Shown in pieces: positions 1 to 64,000 of a stretch of 64,000 nt of DNA. The stretch comes from an uncultured Planctomycetales bacterium (lineage in GTDB: Bacteria; Omnitrophota; Gorgyraeia; Zapsychrales; JAHFFX01): NCBI GenBank assembly GCA_964612665.1, contig CAZTCI010000001.1, positions 712,624 through 776,623 on the forward strand. Reading direction: 5' to 3'. The notes under the pieces were generated by a model. The model did no database searches and was not told the DNA's origin. It saw only the letters and a list, made by a program, of their open reading frames with translations. Position 1 is the first letter of the stretch. The number at the start of each line of letters is the position of its first letter. The position numbers and the translations under genes were made by a program.

Positions 1-3000
1 TTTCCGCTTATAATATTCGCGTAGGCATTTGACTCTCCGGAGGCGGTTTTAATATTCGCAAGATCAGAAATTGTACCGCTTTTAATAACATTGTCCTTGG
101 CATCACGTATAGTAAGGTATTTCAGAGAGTCGTCTTTTCCATTAATCTCAAATGTATTAACAATCTTTTCACCCGAGGGCGCGAGATCGGTTCTGTTGAC
201 ATATAGTGGGAAGCTTGTTGATGCCTGATGATAGGTCTGATCGCCAAGATTAATGACAAGCGTTTGTCCATCGGATGATTTAACAACAGCCACTTGACCT
301 TTATCAGCTTCTGCGGTCATTGTTACTTGTGGATTTTGTAAACCTAAATTCTTTGCAAACGATTCAATGGTCTGTGGCGCGCCGTTCTCTTTATTTAAAA
401 GAACAATGGAGCCTTCTTTTAATTCCGCATCCTGTTTAAGTTCTCCGTTGATAACTGTACCGGGAATATACATGATCGCCGCGACTTTTTGTTGCGGCCC
501 CATATCAGCAGCCAATTCAGAGGGGTGGATAGGCTGGCCATTTTCGCCGATTAAAACTTTTTCAGCTTTGTCAATGTGTGTTTGATCAGGGTAGAAATGA
601 AGGACTTTAGGATTATCAACATCCGCCAATAAAACACCATTTTCACTGACGGGGCGATCTGGCAACATGGCAGATGCATGATTTCTATCGAGAAGCGGAG
701 CCAACTGTCCATTTTCATCTTTACCAATGGTGGCATGAACAATCATATCTTCAGGACTAATAACAGTGTCGCCCATCATGATGGTTGTTCCAGGCTTGAG
801 CTGCAGTCCCTTTAAATAAAATGAATCTCCATTTTGAGCAAAAACATCAATGGAACGATTGCTGCCATCTCTTTGATAACTTTTAACAACAACTCCTTCA
901 AGTTGGCGTCCATCGTCGGCGATGGCCATACTGGATCCTACAACTTTTCCATCATTACCAACATCATAAATCTTAGTGATCTGAACCGTCTGGACAGCTT
1001 CAGGTTGAGGTGATGGGTTCATACCGGTTAAGTCTTCTGACGTACTCGCCGTCTCGATGTTGACTGGTTTAGGCGCACCAATAAATTCTAAAGTTCTTAA
1101 AATCGGAACTCTTCCACCAGCTTGTTCAAAATGGGCACCAGGGCTTACCGCGGTCGAGTTTAAAATATTATTAGCATCCGTCACTGCAAAAGCAATGCGC
1201 TGCGCTCCGCCATTTACCGAAATTAAGGAATTGTTCGCTGAATCTACATTTTCAACAAACGTAAAATTATTTGGCTTTCCTGGAATGGGAACTTTCCCGC
1301 CAGCTTCGTTTTTATTTTCCTCTTTATTACTCGACATAAAATCTGGATTATAGACTGATCCTTTCGTACCATAGTATGCGTATTGCGGTAATAAATCTGC
1401 TTTAGTCCTGGCTGCGCTACTATACACATTATCAATTCCCGCAATCTGTAGAATGGCTGGGTGATTGCTAGCATCAAAGGTCTTTAAAATCCCTTTGGCT
1501 GTCGATTGTGCAGCGTCGGGAATAAGCGTGCTGGTTCCGTCTGTATTTCGAACAGAAAATTCTTTTCCTCCTTCTGTAACCGAAATGTTTCCCTTCACCT
1601 CTTTGCCTTGCCAATTAACTGAGGCTGTGCCTTCCCTCTTCCCCGTAAAATACGACCCCCAATTCCCATACAATCCCAATCCCCCGCCGGCGGTGACGAA
1701 AACAATGCCACCATTTTGATCAACAAAGACGTTACGATCTTTTGCAACAAGGGATAAAGTCGTTTTTCCGTCCGCGCTAAGAATGGCGTTAGAAGTACTA
1801 ATAGGCAGAGTTTTACCTTCATTAAGGTCGCCGGACTTAACAAATAAAACCGTTCCTGGGGTGCTCAGCGGCAATGGGAGTGTGCCTTGCAATGAGGGGT
1901 GGAACAAAATATTAAGATTAGGCGAAAGTGGCGCCCCGAATTGATTGATTAATTTTGTTGCAGCCGCACCATCCGACGGATTTGCCATCAATAAATCGAT
2001 GTTTCCTTTTCCTTTAAGTAAGATCGCATGTGTACCGCCTTCTACTGGGACCGCCCCACCACCGGACGATTCGCTGCCTTCTTGTGTCTCATCGATTTTA
2101 TGCTGACCTTTCAGAGTAATACCACTCGGCATATACAAGGACCCTTGGCCCAATAAGGTCAATTCTCCTTCTTTGCCAATTTTGACGCCAGTAAATTTTC
2201 CTTGTTCTTTTTGATTAAACCCTCGGGCAAACCCAAACCACCCGTTTATATCTAATCCTGAAAATTCTTCGGGTCCGACGGCTAATGGATTGTTTAAACT
2301 AATCACACCATTGTTTAAGACAACGCGTTTTGCATCAGAACTGGCAGCGCCGGCACCTGCTAAAATTTTATTCCCATCCCAAATGCCCGGCCCGGTGATC
2401 TTATACCCAATGATTCTTGAAATATCGGTTGCGAATTTACCATTTTTATTAAGATGTGCTCCATACCGATACGTTCCAATTTGTGAAAATGATGTCCATG
2501 GGATTGGATTTTCTTTAGATAGAACGGTCCCTGCCTTAAACGTAAAAACATTTGTTCCTCCAAAGGTCTCTCCTGGACTTAATACCGACAAGGAATGCCG
2601 TAAAAGTTGCACATCATGACCTGCGAATCCTTCACCAATGGTGATCTTTGCTCCATCTTCAATATTTCCGAAAAGATTAAGCAATGCACCGGCGAGAAAG
2701 GCGTATCTAAAATCTCCCTGAGCGATAAATCCAACATCCCAAATATTCCCTTTCTGGGATTTAATCGGTTGTAATTCAACATTTGACCCTGTGGCATCAA
2801 TTCCAACTTCCTGTGTCTGTGATTGTTTTTCTCCCTCACCGTAGAGGCCGCCTTCTTTTTTGTTGACGGTCTCTTGTTTTAAATTTTCTTCCAGGGTTAA
2901 GTGCCTGGTTGTGACATCGGCATCCGAAGAATAACCAGCAGCTTCACCTCGACGGGTCACACCTTCAAGACTGCTGGTACTGTTATTCGCCAGACTCAAT

Positions 3001-6000
3001 TCAGTTGGTTTTTCACCTTCAGCTAATTTTTCTAAATAAGGCTGCGCTGTAATCCGATCAATGTTACGATCAACGATTTCAGAACCATGGCCAAATAAAA
3101 TAGGAATACCTTTTTCACCGCTTGTTCCGCCAAAAATTTCGGCTTTGACTTTTTGTACAGGGACTGAATCTCCTTGTTCAAGTCCTATATGTGTCAACAC
3201 TGAGTTAGCTAACTCTTCGGGCGTTGATGATTCGATTGTCCCTTGAGCATTGTGAAAAATATCGTCGCCTTTTTCTGAAGCAACAAATTCACCTTTGCCG
3301 TTGTAATGTCCTGCAACATATGTATGGCCTGTCCAGCGTAAAACCGTTTTGTCCTGCGAATAATTCATAGCCATGGCCACTTTGGTCAAGGCAGCTTTAG
3401 TCTTATCTTCGATGACTTGGCCGTCCTTTTTAACTAACGTTTCCTTATTACCGCTGGTGTATATAACATTCACATTAGAAAAATAAATTCCGGGATCTAT
3501 ATCGGTTTTAAGAATATCTTTTCCTTCTTCCGATTTATCTTTTCTTAAGGTTATATATTTAATTCCCTTTTCACTTTTCAATTCCTCTTTTCGACCATAG
3601 AGTGGTTCTTTTAATGGGTTATAACCCCAATGTTGGTCGTCGATATATAGCTTACTACCATTCCCAAAAATAACTTCGCCGCCGGGAAGCTCCATAAAAT
3701 CCTCAGGCTTAGCCAAATTGATACTAAACAATTCAGGGGCGAGACTTCCAATCCCGGGAGCAAAATATCCAAACATTACCTCCATGGCCACATCTGGAAT
3801 TTTTCCTCCTTGTGAACCACCCATTGAACGAGCAAAGAAAAGAGAATTAGCTTCAGGGTTCTTATCTTCAGAGTCATAAACTAAAACAGGATTAAATGTA
3901 TAGCCCTCCAACTTGCCTCTATCATCGACCTTCAGTTCTAAAGTCGAACTCTTTTTTCCTCCAGAAGTTTCAGCTTCACCCGCTTTGGCATAACCTCCTA
4001 GCACTTTTTGATCATTAATAAATAAAGCTGAAAACATCTTGCCGGTAATATTGCTCTGTTTATTAATTTGTTCTGGACCCACTGTAGTCCCCAACCATTG
4101 GGTCGCAAGCCCTTCACCTGGAAAATTATTAGTTAGATTGAGAGTATTAAAAACATTTTCAGCTTCATCAGAATTTTTATCCGACTGTTCGAGCGCAACT
4201 TTCGTCGCATTTTTCGACTGAAGCGGTAGCCATGTTTCTTTGTTCCAGACTACATTGGTATTTCCATTTGGTTGGGGCATATAATAGAAAAATGTGCTGT
4301 CGAGAATGTTTTCTTTTTTACCATCTTCCTTTGTGACAGCAAGACCGCGATTCGATGTATTTTCCTGAAAATAAATTTTTCCATTAGAGTCGCCTTCTTG
4401 AGCTAGAAAAGATACGGTGGTATTAATGCCATCCCCTTGCGCAAAAAGTTTCGCCACGCCACTCGAAGTCAACGCCAGTCCAGCGGCTGCTGGAGACATC
4501 GCGGCATTGACAACTTTGGCTTCTTGAGGATTTTCTTCGCCGGGATTAATTTGACCAAAAATATTACGCAATGCCTTAACCTGCGCCAACGCTCCGGCCT
4601 GAGCAAAATAATTACCCGTCGCTATTAAACCGATTGTCTGCCCGCCGGGAAGAGAATAGCGGTCCACTGAAAAATCAAACTGCGGGCCTAAGTTATCGTT
4701 ATTAAATCCTATGGTTCTGTTGAAATGAATGTCGTGTGCCAGTTCCTCTGTTTTGTAAACCAATTTTTCAAAAGGTACCATTTCTGTTCCCGAAAGCATC
4801 CAATCATCCTTCACTTGAACATTAGCTGCTTCCTTCTCAGCGTCGGCGCGTGCAAGGCCCGCTTTATCCATTAAAAATTTAACTTTCGTTTCTTCTAAAG
4901 GCTCATTCGTACTTTGATTTAGAACCATTGTTACATATTGCGGGGTCGTCTGTCTCGCCTCGCCGATCATGCGCGTTAAATTTTGCACGCCTCCATTTTG
5001 CTGGCCGTTAATGTCAAAAACTTGTTGGGACAATAAAGATCGAGTGGACGAACCTTTGTAAGCAACAGTTAAAGCGTTCGTTGTTTGAGATTGACCTAGA
5101 AGCGCACCTAAAAATGGGCTGCCTAAAACGGGCAGGGCTTGAGTGTTCGCGGCTTTAAACCAAAAATTAAATTCTCCGCCGTTATTAATAATTGAACGGA
5201 TCAAATCGGGGCTGACTGTTCCTGTCAAAACAGGTGAGCTTCCCATAATCGACTGGACGGTTGGTATGATTCCTCCGTTATCTTTAAAAGGTTGTCCATC
5301 CGGACTAACAAGCACCGTTGGCAAGTTAACAAGGGCAGGACCAGAGGCAGAAATGCTCTGCAACTTATTAATCAATTTATCTAATTCTTTAGAAGATATT
5401 TTCTCGAGATCTTCAGGAGTGGCGTTATATTTTTGTTGCAATCGATTTAAGACAGCCTGTTTATCTGATCCTGATCCTGGTCGCAATTGAATTAACAGAC
5501 CCGCCAATTCTTTTGCCTGTGCCGGGCTCAAATAAACTTGCACACCGACCTTAGCTAAATCCATCCCCAACTTGGCAAAATCACCAGCATTGCCTGCTTT
5601 CCCATTAAATAAACTTAAATTCCAAACCTCGTTCCCATTTTTATCCTCGGCGACGTTCCCTAAAACATTTTTAGTCCCCAGCAAATATCTCAAACCAACT
5701 AAATTAACCGCCGTCATTTTACTTCCATCAGGACCGACGTTGGTCGCCCATGCCACGCGCCACTTTTTTCCGTCGTAACTAGGAATCCAACCGAGCCGGC
5801 GCGCGGTCATTCCCCATCGAGTTACGTCTATGAGCGGGGTCAAACCATATTCCAAAGCGGTCCTAACATTGGTGACATTGCCTGCGGGCAAACTGACATC
5901 TGTCAGATATTTCATCGGACCAGTACCGGGATTGATGACTGTAAAAAGTTGTTGAAGATATTCTTCTTGCAGTTTCTTTTTGGTGACAGGGGTGTCTGGT

Positions 6001-9000
6001 TGAAAGTTAGGAAGATCATAGGCGGATTTAATACGGACATACGGCATGTTGGGCCGACGATTGGATTCTTTAACGCTCTTCCAAATTTGATTTGCATTAT
6101 CGACAAACTGCAGATCAAATTGGCTCATGTGAACGAGCTGATCGACATAGCCAAGATAATTAACCAGTCCAGGAGTGTAGCCAGTCAAATTATATTCGGA
6201 TGTGTACTCGCCTTTTTCATCGGGGATAAATTTAGATCCGGTAAACCAGCCGCCGAGGGAATTCTGGGTAAAATTCATCCCGACAAAATTGCCGCCTAAA
6301 ATCTGAAATTGATTGACGGGCGCATAGAGAATCGTTTCTAAATTAGAGGCAGTGAAATCGCCTCCGTTAGTAAAGATCACATTATTATTGATGGGCGCTC
6401 GAAAATAATTAGAGTTACTTTCATCGACTGTCTTCCATTCAATCTTACTCACATCGACTGCCTCAGTATTGCCGGGCATATTAGCTTCGTCTCCCGTTGC
6501 CGTTGATGCGCCAACCGCGGCACCGCCTACAAACAAACCTGAAACCAGAAAAGCCAGTGCGCGGAATTCAGTCGGAGAAAGTTTAGAATGATACGGACTC
6601 ATGTGCGTGTCTTTCTTGTCAACGAGTTGCTTTTCAAGAAGACTCATAAAACCATAAATGGTTGCATTAACTGCGCCGGCCTTGAGCGCTTCCCAAACTT
6701 TATCACCCAGTTGAGCCGAGGGAATACCTCCGCTCCACACACCGTAAGCAAAGGCGCCGGTGGTGGAGCCGGCTTGCTGTAAAATCTGCGCCGCAGCACT
6801 GTCTGCTTTCAAACCGAAAGCACCGACGGCCGCGGCGGTAACAATAGCTCCGATACTCTGACTGGCTAAAAGTGGCAACTGAGTTTGAATAACAAGATAT
6901 AAAGCATCTGAAACAGATTCCGGAGCAAAATTTGGATTGCTATTATAGTTTTCCACAACAGATTGATGATAAGCGGCTGCTTTGATCGCTTGTTGTTCTT
7001 GCGGACTAAGAACTTTTCCATTGCTTTGGGCTTGAAGAGCATCTTGAGCATCTTGGTTGGCTTTATTGGCGAGCTCATGATTCTCCATGCCAAACTCCGC
7101 CCCGAATTTAGTGCCAGCATAATTATCTAAAAATGCAACTCCCCAAGTAAGGGCAACGTTGCTTGCAAAACTACTTAAGCCAGGAACCAAAAACTGTTTG
7201 AGAGATTTTGCGACTTCGCTGTTTTTATCGCCAAATATTTCATCGACGAGATTAAACACTCCAAACTCGACCAAACCTTTAACCTCACCAAGAACAAAAC
7301 CTTTAGCAAATTCTTTTCCAAAACCTGTTAAGACTTGACCAAGGGTCAAAGCAGGAAAAGATTTAGGCACGGCATAAGTTAAAACGCCATAACCATTCGG
7401 GATATTAGGGGGGGCTGTTTTCCGAACAAATGCTCCTCCTTCGGCAGTTAGCTTTTTTGCAGTAGCTTCACTCGTTTCAGATGCTACTTGGAACTGTTGA
7501 TCTTGCGTTGCGTCTTTAGCTAAATCCTTACTTAATGCTTGTTCCGATTGGTTACTTTGCTCTCCAGGATTCAAAGGCCCACCGCCAGGTTTGATCGTGT
7601 TCGCTGCTGCCGTCGTAGGAACATCCACCGGAGTCCAGGAACCGCCCCACAATTTAACTAATTTATCCATGGCCCAATTCAAAACTCTTACTAAAGGCGC
7701 ATAAACATACGCCGTCAATAAATTTTTAACCATCGTCCAGGCTGTTGCCAAACTCTTTCCAATTGACTGCAACATGCCGCTAAGAGTGACATTACCAACG
7801 CCAATGTTTCCTAGCGAAGTGATGCTGGTTTTGAGCATATCAGTTAACCAGTCCCCGAGTATACGGCGTGACAGGCTTTCCAAACCTGCTAAAAATCCTT
7901 GACTCGAGGCGGCTGCAGAGCTCAAGTTAACAGAATCAAGACTAGCGGCCCAATTCATTCCTGCCGACAACGCCGCACTCAACCCAACATTCAACAAAAA
8001 CCCAGTCGTCCCGTTACAAGCGCCTTTCATCTGGCAAATCGTGGTCAAAGTTTCCGCAAGCGCGGAGGCGCTCATCGCAATCACCCATGCCGCTTGAAAA
8101 GTTAAATTTGACCCAAAACCCATCATGCCAGCCACGTTTCCACCCACAGCCAGCATCGCCGTCTGCATCGCCACATTAATCGCAATGTCGCCCAAACTCA
8201 TTAAGCCCGGCAAATCTTTATAATGGCTGTGCCAAATAGATCCCCAAACAAAAGTCTGCATGGTCTCATCAACCGGCTCGTAAGCAATATTTTGTTTGTC
8301 CAAATCTTCCGCCAAAACAAAACCGGTTGATTGCTTAACAAAATCATCACGGCTCAGCATCATCGCATCGCCGGTGTCTGAAAAATAGACGTTCTTGTCA
8401 TCAATCTTGGTGATCATGACAAAATGCTCATTGCTGAAGTTAGCAATAAACGGAGGCTTAAGCGTTAGGATGTCTTGAGGATTTAGTTTCGCGGCCTGAG
8501 CTTTTAGGCCGTAGGCTTGCGCAACTTTGTTGATTGCAAAAAGAGAGGTTTTAAGTTTGGGTTGACCGGCTTCGATAACGTTGTTCGCAAAGTCAGCACT
8601 GAGTGTTAAAACAGAAATCTGTTCCAACGGTAAATTAATTTGATGCACATAAAGCCAATCGCGTAACGCATAGACACCGCAGTTTAATGGGTGAATATTA
8701 GGATCACGCAACCAATTGTCAATCCGTTGTATAGAATCGGAATTAAAAGATTTGGCTAACGTCAGATTGAGAGTGTACTTACTATTTTCGGATGCGCCTG
8801 TAATTGAATCAGGAATTCTTAACGCGACTTGCGTATTTTCTTGCTTGGGAAGCTGTTTTAAAAGATGTGTGAGCTCAATGGCAACTTTGGCTGTTGCAAC
8901 TGCTTGAGCTGAAAGCCCGCCATCTTCCGGGTCAACCGTGGTTTGAATATTGCGGGCGCTATTTGGATATAAAACATCAGGCCGATAGCTAAAAGACATT

Positions 9001-9236
9001 GCGGCTTCTTGCGGAATAAACGTAATCAAAACAATGGCGGCAACAACGCGAACCCAGAGTTTGATTCGGCTTATAAACGGTTTTCGGGAAAACGCAGAAT
9101 TGGCAGGATCTAATTGGGTGTCGGAAGAAAAAAAAGGACTATCTTGATTAATAATATTATTATTTATATTAGTAATCAAAGTTTCACTGTTTTCCTGAAC
9201 TTCAGAAGGTTTTTGAATGTCCATTCTGTTATTCAT
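1..9236 (-). CDS. giant (>3078 aa, 3' end beyond window) membrane-anchored surface protein: N-terminal TM helix + papain-like C39-like peptidase domain, Ala/Gly-rich hydrophobic region, then long G/N/S/T-rich beta-type region
   Basis: ATG at 9236 (seen as cat on the plus strand). Translating the minus strand gives MNNRMDIQKPSEV...RIKLWVRVVAAIVLITFIPQ (TM helix). It continues ...DNWLRDPNIHPLNCGVYALRDWL...NFSNEHFVMITKIDDKNVYFSDTGD. The Cys-Gly, His and Asp (16 residues after the His) have the same spacing as in the bacteriocin-processing C39 domains. No minus-strand stop in this frame through 9.2 kb: all minus-strand ORFs listed in the track for 1-9236 are in a different frame, and the track has no long ORF here because the reading frame never closes inside the window. 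Confidence 0.6.
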   Translation of the reverse strand, partial: MNNRMDIQKPSEVQENSETLITNINNNIINQDSPFFSSDTQLDPANSAFSRKPFISRIKLWVRVVAAIVLITFIPQEAAMSFSYRPDVLYPNSARNIQTTVDPEDGGLSAQAVATAKVAIELTHLLKQLPKQENTQVALRIPDSITGASENSKYTLNLTLAKSFNSDSIQRIDNWLRDPNIHPLNCGVYALRDWLYVHQINLPLEQISVLTLSADFANNVIEAGQPKLKTSLFAINKVAQAYGLKAQAAKLNPQDILTLKPPFIANFSNEHFVMITKIDDKNVYFSDTGDAMMLSRDDFVKQSTGFVLAEDLDKQNIAYEPVDETMQTFVWGSIWHSHYKDLPGLMSLGDIAINVAMQTAMLAVGGNVAGMMGFGSNLTFQAAWVIAMSASALAETLTTICQMKGACNGTTGFLLNVGLSAALSAGMNWAASLDSVNLSSAAASSQGFLAGLESLSRRILGDWLTDMLKTSITSLGNIGVGNVTLSGMLQSIGKSLATAWTMVKNLLTAYVYAPLVRVLNWAMDKLVKLWGGSWTPVDVPTTAAANTIKPGGGPLNPGEQSNQSEQALSKDLAKDATQDQQFQVASETSEATAKKLTAEGGAFVRKTAPPNIPNGYGVLTYAVPKSFPALTLGQVLTGFGKEFAKGFVLGEVKGLVEFGVFNLVDEIFGDKNSEVAKSLKQFLVPGLSSFASNVALTWGVAFLDNYAGTKFGAEFGMENHELANKANQDAQDALQAQSNGKVLSPQEQQAIKAAAYHQSVVENYNSNPNFAPESVSDALYLVIQTQLPLLASQSIGAIVTAAAVGAFGLKADSAAAQILQQAGSTTGAFAYGVWSGGIPSAQLGDKVWEALKAGAVNATIYGFMSLLEKQLVDKKDTHMSPYHSKLSPTEFRALAFLVSGLFVGGAAVGASTATGDEANMPGNTEAVDVSKIEWKTVDESNSNYFRAPINNNVIFTNGGDFTASNLETILYAPVNQFQILGGNFVGMNFTQNSLGGWFTGSKFIPDEKGEYTSEYNLTGYTPGLVNYLGYVDQLVHMSQFDLQFVDNANQIWKSVKESNRRPNMPYVRIKSAYDLPNFQPDTPVTKKKLQEEYLQQLFTVINPGTGPMKYLTDVSLPAGNVTNVRTALEYGLTPLIDVTRWGMTARRLGWIPSYDGKKWRVAWATNVGPDGSKMTAVNLVGLRYLLGTKNVLGNVAEDKNGNEVWNLSLFNGKAGNAGDFAKLGMDLAKVGVQVYLSPAQAKELAGLLIQLRPGSGSDKQAVLNRLQQKYNATPEDLEKISSKELDKLINKLQSISASGPALVNLPTVLVSPDGQPFKDNGGIIPTVQSIMGSSPVLTGTVSPDLIRSIINNGGEFNFWFKAANTQALPVLGSPFLGALLGQSQTTNALTVAYKGSSTRSLLSQQVFDINGQQNGGVQNLTRMIGEARQTTPQYVTMVLNQSTNEPLEETKVKFLMDKAGLARADAEKEAANVQVKDDWMLSGTEMVPFEKLVYKTEELAHDIHFNRTIGFNNDNLGPQFDFSVDRYSLPGGQTIGLIATGNYFAQAGALAQVKALRNIFGQINPGEENPQEAKVVNAAMSPAAAGLALTSSGVAKLFAQGDGINTTVSFLAQEGDSNGKIYFQENTSNRGLAVTKEDGKKENILDSTFFYYMPQPNGNTNVVWNKETWLPLQSKNATKVALEQSDKNSDEAENVFNTLNLTNNFPGEGLATQWLGTTVGPEQINKQSNITGKMFSALFINDQKVLGGYAKAGEAETSGGKKSSTLELKVDDRGKLEGYTFNPVLVYDSEDKNPEANSLFFARSMGGSQGGKIPDVAMEVMFGYFAPGIGSLAPELFSINLAKPEDFMELPGGEVIFGNGSKLYIDDQHWGYNPLKEPLYGRKEELKSEKGIKYITLRKDKSEEGKDILKTDIDPGIYFSNVNVIYTSGNKETLVKKDGQVIEDKTKAALTKVAMAMNYSQDKTVLRWTGHTYVAGHYNGKGEFVASEKGDDIFHNAQGTIESSTPEELANSVLTHIGLEQGDSVPVQKVKAEIFGGTSGEKGIPILFGHGSEIVDRNIDRITAQPYLEKLAEGEKPTELSLANNSTSSLEGVTRRGEAAGYSSDADVTTRHLTLEENLKQETVNKKEGGLYGEGEKQSQTQEVGIDATGSNVELQPIKSQKGNIWDVGFIAQGDFRYAFLAGALLNLFGNIEDGAKITIGEGFAGHDVQLLRHSLSVLSPGETFGGTNVFTFKAGTVLSKENPIPWTSFSQIGTYRYGAHLNKNGKFATDISRIIGYKITGPGIWDGNKILAGAGAASSDAKRVVLNNGVISLNNPLAVGPEEFSGLDINGWFGFARGFNQKEQGKFTGVKIGKEGELTLLGQGSLYMPSGITLKGQHKIDETQEGSESSGGGAVPVEGGTHAILLKGKGNIDLLMANPSDGAAATKLINQFGAPLSPNLNILFHPSLQGTLPLPLSTPGTVLFVKSGDLNEGKTLPISTSNAILSADGKTTLSLVAKDRNVFVDQNGGIVFVTAGGGLGLYGNWGSYFTGKREGTASVNWQGKEVKGNISVTEGGKEFSVRNTDGTSTLIPDAAQSTAKGILKTFDASNHPAILQIAGIDNVYSSAARTKADLLPQYAYYGTKGSVYNPDFMSSNKEENKNEAGGKVPIPGKPNNFTFVENVDSANNSLISVNGGAQRIAFAVTDANNILNSTAVSPGAHFEQAGGRVPILRTLEFIGAPKPVNIETASTSEDLTGMNPSPQPEAVQTVQITKIYDVGNDGKVVGSSMAIADDGRQLEGVVVKSYQRDGSNRSIDVFAQNGDSFYLKGLQLKPGTTIMMGDTVISPEDMIVHATIGKDENGQLAPLLDRNHASAMLPDRPVSENGVLLADVDNPKVLHFYPDQTHIDKAEKVLIGENGQPIHPSELAADMGPQQKVAAIMYIPGTVINGELKQDAELKEGSIVLLNKENGAPQTIESFAKNLGLQNPQVTMTAEADKGQVAVVKSSDGQTLVINLGDQTYHQASTSFPLYVNRTDLAPSGEKIVNTFEINGKDDSLKYLTIRDAKDNVIKSGTISDLANIKTASGESNAYANIISG

Positions 9237-9344
9237 GAACCCAAAATTGCACTAGCCAAATTACAAAATTACGGGCGCAAAAAAGCAGATTTTGGGGAAT
9301 TCTGGAACTGAGCCAAAGGTTAAAGAATTTTTTTTAGGTAATAA

Positions 9345-9368
9345 AAAACCCCTTGAAAAAGGGGGATA
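9345..9368 (-). terminator. rho-independent terminator (CCCCTT-gaaaa-AAGGGG then T-run on the minus strand) between tadC and the giant gene
   Basis: aaaaaaccccttgaaaaagggggataaa on the plus strand; the reverse complement gives the stem followed by TTTTTTATTACC. Confidence 0.5.
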
Positions 9369-9921
9369 AATGTTCAAAGCTAGAGGCTCTTTCCAGCCGA
9401 ATCATCAAACGATCTTCACGTCGAAGAATCCCAAAGGATTTCTTCAAAATTGCTAGGATGAATGTAATTTTTTGGTTATTTGGGCGCACGTTTGACCGTT
9501 TATTCGGTTGTACTTTAACTTTGCATTAAAGTATAACATATAGTAGGCCTCCACTTCTTATTAGTCAAGTTTTTTTACGAATTTATCTTATTTATTTCTA
9601 GCAACTTATGCTTCTAATAAATTTCTTTTAAAAATCTTTTTGATAATTTTAGGGTTCACTCAGATCGCTCACATTCTCTTGAGTATTTGGGAAAGGTCAT
9701 TGATTTTTTCAAAATGTTAATTGTCATTCTCGACGAGAATTACAAAAATATTATGAAAATGCGTTAGACGGATAATTAACTTTTGTGGGAGCAGAATGGG
9801 TAACGAATGATAAAAAAATTGACAAAAAAGCAAGCGTTTCCTAAGTGGCCGGCATTTTAGGAGGCCACTTAACTTAAGATTAGAACAGAATGGACAATTT
9901 GCCTAGAGTGGACAATATACC

Positions 9922-10806
9922 CTATTGTTTAGTCAGCTGGGCGAGAGGATTATTTTCAACGAAATCGAGGAATATTGGGCCCGCCACCAAGATACCTACA
10001 ACTGGGAAGATAAAAAACAAAAGTGGGACAAGCATTTTAAGAGGCGCTTTCATGGCCAACTGTTCCCCACGGCGAAAACGGGCTAGCCGCATGTCTTCCG
10101 ATAAAATATTTAAAGCTTCAGCGACCGAGGTTCCCATCTTGTCCGCCTGGATTAACGTTCTGGCCAGCGTTGAAAGATCCGGGAGGTCATACTTTACCGC
10201 CAAATCTTTAATGGCATCACGCCGCGCTTTACCGAGATTAATTTCTTGCATGACAGTATTAAACTCGCGAATAATAACAGATGGCGGCGATTTTTCAACA
10301 ACCCATTTCATTGCCAACATAAAGTCCAGCCCGGCATTAACACAAAGGCGGAGCAAATCAATCGCATCAGGCAATTCTTTTATAATGGCGCTTTTAATCT
10401 TTTTAATTTTACCTTTGAGCCAAAACTCCGGAGCCATATATGCGATTCCGAAACAGCAGGCCAGCCAAATAATAAACATCTGCGGACTTACCATATTAAA
10501 GGTCAGAATAATAAAAAAAACAAAAACCAATTCCTTGACCAAAAAATATTCTTCAGGCGTCATGTTGACATGAGCGATTTCCAAATCTTTCAGCATTCTG
10601 ACCCGAACCGGCCCCATTGTAAAAGGCTTATTAATAAGGGCGAGCTTTCTAATAAAAGAAAGAATCGATCTTTTTCTTTTTAAAGCCCCGACCTCAAAGC
10701 CCGTAAACCCCTGCAACCGCGGCCGGCTTTCCCACTCTATCGGCGAGACGCCCAGTATAAAACTAAACACCGAGATAAATACCATCATAGAAAAAACTGT
10801 AATCAT
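9922..10806 (-). CDS. tadC: Flp pilus assembly inner-membrane platform protein, TadC/TadB family (T2SS F domain)
   Basis: 294 aa, multiple TM segments; GspF/TadB-C-like cytoplasmic domain (…AIIKELPDAIDLLRLCVNAGLDF…); adjacent to second T2SSF paralog. Confidence 0.75.
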   Translation of the reverse strand: MITVFSMMVFISVFSFILGVSPIEWESRPRLQGFTGFEVGALKRKRSILSFIRKLALINKPFTMGPVRVRMLKDLEIAHVNMTPEEYFLVKELVFVFFIILTFNMVSPQMFIIWLACCFGIAYMAPEFWLKGKIKKIKSAIIKELPDAIDLLRLCVNAGLDFMLAMKWVVEKSPPSVIIREFNTVMQEINLGKARRDAIKDLAVKYDLPDLSTLARTLIQADKMGTSVAEALNILSEDMRLARFRRGEQLAMKAPLKMLVPLLFFIFPVVGILVAGPIFLDFVENNPLAQLTKQ

Positions 10807-10818
10807 ATTTTCCTCACT

Positions 10819-11682
10819 TTAAAAATTCTTAAAGGTGCTGATCTTCCAAATAAAAAAAGCACCGATGATTTCTGAAAAAAAGGAATAAATCAACATCGCC
10901 CGGCCCAAAGACGACTTCATCATATGGATTAAAAAATCCGGTTTTGTCGACTGAACAATAATAAGAAATCCTATCGGCAAACAGGACATGACAATGCCTT
11001 GAATTTTTCCCTGCAATGTCAATGTATCGATATTTTGCTGGATTTTTTTATTTTCGCGAATGGTGTTTACGATGCGCGTAAAAATTGCCGGCAGATTGCC
11101 TCCCGTTTCGCGCGCCAAAAGAATCGCCGTAATGGTTTGCTGAAGTGCCGGCGAAGGCATTCTTTTATATAAATGATTGAATGCCTCGTCGAGAGCCACT
11201 CCCATTTTATTTTCACTTAAAACCATGCCGAATTCCTGATCAATCGGCTCCGGCATTTCCTCGACGACCGCTTCCATCGCTTGAACCAAACTCAATCCAC
11301 CTCGAAACGAACTCGACATAATCATGAGTGCGTCGACCAGTTGATTGGCAAATTTTTCTTTTCGTTTGCTGATCAGCATTTTGGCATAAAAACCGGGCAA
11401 TATAAAACCAATCATAAAAAGAGCAATGACACCTATGAGCCGGATAGCCGGTGGAAAAACTATAAAACCGATAATGGCCCCAATGACAGGCGCCAACAAT
11501 GAAGCGCCCGTCATTTTTTTGGAATCGGGTTTCATTAACATCCGTTCCATCTTAGTCGCAAATGTAGGGGCTGCGCGCCTTTCACCAATCACAACAGCAC
11601 GATTCGCAAAAAGGGGCATGGCCGTATAGCCCAAAATAAATACTGAAAGGAATATAAAAAAGAGGAGTATTGGAATGGCCAT
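10819..11682 (-). CDS. tadB: Flp pilus assembly inner-membrane platform protein, TadB/TadC family (T2SS F domain)
   Basis: 287 aa; TM helices plus T2SSF-like domain (…FANQLVDALMIMSSSFRGGLSLVQAME…). Confidence 0.75.
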   Translation of the reverse strand: MAIPILLFFIFLSVFILGYTAMPLFANRAVVIGERRAAPTFATKMERMLMKPDSKKMTGASLLAPVIGAIIGFIVFPPAIRLIGVIALFMIGFILPGFYAKMLISKRKEKFANQLVDALMIMSSSFRGGLSLVQAMEAVVEEMPEPIDQEFGMVLSENKMGVALDEAFNHLYKRMPSPALQQTITAILLARETGGNLPAIFTRIVNTIRENKKIQQNIDTLTLQGKIQGIVMSCLPIGFLIIVQSTKPDFLIHMMKSSLGRAMLIYSFFSEIIGAFFIWKISTFKNF

Positions 11683-11727
11683 AAATTTTTCTCTCGTCTT
11701 ACTTCGTTAATTGCTCACTAAACACGC

Positions 11728-12048
11728 TCAATTATCGCACTCACTCCGACGACAACCGCTAATGCTGCTTTTGATACAACCTACATTCGATAATGAAATA
11801 CAATTAAAGTTGTCTGCGCACTTTGAATCGTACCAGACGTTAAAAAATTGCGGATCGAATTTACATTCGATTGTTTGTTTAGGATCATATTGCCGGCCCG
11901 AACCAAAAGCATCACCCACAGACCGCCAGTGTCCGGCGATTCCCCGGAAAATATATTTCTGAAAAAAAATCAAAGCGCCAATGACAAAAAGAAGCATTAC
12001 TATGTACTCCATGGTAGAAACGGCTTTGTTGTTGGAATATTTTTTCAT
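11728..12048 (-). CDS. Flp-type pilin-like protein with Cys-rich C-terminal extension
   Basis: KAVSTMEYIVMLLFVIGALIF matches the class III/Flp leader (A/G-XXXX-EY then hydrophobic helix). It shares the RGIxGxWRS..D..G.QYDP motif with the other pilin paralogs; C-terminus has 8 Cys. Confidence 0.6.
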   Translation of the reverse strand: MKKYSNNKAVSTMEYIVMLLFVIGALIFFQKYIFRGIAGHWRSVGDAFGSGRQYDPKQTIECKFDPQFFNVWYDSKCADNFNCISLSNVGCIKSSISGCRRSECDN

Positions 12049-12084
12049 ATAAAGTGCGTTCTAAAACTAACTAAAATTTAATTG

Positions 12085-12347
12085 CAAATCTCAAATGTCA
12101 AAATCCAAATCAATTCCAAATTTTTTAATCCCAAACTGCTCTGACTTCTTTGTATTTCGGATAATACTACTTAAAATCAACAACAACTCTGTACTTTCAA
12201 TGATTAACCAAACCAACTCATTCTTATGTAATTCTTCCTTTCGGCAAAATTAAAGGCCCTATCATAGATGTTGAATTTTCTATTGCTTGACATTGGAAAT
12301 TTAATGATTTATTTGTCATTTGACATTTGGTTTTTGTCATTAATTAA
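12085..12347. repeat. intergenic repeat element copy 1 (26-mer caaatctcaaatgtcaaaatccaaat ... 27-mer tgacatttggtttttgtcattaattaa, with ~180-bp insert between); putative promoter/operator
   Basis: Exact 26-mer at 12085-12110 and 27-mer at 12321-12347 are both repeated at 17655-17680 and 17710-17736. TGACA-N10-TGTCA inverted half-sites. Lies just upstream of the pilin gene 11728..12048. Confidence 0.7.
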
Positions 12348-14797
12348 AACGGCGCATAATCACAGCTCACAAATTTTAAACTAAACCCGCGCTGAGTCCG
12401 GTCAGGACCTGAACCACCTGAACCATTGTGAAAGAAATATTCCGCGCACGTACGGCTCATAACCCCGTGCTCAAGGATGGCATTAACATAATCCCAACAC
12501 GCCGGGGAATCAGTGCGGCGGTTAATCATAAAAGCCTCAGGTGCTTCTTTACTGATGACATCTTTACATACAACATCCAGAGTATTTGGGCTAGGAATAG
12601 ATGATGTAACGGACGGATGTCTAAATTTATACCGCCACACATCCAGCCCCGTCGGTAATTTAATGGTTGTGTCTTTATCTTCGTCCCAGCGGATGACTTG
12701 GGATTTAACAGTTGCGCCAAGGAAACACTTCCGGGCGTTCGAATAATCGTCGGAAGAATCACAACCCCCATAAAGATGAAAGGCATCGCCGAGAGAATAA
12801 CAGCGCATCAAACCCCACATCGTCGTATACGTTTTTATCTTGGCGAGTTTTGGTTCTTTTATTGTTAAGCTCGCGTTATCCGCTTGGTAACAACGGCCGT
12901 TACACCGTCCAGGAATACGTCCGTCAACCCGCACGATATGCCATTTGGCCGAAGATTTAGAAGGATTGGTCGCCGGCGTTTTCCAGGCATAAATGGCTTC
13001 ATTAGGTAAAGGAACCAAGGCCAAATCTTCAATGCGCAGACGTTCTTTACGCAACGCCTCGCCCGCGTTAATGATGTCCGTAAAATGCGACATCGCGCTC
13101 GTGAAGAAATCTCTTAGATATTTAACTTCATTCTCGCGGGCCGCGAGAAAATTCCGTCGGCGTTGAAGTTTTGCCTGCTGATTGACACTTTCATTACCGC
13201 TTTGTACAAGTTTAGGCTGCCAGAATGCGGCGTAATTATTGCCGTCTCCCGCCGCGACGCTTGATGTTCCTCCGACGACAGGATCGGTAAAAGTATTTAA
13301 GCAGCTTCCCTTAGCTAACTTCCAGGATGCCACCGCCGCATTATAAAGAGGATTCCCTGGTCCCCATGTGCCGCACACGCCGGCATTGATGGTATAGGCC
13401 GCGGAACATGTGGCTGTTAGTCCTGAAAGATTAAGAACATTAAGATCGCAGACAATCGATTCGGTTGGCGTAAAAGTTGTTGGTCCTCCGACGGGCGGCA
13501 AGGTTCCCTGACCGATGACCGTTCCAGAAGAGTTATAACATTTATAATCCAAAGAGTTGTCCGCATCTCCAGTACTGTTCCATGAAAAGGAAGTTGGCGA
13601 ATTCGCTGGTCCTTGGCCTGGAACAAACGTTGCCGTACACGACGGACACGGACCGCAATCCCCCGGACAGTTTTTACATGTTTCCGTAAATTGCGACCAT
13701 CCTGTCTTTTCGCAGACACCGTTACCGCAAACAGGGCACGCTCCGCAATCTTGGGCACAGGTTGAACAGTCTTCATTGGCGTCGCATGTACCGTTGCCGC
13801 AGTAAGGACATCCTGCCGGATCAGCCACGCATTGTGTCATTACGTCACAAGCGTTTGGACAGCTTCTTGTTTGCAACCGTGTTCCCAGCGGACAGCCGCC
13901 TGTGCTACAAACAGGATCGCTCACCCACGACGAGCAAATACAACAATCTGGATTATCGAGAAGGCATTGTGTTGTTGCCGAACAATTATAGGTGCAGCTT
14001 CTCGTCTGGTACATATAGTTCCCAAGACAGCCCCCAGCACCGCAGCCGGCATTAGCGAAAGCGGTGCAGGAATCACCCAAACACTGCAATTGCGTCTGGC
14101 AGTTGGCAGGAATACAAGTCCGCGTCTGGCTCATTTGATCAGCAGGACAACCATTGCCGCAGCCACTATTAGCAAAATTACTACAATCGCAGGGAGGATT
14201 AATATTGGCGTAAATTCCGGTATACACATTATTGTAATTAGGACCATTATTAGTGAGCGTTAATCCGATTAATACCGTTATGCCTCCAGTCCCTCCCATG
14301 GACCATCCGTTAATTAGGGGAGCGCACTCAATTATCCATCCGCTTGTTAAACAGCCGGTATCAGTTTTTGATTGTACCCCCGTCGCTATCTGCCCGGCAG
14401 GACACGTAAGGTTGATATAACTAGAACCGGTGGGGCTCATACAGCGATTACAATTCGGTTGATTACCATTAGGAACAGCCACAAACTGGCTACCGCCACC
14501 ACACGTACCTGAGCTGGCGCCTATTCCGACGATACCATTAAAAGCGGTAACAATAGGTGTGCACGGGGCAACTATGTTGTCTGCTCTATTATCGCTACTA
14601 AAGGAGGTTATGGCTTGGTTCACTGGACACGACGAGGAAGAGTCAGCAAAAGCTTTCGAGACAGAAAGCATTAAACAAAGGGAGAAAATACTTCCAACAC
14701 TAAATAAAATCTTCGCCGAGAAAGACCGCATCAGCCCAAATTGTTTATTTCTTTTGAAATGAAACATATGTCCTTTATAAATTTTGATAAGCTTCAC
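12344..14797 (-). CDS. secreted cysteine-rich protein (817 aa) with tandem ~40-aa Cys modules; putative pilus-associated adhesin/tip protein
   Basis: N-terminal signal peptide (…SLCLMLSVSKAFA). Three tandem modules GCGxGxC…QTRxC…NC…TQC, then CGNGxC-type repeats. No recognisable enzyme motifs. Confidence 0.55.
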   Translation of the reverse strand: MKLIKIYKGHMFHFKRNKQFGLMRSFSAKILFSVGSIFSLCLMLSVSKAFADSSSSCPVNQAITSFSSDNRADNIVAPCTPIVTAFNGIVGIGASSGTCGGGSQFVAVPNGNQPNCNRCMSPTGSSYINLTCPAGQIATGVQSKTDTGCLTSGWIIECAPLINGWSMGGTGGITVLIGLTLTNNGPNYNNVYTGIYANINPPCDCSNFANSGCGNGCPADQMSQTRTCIPANCQTQLQCLGDSCTAFANAGCGAGGCLGNYMYQTRSCTYNCSATTQCLLDNPDCCICSSWVSDPVCSTGGCPLGTRLQTRSCPNACDVMTQCVADPAGCPYCGNGTCDANEDCSTCAQDCGACPVCGNGVCEKTGWSQFTETCKNCPGDCGPCPSCTATFVPGQGPANSPTSFSWNSTGDADNSLDYKCYNSSGTVIGQGTLPPVGGPTTFTPTESIVCDLNVLNLSGLTATCSAAYTINAGVCGTWGPGNPLYNAAVASWKLAKGSCLNTFTDPVVGGTSSVAAGDGNNYAAFWQPKLVQSGNESVNQQAKLQRRRNFLAARENEVKYLRDFFTSAMSHFTDIINAGEALRKERLRIEDLALVPLPNEAIYAWKTPATNPSKSSAKWHIVRVDGRIPGRCNGRCYQADNASLTIKEPKLAKIKTYTTMWGLMRCYSLGDAFHLYGGCDSSDDYSNARKCFLGATVKSQVIRWDEDKDTTIKLPTGLDVWRYKFRHPSVTSSIPSPNTLDVVCKDVISKEAPEAFMINRRTDSPACWDYVNAILEHGVMSRTCAEYFFHNGSGGSGPDRTQRGFSLKFVSCDYAPF

Positions 14798-14825
14798 GTC
14801 TTCAATTTTCTCGAAACGCTAACCC

Positions 14826-17657
14826 TCAAAACGTCTGCACAATATTGACCTGACAACTTGAACCGCCCAATCCATTTGACACGATAATCGTTTTAATTCC
14901 AGGAGTGGAATACGTCGTCGTAAAAGTAGCCGTCCCGGTCCCGCTTACCGGAGAAGCACCTCCGGCTGCATACCATTTATTAAAGGCCGGACCAAGACCT
15001 CCAGCCGCGGATACAGTCACGGTCACTGGACCGTTAAAAGCAAATGCTTGTGTCGCGGGCGAACACACAACGCCAGAACCACCCGGATTAATAACGCCCT
15101 GCGTCGGATAACATCCAACAAGTGGTCCACTTGGTCCCTGCCATGGCGTCGGACAGGTCGGTAAACTCGAACACTTTGTACAATCTCTTAAGCAAGCATC
15201 AAATGCACCAACATCCGGATCCCGGGGCACAACGAAATAATTTGTATCAAAAGGTGAAACCGGATCATTGATTAAAAGCGAGCGTGGCAGATCCGCACAG
15301 TTGCTCTCCCTGCATTTATCTGTAGCCGTACCAATTTGTCCGACGTCGGCAGATGCCGTACCGCATATGCCAAATTTAGGAAGGTTGGTTATGTTGTAAT
15401 CTAAACAGGCAAGAATATTATCTAAAGTTCCCGTGCCCATGACTGCTGATTCCGGTGCTTTCATACCCGCACACATTCCCGGCGGAGTTCCAACGTTTCG
15501 GGTCGGCCAGGTTGTTTGAATGCCGACTGTATTATTAGGAATGCACAACGCTTGATTACAATCCGTTCCTTTAAAAGTAAGGGTCAACCAATAATTCAAT
15601 TTGTCGATCCAGGCTTGATGCTGATCGCGCCAAACAAGCATCTGGCCATTTTGATCGTTATAGAATTGATCAACGTTGCCTTGGGCAACGAGAAACTGCG
15701 CCGCGGTCGGATACCATTCTCTAAATGTGGTACGCAGCGTCATCATGTCCATATTGATTAACTGCGTGGCAAATTTTATAAAATCTTCTACCCCGTAAAC
15801 AAAATCATCAAACGGATCGTCCGGCCACATAGACGGCGGACCCGCTCCCAGCTGGCCGCACATACAGGGCCCTCGTGTTCCGTCGGGAAACGTGCAAGTT
15901 GTTCCGTATTTGGCGCAGGTCGCGGCGTAAGGCCACACGGTCGAACAATAGCGGTCAGCGCCTCGTTTCCATTTTCCGTTAGTAAACGGCGCCACATAAT
16001 CCTGGCCGCAGGTTGTTGCATATTGCATGGGCGCAACGAGAAGATCTTTTGTCGGGTCAGGTAAATTATAAAGAGATTTGACCATGTCTGGCCGCAGAAT
16101 TTTCTTGGAAGTGTCAACGGGGTTGGTGTTATCAAAGATACAGGGGCCTCCATTATATAATCCCGGCGCTGTAGGAAGCGTAAACTGAGGCGCAATTTCA
16201 ACCGCCAATGAACCTGGTAAAGTTAATATCGGATTAATGTTTCCGCATCGAGGATGGGACGGGTCGCAGATATTACATTCATACCGCCGATTTTTATCCG
16301 TCGAATCGAGCAAGAGACCACCTAAGTCCATTCCCCAATCCAATAGTTTATAAAAAATCGGATAAACATACTTCACCTCGCCGGGGGCAGCGAGATCACG
16401 CGTATCATCAAAACGAAACAGCGGTTGCTCCGGATCACTGCTTTGCGCCGCCGAATACATCTTAGAAGGCACATACATATTACGCGCAGGCTGCATTCGG
16501 AAATATTGATTCTCGTCGTCCTTGCCAAAAAGTTCAAGATATGAAAATCTGTTGTTAGAACTGTCTTCAAAAACAGAATTATAAACGTAAGGATAAGAAG
16601 AGCCATAGGGGGACGTCGCCGCACAATGGGCGGCGCCTGAATAGCCGCAGCGGACGGTAGGGTCTGGATCGTCGCAGCATTCTGGCACTGTAGAAAACGC
16701 AAGGCAGGAGCTCGAACTGGCGCAGCCCGTCGTCGGGTCAGGATCATCACAACACGCCGGGCGGCGCGGATCGATTTGGTTTTTATCAACACAACAGGGA
16801 TTACATTCCGCCGGCGGATCATTACTGCAACAAACATGCGCCGGATTTAAACTACAATCAACCGGGTCCCAAAGAAAATTAAGATAACCTTTAAGTGCAT
16901 CAATAAATGCTTGGATCGCGGCCTCGTCGGGTAATGACTGCTGCATCGATTCAAGCCGCTTAGTATAATAAAATCCAAACCGGCTGACCTGGTCGCCGCC
17001 GTTAACTTTGGTTCCAGAAGCAGTAACATAAGCACCATCTAAATCCATGTCGTGAAGATCGTCAATTTGTCCGGGATCTGTGACAACATTTTGTAAAGCG
17101 GCTAAGATTCCCCGCTCCAAAAATCCATCGGTTTTGGGCATGTTTGCGAACATTTTATTCCAAATTGAAGTTAAGCCTGGCTGGACAACTGTTATTTGCA
17201 AAGCCAATGCGGCTGTGGCGACGGCAAGAGCAAGAACGGCGAGCGTTTGAGACATTATAGCAATTAATTCATATTGCTGAAGAACCACAATAACAGCTAT
17301 TGCAACTACAATAATTAATATTTGCAAGACTCCGGTAAACCCACAGATCGTCAAATCACTTCCCGCGCCTTTTTCTCCGCCGAGCTGAGTTTGATAAAGT
17401 TGTTCCGTGTAACTGGCATAACTGGATGCCATCAATGCGGCGCTGGCGTTAGAAGCGACGGCTGTCAGAGTTTTTAATTCAGCGGATTTTCCAAAATTGA
17501 GAGATATCGCAAAAAAGATAATGCTGATGGCGGAGAGAAGAATCAAAATGAGGGCGACTTGGCCGTTGTTCTGCGAAGTCGAACGCGTGGATTTTCGAGA
17601 ATGAATTAATTTTTTAAGGAACCTAAGCACTCTAGATCCTCGAGAGGTTAATGACAA
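14826..17657 (-). CDS. membrane-anchored cysteine-rich protein (943 aa) with pseudopilin-like N-terminal hydrophobic segment and CCDDPDPT repeats
   Basis: Track ORF starts at a TTG inside the repeat element, so the true start is probably downstream. N-term …NNGQVALILILLSAISIIFFAISL, a second TM, then Cys-rich ectodomain. 28 bp upstream of the 817-aa gene, so probably co-transcribed. Confidence 0.5.
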   Translation of the reverse strand: MSLTSRGSRVLRFLKKLIHSRKSTRSTSQNNGQVALILILLSAISIIFFAISLNFGKSAELKTLTAVASNASAALMASSYASYTEQLYQTQLGGEKGAGSDLTICGFTGVLQILIIVVAIAVIVVLQQYELIAIMSQTLAVLALAVATAALALQITVVQPGLTSIWNKMFANMPKTDGFLERGILAALQNVVTDPGQIDDLHDMDLDGAYVTASGTKVNGGDQVSRFGFYYTKRLESMQQSLPDEAAIQAFIDALKGYLNFLWDPVDCSLNPAHVCCSNDPPAECNPCCVDKNQIDPRRPACCDDPDPTTGCASSSSCLAFSTVPECCDDPDPTVRCGYSGAAHCAATSPYGSSYPYVYNSVFEDSSNNRFSYLELFGKDDENQYFRMQPARNMYVPSKMYSAAQSSDPEQPLFRFDDTRDLAAPGEVKYVYPIFYKLLDWGMDLGGLLLDSTDKNRRYECNICDPSHPRCGNINPILTLPGSLAVEIAPQFTLPTAPGLYNGGPCIFDNTNPVDTSKKILRPDMVKSLYNLPDPTKDLLVAPMQYATTCGQDYVAPFTNGKWKRGADRYCSTVWPYAATCAKYGTTCTFPDGTRGPCMCGQLGAGPPSMWPDDPFDDFVYGVEDFIKFATQLINMDMMTLRTTFREWYPTAAQFLVAQGNVDQFYNDQNGQMLVWRDQHQAWIDKLNYWLTLTFKGTDCNQALCIPNNTVGIQTTWPTRNVGTPPGMCAGMKAPESAVMGTGTLDNILACLDYNITNLPKFGICGTASADVGQIGTATDKCRESNCADLPRSLLINDPVSPFDTNYFVVPRDPDVGAFDACLRDCTKCSSLPTCPTPWQGPSGPLVGCYPTQGVINPGGSGVVCSPATQAFAFNGPVTVTVSAAGGLGPAFNKWYAAGGASPVSGTGTATFTTTYSTPGIKTIIVSNGLGGSSCQVNIVQTF

Positions 17658-17736
17658 ATCTCAAATGTCAAAATCCAAATGAATTTCAAATGTTTTAATT
17701 TCCAAACCTTGACATTTGGTTTTTGTCATTAATTAA
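17652..17736. repeat. intergenic repeat element copy 2 (compact form, same 26-mer and 27-mer as copy 1)
   Basis: 17655-17680 and 17710-17736 identical to copy 1 motifs; immediately upstream of/overlapping annotated start of the 943-aa gene. Confidence 0.7.
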
Positions 17737-17848
17737 CGCTGTGTGCAAGTTTCTCTTTATCCGTTTGGGGATTTCAGCCTAAATTAGCCAAGTCGCGAGA
17801 AAATGAAGCTAATTCCCTATGTAGAAAAAAACTTGCACATCGCGTTAA

Positions 17849-18118
17849 TTACCAATTATTAAACACCAAATTCATCTTTGTGCCCCGATAAAAATCGCCG
17901 TCTAACTGATTGATCGGGCTGTTTGTATCTAAGCCTTGCCAGCTCTCCGAAACAGGCTTAATCAAAGACTTCTCATGCGCATCCCGACGGTAAACAAGGT
18001 CCAGCGCTGACCATCGAAAAGCCTTAAGGCAGGCATAGCCGAGCAATAAAGCAATGATGATGCAAAATGTAAATTCGAGAGTCACCTGCGCTTTTTCTTT
18101 GAACATCTTGTTGTCCAT
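17849..18118 (-). CDS. TadE-like pseudopilin (about 90 aa)
   Basis: Internal Met gives MDNKMFKEKAQVTLEFTFCIIIALLLGYA (A/QVTLEF + hydrophobic helix). Track ORF 17849..18235 has an implausible upstream extension overlapping the next gene. Confidence 0.5.
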   Translation of the reverse strand: MDNKMFKEKAQVTLEFTFCIIIALLLGYACLKAFRWSALDLVYRRDAHEKSLIKPVSESWQGLDTNSPINQLDGDFYRGTKMNLVFNNW

Positions 18119-18149
18119 TCTTCGGTTAAGGTGAAGAGGCCCGTTTCGG

Positions 18150-18662
18150 TTAACGGTAACGGTTATCGGTTTTTTCAAAATTACTCCATGCCTCAGCCAA
18201 TTTATAAATCTGGCGACCAGATTTATCGTAAGCATCTATCAATTCATCGCAAAGTTTTATATCTACATTCTGTGGATAAATATCTCTACTTTGACTCAAA
18301 CTTACAATCATTTCATTAGATTCAGCCATTGCATCATCGAGATATTTTTGAAAGCCAGCTTTTTGATGCCGCTTTGCATATCCTTCAGCTATTAACCGCG
18401 GAATTGCTTTGGAAGCTCGGCGGAGCTGATCTATTATTGGCCTTTTCCTTTCCAAAGAAAGGTTGTTCTTTTCGTCATCGAAGAGAAAAGGCCTAATATT
18501 GAGTTTTGTTGCATCCTTTGGATTTACAAAACTCAATAAATCATCTTCTTCGCATTTTGGCAGACAGGGAAGAATCTTTTGCATAACAGTGGTCATTGAT
18601 TTATAACTATCTTGATAAACTGTTAAATCTCTAAAGCTGGTAATTCGCTTCTTTTCTTCCAT
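18150..18662 (-). CDS. four-helix-bundle protein (23S rRNA intervening-sequence protein / bAvd-like family)
   Basis: SFRDLTVYQDSYK … DQLRRASKAIPRLIAEGYAKRHQKAGFQKYLDDAMAESNEMIVSL matches the conserved QLrRAavSIpaNIAEGygR…F…A.GS..E core of this family. Confidence 0.65.
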   Translation of the reverse strand: MEEKKRITSFRDLTVYQDSYKSMTTVMQKILPCLPKCEEDDLLSFVNPKDATKLNIRPFLFDDEKNNLSLERKRPIIDQLRRASKAIPRLIAEGYAKRHQKAGFQKYLDDAMAESNEMIVSLSQSRDIYPQNVDIKLCDELIDAYDKSGRQIYKLAEAWSNFEKTDNRYR

Positions 18663-18733
18663 AAGTTGTCTCTCACGTTGCCTTAACCAAAAACCGAAAC
18701 CGGCTTCCTAACCTTAACCTAAAAATTCACAAA

Positions 18734-20119
18734 TCAATATCCCCGCGGGCCGAGATCTTGGACCCATTTACGCCCGCGGCCTTCCCAAACCCGGCTTCGA
18801 ACATACAAGGTTAAAGAGCCTTCGTCAAAACAAGTTTTATAAACATTGGCCGCTGAAAAACAATTGGCCGTGGGATCACTCCCCAGTCCCGGGGGCACAC
18901 ACACCTCCACGTCGGGATTCCACTGAGTATTAGGCTGATGAACCGGCGCGTCCCAAACCGCGCCACTCCCAGTGCCGCAAACAAATCCGGTATTTCTACT
19001 TAACTGAACAACCCGTTGAACGATGTCTGTAATATTTCTTCTTTGCGTACTTTTAACATTTTGAGTGGCACTAATAATTTTTCCTTCTTCAATTTGAAGG
19101 TACGTTCCATCTCTAGTGTAAGTCCATCCTTGAGTGCCTTCACTTGAAAAACCAGGCGCGGCGCCGGGACTTTTACGGTTATGGGTCATATCCAAATCGC
19201 CTTCTTGAAAATCCAAAACACGCAATAATTTAATAGGAACATTGCCTGAACCTGATTTGTTTTTGCTGTTGGGCGTATATCTTTTGCCCTTTATATCAAC
19301 CATTTCCAAAATTTGTTCTTCCTTTAAATCGTTGTCAACGTCAAGCGAGGCATTCTGGCCTGTCTGCAAATTAATTGAGCTCGTCGTGGCTTTCACCATC
19401 TGCCATTGCCACGTAAAAAGAGGACGGTCGGCGGGTGAAACAATCGTCGTGCCGTCGCGGTAAAGGTCAAAGCAAGTCAGACACGTGTTCCACTTACAAC
19501 GATCGCAGGCATTGGGATCCCAGGCGGTATTCACCTTTAAATTCGGACTAATAGAATACAGGGCCATACAGCCATTCCCTTTCCCATTGCAATCGGGAAT
19601 CCAATTGGGGTCTGTGTCATTTTGTATGTTGTATTCTTTAAAAGCTGCTGTTGTAAATTGAAAATGTAAGCCGTTAATAAAAAAATCGGTGCGGGGAAGA
19701 CTATCGTATTCACCATAGTCAATGGGCATGAAAAGATTTTTAGAAAATGTGGCTGAAGCTCCGACGATAAACGGCGAACGCGATTGGACACCGAATTTAC
19801 TCTCTTCAGCGCTTAAACGGTCTTCAACGATGAGGACACTGGCAATATTGCGCGAGGCGTTGCCGGGTTTTTTAGACATGCGGTTTTTTCCGGTTTCGGC
19901 GGCCCGCAGAGACGTGGCCATAGCCATACGCATCGCTTTCAATGATTCACTTTGCGAAGTTCCAGCACTTAATGCATAACGAATCATCATGCCTAACATA
20001 AAAATCAAAACAGCTCCAAAAACGGCGAGTTCAGTTGACGTTTGAGCTTTTGAGTAAATGCTCTTGAACAACTTAATATCCCCCAATAATTGTATCTCCC
20101 GTCTTCGTTTCGAGGGCAT
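18734..20119 (-). CDS. large TadE/TadG-like pseudopilin-family protein (about 445-461 aa), Cys-containing ectodomain
   Basis: N-term …LFKSIYSKAQTSTELAVFGAVLIFMLGMMI resembles the pilin leaders. Track start overlaps upstream pilin gene by 47 nt, so the real start may be an internal non-ATG codon. Confidence 0.5.
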   Translation of the reverse strand: MPSKRRREIQLLGDIKLFKSIYSKAQTSTELAVFGAVLIFMLGMMIRYALSAGTSQSESLKAMRMAMATSLRAAETGKNRMSKKPGNASRNIASVLIVEDRLSAEESKFGVQSRSPFIVGASATFSKNLFMPIDYGEYDSLPRTDFFINGLHFQFTTAAFKEYNIQNDTDPNWIPDCNGKGNGCMALYSISPNLKVNTAWDPNACDRCKWNTCLTCFDLYRDGTTIVSPADRPLFTWQWQMVKATTSSINLQTGQNASLDVDNDLKEEQILEMVDIKGKRYTPNSKNKSGSGNVPIKLLRVLDFQEGDLDMTHNRKSPGAAPGFSSEGTQGWTYTRDGTYLQIEEGKIISATQNVKSTQRRNITDIVQRVVQLSRNTGFVCGTGSGAVWDAPVHQPNTQWNPDVEVCVPPGLGSDPTANCFSAANVYKTCFDEGSLTLYVRSRVWEGRGRKWVQDLGPRGY

Positions 20120-20387
20120 CAGATCTGTCGACGCGGTTGGTCCAGACTCCGTTCAGCGTCGTGTCATTAACCGCAACAATTTGCATTTCTTCATTGGCAA
20201 CACGGCTATAGTTAATAATGGTATTTGAAACGCGCGGATCGTATTGGTCTCCTAAATCATCAACTGTACTTCGCCACCGTCCGGAGATGCCTCGTTTCAT
20301 ATAATTGCTCATCGCAATAAAAGCACCAATGATGACCATTATCAAAACCGTGTATTCAATCGTCGATTGTCCTTTGCGTTTAAACAT
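20073..20387 (-). CDS. Flp-type pilin paralog G (104 aa)
   Basis: MFKRKGQSTIEYTVLIMVIIGAF… (G/QSTI-EY); KRGISGRWRSTVDDLGDQYDP family motif. Confidence 0.7.
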   Translation of the reverse strand: MFKRKGQSTIEYTVLIMVIIGAFIAMSNYMKRGISGRWRSTVDDLGDQYDPRVSNTIINYSRVANEEMQIVAVNDTTLNGVWTNRVDRSDALETKTGDTIIGGY

Positions 20388-20423
20388 TGAATCCTCTTTT
20401 ATTTGAAAAGAATAAAAACAAAT

Positions 20424-20837
20424 TTAATTATCCGCATTAATGGTGTTTGAAAAACCTAAATTTGAAACTGAATTGGATATAACATCGCCGGAATCATTGT
20501 AAATAAAATCAATGGCGCCGGAATTTTCTTTCCGGCTTTTATTTGTATTAGACCTCGTCGCTGAATAGGCCTGCATCAAATAGCCGCCGTAAGGCACGAT
20601 CCGCTGGTCAGATTCATTTTGTATGCCAACCTGATCAGCCGTGACCTTAATAACACTTTGAATACCGCGCTTACAAGCGTTAAACATCGCAAACAAAACC
20701 ATGGTCACAATTCCAATTAAAAGCATGTACTCCATCATGCTCTGAGCGGTTTTATTTTTTAAGAAATATAGACGGGTGGACTCGGAAGAAGCCGCCGTTT
20801 CCGTCAATAAGAATTTTTTTTTATCGACAAATTTCAT
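20424..20837 (-). CDS. Flp-type pilin paralog F (start uncertain, up to 137 aa)
   Basis: …KNKTAQSMMEYMLLIGIVTMVLFAMF (A/QSMM-EY); CKRGIQS… motif; start codon overlaps stop of paralog E (TAATG). Confidence 0.55.
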   Translation of the reverse strand: MKFVDKKKFLLTETAASSESTRLYFLKNKTAQSMMEYMLLIGIVTMVLFAMFNACKRGIQSVIKVTADQVGIQNESDQRIVPYGGYLMQAYSATRSNTNKSRKENSGAIDFIYNDSGDVISNSVSNLGFSNTINADN

Positions 20838-21226
20838 TAATTACCGCCCGTCAAATTGAAGTCTCTCGGCGGCAATTGATTACTATCAGTGGTGACTCTA
20901 ACTTGGTCCGTAAATTTGTCGCCGAAGATACCTGTTGTGCCGCCACCTTGGAGCGTTTGAACGGAATTCATTAAACTATCGACATTGCTTTGTGTCTGCA
21001 CGTAGTAAGGTTCATACTCCTGTAAAATTACATTACCAAGTGTGGCCGTATTGCTTGTGGCAATGCTGTGAATCATATAATTCCGGGCATCCCAAATCCG
21101 TCCCTGCAAAGATCTTTTTACATAAACCGACATCGCCGAAATAACTGCAATCACTAAGAAAAAAGTGATCACATATTCTGAGGTTGCCTGTCCCAATTTA
21201 TGCAAAACAATTTTAGAGTGAAACAT
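20837..21226 (-). CDS. Flp-type pilin paralog E (129 aa)
   Basis: …HKLGQATSEYVITFFLVIAVISAM… ; KRSLQGRIWDA…EYEPYY motif. Confidence 0.65.
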   Translation of the reverse strand: MFHSKIVLHKLGQATSEYVITFFLVIAVISAMSVYVKRSLQGRIWDARNYMIHSIATSNTATLGNVILQEYEPYYVQTQSNVDSLMNSVQTLQGGGTTGIFGDKFTDQVRVTTDSNQLPPRDFNLTGGN

Positions 21227-21400
21227 GTCTTGTTGCTATCATTTTTGTAATTATATTTGTAATAAAAACGGCTATGATTCTGGTTTTGCTGAACGTTAAA
21301 AAGTGCTGTCCCAAAAAACATGGCTTACCCCTCGTCGGGTGACGATTGAGTAAGCCATGTTTTTTGATCTATAGAACAACCCAACTCTATTACCGACGAG

Positions 21401-21724
21401 TTATTTACCCCAGAATGTCTGGTCTACGTTGATAATAGTTGAATCTTGGTTAATTAAGGTTGTTTCATTGGTGGCCATTTCTGAGCGGCTGATACCTTTG
21501 TCAAAAGTTTCAAAGGTTCTACCCTTTGTCATTGTCGACTTGTTCGCCTTGGTGTTCCCTGGGTCAAATTGATCACCGATATCATCGGTAGCACTCTTTA
21601 ACCGGCCTTGAACACCGCGCTTAATGTAAACTTGAATGGACAAAAGAGCACCAATAATAATGATAATCAAAACAGCATACTCCAAGGTGCTTTGTCCTTT
21701 CATTTTTCTTAGCAATTTAAACAT
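21401..21724 (-). CDS. Flp-type pilin paralog D (107 aa)
   Basis: MFKLLRKMKGQSTLEYAVLIIIIIGALL; KRGVQGRLKSATDDIGDQFDP; AAGGAGG RBS upstream. Confidence 0.7.
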   Translation of the reverse strand: MFKLLRKMKGQSTLEYAVLIIIIIGALLSIQVYIKRGVQGRLKSATDDIGDQFDPGNTKANKSTMTKGRTFETFDKGISRSEMATNETTLINQDSTIINVDQTFWGK

Positions 21725-21782
21725 TGATTAGTCCTCCTTAAAATTAGACATAAAGTTGCTTGCTTAACAAATGAAGCGGGTA

Positions 21783-22139
21783 TTAATGGCCAAGAACTTC
21801 GCCAAAATTCCCGTAATTAGACTGTTGGAAACCACCTAGGTCTCTATTGCGTGTACTATTTTCCAACTGACTGACTACACCCTTGTCTAACTGTTGGGTC
21901 TGATTCATGTCTCTGGAAATAGCGTAATTACTTTGTAGATAATACGGTTCGTATTGATCCGTAGCGCCCAAGCTGGATGTTTGGCTGGTTAAAAATTTAC
22001 CAGCATCGCGGATTCTACCTTGAAGACTTCGTTGCGCATATGTCTGCATGGCAATGATAGCCGCGACAACCAAAGCGATCAAAAGTGCATATTCTGCAGT
22101 GTTCTGACCTTTCTTATTTCTATTTATTCTTTTAAACAT
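21783..22139 (-). CDS. Flp-type pilin paralog C (118 aa)
   Basis: MFKRINRNKKGQNTAEYALLIALVVAAIIAM; QRSLQGRIRDA…DQYEPYY; GGAGG RBS. Confidence 0.7.
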   Translation of the reverse strand: MFKRINRNKKGQNTAEYALLIALVVAAIIAMQTYAQRSLQGRIRDAGKFLTSQTSSLGATDQYEPYYLQSNYAISRDMNQTQQLDKGVVSQLENSTRNRDLGGFQQSNYGNFGEVLGH

Positions 22140-22192
22140 TTATTTTTCCTCCTCGATGTGAATAAAACAAACCTGATTTCCCATGATTTAAG

Positions 22193-22390
22193 TTATGGTG
22201 ATAATGGCCGAGAACCAGAAAGTCTTATTGACATGTTGTTCATGCCATTTGTACCTTGAGTCAAGGTAGCGTTAAGGCTAGTCTGGAAAATCCCAGTTTT
22301 ACTGGCCAAAAAGCCAAGTAAAACGACTACAACGGCCGTCACCAAGAGAATGTACTCCAGCGTTGATTGACCTCTTTTGTTTTTCAACAT
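22193..22390 (-). CDS. Flp-type pilin paralog B (65 aa, classic Flp length)
   Basis: MLKNKRGQSTLEYILLVTAVVVVLLGFL; AAGGAGG RBS 8 nt upstream. Confidence 0.7.
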   Translation of the reverse strand: MLKNKRGQSTLEYILLVTAVVVVLLGFLASKTGIFQTSLNATLTQGTNGMNNMSIRLSGSRPLSP

Positions 22391-22419
22391 TTATATTCCT
22401 CCTTGAACAAATAATGACG

Positions 22420-22584
22420 TTAATTATTGGCGAACTCCTCTTCAACCACCTTTTCGGTTGCCTGCACGGAACGGAACACGTAGGTGCTCATTGCGACCAT
22501 TGCAGCTGAGACTAAAGCGACAACGACGGCATATTCAATTAGGCTTTGTCCTTTTTTGCTTCGTAGTGTTCTTAAATGCCGCAT
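22420..22584 (-). CDS. Flp-type pilin paralog A (54 aa, classic Flp length)
   Basis: internal Met gives MRHLRTLRSKKGQSLIEYAVVVALVSAAMVAM…; track extension to 22686 runs through a terminator hairpin and is rejected. Confidence 0.65.
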   Translation of the reverse strand: MRHLRTLRSKKGQSLIEYAVVVALVSAAMVAMSTYVFRSVQATEKVVEEEFANN

Positions 22585-22672
22585 TGTGTTTTTCCCACGT
22601 GTTAAAAGGTGATCGTTGCCATCCTCTTGTGCAACCACAAGCAGGAGCTCCACGACCAGGCTGTATAAAAAA

Positions 22673-22698
22673 ACCCTTGAACACAATTGTGTTCAAGG
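22673..22698 (-). terminator. perfect 26-bp palindrome CCCTTGAACACAATTGTGTTCAAGGG followed by T7 on minus strand (intrinsic terminator, possibly also operator)
   Basis: stem 11 bp/loop 4; minus strand continues TTTTTTTATACAG; a related hairpin cccttgaacgctgtcaaggg lies at ~22839-22860. Confidence 0.6.
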
Positions 22699-22907
22699 GT
22701 AGAGAACATAGATAAAGTAGATATAAAATATCTACAGTATTTGATACATATTTTTTTGATATTTGGGCGCATGTTTTTGTGTCTTTGATCAGACGATGAA
22801 AAACATATAATGTAAGACGGTACAAATATACCATGTGCCCTTGAACGCTGTCAAGGGAAAGAGTTTAAAAAATTCGACATATTAACAAATTAAAACACCC
22901 TTTCACA

Positions 22908-24572
22908 CTAAATTAGGACATCCATAGCAAAAAAAGACCCAGACGGGTCTTGAATATTCATATTTTTAAGCATTTTGATCGCAAATTCAAGCTCTTTACG
23001 ATATTGATAATCAGTGGGAACTTGTAATTTCACAATAATCTTTTGACCTATTTTTTGGAAACGGCCCGCCAATTTGTAAAAACGTTCACACATTTGATTA
23101 AAATCAAGTTCTTTGCAATTTTGGCTAAAAAAGTGACATTTGGCATACTCATTTAAAGCTAAGCTTATAACAAACGCATTTTCCAAGAGAGTGGGCACTT
23201 GCATGGGGTCGGATGCTACCATTTTTTCGTAAAAATCGAATGGAATTATTGAATTTTTTATTTCTTTATTGTCCAAACTGTCATTTTTATTTAAAAGTAA
23301 TGAAAAATTCACATCTTCTTTATAATCAAAGTTAAGATTATTAGTAAAAATCAAGCTACTGACCGCGTTAACCTTATTTTCTTCGCTTAAAATAATCAAT
23401 TTTAGAGGAATTTCCTTTGTCACACCCAAAGTTTCACCTTGAACTTCATGCTCACCGACATAAAAAGTTTTGTCTAAATCCTTGCAATAAAATTTTTTTA
23501 ACTTTATGTCTTGCAGAATATTAGAAACGCTACTTATTCTTTCAGGTCTTGTCACAAATAAAAATTGTCGTTTCTTTTTGGGGATTACATTAAATTGGGC
23601 CAATTCGTTGTCATTTTGATCCAAAATTTCTAGTTTGGACATTTCATTAGAAATTCCTTCTAAAGATTCCACTAATTTAAGCTCATTAGGTATATTTTCA
23701 GCCAATCCTTTGTCATATATGGTAATGTAATCCAAATTTGTAATAAAACGTCGTGTTACTTGTTTAATAAATCTTCCTAAAGAAAGGCCTGCGCCTCTTT
23801 CGCCAGATTGAAAAACCACCTGTTCTCTAGCGTCTAAGAAAACCTCTGTTTTGTCTTTTAAAGTTATCTTAAGCGAATTTGCTTCAGCAAAAATTTGTGG
23901 AATCTCATTGCCAACAACAAGAGACAATGTTCTCAAATCAGAAATGCTGTCTAGCAATTTTAAGAGCCTATCAAAACGAATCTTCTCTATCCCACTAAGT
24001 AAAGCCAACCCTGTTCCTTTATACGAATTGAAATCCTCAGGTTTGTTAATACCAAAAGACGGTGCCCATAACAAAACTTCACCAAGTTGGTTCACCTCGT
24101 CGGGATTAAAAATGTTTCCTTCCAAAAATTTTTCTAGAAATCTTCCCATTAAAAATCGTTCACCCAAATCCCATTCGGCAGCCTTTAAAAAAAACAGCCC
24201 TAATCTATCATGCATGGATTCGATTTTTTCTGCTTTTAAATCTTTTTTAGAAGATGTCCAAACGAGAGGGGATTCTTTTTTAGGCGCAAGGAGCAGGTTA
24301 GGTATGGTGAAAAGCTGTTGCTTTTTCTCGACGGGAATTTGAAATTTTTTGACTTTTTTATCTGTAAGGACGGCTGTGCGCCCAACTGGATTGCTCAACT
24401 GAGCGTCTTTGATGATTTGGTTTATGGCGGATTTTGAAACATTGATTTGAAATTTTTCTTCAACAATAGCAACTAAACGCCGGCAGCTTAATTGAGCGTC
24501 AGATTTTTTCTGATCAATAATAAAATCAATGACTTCTTTTCTTAATTTATAAACAACGCCCATGGAAACCAT
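22908..24572 (-). CDS. AT-rich hypothetical protein (554 aa) with N-terminal helix-turn-helix; ORFan-like
   Basis: Strongly K/N/I-rich and much lower GC than its neighbours. N-term LRKEVIDFIIDQKKSDAQLSCRRLVAIVEEKFQINVSKSAINQIIKD resembles resolvase/transposase-type HTH. No catalytic motifs recognised. Confidence 0.5.
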   Translation of the reverse strand: MVSMGVVYKLRKEVIDFIIDQKKSDAQLSCRRLVAIVEEKFQINVSKSAINQIIKDAQLSNPVGRTAVLTDKKVKKFQIPVEKKQQLFTIPNLLLAPKKESPLVWTSSKKDLKAEKIESMHDRLGLFFLKAAEWDLGERFLMGRFLEKFLEGNIFNPDEVNQLGEVLLWAPSFGINKPEDFNSYKGTGLALLSGIEKIRFDRLLKLLDSISDLRTLSLVVGNEIPQIFAEANSLKITLKDKTEVFLDAREQVVFQSGERGAGLSLGRFIKQVTRRFITNLDYITIYDKGLAENIPNELKLVESLEGISNEMSKLEILDQNDNELAQFNVIPKKKRQFLFVTRPERISSVSNILQDIKLKKFYCKDLDKTFYVGEHEVQGETLGVTKEIPLKLIILSEENKVNAVSSLIFTNNLNFDYKEDVNFSLLLNKNDSLDNKEIKNSIIPFDFYEKMVASDPMQVPTLLENAFVISLALNEYAKCHFFSQNCKELDFNQMCERFYKLAGRFQKIGQKIIVKLQVPTDYQYRKELEFAIKMLKNMNIQDPSGSFFAMDVLI

Positions 24573-24794
24573 TTAGCAATTTCAAATTTTTATAGGGATT
24601 TTCAGTATAAGCATGGGGACTTTTTCAGTCAAGAATTTGTTCTTTCTTCTTAAAAACAATTTTCTGCCCGAAGAAAAAATGCGCATAAAATCTTGCAATC
24701 ATAAAGCATTCATTGTTAAATGGTAATCGTAATGTATTTTTAAATTGATACTGAAGCCATAAATAAAATTCAGCCTAATAAAAGGTTAAATTAA

Positions 24795-25064
24795 ATGTCC
24801 AAATGTCCTTATTGTTTTGAAGAACTCCCAGGCAATTTTCTGGAAAAATTTTCAAAAAAAAATTCCCCAGAAGCGCCGCAATGTCCACATTGTTCACAAT
24901 TTATTATTGATCCACTGGTTAACGTTGATTATCCCGGCGTGGATAAAAAGAAGTGCCTTTACTGCGGAATGTTGATTTTAACAGAAGCACGTTTTTGTCG
25001 TTTCTGTCAGAAATGGCTTGATGAATTGGATGCGGCGGCGGATGATGCAGAAAATTTGGAATAA
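24795..25064 (+). CDS. double zinc-ribbon protein (89 aa)
   Basis: CPYC…CPHC and CLYC…CRFC pairs; acidic C-terminus. Confidence 0.5.
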   Translation: MSKCPYCFEELPGNFLEKFSKKNSPEAPQCPHCSQFIIDPLVNVDYPGVDKKKCLYCGMLILTEARFCRFCQKWLDELDAAADDAENLE

Positions 25065-25075
25065 AAAGTAGCGGG

Positions 25076-25426
25076 TTAAGCAGCTAGAATTTGAATAGAA
25101 TCGCCTAATTCAGTTTTGGATTTTGAAATAGTTTTAACAGGAAGTTCAATCGCGCGGTTGGCTTTTAAAAAAATAGGGCTGAGCCGAAATGGTTGTATCT
25201 CCTCGAGTAATCCCACCACTTTTCCAGAGTTATCGATAAAAATAACATCAATAGCAAATCGCATAAACAACATGTGAATTGACTGACAATGAGTAATGAT
25301 CAGCCCTTCTCCGTCGACGATAGATTGTCGGTTTAATAAACCAACCATACGGGTTCTGAAAGTATCCGCGAGGACTGCGCGGTCAGCAATAATTATTTTG
25401 CGGGTGGAATTAAATACGGTAAGCAA
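25076..25426 (-). CDS. DUF192 (COG1430) domain protein
   Basis: …ADTFRTRMVGLLNR…GEGLIITHCQSIHMLFMRFAIDVIFIDNSGKVVGL…AIELPVK matches DUF192 core. Confidence 0.6.
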   Translation of the reverse strand: MLTVFNSTRKIIIADRAVLADTFRTRMVGLLNRQSIVDGEGLIITHCQSIHMLFMRFAIDVIFIDNSGKVVGLLEEIQPFRLSPIFLKANRAIELPVKTISKSKTELGDSIQILAA

Positions 25427-25434
25427 GAGAGTAT

Positions 25435-27603
25435 TTATGGTGTAAAAATGTTTTTATCCAAAGCGATGCCTTTAGAAGAAAAATCTTCGTAACATTTGGG
25501 AACATAACCTGTGGTTTTATAGTCACCTAGAATTTTCCCGTCGCTGTCTGTTCCTAGACGTTCAAAAATAAAAATGTCGCGTAAATCCAACTGGTGTGTC
25601 TTCTGATCAACGCCGGCCACTTCGGTTATGCCGGTTATTTTTCTTGAACCATCTGAAAAACGGTTGACTTGAACGATGATGTCGATGGCTGAGCCGATCA
25701 TTTCATACATGGCGCTTAAGGGAAGTTCAACGCCCGTTAAAAGCATCATGGCCGTTAAACGAACCAAAACATCGCGTGTGGTATTGGCGTGGATTGTCGT
25801 CAAGGAACCATCGTGACCTGTGTTCATAGCCTGCAACATATCTAATACTTCTGCGCCGCGGCACTCACCAATGACAATCCTATCAGGACGCATACGAAGC
25901 GTATTCACAAACAAATCACGAATAGAAACAGCGCCTTTTCCTTCAATGTTCGCCGGGCGTGCTTCCAACCGGCCCCAATGACTGTACGGTTTAAGCCGCA
26001 ATTCGGCGGCGTCTTCTATGGTGATAATGCGTTCTCCGTCGGGAACAAAAAGGGAAATAATGTTAAGCAATGTTGTTTTACCGGCGCCTGTACCGCCGGA
26101 AACAATAATGTTACTTCTTCCCAAAACTGCGGCATGAAGAAAATCAGCCATCGGCTGAGACAAACTCTTAAAGCGATGGATCAAATCGTCAATCGTATAA
26201 CGTTCTTGGCTGAATTTACGGATCGTGACCATTGGTCCATTTAAAGATAACGGACGAATAATAGCATTAATACGAGACCCGTCGGGCAAACGCGCATCAA
26301 CCATCGGTGTCGACTCATCAATACGCCGGCCCAAGGGCGCAACAATACGGTCAATAACCGAACGAACCTGTTGTTCGGAAATAAACCGCCGATTGGTTAA
26401 AATTAATTTCCCATGTTTTTCAATGTAGATCTCATCCTTCTTATTAACCATGATATCGGTGACGTCTGAATCTGCCAAAAACTCTTCGATAGGACCAAGC
26501 CCTAGCGTTTCGTTTACAATTTCTTTAACCAGCCGGGTTCGCTCTTCATGGGAAGAAATGATAGCGCCCGCTTCCTCGGCGAGAATATTGCTGACAATTT
26601 TTTCAGTTGTCTCACGGATTTTCTGAAACTGCTGCGGGTTCGCCAAGGCTTCCGGAGTCAGGTCTTTTAAATCCATCTTGCCTAACAACTTTTCATGGGT
26701 CTTCTTTTTAAGCCGAACGACTTCGTCTTCTTCGTTAACATTGTAAATTTTATCTTTCCCTTTTTCCTGTACGCCTTGAGCAATGCCAAATTTTTCCCAA
26801 AACTCACCCGGCTTACCTAAATCTTCTGTTGTTCTTAATTTAGCTATGTCGGTCGCCTGCACAAAAAGTCCAGGCGCATTTAAATCGTTGACCATCTTAT
26901 TAAAAGCCGCCGCGACTTTGCTGCGCGGACTATCAACGACACAGGGAACGCCGCGGTTTAAAGCCATTCCAACCGCTTTTCCGTCGGAAGGAATTTGGGC
27001 AAAAATTTCGCAAGCCAAGGCCGCCTTAACTTCCTGCCAGGCAACCCCGCCATAACTTTCAGCACGGTTTAAAATTAACCTGACCATTTTGAGAGGGAAA
27101 TGCAGGCTCTGTAAAACTTCTAAGGCCGTTCGGATTTGATAAACAGCCAGAATATCTGGTGTCGCAATAAGAAAAATTAGATTGGAATAATCTAAAATGG
27201 TGATCAGCGTCTCGCTAAAGGCCTTACCGCCGTCGATAATAATGTAATCGTAAAGCTGGCCAACTTTTTTAAGAAAGGGTTTAATATTGTCAGGTGTAAT
27301 GTGACCAACTTGGCGGACGTGCGTGACGGCGGGGAGAAAATCAAATCCAGCAGAATGCGCCACAACATATCTTTTAATAATCGTGGGGTCGTTGTCTTTT
27401 TCTATTTCAGCCAAAAGATCAACGATAGCTAGACGGGGGGACAAATTGAGCATCCGGGCCATATCCTGAGCGGCCTGGAAGTCCATGTCCAAAAGCAAAA
27501 CCTTGTGGCCGCTCAACGCCAATGCCGTCGAGAGATTGACACACACAAAAGTTTTGCCAACCCCACCTTTATTACTAAAAACTGCTACGCTTTTTGCAGG
27601 CAT
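25435..27603 (-). CDS. tadZ-tadA: fused TadZ/CpaE-like ParA-family ATPase (N-term, about 260 aa) + TadA/CpaF secretion ATPase (C-term); 722 aa
   Basis: N-term deviant Walker A VFSNKGGVGKT (MinD/ParA/CpaE). C-term SGGTGAGKTTLLN…ITIEDAAEL…TGHDGSLTTIHANT (VirB11/CpaF family). One uninterrupted ORF. Confidence 0.8.
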   Translation of the reverse strand: MPAKSVAVFSNKGGVGKTFVCVNLSTALALSGHKVLLLDMDFQAAQDMARMLNLSPRLAIVDLLAEIEKDNDPTIIKRYVVAHSAGFDFLPAVTHVRQVGHITPDNIKPFLKKVGQLYDYIIIDGGKAFSETLITILDYSNLIFLIATPDILAVYQIRTALEVLQSLHFPLKMVRLILNRAESYGGVAWQEVKAALACEIFAQIPSDGKAVGMALNRGVPCVVDSPRSKVAAAFNKMVNDLNAPGLFVQATDIAKLRTTEDLGKPGEFWEKFGIAQGVQEKGKDKIYNVNEEDEVVRLKKKTHEKLLGKMDLKDLTPEALANPQQFQKIRETTEKIVSNILAEEAGAIISSHEERTRLVKEIVNETLGLGPIEEFLADSDVTDIMVNKKDEIYIEKHGKLILTNRRFISEQQVRSVIDRIVAPLGRRIDESTPMVDARLPDGSRINAIIRPLSLNGPMVTIRKFSQERYTIDDLIHRFKSLSQPMADFLHAAVLGRSNIIVSGGTGAGKTTLLNIISLFVPDGERIITIEDAAELRLKPYSHWGRLEARPANIEGKGAVSIRDLFVNTLRMRPDRIVIGECRGAEVLDMLQAMNTGHDGSLTTIHANTTRDVLVRLTAMMLLTGVELPLSAMYEMIGSAIDIIVQVNRFSDGSRKITGITEVAGVDQKTHQLDLRDIFIFERLGTDSDGKILGDYKTTGYVPKCYEDFSSKGIALDKNIFTP

Positions 27604-27607
27604 TTTT

Positions 27608-29827
27608 TTATTTTTGCAAACTAAAAACGATTGGTATTGTTAAATCCAATTCTTGGAGGTTAGTATCCGCAGGAAACGCGGTGTAAGGGGCCAGGCTTTT
27701 GGCGGTTGTAAGAGCAGCTTCATCGAAGATGTCGTGGCCAGAGGACTCTTTTACAGCAGCATAAGCTAAAGTCCCATCGCTTAAAATATGCAGCATCAAT
27801 TTTACGGTGCCTTCCCAATTGTATTGCCTTGCCTCGTCGGGATAATTGATGGCACTAGCGATTTTTTGTTGGACGGCGGCAGCGTAATTTTGACTTGATG
27901 AACTCTTAGCAGCCGCCGGTTTTGAAACTTTCTGACTATAAACAATAGGAACGTTCAACACCAAATCATCTAAATTTAATTTCAAAGGAAACGCGTCATA
28001 AGGTGAAAGAACTTGTGCCGTATGAAGCGCATCTTTATCAAAAATATTGTATCCTGAGGATTCTTTAATTTGTGAATCAGCTAATGAACCATTTTTTAAA
28101 AGATGTAAGCTCAATGTAACCGTTCCCTCCCAGCCTTTTTCTTTAGCTTCCGGCGGGTAGGTGATAGCCTTAGAAATTTTTTCTTGGATTGTTTTTGAAT
28201 AAGCGTCGATCAGGTCCTTTTGTTCAGCATTATTTCCGGATGCCCCTGCTTGTTCTCCTGAAGATTGATCTGTCGCTTCGGCGGTGGCATCTTGAAGCGG
28301 TATGGCATCAGCATTTTCAGACATTGAGCTTTGTGTTGGCATTCTCGACGGAGGGACTGATGTTTCAGATGTCATTGATGAATCTGATGACGACACTGAA
28401 GCGGCGTCGGATGTGGAAGATTCCGTTGTCTTAGCAGCAGGCGGAGGAACCTCTTTCGTTTTTTGCCGAAGAATCGTAGGCGTTACGGAAATAATTAACT
28501 CAGTGTCTTGATTGTTAGACGAAGGCGTTTTACGGGATCGGAAAACCGCACCCACAATAGGAATATCGCCCAGGAAAGGAACCTTGCGGACTGTTTCTCC
28601 CTCAACATGCTTAATCAAGCCAGCCAGAATAATCGTCTGCTGGTCGTCTAAAAGCAGCTGCGTTTGTGCCGTGCGGGTAGCAAAGGCAGGAACTTGCCCG
28701 ACGGAATGCGTTGGATCAACTTCGCTGACCTCGGTATTCATGACGACATTGACTTTATCCTGTTGGATTGTGGGGGTGATCGTTAGACTGATACCAAAAT
28801 CTTTAAACTCAACATTAGTCTGCACATTACCACCAACGGTCGTAGATGTCGTACTGATTGGAACCTGTCCTCCGACGAGAAAACTGGCCTCCTTACCGCT
28901 TTTGACGACCAATTTAGGTTTTGAAAGGACCCGGCCTTTTCCTTCTTCGACGACTGCATTAATAACGGCAGAAACAGATGTTGTTCGTCTAAGTTTGGCT
29001 ACTTTAAAAATGCTGTCTGCAAAAGGAATAGAACTTTGTGCTGTGCTGTCGACAAGCCCTTTTCCAGGCAACCCCTCGGTAATATTAATTTGATCAACCC
29101 AGTCTAAGCCGATGCTTTTGGATGCGGTGGCATTTAACTCGGCGAGCTGAACATCAACCTGAACCAAGTCGTTGCTGATATCTTCACGCAAAAGATTAAT
29201 CACATTGGTCATGTAAGGATGAATAATAGCGTCGGCCTCGGCTTTCTTTTGTTCACTTAAATTACCCGAAGCCACGACCTTACCTTCGTAAAGGTTCACT
29301 TCAAGATTAACTCCGTCGATCTTGGCGACTTTGAAAAGTTCTTCCAGCCGGGTTTTTAAAATATTTAAATCCTCGGCGTAAACACGGATCATTATTGTCC
29401 GCTTGCCATATTGGTCCCACACAAATAAAGCTGATTGTCCTGGTTTCTTGGCCAGCAAGAGGATTTCATCATTGGTGACATTCGCGATGTCCGCAATGTC
29501 AGGATCACTTACAGAAACACGCACTAATGAATAGGCTTTAATCGGAGTGAGTTCTCCTTTAAGCATGTGAACTTCGTCTTGATGTAGGATGTCAGGAGGA
29601 AGGTCTTTGGAGTCTTGCTTAGCATCTTGTTTCGTATCTTGGCTGGCGGTCTTGTCCTCGCCAAAAATTTCTTTCGGAGCAATCCATAGAGTTTCCATTA
29701 AAATGAAACCCATCAAAACAACCCACGCACAGCTCTTATTGATTTTTTTATCAAAAGCTCGGTGATTTAGGCTAGATCTCTTTTCCTCGACGGAATAAAA
29801 ATCTATAAGCTGTTTTTTATTTTTCAT
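27608..29827 (-). CDS. cpaC: Flp pilus secretin CpaC/RcpA-like with two C-terminal TonB C-terminal (TonB_C) domains; 739 aa
   Basis: Secretin core …VRKVPFLGDIPIVGAVFRS…ELIISVTPTIL. Two repeats at the C-terminus, YPPEAKEKGWEGTVTLSLHLLKNGSL…ESSGYNIFDKDAL and YPDEARQYNWEGTVKLMLHILSDGTL…ESSGHDIFDEAAL, each fit the TonB_C signature. Confidence 0.75.
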   Translation of the reverse strand: MKNKKQLIDFYSVEEKRSSLNHRAFDKKINKSCAWVVLMGFILMETLWIAPKEIFGEDKTASQDTKQDAKQDSKDLPPDILHQDEVHMLKGELTPIKAYSLVRVSVSDPDIADIANVTNDEILLLAKKPGQSALFVWDQYGKRTIMIRVYAEDLNILKTRLEELFKVAKIDGVNLEVNLYEGKVVASGNLSEQKKAEADAIIHPYMTNVINLLREDISNDLVQVDVQLAELNATASKSIGLDWVDQINITEGLPGKGLVDSTAQSSIPFADSIFKVAKLRRTTSVSAVINAVVEEGKGRVLSKPKLVVKSGKEASFLVGGQVPISTTSTTVGGNVQTNVEFKDFGISLTITPTIQQDKVNVVMNTEVSEVDPTHSVGQVPAFATRTAQTQLLLDDQQTIILAGLIKHVEGETVRKVPFLGDIPIVGAVFRSRKTPSSNNQDTELIISVTPTILRQKTKEVPPPAAKTTESSTSDAASVSSSDSSMTSETSVPPSRMPTQSSMSENADAIPLQDATAEATDQSSGEQAGASGNNAEQKDLIDAYSKTIQEKISKAITYPPEAKEKGWEGTVTLSLHLLKNGSLADSQIKESSGYNIFDKDALHTAQVLSPYDAFPLKLNLDDLVLNVPIVYSQKVSKPAAAKSSSSQNYAAAVQQKIASAINYPDEARQYNWEGTVKLMLHILSDGTLAYAAVKESSGHDIFDEAALTTAKSLAPYTAFPADTNLQELDLTIPIVFSLQK

Positions 29828-29852
29828 CTACGTTAGGCTCCTAAAAATGAGA

Positions 29853-30650
29853 TTATAATTCCCGGCCCCCGCGAAATATTTGAATAACCGGCTTAGCTTC
29901 TTCAGCGGCTGGTTCGAATGAACTGGTTTTCGCCTTTGTCCCGCCAAGTTCAGTACCTTGTCTTTCCAAAACATAGTCCGCGAGCGTTTGCCAATTATAA
30001 GGAGGTACCATAAATGATTCTGTTTCGGAAGGAGAACGTAACGCCAACTGGAGCTTACCATTTTGCTGAACAAAACTCAGCAGCCCTGCTTCTTCTGGAT
30101 CCAGCGCAAAAGTCACAGTCAAATCCTTGGTCTGCTGCTGGGCTTCATAAACACCAGGAGAATTCACATTCGTCCCGACAGCTAAGACTTGAACGTTTTG
30201 AAAAATCATGGCTGTAATTGTTTGGGCTGGTTGATATCCGACTTGCTGAGAACCGGGAGGTGTCATCTGCGCGAGAATGTCGACGAAATCGCCGGGATTG
30301 ATTAAACCACCGACGGCGGCGAGAGAATCAATTCGAACAGTGACGGCTCTCTTGCCCGCAGGTGTTTTGACAGCTAATGATGATTGGGGAATAATGGCAG
30401 CCGGCCCTTTTTCGGCGGCGGCTTTTTGCGCGGCAGCAATTGCCTGTTGGCGCACAGTGCCTAATTCTGTTTTTAATGCGGTGATTTCTTCTTTGAGGGG
30501 TTCAACATTTTTTTGAATTTCTTGAGAGGCAACTTCTTCTTTTTTAGTGATTTCACTTTGAATATAATTTCCGGCTCCGATGGCGGCGATTAATCCTATG
30601 GTCAACGCGATCACAATGATAACAATCGTTCTTCGCTGTTCATTGGTCAT
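29853..30650 (-). CDS. cpaB: Flp pilus assembly protein CpaB/RcpC (SAF domain)
   Basis: N-terminal TM, coiled region, …AVTVRIDSLAAVGGLINPGDFVDILA… typical of CpaB. Confidence 0.7.
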   Translation of the reverse strand: MTNEQRRTIVIIVIALTIGLIAAIGAGNYIQSEITKKEEVASQEIQKNVEPLKEEITALKTELGTVRQQAIAAAQKAAAEKGPAAIIPQSSLAVKTPAGKRAVTVRIDSLAAVGGLINPGDFVDILAQMTPPGSQQVGYQPAQTITAMIFQNVQVLAVGTNVNSPGVYEAQQQTKDLTVTFALDPEEAGLLSFVQQNGKLQLALRSPSETESFMVPPYNWQTLADYVLERQGTELGGTKAKTSSFEPAAEEAKPVIQIFRGGREL

Positions 30651-31633
30651 AACTTGACTCCTTCTAAAAGGGATTCATTACGTGTGACTGGTTTCTTTTG
30701 TTCCAGTTCTTTAAGATAACTTTCAACGGTTTGCTGCTGTTTAATTTGGAGCAATCCGTTTTTAATATCGTTTTTCACGTCGAGGAAACCTAATTGTTTC
30801 CCGCCCTTTTTCTCCTCAAGTTTTACAATCGAGTACCCTTCCGATCCTTTAAAAACCGCGCTGACATCACCGACTTCCAAATTCAAAACCGCCGCGGCCG
30901 TGGCTTGATCTAAATCAGCTCCCTTAATTAAACCTAAATCTCCGCCTTTAGCCGCTGTTTTTCCTTTGGAACGTGCTTGGGCAGTTTGCGCAAAGTCTGC
31001 GCCTTTTAAAACATCAACCAGAATATCTTTCGCCTCGGGTTGAGTAGGAACAACGATCGCGCGCAAATGATATTCGGCCGGCTCAACAAACATATTTTTG
31101 TTTTGGTTAAAATAATCTTGGACTTCGTTGTCCGTGACGGTGACACTTGTGATCAAATTATTAACATTTTCTCGGACAAGAAGCGTCCGACGGAATTCGC
31201 TAACCGCATCTTGGATTTCTTTTTTATTTCCCAAACCTTTTTCTTCAGCATCCATGACCATCAACTGCTGCCTGACCAATTCATCTAATACGAGCTTCTT
31301 GGATTCGGGTTTCTTTATGTCAAAATCAGGCACGACGTCTTTTAAATTCTTAAGCCGGTCTTTAAATTCATCGACTGTGATTGACCAGCTGCCGACACTT
31401 GCCAGGACATCGGCTTGCGTGTTTAAAGCCGCAGCTGCGCTGGCTTGGTCTTTAATTTTTTCCGTCGAGGTTTTAACCGGCGGTGGTTGAACTGCTTTGT
31501 CTTCGCTTGTGCTGGCTGTTGTTTTTTTGTTTTTGTTAAAAATTGATTCGATCGTTGAAGAAATTTGATCACAGCCAGCAATAGTTAAACAAAATAAGGC
31601 GGCCGCGACAATAAAAATTCTATCTTTTTTCAT
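30647..31633 (-). CDS. lipoprotein peptidyl-prolyl isomerase (SurA/PrsA-like, parvulin-type)
   Basis: lipobox LTIAGC; SurA-N-like region and rotamase segment …GGDLGLIKGADLD…GYSIVKLEE. Confidence 0.6.
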   Translation of the reverse strand: MKKDRIFIVAAALFCLTIAGCDQISSTIESIFNKNKKTTASTSEDKAVQPPPVKTSTEKIKDQASAAAALNTQADVLASVGSWSITVDEFKDRLKNLKDVVPDFDIKKPESKKLVLDELVRQQLMVMDAEEKGLGNKKEIQDAVSEFRRTLLVRENVNNLITSVTVTDNEVQDYFNQNKNMFVEPAEYHLRAIVVPTQPEAKDILVDVLKGADFAQTAQARSKGKTAAKGGDLGLIKGADLDQATAAAVLNLEVGDVSAVFKGSEGYSIVKLEEKKGGKQLGFLDVKNDIKNGLLQIKQQQTVESYLKELEQKKPVTRNESLLEGVKL

Positions 31634-31724
31634 TCAAAGAAACCTTAATAAATAAATTTAGAGTAAGTATAACCTAGCTTTTTGGGAAAAACAAAGATGT
31701 TTTAAAAAATTCTTGAGGCTTAAA

Positions 31725-32771
31725 TTAACAGGGTGGCCCGCCGCCTCCTGCTCCCTTAGGACATCCATGGCAGTCAAAATTTTTATTTCTAAAACCCTGA
31801 TTAAATCGTTGATCGCAATTAAAATTAGTAGCTGGATTATTCCAATCCGTTGACCAGACAGGACAGCTTTTTCCCCTAATAATACAATTTGCCGGTCCTA
31901 GACCTCCAGCAGGAGGAACGTTGGAACACTTTACAGTACCTATTACCGTGTCACTCGAACTTGGAAAACAAGAAGTCCCTTCCTGAAAATATATTTCCCC
32001 CGTAGCTGTATTGTTGGCAACGCAACCCCAATTGCTTCCGCCCGACATATTAACATCACAACCCGCAATAAATGGGCATTCTGGAGGACATCGAAGGGCT
32101 GGATTTACATCGGTGCCTTGGCAATCCCCGTTAACATTTGTAAGTGGTATATTACATTCCGGCGGCTGGCATCTTTGCAATTGAGGATCAAAGGGGTAAG
32201 CTCCGTCGCACACCGCTTCGCATTTGGCACCTGTACAATTAGCGACGGGGATCCACGGCGTTGGCGAGGGAACATTCTGGTCTGAGCCAGTGCAAATCGT
32301 TGCATGGTCAGGAATTGAACCGGTGCATCCAGCCGGACAGATAGGATCAGGAACACAATTTTTGGGCTGAAGATTATTGCCGCATTGAATTAGTGTGCTT
32401 TGTCCCGTCGGACAGCCGCCGCTCGCTCCGCACAATTTCGTACAGCAGGTATCATCAACAATACAACTGGTTTCCTGAGGTTCACAATCAAGAGGCGTGC
32501 AATTTTTTTGATACAGCTTTTCCGTCGGTTTACACGATCCCAATCCGCAGCCAATCGGTTCTTTCGGGCATTTACATGTGGGCGCCGGAAAATCAAAGCC
32601 TCCTTTTATCATTGGGTCGGTGTAAGAATCGTCGGCAACATCTTCCCACATTTTAAGATGGGCATTGACCGAGCGAATAACATACGGCCCCATGACAACA
32701 ATCCCAACCATGACCAAAACCATAACCGTAAGATATTCAAGCGTTGATTGGGCTTCTTTGGATAGGCGCAT
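31725..32771 (-). CDS. large Flp-motif pilin-like cysteine-rich protein (348 aa)
   Basis: MRLSKEAQSTLEYLTVMVLVMVGIVVMG (A/QSTL-EY + helix); rest has >40 Cys in CxxC/CPxxC patterns. Confidence 0.6.
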   Translation of the reverse strand: MRLSKEAQSTLEYLTVMVLVMVGIVVMGPYVIRSVNAHLKMWEDVADDSYTDPMIKGGFDFPAPTCKCPKEPIGCGLGSCKPTEKLYQKNCTPLDCEPQETSCIVDDTCCTKLCGASGGCPTGQSTLIQCGNNLQPKNCVPDPICPAGCTGSIPDHATICTGSDQNVPSPTPWIPVANCTGAKCEAVCDGAYPFDPQLQRCQPPECNIPLTNVNGDCQGTDVNPALRCPPECPFIAGCDVNMSGGSNWGCVANNTATGEIYFQEGTSCFPSSSDTVIGTVKCSNVPPAGGLGPANCIIRGKSCPVWSTDWNNPATNFNCDQRFNQGFRNKNFDCHGCPKGAGGGGPPC

Positions 32772-32942
32772 AAAATTTAGTCCATTTCGACAAATTAATA
32801 TTTATCGAAGACCTTAAGGACTATTAGCGGGTTTTTCTCGTCAGTAGACAATTTTTTGGAGAATACATTTAAAGTATATTATAAAGAAAACCGGGATGCA
32901 ATGTGCTTATCAGGTTTTTTTAATTTTTTTCTAAAAAAATTT

Positions 32943-33923
32943 TCAATTAAAAATTTTTTTAACTGTATCCCTTTCTTCCTCTAATTCTTTTAAAGTTATG
33001 TTAATTTTTTCTTTAGTAAACTCATTCACAGAAATTCCTTGAACAATTTCCCAGCCTTTTCCGTTTGAACGGACAGGAAAGCTAAACATTAAACCCTCTG
33101 GAATGCCGTAACTTCCATCAGAAGCTACTGCGACGGAGAAAAATTCGCCGGGCTTGGTTGCGCTCCGCAAGTTTTTAACCGTATCAATAACGGCATTTGC
33201 CGCCGATGCAGCGGAAGAGGCGCCGCGGGCCTTAATAATCTCAGCTCCCCGTTTTTGAACCGCTTCAATAAAAGTTGTTTTAAGCCAAGTCTCATCGGGA
33301 ATTACTTGTGTGACTAATTTTCCATTGATTGTCGCGTTATAAAAATCCGGATACTGTGTGGCTGAATGATTTCCCCAAATTGCTACATTTTTAATATCGG
33401 TCACGCCAACGCCTGCTTTCATTGCAAGCTGGGCTACGGCGCGGTTTTGATCAAGCATGGTCATGGCAAAAAAATTCTTCGGCGAAATATTTTTAACCGC
33501 CATCTTGGCAATATAGGCATTAGTATTGCAAGGATTTCCGACGACAAGAATGCGACAATCCTTTTTGGCATGAGCATCCAAATTTTTTCCCTGTTCAATA
33601 AAAATGTTTCCGTTAATCTTAAGCAGATCTCCTCGCTCCATCCCTGCCTTGCGCGGCACACTGCCGACTAAAAGAGCCCAATCAATATCTTTAAAAGCAA
33701 CGTCTTGTTTTGAACTTGTTGTGATAGATTTGAGCAATGGAAATGCGCAGTCCTGAAGTTCCATAACAACACCATTAAGCGCTGGCAAGGCTGCTTCGAG
33801 TTCTAAAAGATTTAATTCGATTTCCGTGTCCCGGCCGAACATTTCTCCGGCGGCAATTCTAAAAAGCAAAGCATAACCGATCTGACCGGCCGCACCCGTC
33901 ACTGCAACCCTAATTCGTCCCAT
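32943..33923 (-). CDS. mdh: malate dehydrogenase (NAD-dependent, LDH/MDH family)
   Basis: [17 protein letters not shown]… Rossmann motif, 326 aa, MDH-like throughout. Confidence 0.85.
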
Positions 33924-33937
33924 AAGAATAGCTCCTT

Positions 33938-34267
33938 TTAATCAACCAACATGGCTTTAAGAATTTCTTTCATGCTACGTATTGTTTCTTTATCTAACTT
34001 TCCCATCTTTTTTACTAAGCGCCTTTTATCAATGGTGCGAATTTGATCTAAAACAATCCAACCATCTCTTTCCTGAAATTTAACTGAAACTCTCGTGGGA
34101 TAATGATGAGAACGTGATGTGAGGGGAGCAATAATAACGGTGCTTACATTTTGATTTATTTCGTCGGGAGAAATAACAACACAAGGGCGTGTTTTTTTAA
34201 TTTCGCTGCCAAGCGCAGGGTCCAGCGTAACCCAAAAAACATCATACTGCTTTACTACCATTCCCAT
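33938..34267 (-). CDS. mazF: type II toxin MazF/PemK-family endoribonuclease
   Basis: 109 aa; …[31 protein letters not shown]… PemK/MazF signature; 4-nt region overlap with upstream antitoxin. Confidence 0.8.
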
Positions 34268-34503
34268 TCCTTCATCGGCAAATCTATTTTATCGTTAATA
34301 AGTAATGTATCTTCACCCCGAGCATGCATATCTTTAAAAGCTTTATCCCAGCCTTCTCTCGTATTTTTTTGAACGGGTTTCAAAATAATTTGTTCACCTT
34401 CAACGCGTAAATCTAAAGTTTTTCTAATACGGCATTGGTTTAAAATCGCCTTGGGAATTCTTATACCTTTTGAATTGCCGATTGGAACCAGATTAATTTT
34501 CAT
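34255..34503 (-). CDS. mazE: type II antitoxin MazE (AbrB/SpoVT swapped-hairpin)
   Basis: 82 aa; …LVPIGNSKGIRIPKAILNQ… AbrB/MazE fold motif. Confidence 0.75.
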   Translation of the reverse strand: MKINLVPIGNSKGIRIPKAILNQCRIRKTLDLRVEGEQIILKPVQKNTREGWDKAFKDMHARGEDTLLINDKIDLPMKEWEW

Positions 34504-34551
34504 GTGTTTATCACCTCGTGATGTAACTATAATGTAATTATATTAGCCCTG

Positions 34552-35352
34552 TCAACGCATTTTCCCGAAATAACGAATAGACGGTAAAATCGCTTGCGTT
34601 CTTTTTATTCGAGATTGATTTAGGTGACCATAAATAATCTCTTCTTTGTTTCCCGAAGCTTTCGCCAAAATTTCTCCCCACGGCCCGACGATCAAACTAT
34701 GCCCAAAGGCTTGAACGCCCCGCTCATCGCTTCCACACTGATTCGGCGCTAAAACATAACACCGGTTTTCAATCGCTCTGGCTCTCACCAAAACTTCCCA
34801 ATGCGCTTGGCCTGTTGTCCTGGTAAAACACGACGGGATAGCGATAATATCTGCATGCCTTTTGAAATAAGCGCGATATAATTCCGGAAATCGCAGATCA
34901 TAACAAATAGATAATGCTGTTTTAAATTCGCCCACAGTGGCTAAGGCTAATTTTTTGCCAGCTAAAAGTGTCTGCGATTCGTTAATGGTCTGCCGGCCGA
35001 TTACGGCTTGAAATAAATTTATTTTACGGTATCGCGCAATTATTTCTCCGACGGGATTAATCAGTGTGGTGGTGTTAAAAACTTTTGAAGCGCCAGGATT
35101 TTTTTCATAAATTGAACCGGCGAGAATAAAAACTTTTTTTTCTTTAGCTAATTTCATTAAAGGTAGGAGCGATTCGCCCGGGATGGTTTCGGCGATTGTC
35201 GTTTTGGGCGCCGATCCACGGTAATGGAAGATCTCGGGTAATAAAATAAATTCGGCTTTTCGGGAAGCGGCTTGACGCGCAAAGCCTTCGGCCTTTTGAA
35301 GATTACGCTTCTTATCCGCTGTAGCGTTCATCTGAATTAATGCGACTTTCAT
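34552..35352 (-). CDS. carbon-nitrogen hydrolase family protein (nitrilase/omega-amidase-like)
   Basis: MKVALIQMN… E-K-C triad-type layout, 266 aa. Confidence 0.75.
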   Translation of the reverse strand: MKVALIQMNATADKKRNLQKAEGFARQAASRKAEFILLPEIFHYRGSAPKTTIAETIPGESLLPLMKLAKEKKVFILAGSIYEKNPGASKVFNTTTLINPVGEIIARYRKINLFQAVIGRQTINESQTLLAGKKLALATVGEFKTALSICYDLRFPELYRAYFKRHADIIAIPSCFTRTTGQAHWEVLVRARAIENRCYVLAPNQCGSDERGVQAFGHSLIVGPWGEILAKASGNKEEIIYGHLNQSRIKRTQAILPSIRYFGKMR

Positions 35353-35432
35353 GAAATAGATTTCCTAAAAAACAAAAGAGCCAACCGCCGCATTCGACGA
35401 CGGTTGACTCTTTTAATTATGTGAATTGTTGT

Positions 35433-36071
35433 TTACTTTTTCTTAAGCGCTTCACCATATTCTTTATGACATTTCGTATAAAAATCCTGTTTACGCAAAG
35501 CGCTACGCCACTTCGCGACATTTTTATATTTGCTTAAATCAATATTGGCCGCTTCCGCCGGGTCTAAGAGCGCTAAAAGATTAATGTCCGCCAAGGTCAT
35601 TTCATCCCCGGCTAAATATTTTTGTTTAGAAAGCTGTTCATCAACAACGGGTAAAAATCTTTCCAGAAAAGAGATCCCTTCCTTAAGAGAATTCTCATCG
35701 ACTGGAACACCGCGCATCGGGGCAAACAAACGATTATAAACAACTTTGCTCAACGCCAGCCCGACGTGCATGCTGCCAAAATCAAGCCATTGCTCGACGA
35801 TCGCACGCGCTTTGCTGTCTTTGGGATATAAAGGCGATTTATTTTTGTCAGCTAAATAACGAATGATCGCGTTACTTTCAAATAAATTAAAACCATCATC
35901 ATCAATCGCCGGAATTTTATTCGCCGGATGAACTTTTTTATATTCCGGCTTCATGTGTTCACCTTCCCGCAAGTTGACTTTTACGTATTCATATTTCAAC
36001 CCCAACGAATTCGCCACAAACCGAACTTTGTTCGCCGGCGAAGATAGATCGCTTCCGTAGATTTTAAGCAT
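35433..36071 (-). CDS. glutathione S-transferase
   Basis: MLKIYGSDLSSPANKVRFVA…NAIIRYLADK thioredoxin-like N-domain. Confidence 0.75.
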   Translation of the reverse strand: MLKIYGSDLSSPANKVRFVANSLGLKYEYVKVNLREGEHMKPEYKKVHPANKIPAIDDDGFNLFESNAIIRYLADKNKSPLYPKDSKARAIVEQWLDFGSMHVGLALSKVVYNRLFAPMRGVPVDENSLKEGISFLERFLPVVDEQLSKQKYLAGDEMTLADINLLALLDPAEAANIDLSKYKNVAKWRSALRKQDFYTKCHKEYGEALKKK

Positions 36072-36250
36072 GTTGCCTCCTGATAATTTACGTTATGAAA
36101 TTTCTTTAGATCGTGTTCTGTGGTTTTTTAACTCGGCAATTTCTTACGCTCAAATACTTTCGTGTTTGAGCTTCGTAGGAATTCTGCTTCGCCTAGAGCA
36201 GAACCTGTTCCTGCAAAGCCCCCCCACGAAAGTATGGGGGCGAAGCAGAA

Positions 36251-36324
36251 CGACCCCAGCGGGATTTGAACCCGCGCTGCGAGCTTGAAAAGCTCGTGTC
36301 CTGACCAGGCTAGACGATGGGGTC
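36251..36324 (-). tRNA. tRNA-Glu (anticodon TTC)
   Basis: The reverse complement folds as a cloverleaf: GACCCCA acceptor, CGAGC-TTTTCAA-GCTCG anticodon arm, GCGGGTTCAAATCCCGC T-arm. Confidence 0.85.
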
Positions 36325-36532
36325 AAAATTTATTTCATAAATTTTGATTCTGAGGCTTGCTTCTAAAGCCGAAGAATCTGCGGAATTTTTTGCGAATAGG
36401 TTGCCTATTATAGGCAAAGCTCTTCGGCGGTCAAGTAAAAATTCCCGCCTTCGTTTTAATTTTACTCACACCGGCCTTTTTGAAACCCGTCTACAACTAT
36501 TTTCCAAAAAGCTAATTTCCGTCGAGATTTAA

Positions 36533-38986
36533 TTATTCTTCATCCTTTGCCATAACGTGCGCGACCGAACTTACCTGATCATTCTGATTAATTGAAATCA
36601 ACCGCACACCCTGCGTACTCCGCGCGGTTTCGCGAATGTCTTTAACTGCGCAACGCACCATCATTCCTTGTTTCGTAACCGCCATAATCTCATCGCCATC
36701 CGTTACCGCCAAAACACCGACGACATGCCCATTCTTTTCGGTTACTTTAACGTTAATGATCCCCTTTCCGCCTCTCGATTGAATGCGATATTCATCAAAG
36801 CTCGAACGCTTGGCAAAACCAGCGGAAGTCACTGTTAACAATGTGCTGCCAGTTTTTTGAATGTCCGAAGGAAAAACCTGCAAACTTACAACAACATCGC
36901 CTTTTTCCAGATTAATTCCTCGGACGCCACCCGCAGCGCGACCCATATCGCGAACATCCTTCTCAGAAAATCGAAGCGATTGACCTTCTTTTGTCGCCAA
37001 TAAAATTTCATGTTTGCCAGCGCTGATCGCTGTGCCAATCAATTGGTCGCCTTTATCCAGCGTAATGCCGACGATGCCGCCCTTGCGCGGATTGCTGAAT
37101 GCTGACAGTTTTGTCTTCTTAATCGTTCCTTGCGCCGTCGCCATAACGACAAATTGATCTTCTGGAAATTCTTTAACAGCGACAATCGAACTAATCTGCT
37201 CATCGTTCGCAAACGATAAAAGATTGACGATCGCTTTTCCCTTGGCGCTGCGCGAGGCTATTGGAATTTCATAAACCTTAAGCCAGCGCACCATGCCTTT
37301 ATTCGAAAAAATCAGCAAATAATCTTTGGTGTTAGCGATAAAGAGGTGTTTCACAAAATCCTCTTCCTTTGTTTCCATCGCCGTGACACCCTTACCTCCT
37401 CGACGCTGTTTACGGTAAGTATCAACGGAGAGGCGCTTTATATAACCGTCGTTGCTGATTGTGATCGCCATTTCTTCCTCAGCGATCAAATCCTCAACTT
37501 CAATCTCTTCGGCTTTACCGGCGATTTCTGTGCGGCGCTCGTCACTATATTTTGTTTTAAGTTCGGCGAGTTCATCTTTAATAATTTGGTCAATCTTTTT
37601 TTCCGACGCTAAAATCGCCCTGAACATCTCAATATTCTTTAAAAGCTCTTTGTATTCGGCTTCAATCTTGTCGCGTTCCAACGCGGTTAAACGCTGTAGT
37701 TGCATTTCGAGAATCGCTTGCGCTTGGATTTCGGTTAATTCAAATTTTTTCATTAAATTAACCTTGGCTTCCGGTGTGGATTTAGAACTGCGGATTGTTT
37801 TGATGATTGCATCGATGGCATCAATGGCAATGCGCAAACCTTCCAAAATATGCGCACGTTTAAGCGCTTTGTCCAAATCAAACTGTGTCCGTCGACGAAT
37901 GACAACGCGGCGGTGTTCGACATAATAAACCATTAACTGTTTTAGATTCAACTCCTGTGGCCTATTATTAACAAGCGCCAAATTAATAATGCCAAAAGTC
38001 GTTTCCATCTGCGTGTGTTTATAGAGAGAATTTAAAATAATCTGCGGTTCGACATCGCGGCGCAGTTCAATGACAACACGAATGCCATCCTTATCTGATT
38101 CATCACGGATATCAGTAATGCCGTCGATTGATTTGGCTTGAACTAACCCGGCGATAGTCTCAATAAGATTGGCTTTATTAACTTGATAAGGCAGTTCAGT
38201 GATAACAATGGAATCTTTGTTGCCCTTTTGTCGTTCAATAGAAGCTTTTGCGCGTAAAATAATTTTTCCTCGGCCTTTTGTATAAGCTTCAACAATACCT
38301 TCGCGACCGCAAATGATTCCTCCTGTTGGAAAATCAGGACCTTTGACGATTTTATTTAGCTCTTTAATGGTCACCTCAGGATTATCAATAACTTGGATAA
38401 TGCCTTCAGAAATTTCTCCCAAATTGTGCGGCGCCATGTTGGTTGCCATGCCGACCGCAATACCACTCGAACCATTAACTAACAGATTCGGAATGGCTGC
38501 GGGCAAAATGCGCGGCTCAACTAAGGACGCGTCAAAGTTCGGCGCAAAATCGACCGTTTCCTTTTCAATGTCAGCCAATATTTCTTCAGCAATGGGTGCC
38601 ATGCGTGCTTCGGTATAACGCATCGCCGCGGCCGCATCTCCGTCGACAGAACCGAAATTTCCTTGCCCATCGATTAAAGGATATCGCAATGAAAAATCCT
38701 GAACCATACGCACCATCGTGTCATATACCGCCATGTCCCCGTGAGGATGATACTTACCCAACACTTCCCCAACGATACGTGCGCTTTTTTTATAAGCTTT
38801 ATTATGTTCAAGATTCAATTCTTTCATAGCATAGAGAATGCGGCGATGAACCGGCTTTAGCCCGTCACGCACATCGGGCAAAGCACGCCCTACAATGACG
38901 CTCATCGAATAAGAAAGATAAGAATTTTTCATCTCTTCTTCGAGATAAACTGGAACAATTTTTTCTTTTACTGTTAAATCTTTCAT
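36533..38986 (-). CDS. gyrA: DNA gyrase subunit A
   Basis: 817 aa; active-site region …AMRYTEARM…; C-terminal beta-pinwheel repeats. Confidence 0.95.
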
Positions 38987-39018
38987 CTAGATTTACCTTT
39001 CTACTGAAGGATGTCTAA

Positions 39019-41846
<2,828 letters not shown>

Positions 41847-43039
41847 GGTTTGTCGGATGCGACCAATTCTAAATTAATAACATCTTCGTTAATATTTTTC
41901 AAAACATCCATTAAGAAATGCGGATTAAATCCAACAATAAGCTCGGAACCACCATATTGAACTAGAATTTCTTCGCGCGATTCGCCAACATCTGGCGTTG
42001 TTTTGGATACAATTAATTTATCAGTAAAAACTTCAAATTTAATGGCTTGAAAATCTGGAGTTGCCAAAAGATTCGCCCGTCGGATTGCGGCCAATAATTC
42101 TTGAGTCTTAACTTTTATTTTAGGATTCGATTCTTTAGGAATAACTTGGTTATAATTTGGAAACTCCCCTTCAATAATCCGTGTTGCAATTAAAACTCCA
42201 TCAATATCAAATAAAACCTGATTTGTTCCAGTTAAAAACGATACCTGACCATTATCTTTTAAATTACGGCTAACTTCCAAAATCGCTTTATGAGGAATAA
42301 TAAATGAGATGTCTTTTTTTATGGAATTTAAAATTTTTTTATCAATTTTAGCTAATCGTTTTCCATCTGTGGCAACGAGTTTAATATTATCGTTTGAAAT
42401 TTCAAATAATATTCCATTTAAAACATACCGAGTTTCTTCATGGGAAACGGCAAACGATGTCAATCTTAACATTTCCTTCAAAACAGCTTGATCAATTTGA
42501 ATAATTTCTTTGTCTTTGAATTCTGGAAATTTTGGAAATTCTTCTCTGGGCAACCCAGTTAATTTAAAACGGCAATTATCTCCTTCAATATCAACCTGAT
42601 TATTTTTCTTGGTTGTAATAGTAACATCTCCAGCTGGCAATTCACGAACAATATCACTAAAACGCTTTGCTGGAATAGTTATTCCACCTTCTTCAAGAAT
42701 ATTCACAGGAATTTCACAAGATATGCCAATATCTAAATCAGTAGTGTTAATTTTAACCATGTTTGATTTTGTCTCAAGTAACATATTAGATAATATAGGT
42801 AATGTTGCCTTAGATGAGACAATATTTTGAACGGTTTGAATGCCAGTTAAAAGATTTTCCTTAGAAATTTTAAATTTCATTTACCAACATCCTTCCTGTT
42901 ATTTACTTTTATTATTATTTAAATATTTTAAAAAATAGTCTTAGTCGTAATAAGGGGTGTTGATAATGTGTATATGTTTAAATCTTTTTTATTGATAGTA
43001 TTTTACAACATTTTTTAGTGTGGACAATTCTTGAATTTC

Positions 43040-44386
43040 TTAGGGATTAGTATTAATTTTTGTGGTTAATTTTTCGATTGTATTTTTAAGTTCACTATTA
43101 TTTAATATCTCCCGCTCTATTTTTTTACAGGCATGTAATACTGTTGTATGATCTTTACCACCAAAAGAATTTCCAATTTCCGGTAAAGATAAATTGGTTA
43201 GTTGTCTAGAAAGATACATCGCAATCTGTCTTGGTAAAACTATATTTTTGTTGCGACGCTTCATTTTTAAATCAGCAATAGGAACTCTAAAAAATTCCGC
43301 TACTCGGCTTTGAATGAGATTAACTCCTATTGTTTGATAAGAAGGCTGAGTAACATCTTTCAAAATATTTTTAGCCATATTAAGTGAAATTGCCTTCTCT
43401 TCTAATAAAGAATAAGCTACAACTCTTATTAGAGCTCCCTCTAATTCTCTTATATTGGATGTTATCTGCTGAGCAATAAACATAATAATATCATCTGGAA
43501 CTTGAACAGGTTCGTTTTCAATTTTTTTTCTTAAGATGGCAACGCGGGTTTCAAAATCCGGAGGTTGGATATCTGTGATTAGGCCCCAAGCAAATCGAGA
43601 AATTAATCTTTCTTCTAAATTTGAAATTTCTTTAGGAGGACGGTCTGATGCAATAATGATTTGTTTGCGTCCGTCGTGAAGCGCATTAAAGGTGTGAAAA
43701 AACTCTTCTTGAGTGGACTCTTTTCCAGCTATGAAATGAATGTCGTCGATTAGCAATACGTCTATATTTCTATATTTTTGACGGAATTGTGATGTTGATT
43801 TATTTCTTATTGCGTCAATTAATTCGTTTGTGAAGCGTTCGGATGAAATATAACAATATTTTGTAGTAGGAAAATTAGTATGAACTTTATTTGTTATTGC
43901 TTGCATCAAATGAGTTTTGCCCAATCCGACGCCGCCATAAATAAATAAAGGGTTATATGCTTTAGCAGGCGACTCCGCAACTGCTGAACAAGCTGCGTAA
44001 GCAAAGCGATTAGAAGACCCCATAACAAAATTGTCAAAAGTAAATCGAGGGTTTAGGCCTATTCGTTGTTTATCGACTTCTTGAAAATTTTTTTCAAATT
44101 CTGATAATTTTTTTTGCGTTTTTTGTTTTAAAAGGTAGGGATTAACTTCAAATTCTAACTGAATCGGATAAGAACAAACTGTTTGTAGGGATTCATTGAT
44201 TAAATTTAAATAATGTTCGACAATCCAATTTTTAAAAAATTCATCCGGTGTTTCAATAATTAATGTCGACACATTTTTTTCTTTAATATTTAATGAGGAA
44301 AACCAAGTATCATAGGTTGGTTCTCCTACATTGCTTTTAATAGTAGACTGAACTTTCTCCCAAATGACAATAAGGCTCATGAGCAC
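43040..44386 (-). CDS. dnaA: chromosomal replication initiator DnaA
   Basis: Walker A GGVGLGKTHLMQAI, domain IV …VLPRQIAMYLSRQLT…. Confidence 0.95.
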   Translation of the reverse strand: MLMSLIVIWEKVQSTIKSNVGEPTYDTWFSSLNIKEKNVSTLIIETPDEFFKNWIVEHYLNLINESLQTVCSYPIQLEFEVNPYLLKQKTQKKLSEFEKNFQEVDKQRIGLNPRFTFDNFVMGSSNRFAYAACSAVAESPAKAYNPLFIYGGVGLGKTHLMQAITNKVHTNFPTTKYCYISSERFTNELIDAIRNKSTSQFRQKYRNIDVLLIDDIHFIAGKESTQEEFFHTFNALHDGRKQIIIASDRPPKEISNLEERLISRFAWGLITDIQPPDFETRVAILRKKIENEPVQVPDDIIMFIAQQITSNIRELEGALIRVVAYSLLEEKAISLNMAKNILKDVTQPSYQTIGVNLIQSRVAEFFRVPIADLKMKRRNKNIVLPRQIAMYLSRQLTNLSLPEIGNSFGGKDHTTVLHACKKIEREILNNSELKNTIEKLTTKINTNP

Positions 44387-44677
44387 CCATTTGTTAATAT
44401 ATCAATATTATATAAGTTATTCAATTTCAATATATTGTAAAAAACCACTTTATTAGTTAACAAGTTATCCACAACCTGTGTAATATAAATTGAGTTATGG
44501 AAAAATTTGGATAAAAAGTGAGCACTATTATAACAAAGAAATTTTTGATTTCAATTTATTTAAAAAAATTAAAATTGATATTTAGATATTCCACAAGTAA
44601 TTGAAAAACAACTTTTTTTATCTTAACTAAAATGGAAATATCTTGACTACGAAAAAACCTATGTTATAATCGTCCCC
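44387..44677. promoter_or_regulatory. oriC region (AT-rich, DnaA boxes) plus rpmH sigma70 promoter
   Basis: perfect TTATCCACA at 44465-44473, TATTCCACA at ~44588; TTGACT(44643)-16 nt-TGnTATAAT(44665) upstream of rpmH; second DnaA-box cluster (TGTGGACAA) in dnaA-dnaN spacer 42881-43039. Confidence 0.7.
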
Positions 44678-44815
44678 ATGAAAAAACATTTAAAAACTCC
44701 GTCGAATCTTAAAGGTAAAAGAAATCATGGGTTTAGGCGAAGAATGCGCACTTCTAATGGACGTGCTGTCTTAAGAAATCGCCGCGCTAAGGGGCGGAGA
44801 AAGCTTAGTACATAA
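44678..44815 (+). CDS. rpmH: 50S ribosomal protein L34
   Basis: [45 protein letters not shown]. Confidence 0.9.
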
Positions 44816-44834
44816 ATAGACCTTTCTTGCCGCT

Positions 44835-45041
44835 ATGGTGAGAGTTGTATTAGTTTTAATAAAATTTTATCAAAAATTAAGCCGGCTTTTCCCTCAAACC
44901 TGTCGATTTTATCCCTCTTGTTCGCATTATGCCATGACGGCAATCCAAAAATATGGTTTGTATAAAGGCGCCCAAATAACAATTCTGCGCATGTTGAAAT
45001 GCTCTCCGCTCTCAAAAGGTGGCTACGATCCAGTAAGGTGA
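44835..45041 (+). CDS. yidD: membrane protein insertion efficiency factor YidD
   Basis: …FYPSCSHYAMTAIQKYG… conserved YidD motif. Confidence 0.85.
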   Translation: MVRVVLVLIKFYQKLSRLFPQTCRFYPSCSHYAMTAIQKYGLYKGAQITILRMLKCSPLSKGGYDPVR

Positions 45042-45047
45042 AAAATT

Positions 45048-46700
45048 ATGGAACAAAGAACTTTTGTAGCCATTCTTTTATCTCTAATATTCTTAATTAG
45101 TTATACTTATTTTTTCTCTCCCAAAAAATTTCAAGCTACGCAACAAAACAATTCCCAAATATCTCAGAATAATAAAGTAACAGAAATTGAGACATCGAAA
45201 ATTACCATGACCCCTCCTGTTTTTCAGAAAGAATCAAAATCTCAAAAAGAAGTTATCCAAACGCTGGAAACCCCCATTTTTTTAGTAGAATTTTCTAATC
45301 TTGGGGGAAATTTAAAAAAGATAATCTTTAAACAATATAATTACTCCTTCCCTCTCACAAATATTATAAGTTTAAAAGCTTATGAGGATAAAATATTTAC
45401 TTTAGAAAAGATAGATGATGATCAAATTGTTTATTCCTTAATAACTGAAAATGGGACCGAAGTTACCAAGCGTTATAAATTAGATAAATATCTAATTAAT
45501 TCTGAGATACTCTATGTTTCTAATGACAAAATGTCCAAAGAGAATTTAGAAATTGGGGATTATAAAATCGATTTTTCGAAATTGGACAAAGAAAGATTTT
45601 TAAAGAAGGAAATAAAGCCCAGCGATTCTTTATTAGAATATTCCTTGGCCGGATCCCAGGGAGTTTATAGAAAGACAAGCGCATATGTGTTTACTCAGAA
45701 TGAAAGAAAAGAGCTTAATGAAAATGTGGATTGGATAGGATTTCGTGATCGTTATTTTTGTACGATAATTAAACCCTCTTTTGAGATTAAAAAAACTTTA
45801 TTAACCCCACTTGGGGAACATGACTTTGAGATTGTTTCAACACCGAAGGAAGATTTAAATAACGAAAAAGGAGTAACTGCACTATCCTTTTTAATTTTTT
45901 TTGGCCCGCAAGATTTGAATTTACTTAAAGAATATAAAAAGGGGTTTGAGGATATTATGATTTTTAAAGCAGGGGGAATTGGAGATTTTATGTCTTTTGG
46001 GTTGACAGACTTTTTTGCGAAATTAATCTTGAAATGGCTTAACCTTGCACATAGAATAATACCTAATTGGGGTGTTTGCATTATCCTTTTGGGGCTTTTT
46101 GTATATTCAGTTACATATCCATTAACTTTGCGGAGCATGAATTCAATGAGAAAACTGCAAACGCTCCAGCCTGAAATTAATAAACTCAAAGAACAAAATA
46201 AAAACAATCCTCAGAAACTAAACAGAGAGATCATGGAATTTTATAAAAAGAATAATATAAATCCATTTTCTGGATGCTTTCCTGTTTTATTGCAAATGCC
46301 CGCGTTTGTCTCCTTATATCAGGTTCTTTGGCGATCTTTCTCTTTTAAAGGAGGTCACTTTCTTTGGATTAAAGATTTATCCGAACCCGACCGCCTTTTA
46401 TTATTTCCTTTTCAAATTCCTTTTGTAGGAAATGAATTAAATTTATTGCCGATTCTTGTTGCGATTTTAATGTTTTTTCAACAGCAAATCACTTTAAGAA
46501 ACGCACCAAATGCAGACCCAGCACAATATCAGCAACAAAAAATAATGGCCAATTTAATGCCTATTATGATCGCCGTTTTCTGTTATAGAGTGGCCAGCGG
46601 GCTAGCTTTATATTTTACCACCTTTTATTTATTATCAACCATTACACAATTTAGAAAAATGCATTTTTCTGAGCCCCCTGGTACAGCAGCTCTAGGATAA
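45048..46700 (+). CDS. yidC: membrane protein insertase YidC
   Basis: 550 aa; large periplasmic domain then 5 TM conserved core. Confidence 0.9.
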   Translation: MEQRTFVAILLSLIFLISYTYFFSPKKFQATQQNNSQISQNNKVTEIETSKITMTPPVFQKESKSQKEVIQTLETPIFLVEFSNLGGNLKKIIFKQYNYSFPLTNIISLKAYEDKIFTLEKIDDDQIVYSLITENGTEVTKRYKLDKYLINSEILYVSNDKMSKENLEIGDYKIDFSKLDKERFLKKEIKPSDSLLEYSLAGSQGVYRKTSAYVFTQNERKELNENVDWIGFRDRYFCTIIKPSFEIKKTLLTPLGEHDFEIVSTPKEDLNNEKGVTALSFLIFFGPQDLNLLKEYKKGFEDIMIFKAGGIGDFMSFGLTDFFAKLILKWLNLAHRIIPNWGVCIILLGLFVYSVTYPLTLRSMNSMRKLQTLQPEINKLKEQNKNNPQKLNREIMEFYKKNNINPFSGCFPVLLQMPAFVSLYQVLWRSFSFKGGHFLWIKDLSEPDRLLLFPFQIPFVGNELNLLPILVAILMFFQQQITLRNAPNADPAQYQQQKIMANLMPIMIAVFCYRVASGLALYFTTFYLLSTITQFRKMHFSEPPGTAALG

Positions 46701-46704
46701 AAAA

Positions 46705-46911
46705 ATGGCTAAAATTGCTAAAGATGATCAGAGTTTTGAATTTGAGGGAACCAGCGTAGAAGAAGCCATCAAAAAGGCTTTAAAAGTTTTAAGTGTTCCA
46801 CGTGAAGCAATTAAAGTAAAAATAGTCTGTGAAGAGCAAAAAGGGTTATTTGGAATGGAGGGCGCGAAATTAGCCAAAATAAAAGTTTTTCTAAAAAATA
46901 GTTCCACGTGA
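46705..46911 (+). CDS. Jag/KhpB N-terminal-domain-only protein (68 aa)
   Basis: …FEFEGTSVEEAIKKALKVLSVPREAIKVKIV… Jag_N motif; KH and R3H domains absent. Confidence 0.5.
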   Translation: MAKIAKDDQSFEFEGTSVEEAIKKALKVLSVPREAIKVKIVCEEQKGLFGMEGAKLAKIKVFLKNSST

Positions 46912-46915
46912 AACG

Positions 46916-47728
46916 ATGCATATGGGAAAAATTATTTCTATATCTAATCAAAAAGGCGGTACCGGAAAAACAACCACGGCTGTAAATTTATCTGCTGCTT
47001 TAGCGCTTGCAGGTAAAAGAATTCTTCTTGTTGATATGGATCCACAAGGAAATGCAACAAGCGGCGTGGGGATAAACAAAAATGTTTTAGAAAACTCTAT
47101 ATATGATGTTTTATTGGGAAAAGTACTTATCCAAGATTGTATTGTTTCAACACATATCGATGGATTAAGTAATGTGCCTTGTAATATTAATTTGACGGGG
47201 GCAGAAATAGAGCTTGTTGGAGCGTTATCGAGGGAAACCAGACTTAAAAAGGCATTATTGTTAATAAAGGATGAGTATGATTTTATCTTTATTGATTCAC
47301 CTCCATCATTAGGACTATTGACGTTAAATTCTTTTGTTGCTAGCAATACAATTTTAATTCCGATTCAATGTGAATTTTATGCTTTAGAAGGCGTTTCTCA
47401 GCTTTTAAATACAATAAATTTAATAAGAGAGGGACTAAACTCAGAATTAGAAATTGAAGGGGTTTTGTTAACCATGGCAGATTTTAGAACAAATCTTACC
47501 AATGAAGTGATTTCTGAGATCAAAAATTATTTTAAGAATAAAGTTTACAGCACAATTATCCCACGCAATATAAAATTAAGCGAAGCTCCAAGCTTTGGAA
47601 AACCCATTATGCTATATGACAAAACTTCAATAGGTTCCAAAAAATATGAAGAATTTGCCAATGAATTTTTGGGTGAAATGTCCAATGAATATAAAGCATT
47701 GCAGAAAAAAGTCTTAGATATAAATTAG
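46916..47728 (+). CDS. parA: chromosome partitioning ATPase ParA/Soj
   Basis: ISISNQKGGTGKTTTAVNLSAALA deviant Walker A. Confidence 0.9.
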   Translation: MHMGKIISISNQKGGTGKTTTAVNLSAALALAGKRILLVDMDPQGNATSGVGINKNVLENSIYDVLLGKVLIQDCIVSTHIDGLSNVPCNINLTGAEIELVGALSRETRLKKALLLIKDEYDFIFIDSPPSLGLLTLNSFVASNTILIPIQCEFYALEGVSQLLNTINLIREGLNSELEIEGVLLTMADFRTNLTNEVISEIKNYFKNKVYSTIIPRNIKLSEAPSFGKPIMLYDKTSIGSKKYEEFANEFLGEMSNEYKALQKKVLDIN

Positions 47729-47750
47729 ATAAATTTGTGGAGGAAATTTT

Positions 47751-48593
47751 ATGGAAGGACGAGCACTAGGAAAGGGTTTGTCCGCGCTAATCCCCGAAAA
47801 AAGCGCAAAAGAGGAAGATGTTTTGCATATTAAGGTATCAGAGATTCGAAATAACTCTCTTCAGCCACGTATTAATTATGATGAGGAAAAAATAGCGGAA
47901 TTGATACAATCCATCAAAGAAAAAGGTGTTCTACAGCCGATTCTTGTTAGACAAAAAGATCAAGGTTACGAAATTATCGCTGGAGAACGGCGACTTAGGG
48001 CCGCTCGTGCCTTAAAGCTCGAAAAAGTTCCTGTTATTATTAAGAATGTAAATGACCAAGAAGCATTGGTTTTGGCTCTTGTTGAAAATATTCAGAGAGA
48101 AGAGCTTAATCCAATTGAAGAAGCTCAGGCCTTTAGTCGTTTAATTAATGAATTTAGTTTTACTCAAGACAGTGTAGCTCAATCAGTTGGCAAAGACCGC
48201 TCAACGATAAGTAATCTTGTCCGCTTATTAAAACTTCCTGAAGATATTCAAAAAAGTGTCTTTGACGGAAAATTATCAATGGGACATGCTAGAGCGCTTT
48301 TAGGAACGGAGGATGCGCTTTTACAAAAAAAAATATTTCAACAAATAATTTCTAAACAGCTTTCCGTTCGTGAAGCAGAAAACCTTATAAGGTTTTCTGG
48401 TAAAACAGCGAGTGGGGCAAAAAAGAAAACCTCGTTGACTAAAGACAGTTATTTAATTGTTATTGAGGAAGAATTTCAGCGGGCCTTAGGAACAAAAGTT
48501 AGAATCTTGGCTCAAAAGAAACGCGGCAAAATTGCGATCGAATATTATTCAGCCGAAGATCTTGATCGGATTAAAAGAATTATTACAAAATGA
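47751..48593 (+). CDS. parB: chromosome partitioning protein ParB/Spo0J
   Basis: …GERRLRAARA… ParB box, HTH. Confidence 0.9.
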   Translation: MEGRALGKGLSALIPEKSAKEEDVLHIKVSEIRNNSLQPRINYDEEKIAELIQSIKEKGVLQPILVRQKDQGYEIIAGERRLRAARALKLEKVPVIIKNVNDQEALVLALVENIQREELNPIEEAQAFSRLINEFSFTQDSVAQSVGKDRSTISNLVRLLKLPEDIQKSVFDGKLSMGHARALLGTEDALLQKKIFQQIISKQLSVREAENLIRFSGKTASGAKKKTSLTKDSYLIVIEEEFQRALGTKVRILAQKKRGKIAIEYYSAEDLDRIKRIITK

Positions 48594-49093
48594 AACAAGC
48601 CGTTTTAATTTTTATAAAGCCTGATGGGCTTACTAAGTCTCTAAGTGGCTATATTTTAACCCGTTTAGCTGTAGCTAAACTTGATATGATTGCATGCCGC
48701 ATGGTGCGCCTTTCTCGAGCAATGGCTGAAGAACATTACAAACATTTAAAAAACAAGCCCTTTTTTGAAGAAGTTATTCAATATAGTTTAGGTGCGTTTC
48801 ATTCATATAATTATGTAATGGCGTTTGTTTTATATGGAGAAGATGCAATTAAAAAATGCCGCACGATAGCCGGAGCGACTAATCCTGAAGACGCTGATCC
48901 AATCAGTATTCGCGGATCATGCGGCCGCATAACGACTAAAGGTGTCTTTGAGAATGTTCTTCATGTTTCTTCCGATGGCAAAGAAGCTCGACGAGAAATT
49001 CAGTTGTGGTTTGAACCAGATGACCTTATGGTAGATGTTTTTCCAACCCAAAAAAAAATATTTAATAATTGTACAAAAAGGATTTGGGCATGA
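48590..49093 (+). CDS. ndk: nucleoside diphosphate kinase
   Basis: IKPDG…EHYKHLKNKPFF…GATNP…SIRG…NVLHVSSD active-site His. Confidence 0.8.
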   Translation: MKQAVLIFIKPDGLTKSLSGYILTRLAVAKLDMIACRMVRLSRAMAEEHYKHLKNKPFFEEVIQYSLGAFHSYNYVMAFVLYGEDAIKKCRTIAGATNPEDADPISIRGSCGRITTKGVFENVLHVSSDGKEARREIQLWFEPDDLMVDVFPTQKKIFNNCTKRIWA

Positions 49094-49911
49094 TTAAAGG
49101 TATGACGGGGTTTGGATGCGCTGCTTTTTCTAGCGGAAAAATTAAAGGGGTATTGGAAATTAAAAGTTTGAATCACCGGTATCTGGACATTAATTTTTAT
49201 CTGCCAATTGGGTTTGCATCAATTGAAAACCGTATTCGTGAGATTCTTCAAAAAACAATGGAACGAGGGCGGGTTTCAATTTCAATAAAGATTACAAACA
49301 AGCCAGCAGAAATTGTTGATTTTAATCGAGAGGCGGTAAAAAAATATTTGCATTATGCCCAGATTCTTAAAAAAGAGTTTGGTTTTCATGGTGAATTAGG
49401 CTTGTCTGATCTAATTAAGTTGCCGGGCGTTGTCGATGTTAAAGAAAGCCTTGTAAGTGGTGAAGAAATGTGGGGTGGGATTGAAGTTGCTTTAAAAAAG
49501 GCGCTCGCAGATCTTAATGTGATGAGAAAAAGAGAGGGGCAAAGTTTAGTTAAAGATATTTCAGCCAAGTTAAAAGAGATGAAGCTTTTACTGAAAAACA
49601 TCCATCAGCGCGGCGCAGCCATCCTTAAAGAGAAAAGAAAATTATTAAATGATGAAGAGTTCGGCTCTTTTCAAAAAGGGAATGATGTGAATGAAGAATT
49701 GGCGCGGCTAAGGCATTACATTGAAGAATTTGGCGCACTCGTTAAGAATGACGTCGCTTTAGGTAAAAAACTTGATTTTATCGCCCAGGAAATGCTTCGC
49801 GAAACAAACACGATTGGTTCAAAGCTGCAGGATAAAACAGTCAGCAATGCGGTTATTAGTTTAAAAAGTAAAATCGAAAAAATCCGAGAGCAATCGCAGA
49901 ATATTGAATAA
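49090..49911 (+). CDS. yicC: YicC/YloC family stress-induced protein
   Basis: MIKGMTGFG… conserved N-terminus; track ORF begins 21 nt earlier. Confidence 0.75.
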   Translation: MIKGMTGFGCAAFSSGKIKGVLEIKSLNHRYLDINFYLPIGFASIENRIREILQKTMERGRVSISIKITNKPAEIVDFNREAVKKYLHYAQILKKEFGFHGELGLSDLIKLPGVVDVKESLVSGEEMWGGIEVALKKALADLNVMRKREGQSLVKDISAKLKEMKLLLKNIHQRGAAILKEKRKLLNDEEFGSFQKGNDVNEELARLRHYIEEFGALVKNDVALGKKLDFIAQEMLRETNTIGSKLQDKTVSNAVISLKSKIEKIREQSQNIE

Positions 49912-49917
49912 AGCAGC

Positions 49918-50490
49918 GTGATGAAGAACGGAAAAATCATTATTATCTCTGGCCCGTCGGGCTCAGGAAAAACCACCCTGCATAAAAAGCTGTTATTAAG
50001 TCCGTTATTAAAGTCAAAACTCGTTAAATCCATTTCAGCCACAACGCGGCCAAAGCGAGTCGGTGAAAAAGAAGGCCGTGATTATTTATTTGTCTCAACT
50101 GAAGATTTTATTAATAAAATCGAACGCGGCGAACTTCTAGAATGGCAAAAGGTCTTTGAAAATTATTATGGAACGCCTAGAGCTAATGTTGAAAAACTGC
50201 TTAAAGCGGGGAAAAATGTTTTATTATGTATCGATGTAAAGGGGGCAGCTGTTGTCAGCCAGCAATTTCCTCAATCGCTTCGAATTTTTATCAAGACACC
50301 ATCTTTGTCCGTTTTAAAGGCGCGTTTAATGGCGCGTGGCTCCGAAAGCAATGCTTCCTTGAAACTTCGCCTTGAGACTGCGCGTGAAGAATTAAAGGAA
50401 GCCAAAAAATATAATTATGTCCTTGTAAATGACCAGCTCGACAAGGCCGACGAAGATTTAGAAGCGATTCTTGTTAAAGAGCTAGAGTAG
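49918..50490 (+). CDS. gmk: guanylate kinase
   Basis: IIISGPSGSGKTTL P-loop, 190 aa. Confidence 0.9.
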   Translation: MMKNGKIIIISGPSGSGKTTLHKKLLLSPLLKSKLVKSISATTRPKRVGEKEGRDYLFVSTEDFINKIERGELLEWQKVFENYYGTPRANVEKLLKAGKNVLLCIDVKGAAVVSQQFPQSLRIFIKTPSLSVLKARLMARGSESNASLKLRLETAREELKEAKKYNYVLVNDQLDKADEDLEAILVKELE

Positions 50491-50618
50491 GTCTGAACAA
50501 ATTGTTAATCTCTAATTTAATGAAATTGACAATAAATATAACATATGTTATATACTTAACCTCATTTCTTAAATATATCAAAATATTGACGTCGGAATTT
50601 TAATTAAGGGAGAAAAAA

Positions 50619-50903
50619 ATGGGATATCAACCGCTAGAAAGGCTTTTGCCTCAGGCGAATTTTAGTGTCTATAAGTTAGTTAAAATGGCGTCCAAGCGCG
50701 CAATGGCTTTGGCCGACGGCAAACCGAAATTAGTTGAGGTTCCTACCACAACCAAAACAGCAACGATTGCATTAGATGAAATTGCCGCCAGGAAAGTGAT
50801 TTTAAAAGAAGTCGTTGATAAAAATCCTCCCTCAAAGAAGAAATCTGCCCAATCTGAAAATTTAGAAAACAATGAAACAGTCGAGCCGGAACAAAACGCC
50901 TAA
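50619..50903 (+). CDS. rpoZ: DNA-directed RNA polymerase subunit omega
   Basis: …SVYKLVKMASKRAMAL… RpoZ core. Confidence 0.8.
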   Translation: MGYQPLERLLPQANFSVYKLVKMASKRAMALADGKPKLVEVPTTTKTATIALDEIAARKVILKEVVDKNPPSKKKSAQSENLENNETVEPEQNA

Positions 50904-51432
50904 TTCAAAGAAAATTCTTTTAGGCGTCACTGGCAGTATCTCTGCTTATAAATCTGCCGATATTATTCGACGTCTCCAGGAGTCAGGTTTTATGGTTTCT
51001 GTTATTATGACGTCGGAAGCTGAGAAATTTATTTCATCTTTAACATTAAGTAGTTTGTGCTGTGAAAAAGTTTACCGTGATATGTTTGCCGAGGACAATG
51101 CTTGGATGGCGCATATCACTTTGGCAAAAGAAGCGGATCTTTTTTTAATTGCTCCGGCGACGGCCAATGTCATCGCTAAATTGGCGCATGGTATTGCGGA
51201 TGATCTTTTAACGACGACTTTTTTGGCCACGCGCGCCAAATTATTTGTGGCGCCGGCGATGAATGATCAAATGTGGCAGCATAAGATTGTTCAAGAAAAT
51301 ATCAAGAAATTAAAATCGATCGGCGCAAATTTTATTAATCCCATCGAGGGTTCCTTGGCTTGCGGAACTTTCGGTGAGGGGCATTTGGCTGATGTTGATC
51401 AAATTGTTAAAGTAGTCGAAAAGGCTGTTTGA
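50872..51432 (+). CDS. coaC: phosphopantothenoylcysteine decarboxylase flavoprotein (CoaC domain only)
   Basis: KILLGVTGSISAYKSADIIRRL flavoprotein motif; 186 aa, no CoaB domain; start may be downstream of track start. Confidence 0.7.
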   Translation: MKQSSRNKTPNSKKILLGVTGSISAYKSADIIRRLQESGFMVSVIMTSEAEKFISSLTLSSLCCEKVYRDMFAEDNAWMAHITLAKEADLFLIAPATANVIAKLAHGIADDLLTTTFLATRAKLFVAPAMNDQMWQHKIVQENIKKLKSIGANFINPIEGSLACGTFGEGHLADVDQIVKVVEKAV

Positions 51433-51436
51433 ATTT

Positions 51437-51508
51437 GGCGGCATAGCCAAGTGGTAAGGCAGCAGTCTGCAAAACTGCTATTCATCGGTTCGATTCCGAT
51501 TGCCGCCT
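51437..51508 (+). tRNA. tRNA-Cys (GCA)
   Basis: GGCGGCA acceptor, GCAGT-CTGCAAA-ACTGC anticodon arm, GGTTCGATTCC T-loop. Confidence 0.85.
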
Positions 51509-51575
51509 TTAAAAATTCGTGGAGCTTTAAAAGGCGCACGTCCGGCGAGGTTGAATTTATAGCAAAATTATCGAC

Positions 51576-51659
51576 GGGCGGGTGGTGGAATTGGTATACA
51601 CGCAGGACTTAAAATCCTGTGGCCGTAAGGTCGTGAGGGTTCAAGTCCCTCCCCGCCCA
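51576..51659 (+). tRNA. tRNA-Leu (TAA), long variable arm
   Basis: CAGGA-CTTAAAA-TCCTG anticodon arm, extra arm, GAGGGTTCAAGTCCCTC T-arm. Confidence 0.8.
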
Positions 51660-51700
51660 CGTAAAAACTTGACTTCGTCAAGTTTACGTGGTTTTTATTT
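51660..51700 (+). terminator. long hairpin + T-run downstream of tRNA-Leu
   Basis: cacgtaaaaacttgac ttc gtcaagtttacgtg gtttttattt. Confidence 0.5.
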
Positions 51701-51785
51701 ATCAAATTTGTAAGTCAAAGTTTTTACGTGAGGAACGTGAGCCCGAAGGGCTTTTACGTTCCCATTTCGTTGATAAGTTTAATCT

Positions 51786-51857
51786 GGACCCGTAGCTCAG
51801 TTGGTTAGCAGCGTTTCTTTCGACGTTTTCTAAAAGGTTTAAAGGAAGTCGGGATCC
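51786..51857 (+). pseudogene. decayed tRNA-Val-like duplicate (intact acceptor/D-arm, degenerate anticodon and T arms)
   Basis: GGACCCGTAGCTCAGTTGGTTAG… aligns with 5' half of downstream tRNA-Val; no GGTTCGAGTCC T-arm. Confidence 0.5.
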
Positions 51858-51898
51858 CAATACCTTAATAAGTTTTTCTCAGAGCATTTTTAGAATAT

Positions 51899-51972
51899 GG
51901 ACTCATAGCTCAGTTGGTTAGAGCGTTTCCTTGACATGGAAAAGGTCGGAGGTTCGAGTCCTCCTGAGTCCA
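51899..51972 (+). tRNA. tRNA-Val (GAC)
   Basis: GGACTCA acceptor, TTTCC-TTGACAT-GGAAA anticodon arm, GGAGGTTCGAGTCCTCC T-arm. Confidence 0.85.
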
Positions 51973-52113
51973 TTTTAATTTTACAGAAACATAGGGACTT
52001 GACATTATGAACAAGTTTTCCCGTCTCCAAATTTTTTAGGTCGGCGGGAGCCCGCTTACATTAATTTTTTAAAGAAAAAAGCGGGAGAGTCTTGTCGGGT
52101 CCATTTATTTTTT

Positions 52114-53844
52114 ATGGAATACAAAACAGAATTAGATAAGTTACGACACAGCTGTTCGCACGTCATGGCAGAAGCCGTTAAAGAGTTGTGGCCCGAGACG
52201 AAAGTTACAATTGGACCAGCAATCGATAACGGTTTTTATTATGATTTTGATAAGAAAGAGCCTTTTACCGACGAGGATTTAGCCAAAATCGAAAAGGCCA
52301 TGCGCCGCATTATTGAACGTAAACCTAAGTTCGCTCAATCCTTCATGCCCCGCCAGGAAGCGATCGATTTGTTTTCAAGCATGAAAGAGAATTATAAAGT
52401 CGAACTCATCCAAGGAATTCCCGACGAAAAAGTTTCCATTTTTAAAACCGGCGAAGAGTGGTTTGATCTTTGTAAGGGGCCGCATGTTAATGATGCCGGT
52501 CAGATCAAGGCTTTTAAATTGCTTTCTGTCGCTGGCGCCTACTGGCGGGGCGATGAAAAGAATCCGATGTTACAGCGGATTTATGGGACAGCTTTTTTTA
52601 GCCAAAAAGAATTGGATGATTACCTCAAATTATTAGAAGAAGCGAAAAATCGCGATCACCGCAAGCTTGGAACCCAACTCGATTTATTTAACATTTACAA
52701 CGATACCGCCGGCGCCGGCCTTATTTTTTACCATCCTAATGGCGCTATGTTGCGTAAAGTCATTGAAGATTATGTCCGCGCCCAGCATTTAAAACGCGGA
52801 TATGATTTTGTTATGACGCCGCATATGTTAAAAGGAAAATTGTGGGAAATCTCCGGCCACGCCGAGAACTATCGTGACAACATGTATTACTTTAAGGTTG
52901 ATGAAGAAGATTTCGTTGTTAAGCCGATGAATTGCCCGTGTCATATTTTGATTTATAAAGCCAAACTTCATTCCTATCGTGAATTACCGATTAGATTTTT
53001 TGAGTTGGGAACCGTGTACCGTCAGGAGAAGGCCGGCGTTTTACATGGTCTTTTGCGTGTTCGAGGATTTACGCAAGATGATGCGCATATATTTTGCCGT
53101 CGAGATCAAATTAAAATCGAAGTCAAAAACGTGATTGATTTCGTTTTTGAAATGATGAACGACTTCGGTTTTAACAATCTGCATTTGGAATTAAGCACTC
53201 AGCCCGAAAAACACATCGGTTCTCAAGAATCTTGGGACACGGCGACGAAAGCCTTGGAAGAATCTTTGAAAGAAAAGGATTTAAATTATCAAGTGAACGC
53301 CGGCGACGGAGCATTTTATGGTCCGAAGATTGATATCAAGCTTCACGACGCATTAGGCCGGCAATGGCAATGCGGGACGATTCAATGTGATTTCTTTTTG
53401 CCCGAGCGGTTTGACCTATCGTATACGAATGATGCTGGTCAGTCCGAGCGTCCAATCATGCTGCACCGGGCAATATTAGGAAGTTTGGAGCGTTTTATTG
53501 GGATGTTGATTGAGCATTACGCAGGAGCATTTCCTTTATGGCTGTCGCCAATTCAAATTTTAGTGATTCCAATTAAGCCAGAACACCAATTGTTCGGCAA
53601 TCAAGTAAAAGAAAATTTACAAAAGCAGGGTTTGCGCGTTATACTTGATGACAGAAATGAGAGCTTAAATAGGCGTATCCGCGAAGGAATGCTTAAAAAA
53701 ATTCCCTACCTCCTTATTCTCGGTGATAAAGAAATGAATGAAAAGACCGTCGCTGTTCGTAAAAGAACGGCGGGTGATTTGGGAAGTTTGAGCCTGGAAG
53801 CTTTTTCCAAACAAATTCAAGAAGAAATTAGTTCAAAAAAATAA
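52114..53844 (+). CDS. thrS: threonine--tRNA ligase
   Basis: 576 aa; class II motifs, …CSHVMAEAV… editing-site Zn ligands. Confidence 0.9.
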   Translation: MEYKTELDKLRHSCSHVMAEAVKELWPETKVTIGPAIDNGFYYDFDKKEPFTDEDLAKIEKAMRRIIERKPKFAQSFMPRQEAIDLFSSMKENYKVELIQGIPDEKVSIFKTGEEWFDLCKGPHVNDAGQIKAFKLLSVAGAYWRGDEKNPMLQRIYGTAFFSQKELDDYLKLLEEAKNRDHRKLGTQLDLFNIYNDTAGAGLIFYHPNGAMLRKVIEDYVRAQHLKRGYDFVMTPHMLKGKLWEISGHAENYRDNMYYFKVDEEDFVVKPMNCPCHILIYKAKLHSYRELPIRFFELGTVYRQEKAGVLHGLLRVRGFTQDDAHIFCRRDQIKIEVKNVIDFVFEMMNDFGFNNLHLELSTQPEKHIGSQESWDTATKALEESLKEKDLNYQVNAGDGAFYGPKIDIKLHDALGRQWQCGTIQCDFFLPERFDLSYTNDAGQSERPIMLHRAILGSLERFIGMLIEHYAGAFPLWLSPIQILVIPIKPEHQLFGNQVKENLQKQGLRVILDDRNESLNRRIREGMLKKIPYLLILGDKEMNEKTVAVRKRTAGDLGSLSLEAFSKQIQEEISSKK

Positions 53845-53880
53845 TGCCGCACAACGGCAATAGAAATTGAAGAAAGGTGG

Positions 53881-54477
53881 GTGGTTCCTATTCAAAAGAA
53901 TATCCGTATCAATTCCAAAATAAGATCAAACGAAGTTCGGGTCATCGGACCTAATGCTGAACAGCTGGGGGTTGTGTTGTTGCGTCGGGCGCTTGAGTTG
54001 GCCGCCGAACATAATTTGGATTTGGTTGAAGTGGCTCCGACGGCAAAACCGCCGGTTTGCCGGATAATGGACTTTAGTAAATATAAATATGATCAAGAAA
54101 AGAAAGAGCGGCGCGTTAAGCGGAACCAAAAAATTTCACACTTAAAACAAATCCGTGTGAAACCGCATATTGATAATCATGATTATCAAGTGAAACTGCG
54201 CCAAGCAATCGCCTTTTTGGCGAAAAAAGACAAAGTGAAAATAAATCTTTTTTTTCGCGGCCGGGAAATGGCGTTTAAAGATCTAAGCCGGCAAGTGATT
54301 GAAAGATTTATCGCTGACATGGCGCCGCACGCTATGGTTGAAAAACCACCCATTATGGAAGGACGGGTTATGTCAGTTGTGTTTGCTCCTAAGACGGATA
54401 AAACACAAGTCTCCAACAGTACCGAAAGGAAGGAAAAAGACAATGCCGAAATTGAAAACGAACAAGTCGGCGGCTAA
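53881..54477 (+). CDS. infC: translation initiation factor IF-3 (likely initiates at ATT ~53890)
   Basis: …[21 protein letters not shown]… IF3 N-domain; GGTGG RBS 9 nt before ATT. Confidence 0.85.
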
Positions 54478-54640
54478 GCGCTTTAAGATAACCAAAAAGG
54501 GAAAACTTAAAAAGCGTAACGCTGGTCGAGGCCATATCCTTGGAAAAAAATCACGCAAAAGAAAACGCCAGCTGAGACGTGCCGGATTTGTTTCCAACGC
54601 GGATGAGCAGCGCATAAGGAGGTTGTTACCCTATGGTTAG
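54443..54640 (+). CDS. rpmI: 50S ribosomal protein L35
   Basis: [36 protein letters not shown]…; the track ORF's upstream extension is rejected; overlaps the infC tail. Confidence 0.85.
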
Positions 54641-55010
54641 AATTAAGCATGCGGTTAAAACGCATAAACGAAAAAAGCGTGTTTTAAAAGACGCGAAAGG
54701 CCAATTCGGCCAGAGAAGCCGTCGGTATCAACAAGCCCGTCGGTCGTTGATGAAATCGATGTCTTATTCGTACCGTGACCGACGCGTCAAGAAACGTGAA
54801 ATCAAAAACCTTTGGATTGTCCGGATTAACGCCGCTTGCCGGGAATCAGGGCTCGCTTACAGCCGGTTTATTAAAGGTTTAATTTTGGCTAACGTCACTG
54901 TAAATCGTAAACAACTGGCGGATTTGGCGGTCAATTCACCAGAGGTGTTTGACCGGCTGGTTAGTTTAGCGAAAGAAAAAGTTGGTGCCGTCGGTAACGG
55001 CAAGAAATAA
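54633..55010 (+). CDS. rplT: 50S ribosomal protein L20
   Basis: [23 protein letters not shown]…. Confidence 0.9.
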
Positions 55011-55015
55011 AAACG

Positions 55016-55052
55016 CCGTGGGCCTTGCCGGACCGGAAAGCGCACCGGCAAG
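55016..55052 (+). terminator. GC-rich hairpin after rplT
   Basis: cgtgggccttgccgg…ccggcaaggcccacg. Confidence 0.5.
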
Positions 55053-55171
55053 GCCCACGCGTCCATTCCTCTCTCATGAACACCTCTTCACTTCAAAAAA
55101 TTTATTTTCTTTCCACTAAAAAGTTTTTCCAATCATCATTTCATTTTTATAATTTTTTAGGATTTTAATCT

Positions 55172-56206
55172 ATGTGGGATTTTGAAACCATTCAAAAAAC
55201 CGCCCGTCAGGATATTGAAACAGTCTCTGACAAAAACGCGTTGGAAGAATTTCGTCTAAAGTATTTAGGAAAGAAAGGCCTCGTCGCGCAAATTTTTGCC
55301 AGCTTATCCGACGTCGAACCTTCTTTAAAACCAGCCATTGGTAAAGGCGCTAATGATTTAAGAATGTTAGCGACCCAATTGATTGAAGAAAAACAAAAGA
55401 CGGTTCAATCCGTTGGCAGCACTCAGGCCAAACCCGCACTCGACATAACGCTTCCTGGAATCGTTCCCGAAATCGGCCATCAACATATCTTGAACCAAAC
55501 AATCGATGATATCTGTACAATCTTTGAACGCTTGGGATTCATGGTTCAAGATGGACCTGAGATTGAAACCGAATTTAATAACTTCACCGCACTTAATATT
55601 CCCGTCGACCATCCTTCACGCGATGCGTTTGATACATTTTATCTGGAAGCGCCCGATCCGCAAAACAAAGGCCGCAATCTATTGTTGCGCAGTCACACCT
55701 CGCCGGGCCAAATTCGAATCATGCAACAATTTAAACCGCCCTTGGCCGTCGTTATTCCTGGAAAAGTTTACCGCCCGGATGCCGTTGACGCGAGCCATTC
55801 ATTTATGTTTCATCAGATCGAAGGACTTTTAGTCGACGATGATGTGAAATTTTCAGATCTCAAAGGTCTTTTAACCGCCTTTTGCCAAAGATTTTTTTTA
55901 AAAGATATTAAAATGCGTTTTCGTCCGCATTTCTTTCCTTTCACAGAACCGTCGGCGGAAGTGGACATTTCTTGTTATCTTTGCGGCGGCAAAGGATGTT
56001 CTGTCTGCGGCCGTAAAGGCTGGCTTGAAATCATGGGCTGCGGCATGGTGCATCCCAATGTCTTTCAAGCCGCCGGTTATCCCAAAAATCGTTACACTGG
56101 TTTGGCGTTTGGTATGGGCGTTGAACGTATTGCGATGTTGAAGTACGGCATTAATGATATTCGGATATTTTTTGAAAACGACATTCGATTTCTAAAACAA
56201 TTTTAA
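55172..56206 (+). CDS. pheS: phenylalanine--tRNA ligase alpha subunit
   Basis: class II motifs 2/3 (…FHQIEG…; …GLAFGMGVERIAM…). Confidence 0.9.
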   Translation: MWDFETIQKTARQDIETVSDKNALEEFRLKYLGKKGLVAQIFASLSDVEPSLKPAIGKGANDLRMLATQLIEEKQKTVQSVGSTQAKPALDITLPGIVPEIGHQHILNQTIDDICTIFERLGFMVQDGPEIETEFNNFTALNIPVDHPSRDAFDTFYLEAPDPQNKGRNLLLRSHTSPGQIRIMQQFKPPLAVVIPGKVYRPDAVDASHSFMFHQIEGLLVDDDVKFSDLKGLLTAFCQRFFLKDIKMRFRPHFFPFTEPSAEVDISCYLCGGKGCSVCGRKGWLEIMGCGMVHPNVFQAAGYPKNRYTGLAFGMGVERIAMLKYGINDIRIFFENDIRFLKQF

Positions 56207-56207
56207 A

Positions 56208-58232
56208 ATGAAAATCAGTTTAAATTGGTTAAAAGAATACATCGCGCTTTCCGGATCGCCGGAAAAGTTGGCCGAGCGGTTGACGATGGCCGGACAGGAA
56301 GTTGAAAAAATCCATTCACAAAACGGTGATACGGTTTTTGAATTGGAAGTCACACCGAACCGTCCGGACTGCTTAAATTATTTAGGCATTGGGCGGGAAT
56401 TCTCCGCGATCTTTGATAAACCGCTTAAGGCCCTCAAAATTAAGAATTTAAAAATGCCGACGACGAAGTGCGCGATCACGATTGAGGATAAAAGCGCATG
56501 TCCTCATTATGCAGGAACTATTGTGCAAAATATTTCTGTCAAAGAATCACCGGATTGGCTTAAACGTCATTTAACGTCCGCCGGCATGCGAAGCATTAAT
56601 AATGTCGTCGATATAACTAATTTTTGCTTAATGGAATCAGGTCAACCGCTGCATGCGTTTGATTACAATAAACTTGAAGGCGGAAAAATTATTGTGCGTT
56701 GGGCGAAGCCGGGTGAAACGATTGTTACCCTAGATGGTGTTGAGCGGAGATTAGATTCTTCTATATTGGTGATTGCCGATGAGAAGCGGCCGGTTGCTAT
56801 CGCCGGAATTATGGGCGGGCAAGGCACGGAAGTTTCAGCGCAAACAAAAAATATTCTGCTTGAGAGCGCTTATTTCGATCCTACCATTATCCGTTGGGCT
56901 TCACGTAAACTTGCGTTATCGACAGATTCTTCATACCGTTTTGAACGTGGGGTTGATAAACCTAGCGTTAGTTTAGGCGCCCAGCGTGCTTTAAATTTTA
57001 TTTTGGATCTCGCCGGAGGAACGCTGCAAGCTTATACAAATTTAGGAACGCTTAAAAAAGTTTCGGATAAAAAGCCCATTACCGTTTCTTTAAGTGAAGT
57101 GAATAACCGTTTAGGTGCATCATTTACATCTAAAAAAAGTCACGCAATTTTAAGCCGGCTAGGCTGTACGGTTAAAACAGTTTCCAAAGATATCTTAAAA
57201 GTCACGCCGCCGAGTTTTCGTAACGATCTAAAGACACCCGTTGATTTCATCGAAGAGCTGGCCCGCATCACGGGATACGACGCGATGCCGTCGAGTTTGA
57301 TGTCGGTTAAAGCGGTGCACGCTCAAGCGGACAAAAAATTAAATTTAAAAAAGAAATTAAGAAATCTACTTTTAGCTCAGGGATTTAATGAAGTCATTTC
57401 TTATACGATGACGGATCAAAAGTCGTTGGCCAAAACAAATCTTGACGTACACGATAACTTAAAAGTTAAGAATCCATTATCGCAAGATCAGGAAATCATG
57501 CGTCCGCATATTTGGCCGTCCATTTTGAAAATAATCAGCACCAATATCAATCACGGGCAAAGAGATTTTAAACTTTTTGAAATTGGAAAAGAATATTTTG
57601 AAAGTGGCGAACGGACCGTTGTCGCGTTAGCCTTAAGCGGCCATTACGTCCATGATTGGCAGCAAGGAAAGCGCGAATTTAATTTTTACGATATGAAAGG
57701 TGCGGTCGAAAGCATTTTGAATTTTACCTTATTCGCTCGCGCTGATTTTAATCAGACAGAAAATCAGGTGTTAAAGAAAAACGAATCGGCAAAGGCCGTT
57801 GTTAATGGAAGGAGCATTGCAATTTTAGGTCAAGTATCCGACGATGTTCTAAATCGTTGGGATATCAAGTATAAAAATATTTATTTGGCCTGGATTGATT
57901 TTGAAGAATTGGCTGAGCATTATGAAAATGTGAAACGATTTTATCCGACCCCTGAATATCCTGCCATCACCCGCGACATCAGCATTGCGATTAAACAAGA
58001 TCTTGATTTCTCAAAAGTCCGCGCGCTTGTTATGCGTCAATCCGGTGAATTCTTAACTGACGTCAAATTTTTAGAAGAATATACTGGTGAAAAGATTCAA
58101 GCTGGTTACCGCGGCATTGTATTTTCTTTAACTTTCCAATCATCTGAGCGTACGCTGCGCGAAGATGAGATCAATGGCATTCACGACCGGATCTGCAAAG
58201 CACTGGTTGAGTTAGGCGCCATTCGCCGTTAG
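56208..58232 (+). CDS. pheT: phenylalanine--tRNA ligase beta subunit (short form, 674 aa)
   Basis: B3/B4, B5 and C-terminal FDX-ACB-like regions. Confidence 0.85.
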   Translation: MKISLNWLKEYIALSGSPEKLAERLTMAGQEVEKIHSQNGDTVFELEVTPNRPDCLNYLGIGREFSAIFDKPLKALKIKNLKMPTTKCAITIEDKSACPHYAGTIVQNISVKESPDWLKRHLTSAGMRSINNVVDITNFCLMESGQPLHAFDYNKLEGGKIIVRWAKPGETIVTLDGVERRLDSSILVIADEKRPVAIAGIMGGQGTEVSAQTKNILLESAYFDPTIIRWASRKLALSTDSSYRFERGVDKPSVSLGAQRALNFILDLAGGTLQAYTNLGTLKKVSDKKPITVSLSEVNNRLGASFTSKKSHAILSRLGCTVKTVSKDILKVTPPSFRNDLKTPVDFIEELARITGYDAMPSSLMSVKAVHAQADKKLNLKKKLRNLLLAQGFNEVISYTMTDQKSLAKTNLDVHDNLKVKNPLSQDQEIMRPHIWPSILKIISTNINHGQRDFKLFEIGKEYFESGERTVVALALSGHYVHDWQQGKREFNFYDMKGAVESILNFTLFARADFNQTENQVLKKNESAKAVVNGRSIAILGQVSDDVLNRWDIKYKNIYLAWIDFEELAEHYENVKRFYPTPEYPAITRDISIAIKQDLDFSKVRALVMRQSGEFLTDVKFLEEYTGEKIQAGYRGIVFSLTFQSSERTLREDEINGIHDRICKALVELGAIRR

Positions 58233-58596
58233 TAAATTCAGATTTCTAAACTCGACTTGGAATCTTAACTTAGAATTTCGAGCGCCTTCGTTTTAAACAA
58301 TTCGACAGCGTCGGGAATTTTATCAAATCAACAATTGATACGACTTCAGATGTGTGTTAGAATTCCATCTGGATTTAAAAACGATATCCCTGCTCTGTGC
58401 GTTAGGGACCAAATGTGTTGAACCATTACACGATTAATGGGGACAAGATTGCTTCTTCTTACCCGAGGGTAAACAAGAGCCGTTCCCACTTGGTGAAAAG
58501 CTGGTTCACCTCACAACACATCCCGACGGCAAAAGCGGGGATAATTTTTTCGTTTGTCGCCTTCCAAAAGTTTTCAGAATTTTTTAGGATTCTGCC

Positions 58597-59946
58597 ATGA
58601 AAGCTAAGCCCACCATTAATAAAGAACAATCCAATCTTTTTTCTTTAGCGGAAAATCAGACAGAAATTTTGAAAAATGCGCCTTTAAGCGCGCGTATGCG
58701 TCCGCAAACTTTAGAAGAATACGTCGGGCAGAACCATATTCTCGGCGAAGGAAAATTATTATCGCGTGCCATTAAAGCAGACCGTTTAAGTTCGCTGATT
58801 CTTTACGGTCCACCCGGCTCGGGCAAGACGACGCTGGCCAGATGCATCGGAAATTACACGCAGGCTTATTTTGAATCGATCAATGCGGTCACATCGAATG
58901 TCGAAGAACTGCGCAAAATCATCGCCGCAAGCAAAAACCGCCAGCTCAGCTCTCAAAAGAAGACGATCCTTTTTATCGACGAGATTCACCGTTTTAATAA
59001 AGCTCAACAAGATGTGTTGATGCCGGATCTTGAAGAAGGCGCACTTGTTTTAATTGGTGCTACTGTTTTTAATCCTTTCTTTTCATTGATCGGGCCGCTT
59101 TTATCACGGTCGCTGATTTTTGAACTTCATCCGCTTTCGGAAGACGAGATTTTCTTAATTTTACAAAGAGCTCTTGGTGATAAAGAAAAAGGCTTAGGAC
59201 ATTTGAAAATCAAAATGGCGCCTGAGGCGCTTAAGTTTTTGGCGAATATCTGCGACGGCGACGCGCGTAAAGCGTTAAATGCCCTGGAACTCGGAACGCT
59301 AACGACGCCGCCAGAAGAAGATGGTGTTAAAAATTTTACATTGGAAGTCGCGCAGGAATCGATTCAGCGTAAACATGTTAATTACGACCGCGACGGTGAT
59401 CAGCATTATGATACTGCGTCCGCTTTTATTAAATCGATGCGCGGTTCAAATCCCGACGCGGCCATTTATTGGATGGCTAAAATGCTTTATGCCGGCGAAG
59501 ATCCTCGCTTCATTGCGCGGCGGATGTGCATTTGCGCGGCGGAAGATGTTGGCAATGCGGATCCGCAGGCTTTGGTCATTGCCAATGCCGCGTTACAGAT
59601 TGCGGAATTTGTTGGTTTGCCGGAGGCGCGCATTCCTTTAGCGCAAGCCGCCATTTATATCGCCTGCGCGCCAAAATCCAACGCCAGTTATTTAGCCATT
59701 GATCAGGCTTTAAGTGATGTTAAAAATCAAAAAACCCAAGAAGTCCCTAAAAACCTTAAAGACGCTTCATATCCAGGCGCGAAAAAATTGGACCACGGAC
59801 AAGAATATAAGTACGCCCACGATTACAAAGACCATTTTGTAAATCAAGAATATATGTCACACGCTAAAATTTACTATAATCCTACGGACTTAGGCTTTGA
59901 AAAGGAAATTAAAGAACGGGTTAAGAAATGGCGAAAAGCTGAATAG
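58597..59946 (+). CDS. rarA: replication-associated recombination protein A (AAA ATPase RarA/MgsA)
   Basis: LILYGPPGSGKTTLA…, MgsA helical and C-terminal domains. Confidence 0.85.
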   Translation: MKAKPTINKEQSNLFSLAENQTEILKNAPLSARMRPQTLEEYVGQNHILGEGKLLSRAIKADRLSSLILYGPPGSGKTTLARCIGNYTQAYFESINAVTSNVEELRKIIAASKNRQLSSQKKTILFIDEIHRFNKAQQDVLMPDLEEGALVLIGATVFNPFFSLIGPLLSRSLIFELHPLSEDEIFLILQRALGDKEKGLGHLKIKMAPEALKFLANICDGDARKALNALELGTLTTPPEEDGVKNFTLEVAQESIQRKHVNYDRDGDQHYDTASAFIKSMRGSNPDAAIYWMAKMLYAGEDPRFIARRMCICAAEDVGNADPQALVIANAALQIAEFVGLPEARIPLAQAAIYIACAPKSNASYLAIDQALSDVKNQKTQEVPKNLKDASYPGAKKLDHGQEYKYAHDYKDHFVNQEYMSHAKIYYNPTDLGFEKEIKERVKKWRKAE

Positions 59947-60049
59947 TGAAGAGACAGCCAATATAGAAGAATAGGATTGTATCTTGAAATGAAAGATGGT
60001 ATTATATCGCTCACAAAATTAGGAAAATCTGTATTTTATATACAAAAAA

Positions 60050-60607
60050 GTGTTAAATGATTCGAAAAAAGTGTTAAGAAATCAGTTTTTAAACCTGTTG
60101 CGCAGTCAAAAAGAGGAAGATAGGTTTAAAAAGAGTAAGATCATTGGAGATAAGTTTTTTTCAGCTCGGGAAGTCAATGAAGCCCAAACAATCCTTTTTT
60201 ATGCTTCATTTGATGGGGAAGTTGAGACATTTGAAATGATCAAACAAGCCAAAGCTGCAGGGAAAACAGTAGTATTACCAATCATTATAAAAGACCAAAA
60301 ACGTATCATTCCAACCGTTGTTCACAATTTAAATGAAGACCTTCATGACGGGCCATACGGAATTAAACAGCCCAAAGAGACTAACAGTGCAATTACCGTC
60401 GAGAAAATCGATGTGGTGGTTGTGCCTGGGATTGCTTTTGATTCCGCCAATTATCGTTTGGGCCGTGGACACGGTTATTATGACCGTTTTTTAAGCAGTA
60501 TTCCTTCCCGCATTCCAACCTTTGGCTTGGCTTTTGATTTTCAAGTTGTCGATCGTCTCCCTTTCGATTCTCACGACATTCAAGTTTCCCGAGTTATTGT
60601 TAATTAA
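60050..60607 (+). CDS. 5-formyltetrahydrofolate cyclo-ligase
   Basis: …VVVPGIAFDSANYRLGRGHGYYDRFL signature. Confidence 0.8.
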   Translation: MLNDSKKVLRNQFLNLLRSQKEEDRFKKSKIIGDKFFSAREVNEAQTILFYASFDGEVETFEMIKQAKAAGKTVVLPIIIKDQKRIIPTVVHNLNEDLHDGPYGIKQPKETNSAITVEKIDVVVVPGIAFDSANYRLGRGHGYYDRFLSSIPSRIPTFGLAFDFQVVDRLPFDSHDIQVSRVIVN

Positions 60608-60761
60608 CCGAGTTTTCCATAAAATTTTTTGGAATCTCAATTGATTTATCTCCGACGTGATGCGTTAACGCATCAAATCAACGGTGGCGGACAAATAGGG
60701 ACTTTATTGCTCACTTAAGAAAATCCAAGCCACTTTATTTATAAAAAAGAGGTGATTACTG

Positions 60762-62339
60762 ATGAACCAAGAACTCAGCATTTTGATGAAAAGCATTCTT
60801 TACTTTGTTGTGGTTGTGGGATCATTTCTTACAGGTTACGGCCTGCGATGGTTTTTCGCCGGCAAGCGGATCCGTTCAGCTGAAGAAAAAGCCAAGGCCT
60901 TGACCGAGTCTGCTGAGAGAGAGGCGGAAAACCGTAAAAAAGAAGCAGAAATCATGGCCAAGGATTTAATGATTAAACTGCGCCAAGATTTTGAAAAAGA
61001 AACAAAAGATAGACGTGAAGAAGTTTTAACCGCCGAAAAACGCATTCAGCAAAAAGAAGAAAACATAGAGAAGCGCGTGGAGCTTTTAGAAAAGAAAGAA
61101 AAAGACATTAATGGACGCATCAACGCTTTGCATAACGATGAAATCGGCATGAAGCAGAAAAAGGATGCATTGGAGCAACTTTTGCAGGAAGAAAAGAAGC
61201 GTTTGCAGACGATTGCCAATTTGACCGAGGAGGAAGCGAAAAAACTTCTCTTATCAAGATTAGATGAAGAAATTGTTCAAGAAAAAGCCATGCGTTTGCG
61301 AAAACTTGAAGAAGACGTTAAAGAAGGTTCCGAAAAAAAAGCCCGCCAAATTATCAGCACCGCCATCCAGCGATGTGCCTCTGATCATACCGCCGAAACA
61401 ACTGTTAGTGTTGTCGCACTTCCCAGTGATGAAATGAAAGGCCGTATCATTGGCCGCGAAGGGCGGAATATTCGGGCGCTTGAAACTGCGACGGGCGTTG
61501 ACATTATTATTGATGACACGCCGGAAGCGGTCACGATTTCAGGGTTTGATATGATTCGCCGTGAAGTTGCCCGCATCGCGCTTGAAAATCTGGTCGCCGA
61601 CGGACGCATTCATCCCGGGCGGATTGAAGAAGTTGTAGAAAAAGCTAAAAAGGAAATGGAAGAAAAAATTAAGGAAGAAGGCGAACGAGCGGCGTTTGAT
61701 TTAGGGATTCATGGAATGCATCCAGAACTTTTAAAGCTCGTCGGAAAATTAAAATACCGAACAAGCTTTGGACAAAATGCTCTGCAGCATACGAAAGAAG
61801 TAGCGTTTTTAATCGGCGTCATGGCCTCGCAGTTAGGTCTGGATCCGAAAGTCGCCATGCGCGCCGGAATTCTTCATGACATTGGTAAAGTGGTCGGGCA
61901 GGATGTAGAAGAAGGAACACATGCAATCGTCGGGGCAAATTTAGCCCGTAAGTATGGCGAATCTGAGGAAGTCGCGAAAGCGGTTGAATCGCATCATGAA
62001 GAAGTTGAAATGAGTACGCTTTATGGTGTTTTGGTTTGCGCGGCGGACGCGATTAGTGCCGCCCGTCCTGGGGCGCGGGCTGAGACGCTTGAAACTTATG
62101 TTAAGCGTTTAGAAAATCTAGAAGCGATAGCCAATGCTTTTAAAGGTGTTGAAAAGGCATTTGCCTTACAAGCCGGCCGTGAAGTCCGTATTATTGTTGA
62201 TCCAGCCAAGGTCAACGACGATGAAGCGATTGTGATGGCGCGCGATATTCGGAAGAAAGTTGAAGAGGAAATGGAATATCCGGGCCACATTAAAGTCATT
62301 GTAATCCGTGAAACGCGGGCCGTGGAATACGCTAAGTAG
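60762..62339 (+). CDS. rny: ribonuclease Y
   Basis: N-terminal TM, coiled coil, KH ([15 protein letters not shown]), HD (HDIGK). Confidence 0.9.
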
Positions 62340-62358
62340 GTCTTAAAGGGATAAATGG

Positions 62359-62428
62359 CGTTCGTTTTTCGTCGTTCGTGGAATTCGTTCTTTAAAAAAA
62401 CGAATTCCACGAACGAACGAAAGCACGA
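62359..62428 (+). other. long (~16+ bp perfect, ~35 bp extended) hairpin between rny and ymdB
   Basis: tcgttcgtggaattcgtt - ctttaaaaaaa - aacgaattccacgaacga, with flanking complementary cgttcgtttttcgtcg / cgacgaaaaa. Confidence 0.55.
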
Positions 62429-62446
62429 ACGACGAAAAAGGTTCGA

Positions 62447-63232
62447 ATGAAAATCCTTTGCATCGGTGATATCGTCGGCCGTCCTGGCCGCGAAGCGGTT
62501 GAAAAGCTTTTACCATCTTTGCGCAAAGAATTTGCTTTAGATGTCGTGATTGCCAACGCCGAAAATTCAGCAGGCGGCTCCGGCGTGACAGCGCGCACCG
62601 CCTATGAACTTTTTAATTTAGGCTGTGATATCTTAACGACTGGAGATCACGTTTGGGACAAGAGCGATGTCCGAGAACTCTTGGAACAAACGCCAAATAT
62701 CGTCCGGCCTGCGAATTTTCCTGAAGGCGCTCCCGGCGCCGGCTTTTATATCTGTACAACACAAAAAGGAAAGAAAATTGGCGTAATTAATCTTTTGGGC
62801 CGTACCTTTATGCGTTATAATGTGACTTGTCCTTTCCGGGGATTGACGTCGCTTGCGGAAAAAATTCGTCAACAGACGCCTGTGATCGTCGTGGACATGC
62901 ATGCCGAGACAACCAGCGAGAAAGTGGCGATTGGATTTTATGCGGATGGTAAAGTCTCCGCGGTCGTCGGAACACACACACACATTCAAACCGCAGATGA
63001 AAGAATTCTTCCTAACGGCACCGGATACATTACTGATTTAGGTATGACCGGACCTTATGATTCAGTTATCGGCCAGAATAAAGAAAAAATTATTGAACGT
63101 TTTTTAACGTCATTGCCCGTCAAATTCGAAGTGGCCGCCGAAAATATACAACTGCATGGAGTCGTCTTAACAATTGATGAAACGACTGGAAAAACTAAAG
63201 AGATTATAAGAGTACAAAGGAGGATTCCATGA
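62447..63232 (+). CDS. ymdB: YmdB-family metallophosphoesterase (2',3'-cyclic-nucleotide phosphodiesterase)
   Basis: MKILCIGDIVGRPGR… TIGR00282 pattern; conserved rny-ymdB pair. Confidence 0.85.
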   Translation: MKILCIGDIVGRPGREAVEKLLPSLRKEFALDVVIANAENSAGGSGVTARTAYELFNLGCDILTTGDHVWDKSDVRELLEQTPNIVRPANFPEGAPGAGFYICTTQKGKKIGVINLLGRTFMRYNVTCPFRGLTSLAEKIRQQTPVIVVDMHAETTSEKVAIGFYADGKVSAVVGTHTHIQTADERILPNGTGYITDLGMTGPYDSVIGQNKEKIIERFLTSLPVKFEVAAENIQLHGVVLTIDETTGKTKEIIRVQRRIP

Positions 63233-63624
63233 CAAGTTGGGATGGATTAAATCGAAGAAAATTTCCACGGGCATCGTATCCGTGTTTAATAACCATCCGT
63301 CACGAACTGGGTGAAAAAGAATCCCTGTTAACCCATACCGAAAATGTAGGCATCGGCGGTGTTTGTGTTATTCTTAATAAAAGTTTGAAGCTTTTCACTC
63401 CAGTCGATCTGCAAATTGATCTTTTAGACGGAGCTGAACATGTCATGTGCCAGGGAAAAATTGTCTGGTCCATCCGCCGGAAAGTTGATGAAAAAAAGAA
63501 GCCGCTCTTTTATGATATGGGAATTGAATTTGCCGGCATGAATGAAAAAGACAAAAATCATTTGGAAACTGTTTTGCGCCGTTTATTAAAAACTAACCAA
63601 ACAACCATCCCCTCCCCCATCTAA
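63229..63624 (+). CDS. PilZ-domain (c-di-GMP-binding) protein
   Basis: RRKFPR … D/ENVGIGGV PilZ motifs (RxxxR and D/NxSxxG). Confidence 0.65.
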   Translation: MTSWDGLNRRKFPRASYPCLITIRHELGEKESLLTHTENVGIGGVCVILNKSLKLFTPVDLQIDLLDGAEHVMCQGKIVWSIRRKVDEKKKPLFYDMGIEFAGMNEKDKNHLETVLRRLLKTNQTTIPSPI

Positions 63625-63639
63625 ATTTATTCATCTTAA

Positions 63640-64000
<361 letters not shown>

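Follow-up and report, generated by a model that had tools for sequence, protein, structure and literature searches.

A Tad-class pilus locus beside a giant C39-peptidase protein gene in an Omnitrophota bacterium, probably acting in attachment to a host or prey

The window analysed here is a stretch of 64,000 nt from an Omnitrophota bacterium, in which minus-strand ORFs form a near-continuous run from 3 to 32771. A preliminary description had presented this run as an all-minus 33-kb cluster, which holds except for one conserved plus-strand gene for a double zinc ribbon, and had assigned domains that Pfam and NCBIfam scans confirm almost without exception. Pfam matches were counted when above the curated cut-offs, and weaker ones are named as below cut-off. 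The features of the locus are the following, the slash marking the presumed cleavage point:

31725-32771, minus strand: g01, 348-aa pilin-like protein, N-terminus KEA/QSTLEY and a hydrophobic helix
30647-31633, minus strand: PrsA/SurA-like PPIase lipoprotein (Rotamase_2 2.4e-18, above cut-off; lipobox IAGC, Asp at +2)
29853-30650, minus strand: RcpC/CpaB periplasmic alignment protein (PF16976 RcpC 6e-26; N-terminal TM helix)
27608-29827, minus strand: Tad-type secretin, CpaC/RcpA-like (Secretin 7e-42)
25435-27603, minus strand: fused ATPase, 722 aa (AAA_31/ParA at aa 4-241, T2SSE at aa 368-644)
25076-25426, minus strand: DUF192 (COG1430) protein (PF02643 8.6e-18)
24795-25064, plus strand: double zinc-ribbon protein, 89 aa (DZR and Zn_Ribbon matches slightly under cut-off)
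22908-24572, minus strand: g07, 554-aa cytoplasmic protein, N-terminal helix-turn-helix, no TM segment
22674-22857, minus strand: leader region of the pilin array, with a promoter-like site and two inverted repeats
22420-22584, minus strand: g08, 54-aa Flp pilin, KKG/QSLIEY (Flp_Fap 6e-6, under cut-off)
22193-22390, minus strand: g09, 65-aa Flp/class-III pilin, KRG/QSTLEY (Class_IIIsignal 1.2e-5, over cut-off)
21783-22139, minus strand: g10, 118-aa pilin, KKG/QNTAEY
21401-21724, minus strand: g11, 107-aa pilin, MKG/QSTLEY
20837-21226, minus strand: g12, 129-aa pilin, KLG/QATSEY, orthologues known
20424-20837, minus strand: g13, 137-aa pilin with a long leader, KTA/QSMMEY at aa 31
20073-20387, minus strand: g14, 104-aa pilin, RKG/QSTIEY
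18734-20119, minus strand: g15, 461-aa pilin-like protein, KA/QTSTEL and a helix
18150-18662, minus strand: g16, four-helix-bundle protein, 23S rRNA IVP/Avd-like (PF05635 3.8e-11; TIGR02436 2.6e-9)
17849-18118, minus strand: g17, pseudopilin-like protein of ~89 aa, EKA/QVTLEF and a helix
14826-17657, minus strand: g18, 943-aa protein, pilin-like N-terminus NNG/QVALILILL
12344-14797, minus strand: g19, 817-aa secreted protein with 58 Cys and its own Sec signal peptide, SKAFA/DSS
12078-12129, minus strand: 52-nt element ahead of g20 (2 matches, 0.00 expected)
11728-12048, minus strand: g20, 106-aa pilin with 6 Cys, NKA/VSTMEY
10819-11682, minus strand: TadB-like platform protein, one T2SSF domain (PF00482 1.1e-17)
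9922-10806, minus strand: TadC-like platform protein, one T2SSF domain (PF00482 1.5e-13)
3-9236, minus strand: N-terminal 3078 aa of a giant protein (Peptidase_C39, PF03412, above cut-off)

For the core, sequence comparison supports the assignment of the locus to the Tad/Flp class (type IVc), because the best solved relative of the ATPase is Caulobacter CpaF (E 4e-107, 362 bits, as against at most 128 bits for archaeal GspE/FlaI), the secretin matches include RcpA, and two half-size T2SSF proteins occur together with G/xxxxEY pilins. The ATPase joins an N-terminal ParA/MinD-type, TadZ/CpaE-like part with the deviant Walker A KGGVGKT, which lacks an N-terminal receiver-like domain, to a CpaF/TadA motor at aa ~327-722 with the Walker A GGTGAGKT at aa 503 (NCBIfam TadA-family 9.4e-96, MinD 8.7e-26). 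This fusion had been described as non-canonical; it is real but not peculiar, since ParA-CpaF is a single ORF in 61 of 80 loci from many phyla. The DUF192 gene is likewise a widespread and frequent companion of Tad loci, occurring in 31 of 80 loci that encode CpaF relatives, again in many phyla, and next to Tad loci in Firmicutes too (PMC12786226). The secretin comprises a pilus N-domain (T2SS-T3SS_pil_N 6.3e-11), the secretin domain (28466-28954), an 83-aa linker rich in Ser/Thr/Pro/Glu (28217-28465) and, as had been noticed, two C-terminal TonB_C domains (27926-28216 and 27611-27889; TonB_C 4.8e-33 over both stretches), and its best PDB matches are 8jvb and RcpA 8odn. Secretin and TonB_C occur together in 120 of the 120 best homologues, the named ones being Omnitrophota proteins often annotated as 'TonB family protein'. 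The PPIase, whose SurA_N_3 match is slightly under cut-off, has orthologues at the same position in the related loci L001 and L002; in L001 the RcpC, secretin-TonB_C and fused ATPase genes are conserved as well, in the same chromosomal context near oriC. The TadB-like gene is present in all 26 related loci, and the TadC-like protein is well conserved in them, mostly at 58-69% identity. None of the scanned window ORFs of at least 100 aa was identified as an A24 prepilin peptidase, a TPR pilotin or RcpB, in agreement with the earlier remark that tadV/cpaA, tadD and rcpB were not visible; the missing prepilin peptidase is no special oddity, because its encoding away from the locus is normal for such systems (Denise 2019).

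With the canonical Tad/Flp systems (Aggregatibacter tad, Caulobacter cpa, Pseudomonas rcp/tad) the locus shares the CpaF/TadA motor, the TadZ/CpaE-type ParA ATPase, TadB and TadC, the RcpC/CpaB protein, the RcpA/CpaC secretin and Flp pilins that carry the G/xxxxEY motif. It differs from them in the fusion of a receiver-less TadZ to CpaF, in the TonB_C domains of the secretin, in the lack of TadV, TadD and RcpB within the locus, in a set of nine Flp-type pilins where they have one to three, in pseudopilins that are far larger, Cys-rich and missed by the TadE/TadG HMMs, in the ~14 kb of pilin genes that separate tadA from tadB/C, and in the embedded genes for the PPIase, DUF192, zinc-ribbon, HTH and giant C39 proteins. 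The view that it departs from textbook Tad loci was thus borne out. Some of its parts would also suit a Tad-derived machine that works like a T2SS, with a short periplasmic pseudopilus and no long adhesive pilus, a possibility that we regard as unlikely. Like the present locus, a T2SS combines a secretin with an ATPase of the T2SSE family, platform proteins of the T2SSF family and several (pseudo)pilins; proteins could plausibly be folded in the periplasm here, the conserved PrsA/SurA-like foldase is an example of secretion needs beyond those of a plain pilus, and the secretin is the only outer-membrane conduit that the locus encodes. The motor, however, is of CpaF type and not of GspE type (gspE 39 bits, cut-off 630), the gspD score is also far below its NCBIfam cut-off, the platform consists of two single-domain proteins instead of one GspF, and GspC, GspL and GspM were not found. 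Furthermore, no Tad system is known to be established as a general protein exporter.

Nine proteins carry the Flp/class-III motif [G/A]-Q-x-x-x-E-Y followed by a hydrophobic helix, with weak Flp_Fap and Class_IIIsignal matches, and pilin-like N-termini are found on three further proteins of 461, ~89 and 943 aa. The count of at least nine Flp-motif pilins given in the preliminary description is therefore right, although two of them (54 and 65 aa) have the usual length of an Flp pilin and are not elongated. Because g08 heads the array and is the best conserved (mean identity to its orthologues 57.5%), it is a candidate for the major pilin. The array comprises seven distinct orthologue groups in fixed order across related loci, g20 lies just before TadB in 26 of 26, and the whole succession g08 to g14, g15, g17, g18/g19, g20, TadB, TadC and C39 giant gene is repeated across metagenome loci. 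Such sets, of at least seven ordered orthologue groups, also resemble the multiple pseudopilins of T2SSs, and ordered pilin paralogues together with a periplasmic foldase and a peptidase would fit a pseudopilus equally well.

Three of the larger proteins are rich in cysteine, with 34 Cys in 348 aa (g01), 39 in 943 aa (g18) and 58 in 817 aa (g19). The 34 Cys of g01 lie in its C-terminal domain; the protein has no Pfam or NCBIfam match and no counterpart in the mdh-PPIase interval of L001, related Cys-rich modules occur elsewhere in the L105 and L137 loci, and it is likely an adhesin-bearing minor pilin. g15 combines the N-terminal helix with a big beta-rich head containing 10 Cys. It has 63 homologues, the named ones from Omnitrophica, none of which (0/63) contains a Pfam domain, and its gene is present in 20 of 26 related loci. 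An AF2 model built with an alignment (pLDDT 82.9, pTM 0.78) predicts a long pilin-like helix (6-75) plus a globular beta domain without significant fold match in the PDB. g15 is a candidate for a minor pilin or a subunit of the tip, and its likeness to TadE/F is one of position only. g17, which likely starts at ATG 18118 rather than at 18235, has orthologues in 19 of 26 related loci. g18, TadG-like by position, has three hydrophobic segments and belongs to a family of 369 clusters, usually of 1000-1700 aa and devoid of Pfam domains; its N-terminus is homologous (2e-13) to an 800-aa protein of locus L003. Gene position and N-terminal motifs are the basis of the TadE/F/G assignments; the Pfam TadE and Tad models match none of the locus proteins, the sole trace being a weak PF13400 Tad match (E 0.028) in that L003 orthologue.

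The C-terminal ~300 aa of g19 correspond to the conserved tail of the g18 family. Both parts lie in one ORF in 32 of 33 loci, and a single 1587-aa ORF of L092 aligns with g18 aa 10-869 and g19 aa 385-815. g18 and g19 are one gene, locally split, of which g18 is the front half, and the split recurs in an independent Logan assembly. Accordingly, of the three giant Cys-rich secreted proteins proposed earlier the Cys-richness stands, while the number of genes does not. This also touches on the cargo that a T2SS-like machine would send through the secretin, namely folded, disulfide-rich g19, possibly the ectodomain of g01, g15 or g18, and/or parts of the giant protein set free by C39, a proposal that is again doubtful: g19 is Sec-dependent, Cys-rich and without a pilin N-terminus, but its conserved domain is part of a membrane-anchored pilin-like g18 protein in 32/33 relatives and not a free substrate. 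The Avd-like gene g16 is indeed a four-helix-bundle gene, as had been recognised, but not a part of the system, since it occurs in none of 26 related loci; no reverse transcriptase was found among the scanned ORFs and no template/variable repeat pair, and g16 is an insertion peculiar to one genome, embedded yet outside the conserved system.

Several elements may contribute to regulation. g07, a candidate regulator conserved within its sub-clade, has weak HTH matches (IS630 HTH 0.0067; HTH_32), homologues in L090/091, L114, L133, L140 and L152, of which the L114 orthologue matches HTH_Tnp_Tc3_2 at 8e-5, and an unusable single-sequence AF2 model (pLDDT 35). The zinc-ribbon gene is divergent from g07 and keeps its place and orientation in L001 and L114 (44-46% identity). 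In the leader, a promoter-like site (TTGACA-18-TATATT with TG, 22854-22825) is accompanied by two CCCTTGA...TCAAGGG inverted repeats (2 matches, 0.00 expected), one (22838-22857) overlapping the -35 box and the other (22674-22699) having a stem of 12 bp and then a T run; none was found in related loci, by sequence or as repeats, and a regulatory role would be conceivable. The 52-nt element has a second copy, 90% identical, upstream of g18 (17648-17699), and the pair could be a shared internal promoter or operator.

Downstream of TadC lies the giant gene, whose frame is free of stops over 3083 codons (3-9251), starts at ATG 9236 and runs past the window start, so that the C-terminus is outside; on a longer contig (L081) the protein has at least 3894 aa, in line with the more than 3000 aa reported before. 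It has a cytoplasmic N-terminus, a signal-anchor TM segment within the first ~80 aa, where hydropathy is highest at aa 64-82 (numbering from ATG 9236), a C39 cysteine-peptidase domain (Cys186, His271, Asp287) and other hydrophobic segments. The C/H/D motifs are invariant in 29 of 29 homologues, which suggests an apparently intact catalytic site, and by the positive-inside rule the domain would apparently face the periplasm. Conservation is limited to aa ~1-450, and the rest is poorly conserved, nearly Cys-free and without internal repeats. Like the C39 domains of bacteriocin ABC exporters (PCAT1, 7n87/4ry2), it matches PF03412 and its His and Asp motifs align with those of PCAT1, with an invariant N-C-G Cys motif upstream. 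Unlike them, it has no ABC transporter attached, and an Asn (at -6) apparently takes the place of the oxyanion Gln; the vicinity of the domain showed no conserved Gly-Gly cleavage site. An adjoining periplasmic peptidase of this kind would be of use to a T2SS-like exporter, yet a protein of at least 3,900 aa is implausible as a secretin substrate unless cleaved.

It could be argued that the Tad genes merely adjoin the giant gene, two independent envelope systems lying without functional coupling in a conserved syntenic block near the origin. The locus is ~10 kb from dnaA/dnaN/gyrBA, in an order shared with L001, a C39 ORF does not follow TadC in 3 of 16 loci, other genes intervene in some, and TadC is separated from the giant gene by a terminator-like hairpin (9364-9349) plus a promoter-like site, which may point to separate transcripts. 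The promoter and terminator scans, however, did not exceed chance (37 found, 35.3 expected; 27 found, 19.0 expected). Moreover, the C39 giant ORF follows TadC in 13 of the 16 loci whose sequence extends 7 kb or more downstream, at 45-69% TadC identity and with the giant body diverged beyond recognition. The association was also obtained independently by West-Roberts et al. [quoted passage not shown] Mere neighbourhood is consequently very improbable.

The cluster is real, and the suggestion that it might be undescribed does not stand, as this kind of locus has already been reported for tiny, probably predatory Omnitrophota. West-Roberts 2023 described a conserved locus upstream of Omnitrophota giant genes that has more than 10 subunits, among them homologues of gspD/E/F, rcpC, a PPIase of the Rotamase_2 family and numerous small genes with class-III signals, with C39 domains close to the N-termini of the giant proteins encoded directly downstream; there it was interpreted as T2SS-like. 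Seymour et al. 2023 (PMC10066038) named the Omnitrophota locus a Tad complex, and related, citing Kizina 2022, that it is expressed in 'Ca. Velamenicoccus archaeovorus' with Methanosaeta and that giant-ORF peptides are 3-fold enriched in attached cells. The Tad complex of that organism (LiM, CP019384.1, 12382-29832) has a similar position near the replication origin. Compared with the published descriptions, which are brief, the present locus has in addition the two TonB_C copies, the split g18/g19 gene, the extra Cys-rich pilin g01 at its head and the Avd-like insertion; so far as accessible, those texts are silent on the fusions of secretin to TonB_C and of ParA to CpaF, on the constant succession of seven pilin orthologue groups and on the large pilin-like families rich in Cys. 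The comparison of neighbourhoods in relatives divides the reported oddities: apart from the widespread and the incidental ones, those typical of Omnitrophota are the secretin-TonB_C fusion, the PPIase, the ordered array of seven pilin paralogues, the big pilin-like proteins rich in Cys and the C39 giant gene that follows TadC.

Tad-like systems of predators (Bdellovibrio and like organisms; Myxococcus Kil) resemble the locus in their Tad-class core, multiple flp genes and proposed prey-contact role, and Bdellovibrionales loci also have the single-ORF ParA-CpaF fusion. They differ in that the TonB_C-fused secretin is absent from the non-Omnitrophota loci compared, in which BLAST did not find the PPIase, the Cys-rich pilin-like protein or a giant C39 neighbour either. 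An analogue of the Myxococcus Kil apparatus, mainly immobilising and lysing prey at the contact site instead of serving adhesion in general, is nevertheless quite improbable, and it is no more credible that the Cys-rich proteins or the giant protein are its toxins or lytic effectors. Outside Omnitrophota, the closest matches to the ATPase include Bdellovibrionales, Pseudobdellovibrionaceae and Oligoflexia (Bdellovibrionota relatives), and in Seymour 2023 (PMC10066038) Velamenicoccia RcpA groups with the predators Stigmatella, Vulgatibacter and Lysobacter, whereas TadB/C group with Bdellovibrionales. In addition, locus L003 has a PIG-L+GH3 enzyme within the cluster, and a cell-wall-degrading role for giant proteins has been proposed (West-Roberts 2023; 2026 preprint). 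Pfam and NCBIfam scans, however, detected no lytic or toxin domains in the locus proteins, and the killing hypothesis overlaps strongly with the explanation preferred here, from which it differs in emphasis alone.

Most likely, with a probability of about 0.6, the locus encodes an Omnitrophota Tad (type IVc) adhesion/retraction pilus, genetically coupled to a giant membrane-anchored envelope protein, and both act during host or prey attachment. As the window has no prepilin peptidase, processing is assumed to depend on one encoded elsewhere, which would cleave the pilins after Gly/Ala before Q-x-x-x-E-Y. CpaF would then polymerise, chiefly from the small 54-aa pilin that heads the array, a filament passing through RcpC and the secretin, while the larger paralogues and the Cys-rich pilin-like g01, g15, g17 and g18/g19 would be minor or tip subunits that bind the host or prey surface. 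The PrsA-like lipoprotein would fold the exported pilin and Cys-rich proteins, and the TonB_C domains might tether or stabilise the secretin in the periplasm, replacing the missing TadD/RcpB. A bifunctional CpaF would retract the filament, drawing the nanobacterium onto its target, where the giant protein, possibly self-processed by its C39 domain, would provide tight adhesion or surface degradation. The Cys-rich modules and the giant-protein body vary, as would be expected of host-contacting surfaces.

The locus at 3-32771 consists of minus-strand ORFs that run nearly gapless from end to end; the all-minus cluster of the preliminary description holds for nearly all of them, but a double-zinc-ribbon gene lies on the plus strand (24795-25064). 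A Pfam scan confirmed the domain calls made from the bare sequence above curated thresholds, and the features needed for the argument are the following:

From 9236 (minus), start ATG of the giant C39 gene, a 3083-codon open frame running off the window start
9922-10806 (minus), TadC-like platform protein, 294 aa, single PF00482 T2SSF domain above cut-off
10819-11682 (minus), TadB-like platform protein, 287 aa, single PF00482 T2SSF domain above cut-off
18150-18662 (minus), Avd-like g16, 23S_rRNA_IVP four-helix bundle, Pfam match above curated threshold
25076-25426 (minus), DUF192 gene, Pfam match above curated threshold
25435-27603 (minus), fused ATPase, 722 aa, ParA/AAA_31 at aa 4-241 and T2SSE at aa 368-644 (Pfam)
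27608-29827 (minus), secretin, 739 aa, pilus N-domain, secretin domain and two TonB_C stretches (Pfam)
29853-30650 (minus), RcpC/CpaB, Pfam match above curated threshold
30647-31633 (minus), Rotamase_2 PPIase lipoprotein, Pfam match above curated threshold
43040-44386 (minus), dnaA, then dnaN, DciA, gyrB and gyrA

Membership of the Tad class was scored by the TXSScan/MacSyFinder definition (Denise et al. 2019). An assembly ATPase of the TadA/CpaF type is present: the T2SSE domain of the fused ATPase matches Pfam at 1.6e-55, the best PDB match of the C-terminal part is Caulobacter CpaF (4e-107, 362 bits), with GspE-like and FlaI proteins of archaea next (122-128 bits), and judged by sequence this part is a CpaF orthologue; the NCBIfam TadA-family model TIGR03819 hits the fused protein at 9.4e-96 and 321 bits, below its cut-off of 373. 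The TadZ/CpaE feature is found as AAA_31, ParA and CbiA matches to aa 4-241 of the same ORF, where it is built in as a domain instead of being encoded on its own, and lacks a receiver-like domain at the N-terminus. Both T2SSF platform proteins were confirmed and have the half-size TadB/TadC architecture, while the Secretin, T2SS-T3SS_pil_N and RcpC matches in Pfam identify an RcpA/CpaC secretin and bear out the CpaB call; the best PDB matches of the secretin are 8jvb and the Pseudomonas Tad secretin RcpA (8odn). Flp-type pilins, with a short leader, G↓xxxxEY and a hydrophobic helix, are represented by nine motif carriers. As first reported, tadV/cpaA, tadD and rcpB are not visible: no A24 prepilin peptidase was found in the 64-kb window and no TadD-like TPR lipoprotein or RcpB-like ORF in the locus, among ORFs of at least 100 aa. 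A TPR protein is present in the related locus L003, and tadV is listed as a possible 'loner', a prepilin peptidase encoded apart being common in Tad systems (Denise 2019). The locus is a complete Tad-class core minus the prepilin peptidase. Membership of the T2SS was considered and rejected, given the ATPase type, the platform architecture and the absence of GspC/L/M: the NCBIfam models gave 39 bits for gspE against a cut-off of 630 and 155 for gspD against 351, the T2SS has a two-domain GspF whereas the present platform is two single-domain proteins, and the Pfam scan of the locus returned no match to GspC/L/M. The model we favour, at a probability of roughly 0.6 for the whole, is a Tad-type filament pilus with retraction toward the giant protein.

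That the locus is Tad-class and atypical thus stands, but the suggestion of a possibly undescribed system does not, since the locus type appears already in West-Roberts et al. 2023 (bioRxiv 10.1101/2023.11.21.568195) and Seymour et al. 2023 (PMC10066038), and it is not a new class of system. The former described a locus conserved across Omnitrophota, with C39 domains near the N-termini of giant proteins; its parts (gspD/E/F-family genes, rcpC, a Rotamase_2 PPIase and many small class-III-signal genes) are all found here, directly upstream of a giant gene with an N-terminal C39 near an anchor. Downstream of the giant gene, West-Roberts et al. predict pilZ and genes for sugar uptake. The latter termed the system a Tad complex, counted TadBC/RcpA in 74/116 Velamenicoccia species and, citing Kizina et al. 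2022, notes its expression in LiM ('Ca. Velamenicoccus archaeovorus') with Methanosaeta (CP019384.1, 12382-29832). In a 2026 preprint, PF03412 defines the largest cluster when long Omnitrophota proteins are grouped by architecture, secretion or pilus genes flank 13/14 giants, and two flanking 'TonB-domain' genes are noted without a link to a secretin. What is new are refinements: TonB_C as the norm on the Omnitrophota secretins sampled, pilin orthologue groups in a set order, two pilin-like families restricted to the lineage, a putative C39 triad that is invariant, a split g18/g19 gene and the Avd-like gene as an insertion.

Among one-genome-per-species contigs, the closest ATPase relatives are Candidatus Omnitrophota MAGs (65% and 50% identity) and a MAG labelled 'uncultured Planctomycetales' (62%), with lower matches of about 40% in Bdellovibrionota, Firmicutes, Chloroflexota and others. 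Wherever a homologue of the secretin or of g15 (461 aa) carries a name, it is Omnitrophota/Omnitrophica. The Tad locus starts about 10 kb from oriC, as derived from the origin gene set lying about 10 kb away together with the reversal of GC skew near 44 kb; GC content falls to 31% at 42-46 kb. Over 36533-46700 the order is gyrA, gyrB, DciA, dnaN and dnaA (minus), then yidC, parA and parB (plus). The LiM Tad locus likewise lies near the start of its chromosome, and in L001, a genome locus with a CpaF relative, the order gyrB-gyrA-CN hydrolase-mdh-PPIase-RcpC-secretin-ATPase-DUF192 is identical. A MazE/MazF (PemK) toxin-antitoxin pair inserted at 33938-34503 (minus) separates the CN-hydrolase gene from that of malate dehydrogenase and is absent from the otherwise syntenic L001. 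A 6S/SsrS RNA match (58384-58545, plus; 60.2 bits against a gathering score of 46.4) lies between pheT and an MgsA-type AAA+ gene.

Several of the traits first listed as non-canonical have a wider distribution. The fusion of the ATPases into one polypeptide is real but not special: ParA-CpaF is a single ORF in 61 of 80 genome loci, in Bdellovibrionota, Firmicutes, Actinomycetota, Chloroflexota, Acidobacteriota and others. DUF192 (COG1430) is equally widespread and, because it occurs in 31 of these 80 loci from many phyla, constitutes an uncharacterised yet recurrent Tad accessory gene; its proximity to Tad genes has also been noticed in Firmicutes (PMC12786226). By contrast with these two, which are not special to Omnitrophota, the secretin-TonB_C fusion, the PPIase and the g15 and g18 families are typical of that phylum, and the Avd-like insertion, g01 at the locus head and the g18/g19 split are peculiar to the present genome. 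The PPIase is restricted to L001 and L002 among the 80 loci, and TonB_C on the secretin itself to the three closest, L001-L003 (two labelled Omnitrophota, one Planctomycetales).

Pfam bears out the call of two TonB_C domains on the secretin, which follow the secretin domain after an 83-aa linker rich in Ser/Thr/Pro/Glu. All of the best 120 secretin homologues combine Secretin and TonB_C, and this combination is the norm among the Omnitrophota homologues sampled. About 20 of the 120 are similar in length (roughly 640-780 aa) and most are about 550 aa, which suggests, with domain number read from protein length, two TonB_C domains in the longer and one in the shorter. No paper describing the fusion was found in the literature searched. 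In NCBI, Omnitrophota Tad secretins (P0022, P0026, P0032, P0037 and others) are usually named 'TonB family protein' because of this C-terminal domain; the label can conceal a secretin from automated surveys, and secretins mislabelled in this way may explain the 'TonB-domain flanks' of the 2026 preprint.

The neighbourhood of the pilin genes was compared by scanning metagenome contigs with TadC, which returned 80 loci at 44-82% identity, and searching them by tblastn with all window proteins. The gene order recurs in these relatives as a fixed series: the pilins g08-g09-g10-g11-g12-g13-g14, then g15, g17, g18/g19, g20, TadB, TadC and an ORF of great length that aligns over its first ~430-470 residues with the giant protein of the window, at 33-45% identity. 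Of these loci, 26 extend 9 kb or more upstream: TadB and g20 are found in every one of the 26, the pilins in 16-26, g15, g18 and g19 in 20 each and g17 in 19. The pilin order from g08 through g14 to g20 is complete in 11 loci and the partial loci are consistent with it; this recurrence indicates that the seven pilins are distinct orthologue groups and not recent duplicates. Among these metagenome loci TadC is far better conserved (58-69% identity in most) than the pilin-like proteins (25-45%) or the unalignable body of the giant, which makes it a handy marker for finding such loci.

The nine proteins with the motif [G/A]↓Q-x-x-x-E-Y followed by a hydrophobic helix agree in number with the 'at least nine' elongated Flp pilins first proposed, but two of them, at 54 and 65 aa, are no longer than an ordinary Flp; their Class_IIIsignal and Flp_Fap matches were weak, the former above cut-off for g09 and the latter below cut-off. 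Pilin-like N-termini, as sought for TadE/TadF/TadG, occur in three more proteins: the 461-aa g15 (AQTSTEL), the ~89-aa g17 (AQVTLEF) and the 943-aa g18 (GQVALIL). Pfam TadE or Tad matched neither the window proteins nor 63+8 homologues, and the lone hit, in an L003 orthologue, was weak (E 0.028). The model of g15 is a helix plus a head; the head is confidently modelled and matched no solved structure in our searches. Its family comprises 63 homologues with no Pfam domain, all named members being Omnitrophica. The g18 family comprises 369 clusters at 50% identity, typically of 1,000-1,700 aa, with no Pfam domain in the eight members scanned. We regard g15 and g18 as two lineage-restricted families of large pilin-like proteins, the g18 sequence library carrying no organism names.

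Three giant Cys-rich proteins had been proposed, and the Cys-rich ORFs are confirmed (34, 39 and 58 cysteines), but two of them are one gene that is split here. In 32/33 related loci a single ORF spans both the g18 region and the last ~300 aa of g19, its conserved part, as in L092, where a 1,587-aa protein aligns to g18 aa 10-869 and g19 aa 385-815. The relationship rests on these ORF spans and not on a YAWK...R(V/I)DG motif, through which g19 resembles an 800-aa protein of L003 with a non-significant BLAST E of 0.078. The split (12344-17657) is also present in an independent assembly; g19 has gained a Sec signal peptide of its own and an N-terminal half that is new and Cys-rich, and the pair reflects either the natural fission of a gene or an incipient pseudogene. 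The additional Cys-rich pilin at the locus head, g01, is absent from L001, and related modules occur elsewhere in the metagenome loci L105 and L137. These proteins bear on the main alternative, a rather unlikely one, in which the parts would work as a T2SS-like exporter of Tad origin that moves Cys-rich proteins and pieces of the giant set free by C39. It would fit the foldase, the Sec-dependent g19 and the predicted periplasmic peptidase; the CpaF-type motor, the absence of GspC/L/M and the normal placement of the g19 domain within an anchored pilin-like protein speak against it.

The C39-like-peptidase protein of more than 3000 aa is confirmed by Pfam (PF03412 Peptidase_C39, 45 bits against a cut-off of 22) and by the span of its ORF, which starts 686 nt past TadC. 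Over 3078 aa it agrees without a difference with a longer assembly, where it reaches at least 3894 aa and is still incomplete, these lengths being lower bounds as window and contigs end inside the gene. A signal anchor, N-in by the positive-inside rule, has its hydropathy peak at about aa 64-82 counted from ATG 9236; the transmembrane segment thus lies in the first ~80 aa and the C39 domain (aa 222-308) downstream of it, predicted from this topology to be on the periplasmic side. His271 and Asp287 align with the PCAT1 peptidase, while the Pfam and PDB alignments of the domain stop short of the Cys region. The motifs HPLNCG (N-C-G at Cys186), EHFV and D-x-G are invariant in 29/29 homologues, which argues, at the sequence level, for an active peptidase. 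Past residue ~470 the protein is not conserved, nearly Cys-free and non-repetitive: it has 3 Cys in 3,078 aa, no internal repeats and no Pfam domain besides C39, and a homologue search found two proteins covering 10% of the query. Two proposals concerning C39 were discarded. A conserved Gly-Gly cleavage site after the anchor was seen in the present genome only; and a role of C39 in pilin processing disagrees with Lys/Arg, not Gly, at pilin position -2, and with the predicted periplasmic placement of the domain, as prepilins would be expected to be cleaved at the cytoplasmic face. In the metagenome locus L140 the giant-gene position holds a complete C39-anchored ORF of 1,279 aa (11007-14846), so the C39 family is not always giant.

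In the 16 loci with at least 7 kb of downstream sequence, the C39 ORF follows TadC in 13, and most of these ORFs exceed the 10-kb flank (at least 2,800-3,190 aa). Adjacency kept in 13/16 loci at high sequence divergence makes it very unlikely that giant and Tad genes are merely syntenic, without functional coupling. In L003, a related Omnitrophota locus, three genes lie between the ATPase and DUF192 (4545-10644): a g18 orthologue (800 aa), a 1,050-aa protein combining PIG-L (x2) with glycoside hydrolase family 3 (GH3), and a possibly TadD-like TPR protein of 176 aa. The PIG-L plus GH3 gene is in line with a cell-wall-attack hypothesis and would favour a Kil-like killing role, an improbable reading on our analysis and largely a matter of emphasis; the likeness to Myxococcus Kil comes from phylogenetic remarks in the literature.

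The zinc-ribbon gene on the opposite strand and g07, an HTH protein of 554 aa, occupy the same place in L001 and in the metagenome locus L114; g07 has weak HTH matches, no PDB sequence match and an unusable single-sequence AF2 model (pLDDT 35). The Avd-like four-helix bundle is genuine by its 23S_rRNA_IVP match, but its gene, which lies between g15 and g17, is an insertion that none of 26 related loci shares. A diversity-generating retroelement was rejected, as the window ORFs scanned include no RT and there is no template/variable repeat pair, the only direct repeats of the window being pilin 5' ends and a 52-nt intergenic element. The latter, 90% identical between its two copies upstream of g20 (12078-12129) and g18 (17648-17699), the only ones in the window, suggests a shared internal promoter or regulatory site. 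Inverted repeats CCCTTGA...TCAAGGG occur solely at 22674-22699 and 22838-22857 (0 expected in the window); the second shares bases with the -35 box of the top-scoring promoter-like site before the pilin array, and the first, located in the leader, forms a perfect hairpin of 12 bp with a T run. The two may constitute an operator pair or attenuator, perhaps for the adjacent g07, and are not conserved by sequence in related loci. Promoter and terminator scans of the locus were overall not above chance, and an Rfam scan of it returned no riboswitch or other RNA.

In the favoured pilus model, the pilins would be cleaved by a prepilin peptidase encoded elsewhere, and CpaF, kept in place by the ParA domain fused to it, would be the motor that assembles the small first pilin into a filament passing through RcpC and the secretin. 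The larger paralogues together with g01, g15, g17 and g18/g19 would be minor or tip subunits, folded by the PrsA-like lipoprotein and touching the host or prey surface; the TonB_C domains would anchor or stabilise the secretin, replacing TadD/RcpB, and retraction would draw the target to the giant protein. A further reading, which we consider unlikely, is that the locus is not an adhesive pilus but an independently evolved Tad-derived secretion and surface-assembly system, in which a multi-pilin pseudopilus, the TonB_C-tethered secretin and a dedicated periplasmic foldase would deliver Cys-rich proteins and C39-processed segments of the giant. If true, 'type II-like' secretion would have arisen a second time by convergence, here as a pathway dedicated to the giant proteins that predatory nanobacteria make.

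Omnitrophota are abundant, uncultured and ultra-small bacteria, thought to be predators or parasites, and carry some of the largest genes known. The gene-by-gene parts list opens the system to experiment, with a candidate major pilin, seven pilin orthologue groups, two Omnitrophota-restricted pilin-like families, the TonB_C secretin and the N-terminal C39 module of the giant, and it sets aside two false leads, the Avd-like gene and the idea that the ATPase fusion is a special trait. The locus is the best genetic handle on how Omnitrophota attach to their targets and deploy their giant proteins.

Follow-up and report, generated by a model that had tools for sequence, protein, structure and literature searches.

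An Omnitrophota giant gene, represented by its 5′ part, with an N-terminal C39 peptidase domain and next to a Tad/Flp-type locus

The minus-strand reading frame covering positions 3-9236 of the window, the 64,000-nucleotide stretch of DNA analysed here, belongs to an Omnitrophota 'giant gene' and forms its 5′ part, although only 3,078 codons are visible in the window and at least 3,894 in one independent assembly, whose contig ends inside the gene, against the size criterion of more than 90 kb (>30,000 amino acids) used by West-Roberts 2023. The gene is an additional member of a class already described, with an orphan tail, and not a new kind of gene. Omnitrophota giant genes rank among the longest genes known. 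We lean towards a reading in which the product carries an N-in anchor, a C39 domain and membrane helices, and in which the tail is displayed for attachment or attack together with a Tad-like pilus. The features discussed are collected in Table 1.

Table 1. Features of the giant gene and of the adjacent locus. Positions are those of the window; residue numbers (aa) refer to the giant protein.
Feature	Residues	Positions	Strand	Basis or remark
Giant open reading frame, first 3,078 codons	1-3078+	3..9236	-	ATG 9236; 3′ end beyond window start
N-terminal polar stretch	1-57	9066..9236	-	Sequence; basic end SRKPFISRIK
Signal-anchor or signal-peptide helix	58-82	8991..9065	-	Kyte-Doolittle peak 1.8
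Alpha/beta pre-domain and C39 cysteine peptidase	~109-335	8232..8912	-	Pfam PF03412, AlphaFold2, Foldseek
Catalytic triad	Cys186; His271; Asp287	8679-8681; 8424-8426; 8376-8378	-	Aligns with 6mpz
Hydrophobic helical module, A/G/S/M-rich, family-conserved	346-540	7617..8201	-	Relatives, periodicity
Polar P/G/Q/S/T/E linker	541-620	7377..7616	-	Sequence
Second A/G-rich region	621-950	6387..7376	-	Two strong TM-like segments
Polar, cysteine-free, non-repetitive tail	951-3078+	3..6386	-	No recognisable domain
Tail block similar to L006 giant protein	~1751-2514	1695..3986	-	phmmer, BLASTP
Promoter-like site and ~200-nt leader		9339..9568	-	TTGACT..TACTAT, then conserved ATGTTATACT at 9539-9530
tadC-like platform gene		9922-10806	-	Pfam T2SSF; directly upstream of giant gene
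tadB-like platform gene		10819-11682	-	Pfam T2SSF; upstream of tadC-like gene
Remaining Tad/Flp-type locus		11728..31633	-	Pfam, pilin N-termini, synteny in relatives

The open frame is genuine coding sequence. It runs without a stop from 9251 to 3 (3,083 codons) and leaves the window at its start, just as the initial annotation had described it, and both peptides quoted there are present in the translation (NVAMQTAM... at residue 352 and VAVVKSSDGQTLVINLGDQTY at about residue 2986). In the same stretch the other two frames contain 159 and 280 stops, and chance predicts about 189, which gives a probability of ~1e-82 for a frame without any. Codon usage, trained on the housekeeping genes of the window, favours the frame in ten of ten 300-codon blocks. 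The start is placed at ATG 9236, with Met1 and Asp6 conserved in the homologue alignment and the same start codon in the Logan assemblies. The absence of homologues for most of the sequence might suggest a misassembly, a pseudogene or a frame left open by chance. This explanation is refuted by the stop statistics, by a codon signal that is positive in every block, by three independent assemblies that are identical (0 mismatches over 18,461 nt) and by the conservation of the N-terminal module and the collinearity of tail matches, and we regard it as hardly credible.

Relatives place the gene in its class. Searching with a profile of the N-terminal module retrieves 550 cluster representatives, 124 of them at E<1e-30, with the module at the protein start and in proteins of up to 7,820 residues. 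Each of the 25 genome loci with the module derives from an uncultured-bacterium assembly, 18 being labelled Omnitrophota or Omnitrophica and seven carrying another or no phylum. In 22 of 27 relatives the frame exceeds the DNA examined (741 to >3,700 residues, usually >3,600), and conservation is limited to the first ~540 residues. The labels of these loci and the TadB/TadC identities point to an Omnitrophota genome; upstream there is a type II/Tad-like locus, identified from Pfam, pilin N-termini and synteny, and the C39 domain lies at the N-terminus near a signal peptide. This is the arrangement reported by West-Roberts 2023 (10.1101/2023.11.21.568195), where gspD/E/F, rcpC and a Rotamase_2 PPIase gene lie ahead of the giant genes, which carry an N-terminal C39 (or S8) domain near the signal peptide. 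The type example is the 39,678-residue protein of Ca. Velamenicoccus archaeovorus LiM, and 'Archaeovorin' and 'Dockerin-type' giant proteins are distinguished; a 2026 preprint (10.64898/2026.06.07.730766) further lists a 24-protein architecture cluster with PF03412 as its sole domain.

The likeness extends beyond the phylum to a position directly downstream of a secretin/GspE/GspF/RcpC/PPIase locus that includes small genes with class III signal peptides, a C39 domain beside a signal or anchor helix, several candidate transmembrane helices, poor sequence conservation and few or no annotated domains. Unlike other Omnitrophota giants, the visible part (residues 1-3078) has no detectable glycosyl hydrolase, glycosyl transferase or other CAZyme, methyltransferase, SecA-DEAD, dockerin or TSP3 domain, although domains of this kind may be encoded further 3′, and the tail is without a detectable close relative. 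The initial annotation was made in unawareness of the class.

The polar residues that precede the first helix are probably cytoplasmic according to the positive-inside rule. The helix itself is conserved in the family, with consensus VFVPEQASWAFNYNP. The domain that follows scores 40.9 bits with Pfam PF03412 (cut-off 22; E 2.3e-10) and is modelled by AlphaFold2 with pLDDT 84-95. Foldseek aligns the model with LahT150 (6mpz), PCAT1, ComA PEP and the HlyB C39-like domain, with 5xe9 and 3b79 also amongst the matches; the target TM-score is 0.6-0.73 for four stand-alone domain chains. Cys186, His271 and Asp287 are invariant in two homologue alignments. Model and alignments together show a papain-like C39 domain with a complete, intact Cys-His-Asp triad, and activity is predicted.

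The domain shares its papain-like fold and a triad with +16 spacing from His to Asp with the C39 domains of PCAT/AMS exporters (LahT150, PCAT1, ComA PEP). In those exporters, however, the peptidase accompanies ABC transmembrane and nucleotide-binding domains, neither of which is found in the giant protein by Pfam or NCBIfam; here its fusion partner is a giant polypeptide. In PCATs the peptidase domain is cytoplasmic, whereas the C39 domain of the giant protein, placed after an N-in anchor helix, is probably outside the cytoplasm. The C39-like domain of HlyB is degenerate, whereas the catalytic cysteine is retained here. FapD, from the Fap system of functional-amyloid secretion, offers another C39 peptidase that is separate from an ABC transporter and tied to surface-protein export, but it is a stand-alone protein of 224 residues, its NCBIfam match is weak (E 0.009, 15 bits against a family cut-off of 330) and there are no Fap genes at the window locus. 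Family C39 is associated with the cleavage of double-glycine leaders. Double-glycine leader-like motifs are not enriched in the giant protein and no conserved GG site was found; a motif, FVWG..W....LPG, is conserved between the C39 domain and the helical module.

The helical module comprises three helices around a CxMKGxC loop (residues 401-407, positions 8016-8036) and displays alpha-type amphipathic periodicity (z 3.6); AlphaFold2 also places helices here, but with pLDDT of 30-50. In many relatives conservation reaches residue ~420-540. What the family conserves is a defined module of ~500 residues, consisting of an anchor helix, a C39 domain with an intact triad and this helical bundle. AlphaFold2 renders the linker as coil and low-confidence helix. 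Family conservation is weak over residues ~600-880, and in the second A/G-rich region the TM-like segments at 789-807 and 893-911 (Kyte-Doolittle peaks 1.68 and 1.86) are, with the anchor helix, the strongest hydrophobic peaks of the protein. Three strong and about three weaker hydrophobic helices are present in the visible part. The Ala/Gly enrichment noted in the initial annotation is real, but it extends over ~600 residues, to about residue 950, rather than 250.

The tail contains 31.8% Gly, Asn, Ser and Thr (residues 951-3078), compared with 21.4% in the housekeeping proteins of the window, in agreement with the composition first described. Cysteine is absent from the 2,668 residues after residue 410, where ~22 would be expected (P 3e-10). 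Many proteins that cross the outer membrane unfolded are without cysteine. Pfam searches with overlapping tiles of the tail, and PDB sequence and PHROG searches with the tail, gave no match; residues 2100-3078 have no homologue in a collection of 5.8 billion proteins, and nowhere in residues 1-3078 could an adhesin, lectin, hydrolase or repeat domain be recognised. The loose repetition reported earlier did not withstand comparison: the best tile-versus-tile BLASTP score was 21.2 bits, against 21.6-23.9 for shuffled tiles, and Tandem Repeats Finder identified only two trivial arrays in the DNA (15 and 19 bases, scores 30 and 38). For the 'beta-type' character described in the initial annotation, hydrophobic periodicity yields no more than a weak signal, at residues 2351-2700 (z 1.9), and a single-sequence AlphaFold2 model of residues 2140-3078 is unusable (mean pLDDT 33).

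Similarity to other giants is nevertheless traceable at low level. With phmmer, residues 1751-2466 match residues 2124-2824 of the giant protein at the related locus L006 (E 1e-17), and BLASTP of the tail against this protein gives 28% identity across 400 residues. Past residue ~540, matches to relatives are faint but collinear (Spearman rho 0.93, p 3e-6, n 13). On these alignments the tail diverges very fast between species yet keeps its order, which argues for vertical descent with extreme divergence and against domain shuffling. That seemingly unrelated tails yield collinear weak matches may be useful to the field, as may the delimitation of the conserved module.

We also considered other known classes of long bacterial protein, namely phage tape-measure proteins, RHS/YD polymorphic toxins and RTX/BIg-repeat adhesins that leave the cell by type I secretion. 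The giant protein is long, its hydrophobic A/G-rich segments recall some tape-measure proteins and a C39 domain occurs in type I/PCAT exporters. Against this, Pfam, NCBIfam and PHROG give no match to RHS, RTX, BIg or tape-measure families, and the gene stands beside the replication origin amongst housekeeping genes, with no phage and no ABC/MFP/TolC genes nearby. We rejected an RHS/YD-repeat toxin on the lack of repeats and of any Pfam or NCBIfam match to YD/RHS repeats or core, a tape-measure protein on a sole PHROG match to a C39/ABC-transporter N-terminus and on neighbours that are Tad and housekeeping genes, and a type I-secreted adhesin on the lack of tandem Ig-like or RTX repeats and of adjacent type I genes. 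LapA, SiiE and MpIBP are likewise very long, cysteine-poor, polar surface proteins, some processed by a dedicated cysteine protease, but their tandem Ig-like repeats, C-terminal RTX/type I signals and type I neighbours have no counterpart in the visible protein or at its locus. Membership of any of these classes is very unlikely. The initial annotation had named a broken frame or an RHS or adhesin family match as contrary outcomes; the frame is intact and no such match was found.

The giant gene lies on the same strand as, and directly downstream of, a conserved Tad/Flp-type pilus-secretin locus situated ~35 kb from the replication origin; transcription of the giant gene is co-directional with replication. 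Beyond the platform genes the locus encodes pilin-like proteins with G/xxxxEY N-termini, Cys-rich proteins of 817 and 943 residues, a TadG-like protein of 461 residues, a TadZ-TadA fusion, an RcpA secretin-TonB_C fusion, RcpC and a SurA-like PPIase. At 21 of the 24 related loci in which both genes are visible, TadB and TadC are 51-69% identical to those of the window and stand in the same order; identity falls to 43-46% in L025 and L027 and to 41% for TadC of L026. The order pseudopilin, 943-residue protein, 817-residue protein, pilin, tadB, tadC, giant gene is shared by more than 20 loci. The neighbouring locus, as distinct from the giant gene, can be compared with Tad/Flp (type IVc) pilus systems, among them the ones that predatory bacteria possess (Bdellovibrio and like organisms; Myxococcus Kil). 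TadB, TadC, TadZ/TadA, RcpA, RcpC and multiple Flp/TadE-like pilins are common to both. It differs from them in the fusions of TadZ to TadA and of the secretin to TonB_C, in the inserted Cys-rich proteins and in the giant gene that always follows.

The literature on Omnitrophota giants proposes surface proteins by which host or prey cells are bound or attacked (West-Roberts 2023; Seymour 2023, PMC10066038). As summarized in the passage of Seymour 2023 that cites Kizina 2022, the Tad complex of V. archaeovorus is expressed in co-culture and giant-protein peptides are up threefold in attached cells. We infer a similar function here. The N-terminal helix would insert N-in, so that the C39 domain and tail come to lie at the outer side of the cytoplasmic membrane; the conserved helices would keep the protein in the membrane, and the tail, displayed in the envelope or on the surface, may act with the Tad-like pilus in binding or attacking a host or prey cell. 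Cleavage by the C39 domain would most likely fall after a pair of small residues, in the giant protein or in a partner, and so mature or release the giant protein. From the earlier suggestion of a 'fibre, adhesin or tape-measure-like' function, the adhesin fits the literature proposal, the Tad context and the cysteine-free polar tail; a fibre is unsupported, as the protein lacks repeats and shows no sign of a coiled coil or beta-helix, and a tape-measure role is rejected because the gene lies in a chromosomal origin region without phage genes.

This topology is derived solely from hydrophobicity and charge rules, and five or six candidate helices would equally allow a cytoplasmic tail. The protein might then be anchored in the membrane with its bulk inside the cell, as a scaffold or multi-enzyme platform of a 'TM-only' class rather than a surface factor. 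Such a role is left open for TM-only giants in the 2026 preprint, and the number of true helices after the C39 domain, which would fix the side of the tail, is uncertain. The basic residues before the first helix, however, favour N-in with the C39 domain outside, a G/N/S/T-rich tail free of cysteine is typical of exported proteins, Pfam finds no enzyme or regulatory domain in the tail tiles and the gene is linked to a secretin/pilus locus. We consider a cytoplasmic bulk improbable.

The giant protein could instead be cargo of the Tad-like machine, freed from its anchor by the C39 domain and extruded through the RcpA secretin, the locus being a dedicated giant-protein secretion system. The strict adjacency to tadB and tadC in more than 20 loci, a protease with an intact triad directly after the anchor, the conserved FVWG motif and the cysteine-free tail would fit such a role. 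We know of no Tad system that exports non-pilin cargo, however, and the giant protein has no class III signal peptide and no conserved GG site, while its gene has transcription signals of its own. Such an export role seems to us doubtful, and display of a membrane-held protein remains our preferred reading.

The leader ends in a terminator-like hairpin (9364-9349) and T-run, 113 nt before the ATG. A terminator-like hairpin lies 3′ of tadC, read by eye and not called by the scan; this, with the separate promoter-like site, suggests that the giant gene is not just another gene of the Tad operon. A broader, rather speculative proposal is that anchor, active extracytoplasmic C39 domain and small-residue helical bundle form a launch module, that the Tad-like apparatus, with its secretin-TonB_C fusion and Cys-rich accessories, is dedicated to processing fast-evolving giants and to extruding or displaying them, and that the terminator leader gates expression, with a c-di-GMP-I-riboswitch-like element in some relatives. 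If true, it would represent a secretion route without a described equivalent. The giant genes carry a promoter-like site and a terminator-bearing leader of their own, and the leader of three relatives is similar to a c-di-GMP-I aptamer, which offers a testable handle on giant-gene regulation.

The minus-strand frame at the start of the window is free of stops from position 9251 to 3 (3,083 codons), where it exits the window; the two alternative frames over this stretch carry 159 and 280 stops. Since about 189 stops would be expected from base composition, the probability of finding none is approximately 1e-82. A codon model trained on the housekeeping genes of the window preferred this frame in ten of ten 300-codon blocks. 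The same DNA is present in three independent Logan assemblies (SRR12313478, -79 and -80), the longest of which is identical to the window across 18,461 nt, and the Logan gene call begins at the same ATG (9236), giving a product of 3,894 aa that is ended by the end of the contig. Met1 and Asp6 are conserved among homologues. From the open frame, the codon model, the Logan identity and start, and these conserved residues, it follows that the giant ORF is real, starts at 9236 and extends past the window. The initial annotation had described uninterrupted coding sequence with its 3' end outside the window, and this is upheld; the frameshift or stop that it named as grounds for refutation does not occur, and an artefactual origin of the frame is refuted. 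Despite the reported 3,894-aa product, the contig look-up gave only 27 readable residues past the window, and a metagenome scan for a continuation of the ORF there found none.

The product, numbered from this ATG, begins with a module of a hydrophobic helix, a C39 peptidase domain and a helical block (see table). The peptidase domain matches Pfam PF03412 (E = 2.3e-10, exceeding the cut-off). The AlphaFold2 model of residues ~109-335, calculated from a 12-sequence alignment, has a pLDDT of 84-95, and its Foldseek matches are the double-glycine protease LahT150 (6mpz), PCAT1, the ComA peptidase domain and the C39-like domain of HlyB, with target TM-scores of 0.6-0.73 for stand-alone domain chains. 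In a profile alignment Cys186, His271 and Asp287, which are invariant across the family, align with the Cys, His and Asp of 6mpz. On the strength of the Pfam match, the modelled fold and these aligned residues, the domain looks catalytically competent. The His-to-Asp spacing is 16 residues, as it is in ComA. The C39-like domain of HlyB is degenerate, whereas the giant protein keeps the full triad. No ABC transporter domains were found after the C39 domain in the visible protein.

The Ala/Gly-rich hydrophobic region placed after the peptidase by the initial annotation is present, but it occupies about 600 residues rather than 250. The Gly/Asn/Ser/Thr enrichment claimed for the tail was borne out by comparison with housekeeping proteins. 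Cysteine occurs just three times in the visible protein, as the catalytic Cys186 and the loop pair Cys401/Cys407, and the final 2,668 residues have none, against approximately 22 expected (P = 3e-10). Loose repetition in the tail was not recovered: the best tile-against-tile BLASTP score of 21.2 bits equals that of shuffled tiles (21.6-23.9 bits), and the only arrays that Tandem Repeats Finder returned were two trivial ones, 15 and 19 bases long. For residues 2140-3078, AlphaFold2 run without an alignment reached a pLDDT of 33. Hydrophobic periodicity is weakly beta-like in residues 2351-2700, and across the tail the hydrophobic-moment periodicity is too weak for secondary-structure assignment. 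In a collection of 5.8 billion proteins the whole giant protein found two matches, both confined to the N-terminus, and residues 2100-3078 found none; the full sequence likewise had no match in a sequence search of the PDB. Nine overlapping tiles gave chance-level Pfam matches only (E <= 5), and the sole PHROGs match was to the C39/ABC N-terminus. That the protein belongs to some other class of long proteins, whether RHS, RTX or the tape-measure type suggested at the outset, is highly improbable, since Pfam/NCBIfam, PHROGs and repeat searches identified it as none of these.

A profile of the first 350 residues retrieved 550 cluster representatives from 1.84 billion proteins (124 at E < 1e-30), with the N-terminal module at the start of proteins of up to 7,820 aa. 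Among genomes sampled one per species the module is present at 25 loci, 18 labelled Candidatus Omnitrophota/Omnitrophica and seven with another or no phylum label. The gene order 461-aa pseudopilin, 943-aa, 817-aa, pilin, tadB, tadC, gap and giant gene is common to more than 20 loci, the gap being 0.6-2.8 kb across the syntenic loci and 685 nt in the window. The giant ORF overruns the fetched DNA in 22 of 27 relatives (741 to >3,700 aa; >3,600 aa in 15). Its N-terminus is 32-44% identical to those of relatives, compared with 51-69% for TadB/TadC (21/24 loci showing both genes). Conservation ends at about residues 420-540, or approximately 700-830 in a few relatives, past which comparison of the protein with about 50 family members gave only 13 weak matches; the best pairs residues 1751-2466 with 2124-2824 of the protein at the related locus L006 (E = 1e-17). 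Given the collinearity of these matches (Spearman rho 0.93, p = 3e-6), we take the tails to have probably arisen by common descent with very rapid divergence rather than to be unrelated cargo. At another related locus, L001, the C39-headed ORF (6050-15736) stops at 3,228 aa and the next open frame (15752-24988, >3,079 aa) begins 16 nt on; either the giant gene is split there, or the sequencing or the assembly has a break.

Giant genes of up to 85,804 aa have been described in Omnitrophota (West-Roberts et al., 2023; 10.1101/2023.11.21.568195), as have phylum-wide Tad complexes and giant ORFs (Seymour et al., 2023; PMC10066038). An antiparallel beta-helix tubule is among the structures described by West-Roberts et al. 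(2023). In V. archaeovorus LiM the Tad locus lies at 12-30 kb of the genome and adjoins a 39,678-aa gene (Seymour et al., 2023), with support from the proteomics of Kizina et al. (2022). A 2026 preprint (10.64898/2026.06.07.730766) contains a 24-protein architecture cluster with PF03412 as its sole Pfam domain. Judged on its visible 5' part, with total length and 3' domains lying beyond, the window gene fits the description of these genes in every checkable feature and therefore belongs to this already described class. The putative adhesin function first suggested for the protein is in line with how the class is currently viewed.

Features of the window, the giant protein and related loci (L-numbers) carrying its N-terminal module
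Feature	Position	Strand	Remarks
dnaA, dnaN, gyrB, gyrA	36.5-44.4 kb	-	
yidC, parA, parB, other housekeeping genes	past 45 kb	+	
Probable replication origin	42900-45050		AT-rich (GC 0.31), GC-skew sign change, DnaA boxes
Tad/Flp-type locus	9.9-31.6 kb	-	same strand as giant gene
Flp/TadE-like pilin genes, at least seven	20073-22686 (array, 65-137 aa); also 11728-12048, 17849-18235, 18734-20119	-	
Cys-rich Tad-locus proteins	12344-14797 and 14826-17657	-	
23S_rRNA_IVP-family gene	18150-18662	-	four-helix-bundle, Avd-like; inside Tad locus, between 461-aa and 943-aa genes
Unusual fusions: ParA/MinD-type TadZ domain with TadA (T2SSE) ATPase; RcpA secretin with two C-terminal TonB_C stretches	25435-27603 and 27608-29827	-	
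Promoter-like site, conserved motif ATGTTATACT (9539-9530), ~200-nt leader	9339-9568	-	
Intrinsic-terminator-like hairpin and T-run closing leader	9364-9349	-	113 nt before ATG
Promoter/leader/terminator observations	upstream of giant ORF		window, L001, L005, L007-L009, L016-L018, L020-L023, L025
c-di-GMP-I-type candidate	L006 9692-9775	+	E 0.008; just upstream of giant gene
c-di-GMP-I-type candidate	L011 9601-9697	+	E 0.0008; just upstream of giant gene
c-di-GMP-I-type candidate	L016 9529-9633	+	E 0.024; just upstream of giant gene
Polar N-terminal stretch, basic at its end	aa 1-57		
Strongly hydrophobic helix	aa 58-82		
Small alpha/beta pre-domain and C39 peptidase domain	aa ~109-335		
Family motif FVWG..W....LPG	aa 329-345		
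Hydrophobic A/G/S/M-rich helices	aa 346-540		around conserved CxMKGxC loop
Polar linker	aa 541-620		
Second A/G-rich region	aa 621-950		two strong TM-like segments (789-807, 893-911)
Polar tail	aa 951-3078		G+N+S+T 31.8%, 21.4% in housekeeping proteins

The window represents a bacterial chromosome's origin region. The GC skew flips its sign near 44-45 kb, DnaA-box matches lie on both sides of dnaA (42958-43069 and 44465-44514), and transcription of the giant gene and Tad locus runs with the direction of replication. The Tad/Flp locus encodes a SurA-like PPIase, RcpC, the RcpA secretin-TonB_C and TadZ-TadA fusions, at least eight pilin-like proteins, a TadG-like 461-aa protein, two Cys-rich proteins (943 and 817 aa) and, on the giant-gene side, one further pilin, TadB and TadC; the locus showed no A24 prepilin peptidase. 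The pilin-like genes have G/xxxxEY class III signal-peptide N-termini of the K-G-Q-S-T-L-E-Y type, and larger pseudopilin-like proteins accompany the array. The 817-aa and 943-aa proteins, whose place is conserved across more than 20 related loci, contain 58 and 39 cysteines, respectively, with no CxxCH motif and no match in Pfam or NCBIfam; they contrast with the Cys-free tail of the giant protein. In relatives the 461-aa and 943-aa genes directly adjoin, unlike in the window. The presence of the Avd-like gene led us to consider a diversity-generating retroelement, but none is evident, since no reverse transcriptase was found among the 30 larger window ORFs submitted to Pfam, a set without the small ORFs and without five that lie at 56-63 kb.

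For the giant gene these data establish its identity and architecture, the intact triad of its protease, its synteny and a divergence that is fast and collinear; its mode of action can be proposed in outline. The basic residues before the first transmembrane helix, the Cys-free Gly/Asn/Ser/Thr-rich tail and the gene's linkage with a secretin locus suggest that the protein would insert N-in, with protease and tail on the outward side. The conserved helices would anchor it, the C39 domain would carry out processing, and the protein, together with the Tad-like pilus, may take part in host- or prey-cell contact. Against this stand the uncertain topology, the absence of an adhesin or hydrolase domain from the visible part and the lack of enrichment of double-glycine cleavage motifs. 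The uncertain topology leaves some room for a scaffold facing the cytoplasm, which we consider unlikely beside the features that point outward. True secretion via the Tad-like machine following self-cleavage, for which the adjacency to tadB/tadC speaks and against which the missing motif enrichment counts, is about equally unlikely.

A hairpin follows tadC in the window (seen by eye in the sequence), and the giant gene has a promoter-like site and a leader of its own. In about 19 of 27 relatives the conserved motif (consensus ATGWTATACT) precedes the giant ORF by 160-480 nt, and 13 relatives have terminator-like hairpins in this region; the motif-to-terminator distance is 199-212 nt in seven loci, the window included. 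Several hairpins are alike, with compensatory change (AGACTACC/GGTAGTCT compared with AGGCTGCC/GGCAGTCT). Five relatives (L001, L005, L008, L009 and L017) have in common a Shine-Dalgarno sequence, ATG and short ORF (MKRALTKIQ...) running into the hairpin, a block with which the window leader does not align. Rfam gave no credible match to the window leader, and BLASTN and nhmmer comparison of the intergenic region with relatives found AT-rich promoter similarity only. The leader with its terminator hairpin might act as an attenuator, or it might be a small RNA.

Two papers on the giant genes, one of them West-Roberts et al. (2023), make no mention of a leader or riboswitch; that study did report pilZ genes downstream of giants and GGDEF domains inside them. 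In three relatives other than those five (L006, L011 and L016) Rfam gave full-length matches to c-di-GMP-I/c-di-GMP-I-GGC aptamers on the correct strand (23.5-25 bits), below threshold; none of the leader matches reached the gathering score. Control of these three giant genes by a c-di-GMP-I-type leader is a lead rather than a result. Each candidate aptamer is followed by a terminator, GGGCUGCCGAAA...UUCGGCAGCC, and a U-run, and the motif AGCCACGGR recurs in the three leaders as well as ahead of the giant genes of L002 and L019.

Follow-up and report, generated by a model that had tools for sequence, protein, structure and literature searches.

A giant archaeovorin-like protein with a predicted C39-type peptidase head beside a Tad/T2SS-like secretion locus of Omnitrophota

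The 64-kb window (the whole stretch of DNA analyzed here) contains a Tad/T2SS-like secretion locus whose last gene encodes a giant protein, and the N-terminal head of this protein, judging by its sequence, apparently carries a catalytically competent C39-type cysteine peptidase. The giant protein is a new example of the head-on-giant-protein kind already described in Omnitrophota, and is archaeovorin-like. Among the possible functions of the head, we consider self-processing and release of the giant protein during export the most likely, and give it about an even chance. The features of the protein and of the locus are listed in Table 1.

Table 1. Features of the giant protein and of the neighboring secretion locus, with positions in the window; residue numbers are those of the giant protein
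Feature	Position	Strand	Basis or remark
Giant ORF	3..9236	(-)	ATG at 9236; open to the left edge of the window; at least 3,078 codons
N-terminal extension, residues 1–54, probably cytoplasmic, nonconserved	9075..9236	(-)	Poor alignment and variable length among relatives
Signal-peptide-like segment, residues 55–81	8994..9074	(-)	Basic n-region SRIKLWVR, 12-residue uncharged core, c-region ending A-M-S
Putative signal peptidase I site and conserved mature N-terminus, residues 75–86	8979..9014	(-)	Near-invariant motif, PQEAAMSFSYRP here
Family-specific N-terminal extension of the peptidase domain (helix, beta-hairpin, helix), residues 110–176	8709..8909	(-)	AF2
C39 (papain-like) cysteine peptidase core, residues 177–312	8301..8708	(-)	
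Asn180, in the place of the canonical oxyanion-hole Gln (ComA Gln11, six residues before Cys)	8697..8699	(-)	hhalign register
Catalytic Cys186, N-C-G motif	8679..8681	(-)	ComA Cys17; invariant in 81/81 relatives
Catalytic His271, E-H-F-V motif	8424..8426	(-)	ComA His96; invariant in 81/81 relatives
Catalytic Asp287	8376..8378	(-)	ComA Asp112; invariant in 81/81 relatives
Conserved tail packed on the domain, residues 313–345	8202..8300	(-)	Consensus F-V-W-G-x-x-W ... L-P-G-L
Three hydrophobic Ala/Gly-rich segments, probable membrane anchor of the head, residues 346–436	7929..8201	(-)	Hydropathy
Hypervariable Cys-free body, residues ~451–3078	3..7886	(-)	Two further hydrophobic segments, residues 789–807 and 891–913
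TadC-like platform gene	9922-10806	(-)	PF00482 (T2SSF) match
TadB-like platform gene	10819-11682	(-)	PF00482 (T2SSF) match
Rest of the Tad/T2SS-like locus	11728..32771	(-)	Pfam matches; order kept in relatives

No stop codon interrupts the giant ORF over its 3,078 codons, and the frame leaves the window at residue 3,078. A public contig (L081) shares 10,806 nt with the window at 100% identity, and the same gene is called there at 3,894 aa, which is a lower bound because the call is cut by the contig end. The uninterrupted frame and the length of at least 3,894 aa on the identical contig bear out the multi-thousand-residue protein claimed in an earlier note on this DNA; the ORF could thereby be followed past position 1 of the window, although only as far as the second, likewise truncated, gene call. 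An interrupted frame or a chance domain match was ruled out by the open ORF, a Pfam C39 match above its cut-off, and structural matches. In 75 of 80 related loci, too, the corresponding ORF stays open as far as the DNA at hand extends, which amounts to ~3,650 aa or more where 10 kb of sequence was available. The 686-bp gap 5' of the giant ORF contained no credible small ORF, and an Rfam search of it returned only a chance-level match (E 0.69).

Three lines of evidence agree in placing a C39 domain after the hydrophobic N-terminal segment, as the earlier note had proposed. The Pfam profile PF03412 scores 46.5 bits, above its gathering score of 22 (E 4e-12); only positions 37–126 of its 133 are covered. 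The AF2 model has a pLDDT >90 across the core, and the predicted fold is papain-like and can be superposed on solved C39 domains, with Cys186 opening a helix (132–143 in the numbering of the model) and His271 opening a strand. Alignment to ComA with hhalign (using a ComA sequence checked against PDB 8hf4) brings all three catalytic residues into register with their ComA counterparts at a probability of 89.5%, and His271 is also in register with the corresponding His of LahT and PCAT1. The motif NCGVYAL occupies residues 185–191 and EHFVMITKIDDKNVYFSD residues 270–287, and the His-to-Asp spacing of 16, which had been noticed from the letters, is indeed that of ComA. The interval first proposed for the domain (8410–9236) includes the start of the head; it ends at residue 275 and so misses Asp287 and the end of the domain (~8301).

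The domain is larger than its canonical counterparts, whose structures (125–150 aa) have no equivalent of the extension at residues 110–176. AF2 models this extension as H56–74, E81–87, E100–106, and H112–122 (fragment numbering) with a pLDDT of 79–93, except for a low-confidence block (54) in the hairpin loop, where 92–95 fall below 50. A 15-residue insertion within the domain carries the invariant residues Asp215 and Lys229. The tail behind the core is strongly conserved (Trp331 99%, Gly332 100%, Trp335 93%) and is modeled with a pLDDT of ~91–92 to residue ~334.

The triad appears to be under selection for catalysis, since none of its three residues varies across 81 sequences with identities of 32%–48%. 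It is also largely retained among the 171 copies of the domain that 164 cluster representatives contain: The catalytic Cys is present in 162 of these copies, and the Asp287 position is Asp in 128 and Glu in 20. The description of the domain as catalytically intact thus stands for the triad, but the oxyanion-hole Gln is absent. The column of Asn180 holds mainly E (18), D (16), N (15), S (14), G (7), and A (5) in the 81 sequences, and the canonical Gln is not conserved; activity could therefore be weak or specificity different.

The hydrophobic stretch ahead of the peptidase had been taken for a transmembrane anchor. It lies where it was placed (LWVRVVAAIVLITFIPQ corresponds to residues 60–76), with a Kyte–Doolittle hydropathy of 1.8 over 19 residues and a helix predicted by AF2 in residues 55–81, but its layout is that of an export signal. 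The hydrophobic core free of charged or strongly polar side chains is just 12 residues long, as it is in 76 of 78 relatives, and it is followed by the family motif P-[ED]-Q-x-S-W-A-F-N-Y-N-P, with a cut predicted at S-W-A|F. Conservation of this motif across 78–81 relatives is high (Pro75 99%, Gln77 99%, Trp80 96%, Ala81 98%, Tyr84 100%, Pro86 97%–98%), and Ser at -3 (71/78) and Ala at -1 (76/78) fit the -3/-1 rule. Given the short uncharged core and the signal-peptidase-like site behind it, the segment is probably better explained as a cleavable signal peptide of the Sec type, with a long extension at its N-terminus, than as a membrane anchor. Cleavage would probably take place after the position of the consensus S-W-A, which reads A-M-S in the giant protein described here. 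Among relatives of the giant protein, the module starts anywhere between about residue 20 and residue 136. Because the protease follows an N-in export signal, it would face the periplasm, and this is where we infer the C39 domain to be located.

The real membrane anchors are more likely the three hydrophobic segments C-terminal to the protease, whose median 19-residue hydropathies over 78 relatives are 1.79, 1.15, and 1.47. Between the second and the third segments lies a Cys401-x5-Cys407 loop, with Cys401 kept in 64 and Cys407 in 59 of the 78 relatives; these two and Cys186 are the only cysteines in 3,078 aa. The conserved part of the giant protein is confined to residues ~50–450. Coverage in phmmer searches drops from 80 of 80 relatives to at most 14 past residue 450 and to zero or one past residue 1150, where weak similarity was seen in just two relatives (L013 and L006). 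Residues 1751–2650 had no homologue among 5.8 billion proteins, the body matched no Pfam or NCBIfam profile, and a Pfam profile search found no SecA domain in the visible 3,078 aa. A single-sequence AF2 model of residues 2130–2650 was unusable (pLDDT 33). A conserved head on an orphan body is the pattern expected for a trafficking or processing module fused to variable cargo. PADLOC defense models matched neither the head nor the 554-aa unknown neighbor.

The position of the giant gene beside pilus platform genes, which the earlier note had pointed out, was confirmed by the PF00482 matches of the TadC-like and TadB-like genes (9922..11682), directly upstream and on the same strand. Of 61 related loci with at least 3 kb of upstream DNA, 56 likewise have a TadC-like gene upstream of the giant gene and in the same orientation. 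The rest of the locus, whose gene order is conserved among relatives, encodes Flp-type pilins, Cys-rich pseudopilin-like proteins, a TadZ-CpaF fusion ATPase, a secretin with two TonB_C domains, RcpC, and a Rotamase_2 PPIase. About a dozen of the products are Flp-type pilins or pseudopilins with class III signal-like N-termini of the form G/A|XXXXE[YFL]. Neither an A24 prepilin peptidase nor an unexplained multi-TM ORF was found among all ORFs of the 64-kb window, complete Tad-like locus included.

We looked for likely substrates in the giant protein and in its neighbors. When the bodies of 81 family members were compared by k-mers, no candidate cleavage motif recurred outside the head, and GG (33 observed vs. 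29.6 expected), GA, and GS occur in the giant protein at chance frequency. The pilin-like proteins of the locus have no double-glycine (GG-type) leader; the residue at -2 is K, R, L, T, E, or N and in no case Gly, and five leaders have Ala at -1 instead of the usual Gly. Processing of the neighboring pilins, one of the two roles suggested from the letters, is accordingly unlikely: The double-glycine site is missing, and prepilins are cut on the cytoplasmic side, whereas the domain is predicted to be periplasmic.

The other suggested role, processing of the giant protein itself, is the one we favor. From the N-terminus, the head would consist of a variable cytoplasmic extension, a Sec export signal, a periplasm-facing C39 peptidase, and three hydrophobic segments with the Cys-x5-Cys loop. 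On export, the head would leave the cell interior first, and the peptidase would fold on the periplasmic surface of the inner membrane. The enzyme might then cut its own giant polypeptide, in cis or between neighboring copies, during the hand-over to the adjacent secretin-containing machine, and the cut would either free the protein from its membrane tether or split the chain into working pieces. Support from the export side comes from the basic residues, the 12-residue core, the -3/-1 site, the conserved pair of loop cysteines, and the Cys-free body; beyond these, we infer which protein is cut and that the head works with the Tad-like machine. If all three segments behind the peptidase span the membrane, much of the body could be cytoplasmic, beyond the reach of a periplasmic protease. 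A bolder version, which we regard as a long shot, would make the head a trafficking-and-release module that links any hypervariable giant cargo to a Tad-derived machine without a prepilin peptidase of its own, the C39 domain being its dedicated processing enzyme that frees the cargo and possibly also cuts class III-type pilin leaders with Ala at -1.

The principal alternative, which we think rather unlikely, is that the head acts in trans as a FapD-like maturation protease for the adjacent Tad/T2SS-like machine and, in the extreme form, strips the class III-like leaders of the pilins and pseudopilins in place of the prepilin peptidase missing from the locus. The regular proximity of a TadC-like gene and the lack of an A24 peptidase in the window are in its favor, as is FapD itself, a periplasmic C39 able to act on noncanonical sites of its secretion partners. 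At P1, C39 enzymes tolerate Ala and Ser as well as Gly, which would suit the five pilin-like leaders with Ala at -1, but none of the leaders has Gly at -2. A24 peptidases remove prepilin leaders at the cytoplasmic face, whereas a domain behind an N-in signal is expected in the periplasm. Permanent fusion to a giant hypervariable protein would also be odd for a housekeeping pilin protease. Furthermore, type IVa pili are nearly universal in Omnitrophota (PMC10066038), so a PilD peptidase is probably encoded elsewhere in the genome.

Two further readings concern the nature of the domain itself. The C39 domain could be an anti-prey effector that travels with the giant protein and, as a protease or isopeptidase, degrades surface proteins or cell-wall peptides of prey. 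Omnitrophota are predicted or shown to be predators, their giant proteins have been proposed to attack prey envelopes, and C39-related toxin domains (Tox-PL-C39) are known in polymorphic toxins. Such toxin domains sit at variable C-termini, however, whereas the domain in question belongs to the most conserved, membrane-proximal N-terminal part beside the export signal and the hydrophobic segments, and in both structure and sequence it resembles leader-processing C39 domains, not toxins, most closely; we consider this reading improbable. Even less credible is a noncatalytic C39-like domain (CLD), as in HlyB, that merely binds or chaperones the unfolded giant protein or a partner. CLDs are defined by the loss of the catalytic Cys, a criterion by which the FapD study also separates them from C39 (PMC5557850). 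With Cys186 present and the triad invariant in 81 of 81 sequences, we rejected this candidate.

Self-processing of Omnitrophota giant proteins is not a new idea, nor is their architecture. The earlier note had called a C39 fold at the N-terminus of a giant surface protein unusual, but in Omnitrophota it is standard. The same architecture is found in at least 181 sequence clusters, nearly all from this phylum, and relatives come almost solely from Omnitrophota MAGs; the domain begins within the first 250 residues in 94% of cluster representatives. A 2023 preprint describes Omnitrophota giant proteins with N-terminal C39 domains and an upstream secretion locus and puts forward the self-cleavage hypothesis (bioRxiv 10.1101/2023.11.21.568195), and a 24-protein architecture cluster with PF03412 has also been reported (bioRxiv 10.64898/2026.06.07.730766). 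The central observation made here, a C39 head on a giant protein beside a secretion locus, is thus already in the literature. Like the "Archaeovorins" of that preprint (West-Roberts et al. 2023), the giant protein combines a predicted signal peptide and a neighboring C39 domain close to its N-terminus with a very long ORF in which few further domains can be recognized, and it is preceded by a conserved secretion locus with gspD/E/F-like genes, RcpC, a Rotamase_2 PPIase, and many genes for proteins with class III signal peptides, all at 9922-32771 in the window. It differs in being a new sequence, its head only 34%–48% identical to the nearest public relatives and residues 1751–2650 of its body without detectable homologues. 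Omnitrophota giant proteins of this kind are described as tens of thousands of residues long, with many TM segments, a SecA_DEAD-like domain, and PilZ genes downstream; Velamenicoccus archaeovorus has a protein of 39,678 aa.

The window provides a clean example in which the upstream Tad-like locus is complete. What the analysis adds is detail: The protease is likely periplasmic, the signal has a probable cleavage site, the oxyanion-hole Gln is missing, a Cys-x5-Cys loop is conserved, and the body is an orphan free of Cys. The head bears on whether Omnitrophota giant proteins function intact or in pieces, on their passage through the envelope, and on their action on prey. As the sole part conserved family-wide, with invariant protease residues, it offers the most practical experimental handle.

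The giant protein is distinct from the exporters that carry C39 peptidase domains. In the PCAT/AMS bacteriocin exporters (LahT 6mpz, PCAT1 4ry2, ComA 3k8u/8hf4; MEROPS C39, PF03412), the peptidase is fused to an ABC transporter and cytoplasmic, whereas that of the giant protein stands behind an export signal and is predicted to be extracytoplasmic. Pfam and NCBIfam searches found no ABC_membrane or ABC_tran domain in the 3,078 aa, and NCBIfam PCAT models scored 12–29 bits against cut-offs of 500–850. The giant-protein family does not conserve the canonical oxyanion-hole Gln, PCAT/AMS domains do not have its ~65-residue N-terminal extension and 15-residue insertion, and their double-glycine leaders have no equivalent in the neighboring pilin-like proteins. 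Closer in location is FapD, which belongs to the Fap amyloid secretion system of Pseudomonas. This C39 peptidase is exported by Sec to the periplasm, secretion through an outer-membrane channel depends on its catalytic Cys, and its substrates have no canonical GG leaders (Rouse et al. 2017; PMC5557850). Both would be exported C39 peptidases active in the periplasm, but FapD is a small stand-alone protein of the fap operon, whereas the C39 of the giant protein is a domain fused in cis. The NCBIfam FapD model (NF058616) gives 19.2 bits against a cut-off of 330, and no fap genes were found in the 64-kb window.

Peptidases built into their own cargo are known from polymorphic toxins: Very large secreted proteins of this class contain peptidases, papain-like ones among them, that serve autoproteolytic release (Zhang et al. 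2012; PMC3482391). The combination of conserved trafficking parts with a variable remainder is similar. The releasing peptidase of those toxins usually lies just upstream of the C-terminal toxin, whereas here it is at the extreme N-terminus, and no toxin/immunity pair is visible.

A parallel in logic is offered by LapG, a BTLCP-family protease of the periplasm with a Cys-His-Asp triad, which cuts the N-terminal retention module of the giant adhesin LapA. LapG is a separate protein with a type I secretion partner and is regulated by LapD and c-di-GMP. It belongs to a different peptidase family and stands alone, whereas the C39 domain is built into the giant protein; what the two would share is a periplasmic cysteine protease that controls the release of a huge Cys-poor surface protein by a cut near its N-terminus.

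The giant ORF runs on the minus strand from an ATG at 9236 to the left edge of the window, through 3,078 codons without a stop. Over 10,806 nt the window matches a public Logan contig (SRR12313478) without a difference; there the same gene is called at 3,894 aa, and the call stops at the contig end. The frame is therefore uninterrupted, and the protein is longer than its part in the window. The strings quoted in the earlier note lie where it placed them in the translation. Its interval (8410–9236) ends at residue 275, just short of Asp287 (8376–8378) and the last third of the C39 domain.

By sequence and predicted fold, the domain is a C39 peptidase, as the earlier note had proposed. Pfam PF03412 matched residues 222–308 at 46.5 bits (gathering score 22), leaving out the Cys-bearing start of the profile. 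PDB sequence searches returned weak matches, again because the Cys-bearing start is poorly matched. A structure predicted for residues 55–345 from an alignment of 13 family members had a mean pLDDT of 80.7, with a core >90, and its top Foldseek matches were C39 domains only: LahT (6mpz; E 1.7e-6), followed by PCAT1 and ComA. As register reference we used the ComA peptidase domain sequence, confirmed to equal residues 1–151 of PDB 8hf4. Aligned to it with hhalign (probability 89.5%), the family profile paired Cys186, His271 and Asp287 of the giant protein with ComA Cys17, His96 and Asp112. In the predicted model a helix starts at Cys186 and a beta-strand at His271, the same placement as in papain-like enzymes.

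The further claim that the domain is catalytically intact held for the triad and failed for the oxyanion hole. Canonical C39 domains have a Gln there (ComA Gln11); its counterpart in the hhalign register is Asn180, a column that varies within the family (E, D, N, S, G or A). Other departures are an N-terminal extension of ∼65 residues (helix-hairpin-helix), a 15-residue insertion containing the invariant Asp215 and Lys229, and a conserved tail (F-V-W-G-x-x-W...L-P-G-L) with an invariant Gly332. Asn185, which adjoins the catalytic Cys, is 100% invariant in the 81 closest sequences, as are Cys186, Glu270, His271, Phe272 and Asp287. Of 171 domain instances, 162 have the Cys and 158 the His, and 148 have Asp or Glu as the third residue; judged from this conservation, the catalytic residues are under strong purifying selection.

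The architecture had been thought unusual, a view that gave way on wider searching: when 1.84 billion cluster representatives were searched exhaustively with a profile, 181 clusters matched at E ≤1e-30 and 381 at E ≤1e-10, and N-terminal C39 domains on giant proteins are already in the literature. A word-indexed search yielded first 12 relatives and then 25, each of them partial and with source names Candidatus Omnitrophica/Omnitrophota, and a scan that took a single genome for each species yielded 89 loci, nearly all from Omnitrophota MAGs, of which 80 were kept for comparison. Of the 158 representatives listed that begin with Met, 94% have the start of the peptidase core at or before residue 250, and representatives reach 7,820 aa, though contig ends cut most. 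In six large relatives (P0070, P0090, P0094, P0135, P0140 and P0163) the core recurs internally, in two or three copies at about residues 600–770 and 1520–2000, as opposed to a single N-terminal copy. A 2026 preprint (bioRxiv 10.64898/2026.06.07.730766) lists a PF03412 architecture cluster of 24 proteins, as well as Tad cassettes on the flanks of giant genes, and Seymour et al. (PMC10066038) report a Tad complex and giant ORFs in Omnitrophota. The observation in the earlier note and both of its functional ideas (autoprocessing, or processing of neighbouring pilins) are thus in print, as hypotheses for function. That observation is confirmed here, and the interpretation is borne out in part. 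The window protein is a further example of a described kind; its worth lies in offering experiments a well-defined way into the giant-protein problem, and it is not a discovery.

The segment first described as an anchoring TM helix has instead the look of a Sec signal peptide that would be cleaved, preceded by a long N-terminal stretch that is not conserved. Its hydropathy is 1.8 (Kyte-Doolittle, 19 residues), and in 76 of 78 relatives its core without charged or strongly polar residues spans 12 residues. A basic stretch (S-R-F-K-x-W-I-R) precedes this core, and a signal-peptidase-like site follows it, P-[ED]-Q-x-S-W-A/F-N-Y-N-P (slash at the putative cut). Position −3 is Ser in 71 of the 78 relatives and position −1 is Ala in 76; the window protein reads A-M-S/F in place of S-W-A/F. 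Cleavable signal peptides have a classical n/h/c layout and follow the −3/−1 rule, and it is this fit that suggests the reading. By the positive-inside rule, the C39 domain is predicted on the periplasmic side, cleaved signal or anchor alike. West-Roberts et al. 2023 (bioRxiv 10.1101/2023.11.21.568195) likewise refer to "predicted signal peptides." Better candidates for a membrane anchor are three Ala/Gly-rich segments at residues 346–436, clearly hydrophobic in many relatives, and two further hydrophobic segments at 789–807 and 891–913.

When the window protein was compared with the 80 relatives (phmmer), residues ∼50–400 were fully covered, and coverage past the head (the conserved N-terminal part, comprising export signal, peptidase and three hydrophobic segments) fell to ∼14 sequences by residue 450, a handful to ∼1100, and essentially none after. 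No homologue of residues 1751–2650 was detected among 5.8 billion proteins, and Pfam and NCBIfam recognized C39 and no other domain in the visible 3,078 aa. Related giant ORFs reach the end of the fetched DNA in 75 of 80 loci; with 10 kb to read, they are at least ∼3,650 aa long. The visible protein has only three cysteines, Cys186 and the pair Cys401 and Cys407 (kept in 64 and 59 of 78 relatives, respectively), unlike the neighbouring pseudopilin-like proteins, which are packed with them.

A complete Tad/T2SS-like locus extends from 32771 down to 9922, wholly on the minus strand. Besides a secretin with two TonB_C domains and a TadZ-CpaF fusion ATPase, it encodes RcpC, a Rotamase_2 PPIase, TadB-like and TadC-like platform proteins, a Flp-type protein with a Cys-rich domain, seven small Flp-type pilins and several large Cys-rich pseudopilin-like proteins. 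West-Roberts et al. 2023 describe giant genes that follow a conserved secretion system of >10 subunits; it has gspD/E/F and rcpC, a Rotamase_2 PPIase and numerous class III signal-peptide genes. The secretin–TonB_C fusion is unusual and would link the outer-membrane channel to peptidoglycan or TonB-box partners. Pilin-like N-termini are present in at least two of the Cys-rich large proteins (943 and 348 aa). The Cys-rich large proteins keep their order upstream of TadB/TadC in 45–50 of 80 related loci, and the pseudopilin–TadB–TadC order is kept in relatives too. Among the 61 related loci for which ≥3 kb of upstream DNA was at hand, 56 have a TadC-like gene on the same strand, 0.45–4 kb upstream. 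Relatives have a gap of 0.45–4 kb at the same place; that in the window held no credible ORF and only a chance-level Rfam match. The 554-aa ORF had no Pfam or PADLOC match.

Features of the window around the giant ORF
Feature	Position	Strand	Remarks
Replication-origin genes	32943–48593; dnaA 43040–44386	both	
Secretin	27608–29827	−	Tad-type; Secretin, T2SS-T3SS_pil_N and two C-terminal TonB_C domains
TadZ/CpaE-like ParA/MinD domain fused to CpaF/TadA secretion ATPase	25435–27603	−	single 722-aa ORF
554-aa ORF	22908–24572	−	Tad-like locus, between ATPase and pilin array
23S rRNA intervening-sequence protein family ORF	18150–18662	−	PF05635, 43.6 bits; amid pseudopilin-like genes in Tad-like locus
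Cys-rich large proteins (817, 943, 348 aa)	12344–14797, 14826–17657, 31725–32771	−	no Pfam match
Leaders with Ala at −1 (A/XXXXE[YFL])	11728–12048, 17849–18235, 18734–20119, 20424–20837, 31725–32771	−	five of ∼twelve
Gap, TadC-like stop to giant ORF start	9237–9921		686 bp
Cys-x5-Cys loop, residues 401–407	8016–8036	−	between two hydrophobic segments directly after peptidase

From the membrane-proximal, first-exported end, the peptidase may cut or release its own giant protein, a reading to which we give an even chance. That position favours it, as do the permanent fusion of the peptidase to giant ORFs, its standing as their only conserved part, its invariant catalytic residues, and the existence of precedents. 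LapG, a periplasmic cysteine protease, controls release of the large surface protein LapA. FapD is a periplasmic cysteine protease controlling secretion (PMC5557850), and polymorphic toxins carry in-cis releasing peptidases (PMC3482391). Self-processing is weakened by the missing oxyanion-hole Gln, the chance that much of the body is cytoplasmic should all three hydrophobic segments after the peptidase span the membrane, and the lack of any candidate cleavage motif in the giant-protein bodies.

In the main rival reading, which we think unlikely, the head would process partners in the secretion machine in trans, in the extreme form standing in for a missing prepilin peptidase. No A24 enzyme (TadV/CpaA/PilD) is encoded across the 64-kb window, where the Tad-like locus is apparently complete and bounded by housekeeping genes. 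Gly is near-universal at −1 of the prepilin cleavage motif, and it occupies that position in seven class III/Flp-like N-termini of the locus; the other five have Ala, which together with the lack of an A24 enzyme makes the extreme form attractive. However, removal of prepilin leaders takes place on the cytoplasmic side, the neighbouring pilin-like leaders have Gly at −2 in no case, and type IVa pilus systems are near-universal in the phylum (PMC10066038), so that PilD is probably present too. An anti-prey effector would suit the lifestyle, but the conserved, membrane-proximal position at the N-terminus speaks against it, and it strikes us as improbable. That the domain is non-catalytic is hardly credible given the invariant triad and the strength of purifying selection on catalysis.

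The replication-origin region also falls within the window: dnaA, dnaN, gyrB and gyrA are read from the minus strand, and the plus strand carries yidC, parA and parB. From dnaA it is ∼10 kb to the beginning of the Tad-like locus and giant gene; a similar placement near dnaA has been reported for V. archaeovorus LiM (PMC10066038).

Follow-up and report, generated by a model that had tools for sequence, protein, structure and literature searches.

How are the prepilins of a Tad-like locus matured when the locus itself holds no gene for a prepilin peptidase? The question is raised by a cluster on the minus strand at 9922-32771 of the window (the whole 64-kb stretch of DNA that was analysed), which belongs to the oriC region of a Candidatus Omnitrophota chromosome. 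The preliminary description of this DNA had left two answers open, a peptidase encoded elsewhere or processing by another enzyme such as the C39-like domain of a giant protein. We infer, with a probability of roughly 85%, that the prepilins are cut by an A24 peptidase encoded outside the locus, most probably the type IVa PilD and less probably an orphan TadV.

Gene content of the locus

Judging from its genes, the cluster is a Tad-like (type IVc) pilus/secretion locus that is conserved in Omnitrophota and lies beside oriC. The giant gene is directly downstream of it, as described for the Omnitrophota secretion locus (bioRxiv 10.1101/2023.11.21.568195). The features are as follows.

3..9236, minus strand: 5' part of the giant gene, a stop-free frame of >3078 codons that continues past the left window end
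8232..8909, minus strand: Peptidase C39 domain of the giant protein, about residues 110-335, with Cys186, His271 and Asp287 (PF03412, E=2.5e-11)
8991..9068, minus strand: N-terminal membrane anchor of the giant protein, about residues 57-82 (hydropathy scan)
9922..10806, minus strand: tadC, platform protein (T2SSF, 1.5e-13)
10819..11682, minus strand: tadB, platform protein (T2SSF, 1.1e-17)
11728..12048, minus strand: prepilin-like protein of 106 aa, leader NKA|VSTMEY, Cys-rich C-terminus (motif scan)
12344..14797, minus strand: Cys-rich protein of 817 aa with an apparently Sec-signal-like N-terminus, not a prepilin (translation); no Pfam or NCBIfam match
14826..17657, minus strand: TadG-like protein of 943 aa, N-terminus NNG|QVALILILL, three N-terminal hydrophobic helices (translation and transmembrane scan)
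17849..18109, minus strand: TadE/F-like pseudopilin, leader EKA|QVTLEF (motif scan)
18150-18662: extra, inserted 23S-rRNA-IVP/four-helix-bundle gene
18734..20119, minus strand: pseudopilin-like protein of 461 aa, leader SKA|QTSTEL (motif scan), kept in relatives
20073..22584, minus strand: tandem array of seven Flp/class III-signal prepilin genes (20073-20387, 20424-20837, 20837-21226, 21401-21724, 21783-22139, 22193-22390, 22420-22584), weak Flp_Fap and Class_IIIsignal matches, leaders [K/R]x[G/A]|Qxx(x)EY
22908..24572, minus strand: conserved protein of 554 aa, apparently soluble, weak N-terminal HTH
25076..25426, minus strand: DUF192 protein, directly downstream of the ATPase (PF02643, 8.6e-18)
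25435..27603, minus strand: fused TadZ (ParA/MinD-like) and TadA/CpaF ATPase, 722 aa (AAA_31/CbiA/ParA at residues 4-241; T2SSE at residues 368-644, 1.6e-55)
27608..29827, minus strand: RcpA/CpaC secretin fused to two TonB_C domains (Pfam, Secretin 7e-42)
29853..30650, minus strand: RcpC/CpaB (PF16976, 6e-26)
30647..31633, minus strand: PpiC/SurA-like rotamase (Pfam), N-terminus apparently lipoprotein-like
31725..32771, minus strand: prepilin-like protein of 348 aa, leader KEA|QSTLEY, Cys-rich C-terminal domain (translation and motif scan)

Pfam searches of the cluster recognised TadC and TadB (both T2SSF), the fused TadZ-TadA ATPase, the secretin with TonB_C, RcpC, the PpiC rotamase and DUF192. 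Of the components by which a Tad system is defined, class III-signal prepilins, TadA/CpaF with TadZ, single-domain TadB and TadC, an RcpA secretin and RcpC/CpaB were found, and the dedicated TadV/CpaA peptidase, also a core component, was not. The TadE, TadF and TadG candidates fit by N-terminal motifs and gene order, with no Pfam or NCBIfam match. An Rfam search of the locus gave no match. Counterparts of the 554-aa protein were found in all relatives, with lengths of 566-978 aa, and the DUF192 gene in most of them (it was not called in locus L100). The rotamase occupies the position that tadV has in many other Tad loci, as judged from the positions of A24 genes in other phyla.

A motif scan identified 10 ORFs in which [G/A/S]xxxxE[Y/F/L] comes after K/R and before a hydrophobic stretch, where shuffled sequence would give 0.17. 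With the 65-aa Flp (22193-22390) there are 11 ORFs with a class III signal, and with the TadG-like 943-aa protein 12, so the earlier count of at least nine prepilin-like genes was right.

A24 genes in the window, in related loci and in other phyla

The absence of an A24 prepilin peptidase from the locus, as first described, was borne out by four methods and extends to the whole window. Pfam detected no PF01478 in any window ORF of at least 100 aa; a six-frame hmmsearch of the window with a TadV profile (built from 21 TadV sequences, two seeds of which were checked and are PF01478) gave a best match with E=3.1, which is noise; a motif scan found no GxGD motif in a hydrophobic context in the window; and in the transmembrane scan the only multi-helix ORFs of the window were TadB, TadC, YidC, the TadG-like N-terminus and the giant protein. 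No ORF or frame of the window encodes a polytopic protein with two catalytic aspartates, the second in GxGD, which is what identifies an A24 enzyme. The three-helix N-terminus of the TadG-like protein is conserved in relatives. It has no conserved GxGD, acidic motif or membrane Asp, and was for this reason discarded as a candidate cryptic protease.

The same absence was found in relatives. No A24 gene was present in at least 12 (about 15) related Omnitrophota loci, covered by Pfam-annotated contexts from five other species and by searching loci L001-L009 and L087-L096 in six frames with the HMM. A metagenome scan with the 461-aa protein recovered 10 Omnitrophota loci, none of them with an A24 gene. 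We found no mention of a prepilin peptidase in Omnitrophota in the literature.

For other phyla, a contig scan with the ATPase gave, among the matches listed, 3 Omnitrophota loci and 77 others, the latter serving as baseline and as the source of A24 seeds. Among these listed matches, 42 non-Omnitrophota loci had a fused TadZ-TadA and at least 8 kb on both sides. An A24 gene was present in 26 of the 42 listed loci (62%), as a rule 2.5-5 kb upstream of the ATPase gene, and was missing within 8-10 kb in the remaining 16 (38%), which include one in the complete genome of Bdellovibrio sp. HCB288. A locus without an A24 gene is therefore common among such clusters and not unusual. Given that the gene is absent uniformly from all the Omnitrophota loci examined and present in 62% of the comparable listed loci of other phyla, there is a real lineage-specific loss or relocation.

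Leader peptides and candidate peptidases

The 11 ORFs share the pattern [G/A]|QxxxE[Y/F/L] followed by a hydrophobic helix. Their Flp_Fap and Class_IIIsignal matches are below the Pfam cut-off, with the exception of the 65-aa ORF for Class_IIIsignal (25.6 vs 23.7 bits). The residues before the cut are K/R/L-G or K/E/T-A; a Gly at -2 is absent from all 11 leaders, and in five the -1 residue is Ala and not Gly. Against processing by PilD, Ala at -1 is cleaved less efficiently than Gly by bacterial PilD enzymes. On their sequence, the leader peptides are canonical A24 substrates.

The roughly 12 precursors carry ordinary class III signal peptides (basic leader, Gly/Ala at -1, Gln at +1 and Glu at +5, hydrophobic helix). 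[quoted passage not shown] The likeliest enzyme would be PilD from the type IVa pili, a system that nearly all Omnitrophota carry. Type IVa pili were reported in 135 of 141 Velamenicoccia genomes and, for the remaining classes of Omnitrophota, in the majority of genomes, and the Omnitrophota TadB/C group phylogenetically with those of Bdellovibrionales (PMC10066038). In the part of the KO/Pfam table of the same study that was considered, K02654 and PF01478 with PF06750 are present in two Omnitrophota genomes, numbers 58 and 231, for which that part has no RcpC or Flp Pfam matches, hence these two are not proven Tad carriers (PMC10066038). Against the proposal, the sequences covered showed no A24 gene either for this organism or for any Omnitrophota genome with the locus. 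In Bdellovibrio bacteriovorus, which has a TadZA fusion and tad loci without TadV, the PilD of the type IVa pili is encoded away from these loci; in E. coli it cuts PilA as well as Flp1, and its catalytic mutants do not (bioRxiv 10.64898/2026.07.08.737194). By analogy with this result, PilD may be shared in Omnitrophota as well.

A less probable source would be an orphan gene product of the TadV type, i.e. a dedicated TadV/CpaA-like A24 enzyme of about 170 aa without a methyltransferase domain, encoded elsewhere in the genome and distinct from a shared PilD. Sharing of PilD is not universal: Flp of Pseudomonas aeruginosa requires FppA and reportedly is not processed by PilD there. The associated peptidase in the 26 of the 42 comparable listed loci is a short TadV-type protein, and the Gln at +1 and the Class_IIIsignal matches resemble the substrates of TadV/EppA-like enzymes. 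Given, on the other side, that no such gene occurs in the window and that, among systems with a TadZA fusion, the nearest functional precedent relies on PilD, we regard a dedicated enzyme as possible but doubtful.

The membrane-anchored C39-like domain that had been put forward as the alternative is indeed present in the giant protein; it is the only Pfam match in residues 1-795, and there is none in residues 796-3078. The Cys186-His271-Asp287 triad does not vary among 13 homologues, AlphaFold models the core with pLDDT values of 80-95, and the best structural match by Foldseek is LahT150 (6MPZ; TM 0.71, E 7.9e-6; by sequence E=0.005), followed by PCAT1. From sequence and model, the domain looks like an active cysteine protease of the double-glycine type. 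The anchor motif SRFKxWIRxVAL...PEQxSWAFNYNP has 3-4 K/R on its N-terminal side and none on its C-terminal side in the 13 homologues, and this charge distribution predicts an N-in anchor with the C39 domain outside, in the periplasm. The homologues of the giant N-terminus were contig-end fragments in every case.

Removal of the prepilin leaders by this domain would fit with its invariant triad, its membrane anchor, its constant position adjoining the locus (bioRxiv 10.1101/2023.11.21.568195) and the lack of an A24 gene in the locus of every relative examined. The nearest relatives in sequence and structure, however, are double-glycine leader proteases (LahT150 6MPZ, PCAT1, NHLP-type ABC peptidases). 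Such proteases cleave after GG, GA or GS, and in the 11 leaders position -2 is taken by K, R, L, E or T and in no case by G. No prepilin peptidase outside the A24 family is known from any type IV filament system. The domain is also predicted to be periplasmic, while class III leaders are cut at the cytoplasmic face (PMC10191384). Since no leader has Gly at -2 and the domain is predicted to lie on the opposite side of the membrane, a role of C39 as prepilin peptidase is not supported and we give it next to no probability. Of the two answers first offered, an enzyme encoded elsewhere is the one favoured, by the canonical leaders, the 38% of comparable listed loci that lack a nearby A24 gene, the Bdellovibrio precedent and the type IVa pili. 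As to the topology and substrate of C39, we infer a separate periplasm-facing cysteine protease, predicted to be catalytically competent, which probably acts on the giant protein to which it belongs or on some other double-glycine substrate, and not on the pilins.

An A24-like domain could also lie in the downstream part of the giant protein outside the window, or the locus could encode a new protease, e.g. DUF192 or the 554-aa protein. Giant Omnitrophota proteins hold many transmembrane regions and embedded enzymes, in one case a signal-peptidase-II domain (bioRxiv 10.64898/2026.06.07.730766), and DUF192 and the 554-aa protein recur beside the ATPase in relatives with no known function. This is nevertheless very unlikely: the 3078 visible residues of the giant protein give no A24 signal, A24 is not listed among giant-protein domains (bioRxiv 10.64898/2026.06.07.730766; bioRxiv 10.1101/2023.11.21.568195), the transmembrane scan shows neither DUF192 nor the 554-aa protein to be polytopic, and the TadG-like N-terminus, as stated above, has no conserved acidic motif. 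That carriers of the locus have no A24 enzyme able to cut these prepilins, and that maturation depends on an enzyme of another family linked to the giant-gene locus (C39, an embedded or an unknown protease), is extremely improbable; if true, no earlier type IV filament system would be known to do without a GxGD prepilin peptidase.

If processing by an A24 enzyme from outside the locus holds, the finding is mainly annotation housekeeping: the "complete Tad" locus of Omnitrophota is complete but for the peptidase, and these bacteria, like Bdellovibrio, would rely on an enzyme from outside, most plausibly that of the type IVa pili. Two surface machines thought to be active in predation or epibiosis would become coupled if the peptidase is shared. 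An attractive but unsupported role of C39 in pilin maturation is removed, its real substrate probably being the giant protein. The finding would be important only if an A24 gene is missing from these genomes altogether.

Comparison with known systems

Canonical Tad loci (Aggregatibacter flp-tadV-rcpCAB-tadZABCDEFG; Caulobacter pilA-cpaA-K) have in common with the window locus the G/xxxxEY Flp pilins, RcpC, the RcpA secretin, TadZ, TadA, TadB, TadC and TadE/F/G-like pseudopilins. The window locus differs from them in that no tadV/cpaA stands beside flp, TadZ and TadA are fused, TadD and RcpB were not recognised, and the pilin paralogues form a tandem series of seven, the majority of them with C-terminal extensions of 50-90 residues. 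The C39 domain of the giant protein resembles the double-glycine peptidases of PCAT/AMS ABC transporters (LahT150 6MPZ, PCAT1, ComA) and FapD in fold, Cys-His-Asp triad and HFV...D motif; unlike the PCAT/AMS peptidases it is not fused to an ABC transporter and has a single N-terminal helix as anchor, a predicted periplasmic location and a protein of >3000 aa attached.

The locus of V. archaeovorus LiM (CP019384.1, 12382-29832; Seymour 2023, West-Roberts 2023) has the same gene set, order and oriC-adjacent position, the shared order being rotamase, RcpC, secretin, ATPase, small class III-signal genes, T2SSF proteins and a giant gene with N-terminal C39. ATPase identity to named Omnitrophota proteins is 65-77%, and the window organism is a different species from LiM, with the extra gene at 18150-18662. 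The Omnitrophota locus has been published as "complete" or "T2SS-like" with no comment on the missing prepilin peptidase (Seymour 2023, West-Roberts 2023).

The closest precedent is tad locus 1 of B. bacteriovorus, which is alike in the fused TadZ-TadA, the lack of TadV in the loci, the predatory lifestyle and the type IVa pili. The tad genes of Bdellovibrio are scattered over several loci, with tadC apart from tadB, whereas in the window all but the peptidase are gathered in one 23-kb operon-like cluster, which in addition carries the secretin-TonB_C fusion, the PpiC rotamase, DUF192, Cys-rich pilin-like proteins and the adjacent giant gene.

Origin region and layout of the pilus locus

The window is a segment of a bacterial chromosome surrounding the replication origin, with a GC content minimum (0.31) and a sign change in GC skew at ~44 kb. 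The fused pilus ATPase shares 65-77% identity with proteins named Candidatus Omnitrophota or Omnitrophica, and a protein of identical sequence is present in the Logan assemblies of SRR12313477-79. Based on Pfam and the translations, the pilus locus occupies 32771-9922 of the minus strand.

Genes of the pilus locus in order, and other features of the window
31725-32771, minus: 348-aa prepilin-like Cys-rich protein
then, minus: PpiC/SurA-type rotamase
then, minus: RcpC
27608-29827, minus: secretin with two TonB_C domains
then, minus: TadZ-TadA fusion
25076-25426, minus: DUF192 gene, directly after the TadZ-TadA gene
24795-25064, plus: small double-zinc-ribbon gene, after DUF192 on the opposite strand
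then, minus: conserved 554-aa protein
then, minus: seven tandem Flp/class III-signal pilin genes
then, minus: 461-aa, then 86-aa pseudopilin-like protein
14826-17657, minus: TadG-like 943-aa protein
12344-14797, minus: Cys-rich 817-aa protein
11728-12048, minus: 106-aa prepilin-like protein
then, minus: TadB, then TadC
from 9236, minus: giant ORF, 685 bp from the pilus locus, leaving the window after >3078 codons
43040-44386, minus: dnaA
near origin, minus: dnaN, DciA-domain gene, gyrB, gyrA
near origin, plus: yidC, parA, parB
58384-58545, plus: 6S RNA (Rfam RF00013, 60 bits), upstream of an MgsA-family (RarA-like) AAA+ ATPase gene
36251-36324 and 51437-51972: four tRNA genes

This is a conserved Omnitrophota locus already in the literature. 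Seymour et al. 2023 (PMC10066038) described it, in V. archaeovorus LiM at 12382-29832 and likewise adjoining the origin, and West-Roberts et al. 2023 (bioRxiv 10.1101/2023.11.21.568195) reported a secretion system, a Rotamase_2 gene and small class III-signal genes followed by a giant gene that carries a C39 domain at the N-terminus.

Several further features were observed. The C-terminal TonB_C domains of the secretin (4.8e-33; one or two in relatives) form a fusion that is unusual among RcpA/CpaC proteins. The C-terminal regions of the 106-aa and 348-aa pilin-like proteins and of the 817-aa and 943-aa proteins are very rich in Cys, with recurring CxxC/CxC patterns. These regions had no family match and could represent tip or adhesin modules that are disulfide-rich or bind metal. 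DUF192 is found in most Omnitrophota relatives examined and was not called in the related locus L100. Neither ORFs nor Rfam matches occur in the gap between tadC and the giant gene (9237-9921), which may be a promoter or regulatory region of the latter. A MazE/MazF (PemK) toxin-antitoxin pair (33938-34503, minus strand) lies just upstream of the pilus locus between malate/lactate dehydrogenase and nitrilase genes; the related loci L098 and L100 lack it there.

Inside the pilin operon, between the 461-aa and TadE-like genes, a 170-aa 23S-rRNA-intervening-sequence/four-helix-bundle protein is encoded (18150-18662, minus strand; PF05635, 3.8e-11), overlapping the upstream portion of ORF 17849-18235; in this place four related loci (L005, L098, L099, L100) have only a small pseudopilin gene without a PF05635 match. 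The Avd proteins found in diversity-generating retroelements belong to this family, and no reverse transcriptase was found in Pfam scans of the window.

Prepilins and the missing A24 peptidase

Ten ORFs matched a prepilin scan (the motif [G/A/S]xxxxE[Y/F/L] with K/R before it and a hydrophobic stretch after it), compared with 0.17 in shuffled sequence. A 65-aa Flp (leader MLKNKRG|QSTLEY) was missed by the filter solely through its very short leader, and the TadG-like protein, with NNG|QVALIL, lacks glutamate at +5 (Glu5). The total is thus 12, in agreement with the at least nine prepilin-like genes of the preliminary description. Among the 11 Glu5 leaders, position -1 is Gly in six and Ala in five, +1 is Gln in 10/11, and -2 is K, R, L, E or T; by sequence, these are textbook class III signal peptides. 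The Ala(-1)/Gln(+1) pattern resembles that of archaeal EppA substrates (Class_IIIsignal/DUF361) and may be informative on the specificity of the missing peptidase.

The absence of an A24 prepilin peptidase (PF01478; TadV/CpaA or PilD), previously noted for the cluster, was found to extend to all 64 kb. No Peptidase_A24 was detected by Pfam in any window ORF of at least 100 aa, and a TadV profile built from 21 A24 sequences of Tad loci in other phyla (two seeds were checked against Pfam, both PF01478) gave a top window match of E=3.1 in the six-frame translation with all filters off. The window contains no GxGD motif in a hydrophobic context. Several membrane helices were predicted in TadB, TadC, YidC, the TadG-like N-terminus and the giant protein, and in no other ORF. 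The TadG-like N-terminus was rejected as a peptidase since it has no conserved acidic motif; DUF192 and the 554-aa protein are unlikely candidates, neither scoring as polytopic in the transmembrane scan. No A24 signal came from the 3078 residues of the giant protein that lie in the window; conceivably, an A24-like segment could lie in its part beyond the window.

The same absence was observed in relatives. In five other Omnitrophota species with the same gene order, three of them on contigs of 0.78-3.4 Mb, the Pfam-annotated neighbourhoods contained no A24 within ±10 kb of the ATPase, and the TadV profile had no match in the related loci L001-L009 or in ten metagenome loci that surround the 461-aa gene and extend to tadB, tadC and the giant gene start. 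This absence is a property of the Omnitrophota lineage.

We compared 42 Tad loci with a TadZ-TadA fusion from other phyla, each including 8 kb or more on either side of the ATPase. An A24 gene was present in 26, typically on the same strand and 2.5-5 kb upstream of the ATPase, roughly the position occupied by the rotamase gene in Omnitrophota, and absent from 16 (38%), among them a complete Bdellovibrio genome. A missing A24 gene is therefore not unusual but common among Tad loci. Fused TadZ-TadA is widespread, being seen in Tad loci labelled Bdellovibrionota, Acidobacteriota, Chloroflexota, Actinomycetota, Firmicutes, Nitrospirales and others (L010-L086), so that the fusion is not peculiar to predators.

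The C39 domain of the giant protein

The domain (PF03412, E=2.5e-11) has Cys186, His271 and Asp287 invariant among 13 homologues and an AlphaFold core with pLDDT 80-95 over residues 110-335. Its top structural matches are the double-glycine protease LahT150 (6MPZ, TM 0.71) and then PCAT1, and its sequence matches are 6MPZ, NHLP-type bacteriocin ABC peptidases and FapD. The domain is genuine and, judged from the alignment and the model, is predicted to be an active protease.

C39 double-glycine proteases cut after GG, GA or GS, and none of the 11 window leaders has Gly at -2. Given that positive charges lie N-terminal of the helix in the conserved anchor SRFKxWIRxVAL...PEQxSWAFNYNP, the domain should be periplasmic, whereas prepilin leaders are cleaved on the cytoplasmic side, prepilin peptidases being polytopic aspartyl proteases with the active site towards the cytoplasm (review PMC10191384). 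Both points argue against C39 as the pilin peptidase, the substitute suggested in the preliminary description. Cleavage of the giant proteins themselves by their C39 domains, as suggested by West-Roberts et al. (bioRxiv 10.1101/2023.11.21.568195), fits better than cleavage of the prepilins.

A probable A24 enzyme encoded outside the locus

The other suggestion, a peptidase encoded elsewhere, is likely to be right. The class III leaders, the Bdellovibrio precedent and the widespread type IVa pili point to an A24 enzyme outside the locus that would mature the prepilins, most likely as a shared PilD and secondly as an orphan TadV. Type IVa pili were reported in 135/141 Velamenicoccia genomes and most genomes of other Omnitrophota classes (PMC10066038), and part of a table in the same paper lists at least two Omnitrophota genomes with K02654 and PF01478+PF06750, both apparently not Tad carriers. 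That genomes carrying this locus truly have no suitable A24 enzyme is highly improbable.

The locus is a further example of the known Omnitrophota pilus/secretion locus, whose TadB/C cluster with Bdellovibrionales (Seymour et al., PMC10066038). Bdellovibrio bacteriovorus, with an atypical TadZA hybrid and tad loci without canonical TadV, is a direct precedent: the PilD of its type IVa pili, whose gene lies outside those loci, processes both PilA and Flp1 in E. coli, an activity lost in catalytic mutants (bioRxiv 10.64898/2026.07.08.737194, July 2026 preprint). The A24 absence thereby has an explanation with experimental support in the nearest analogue.
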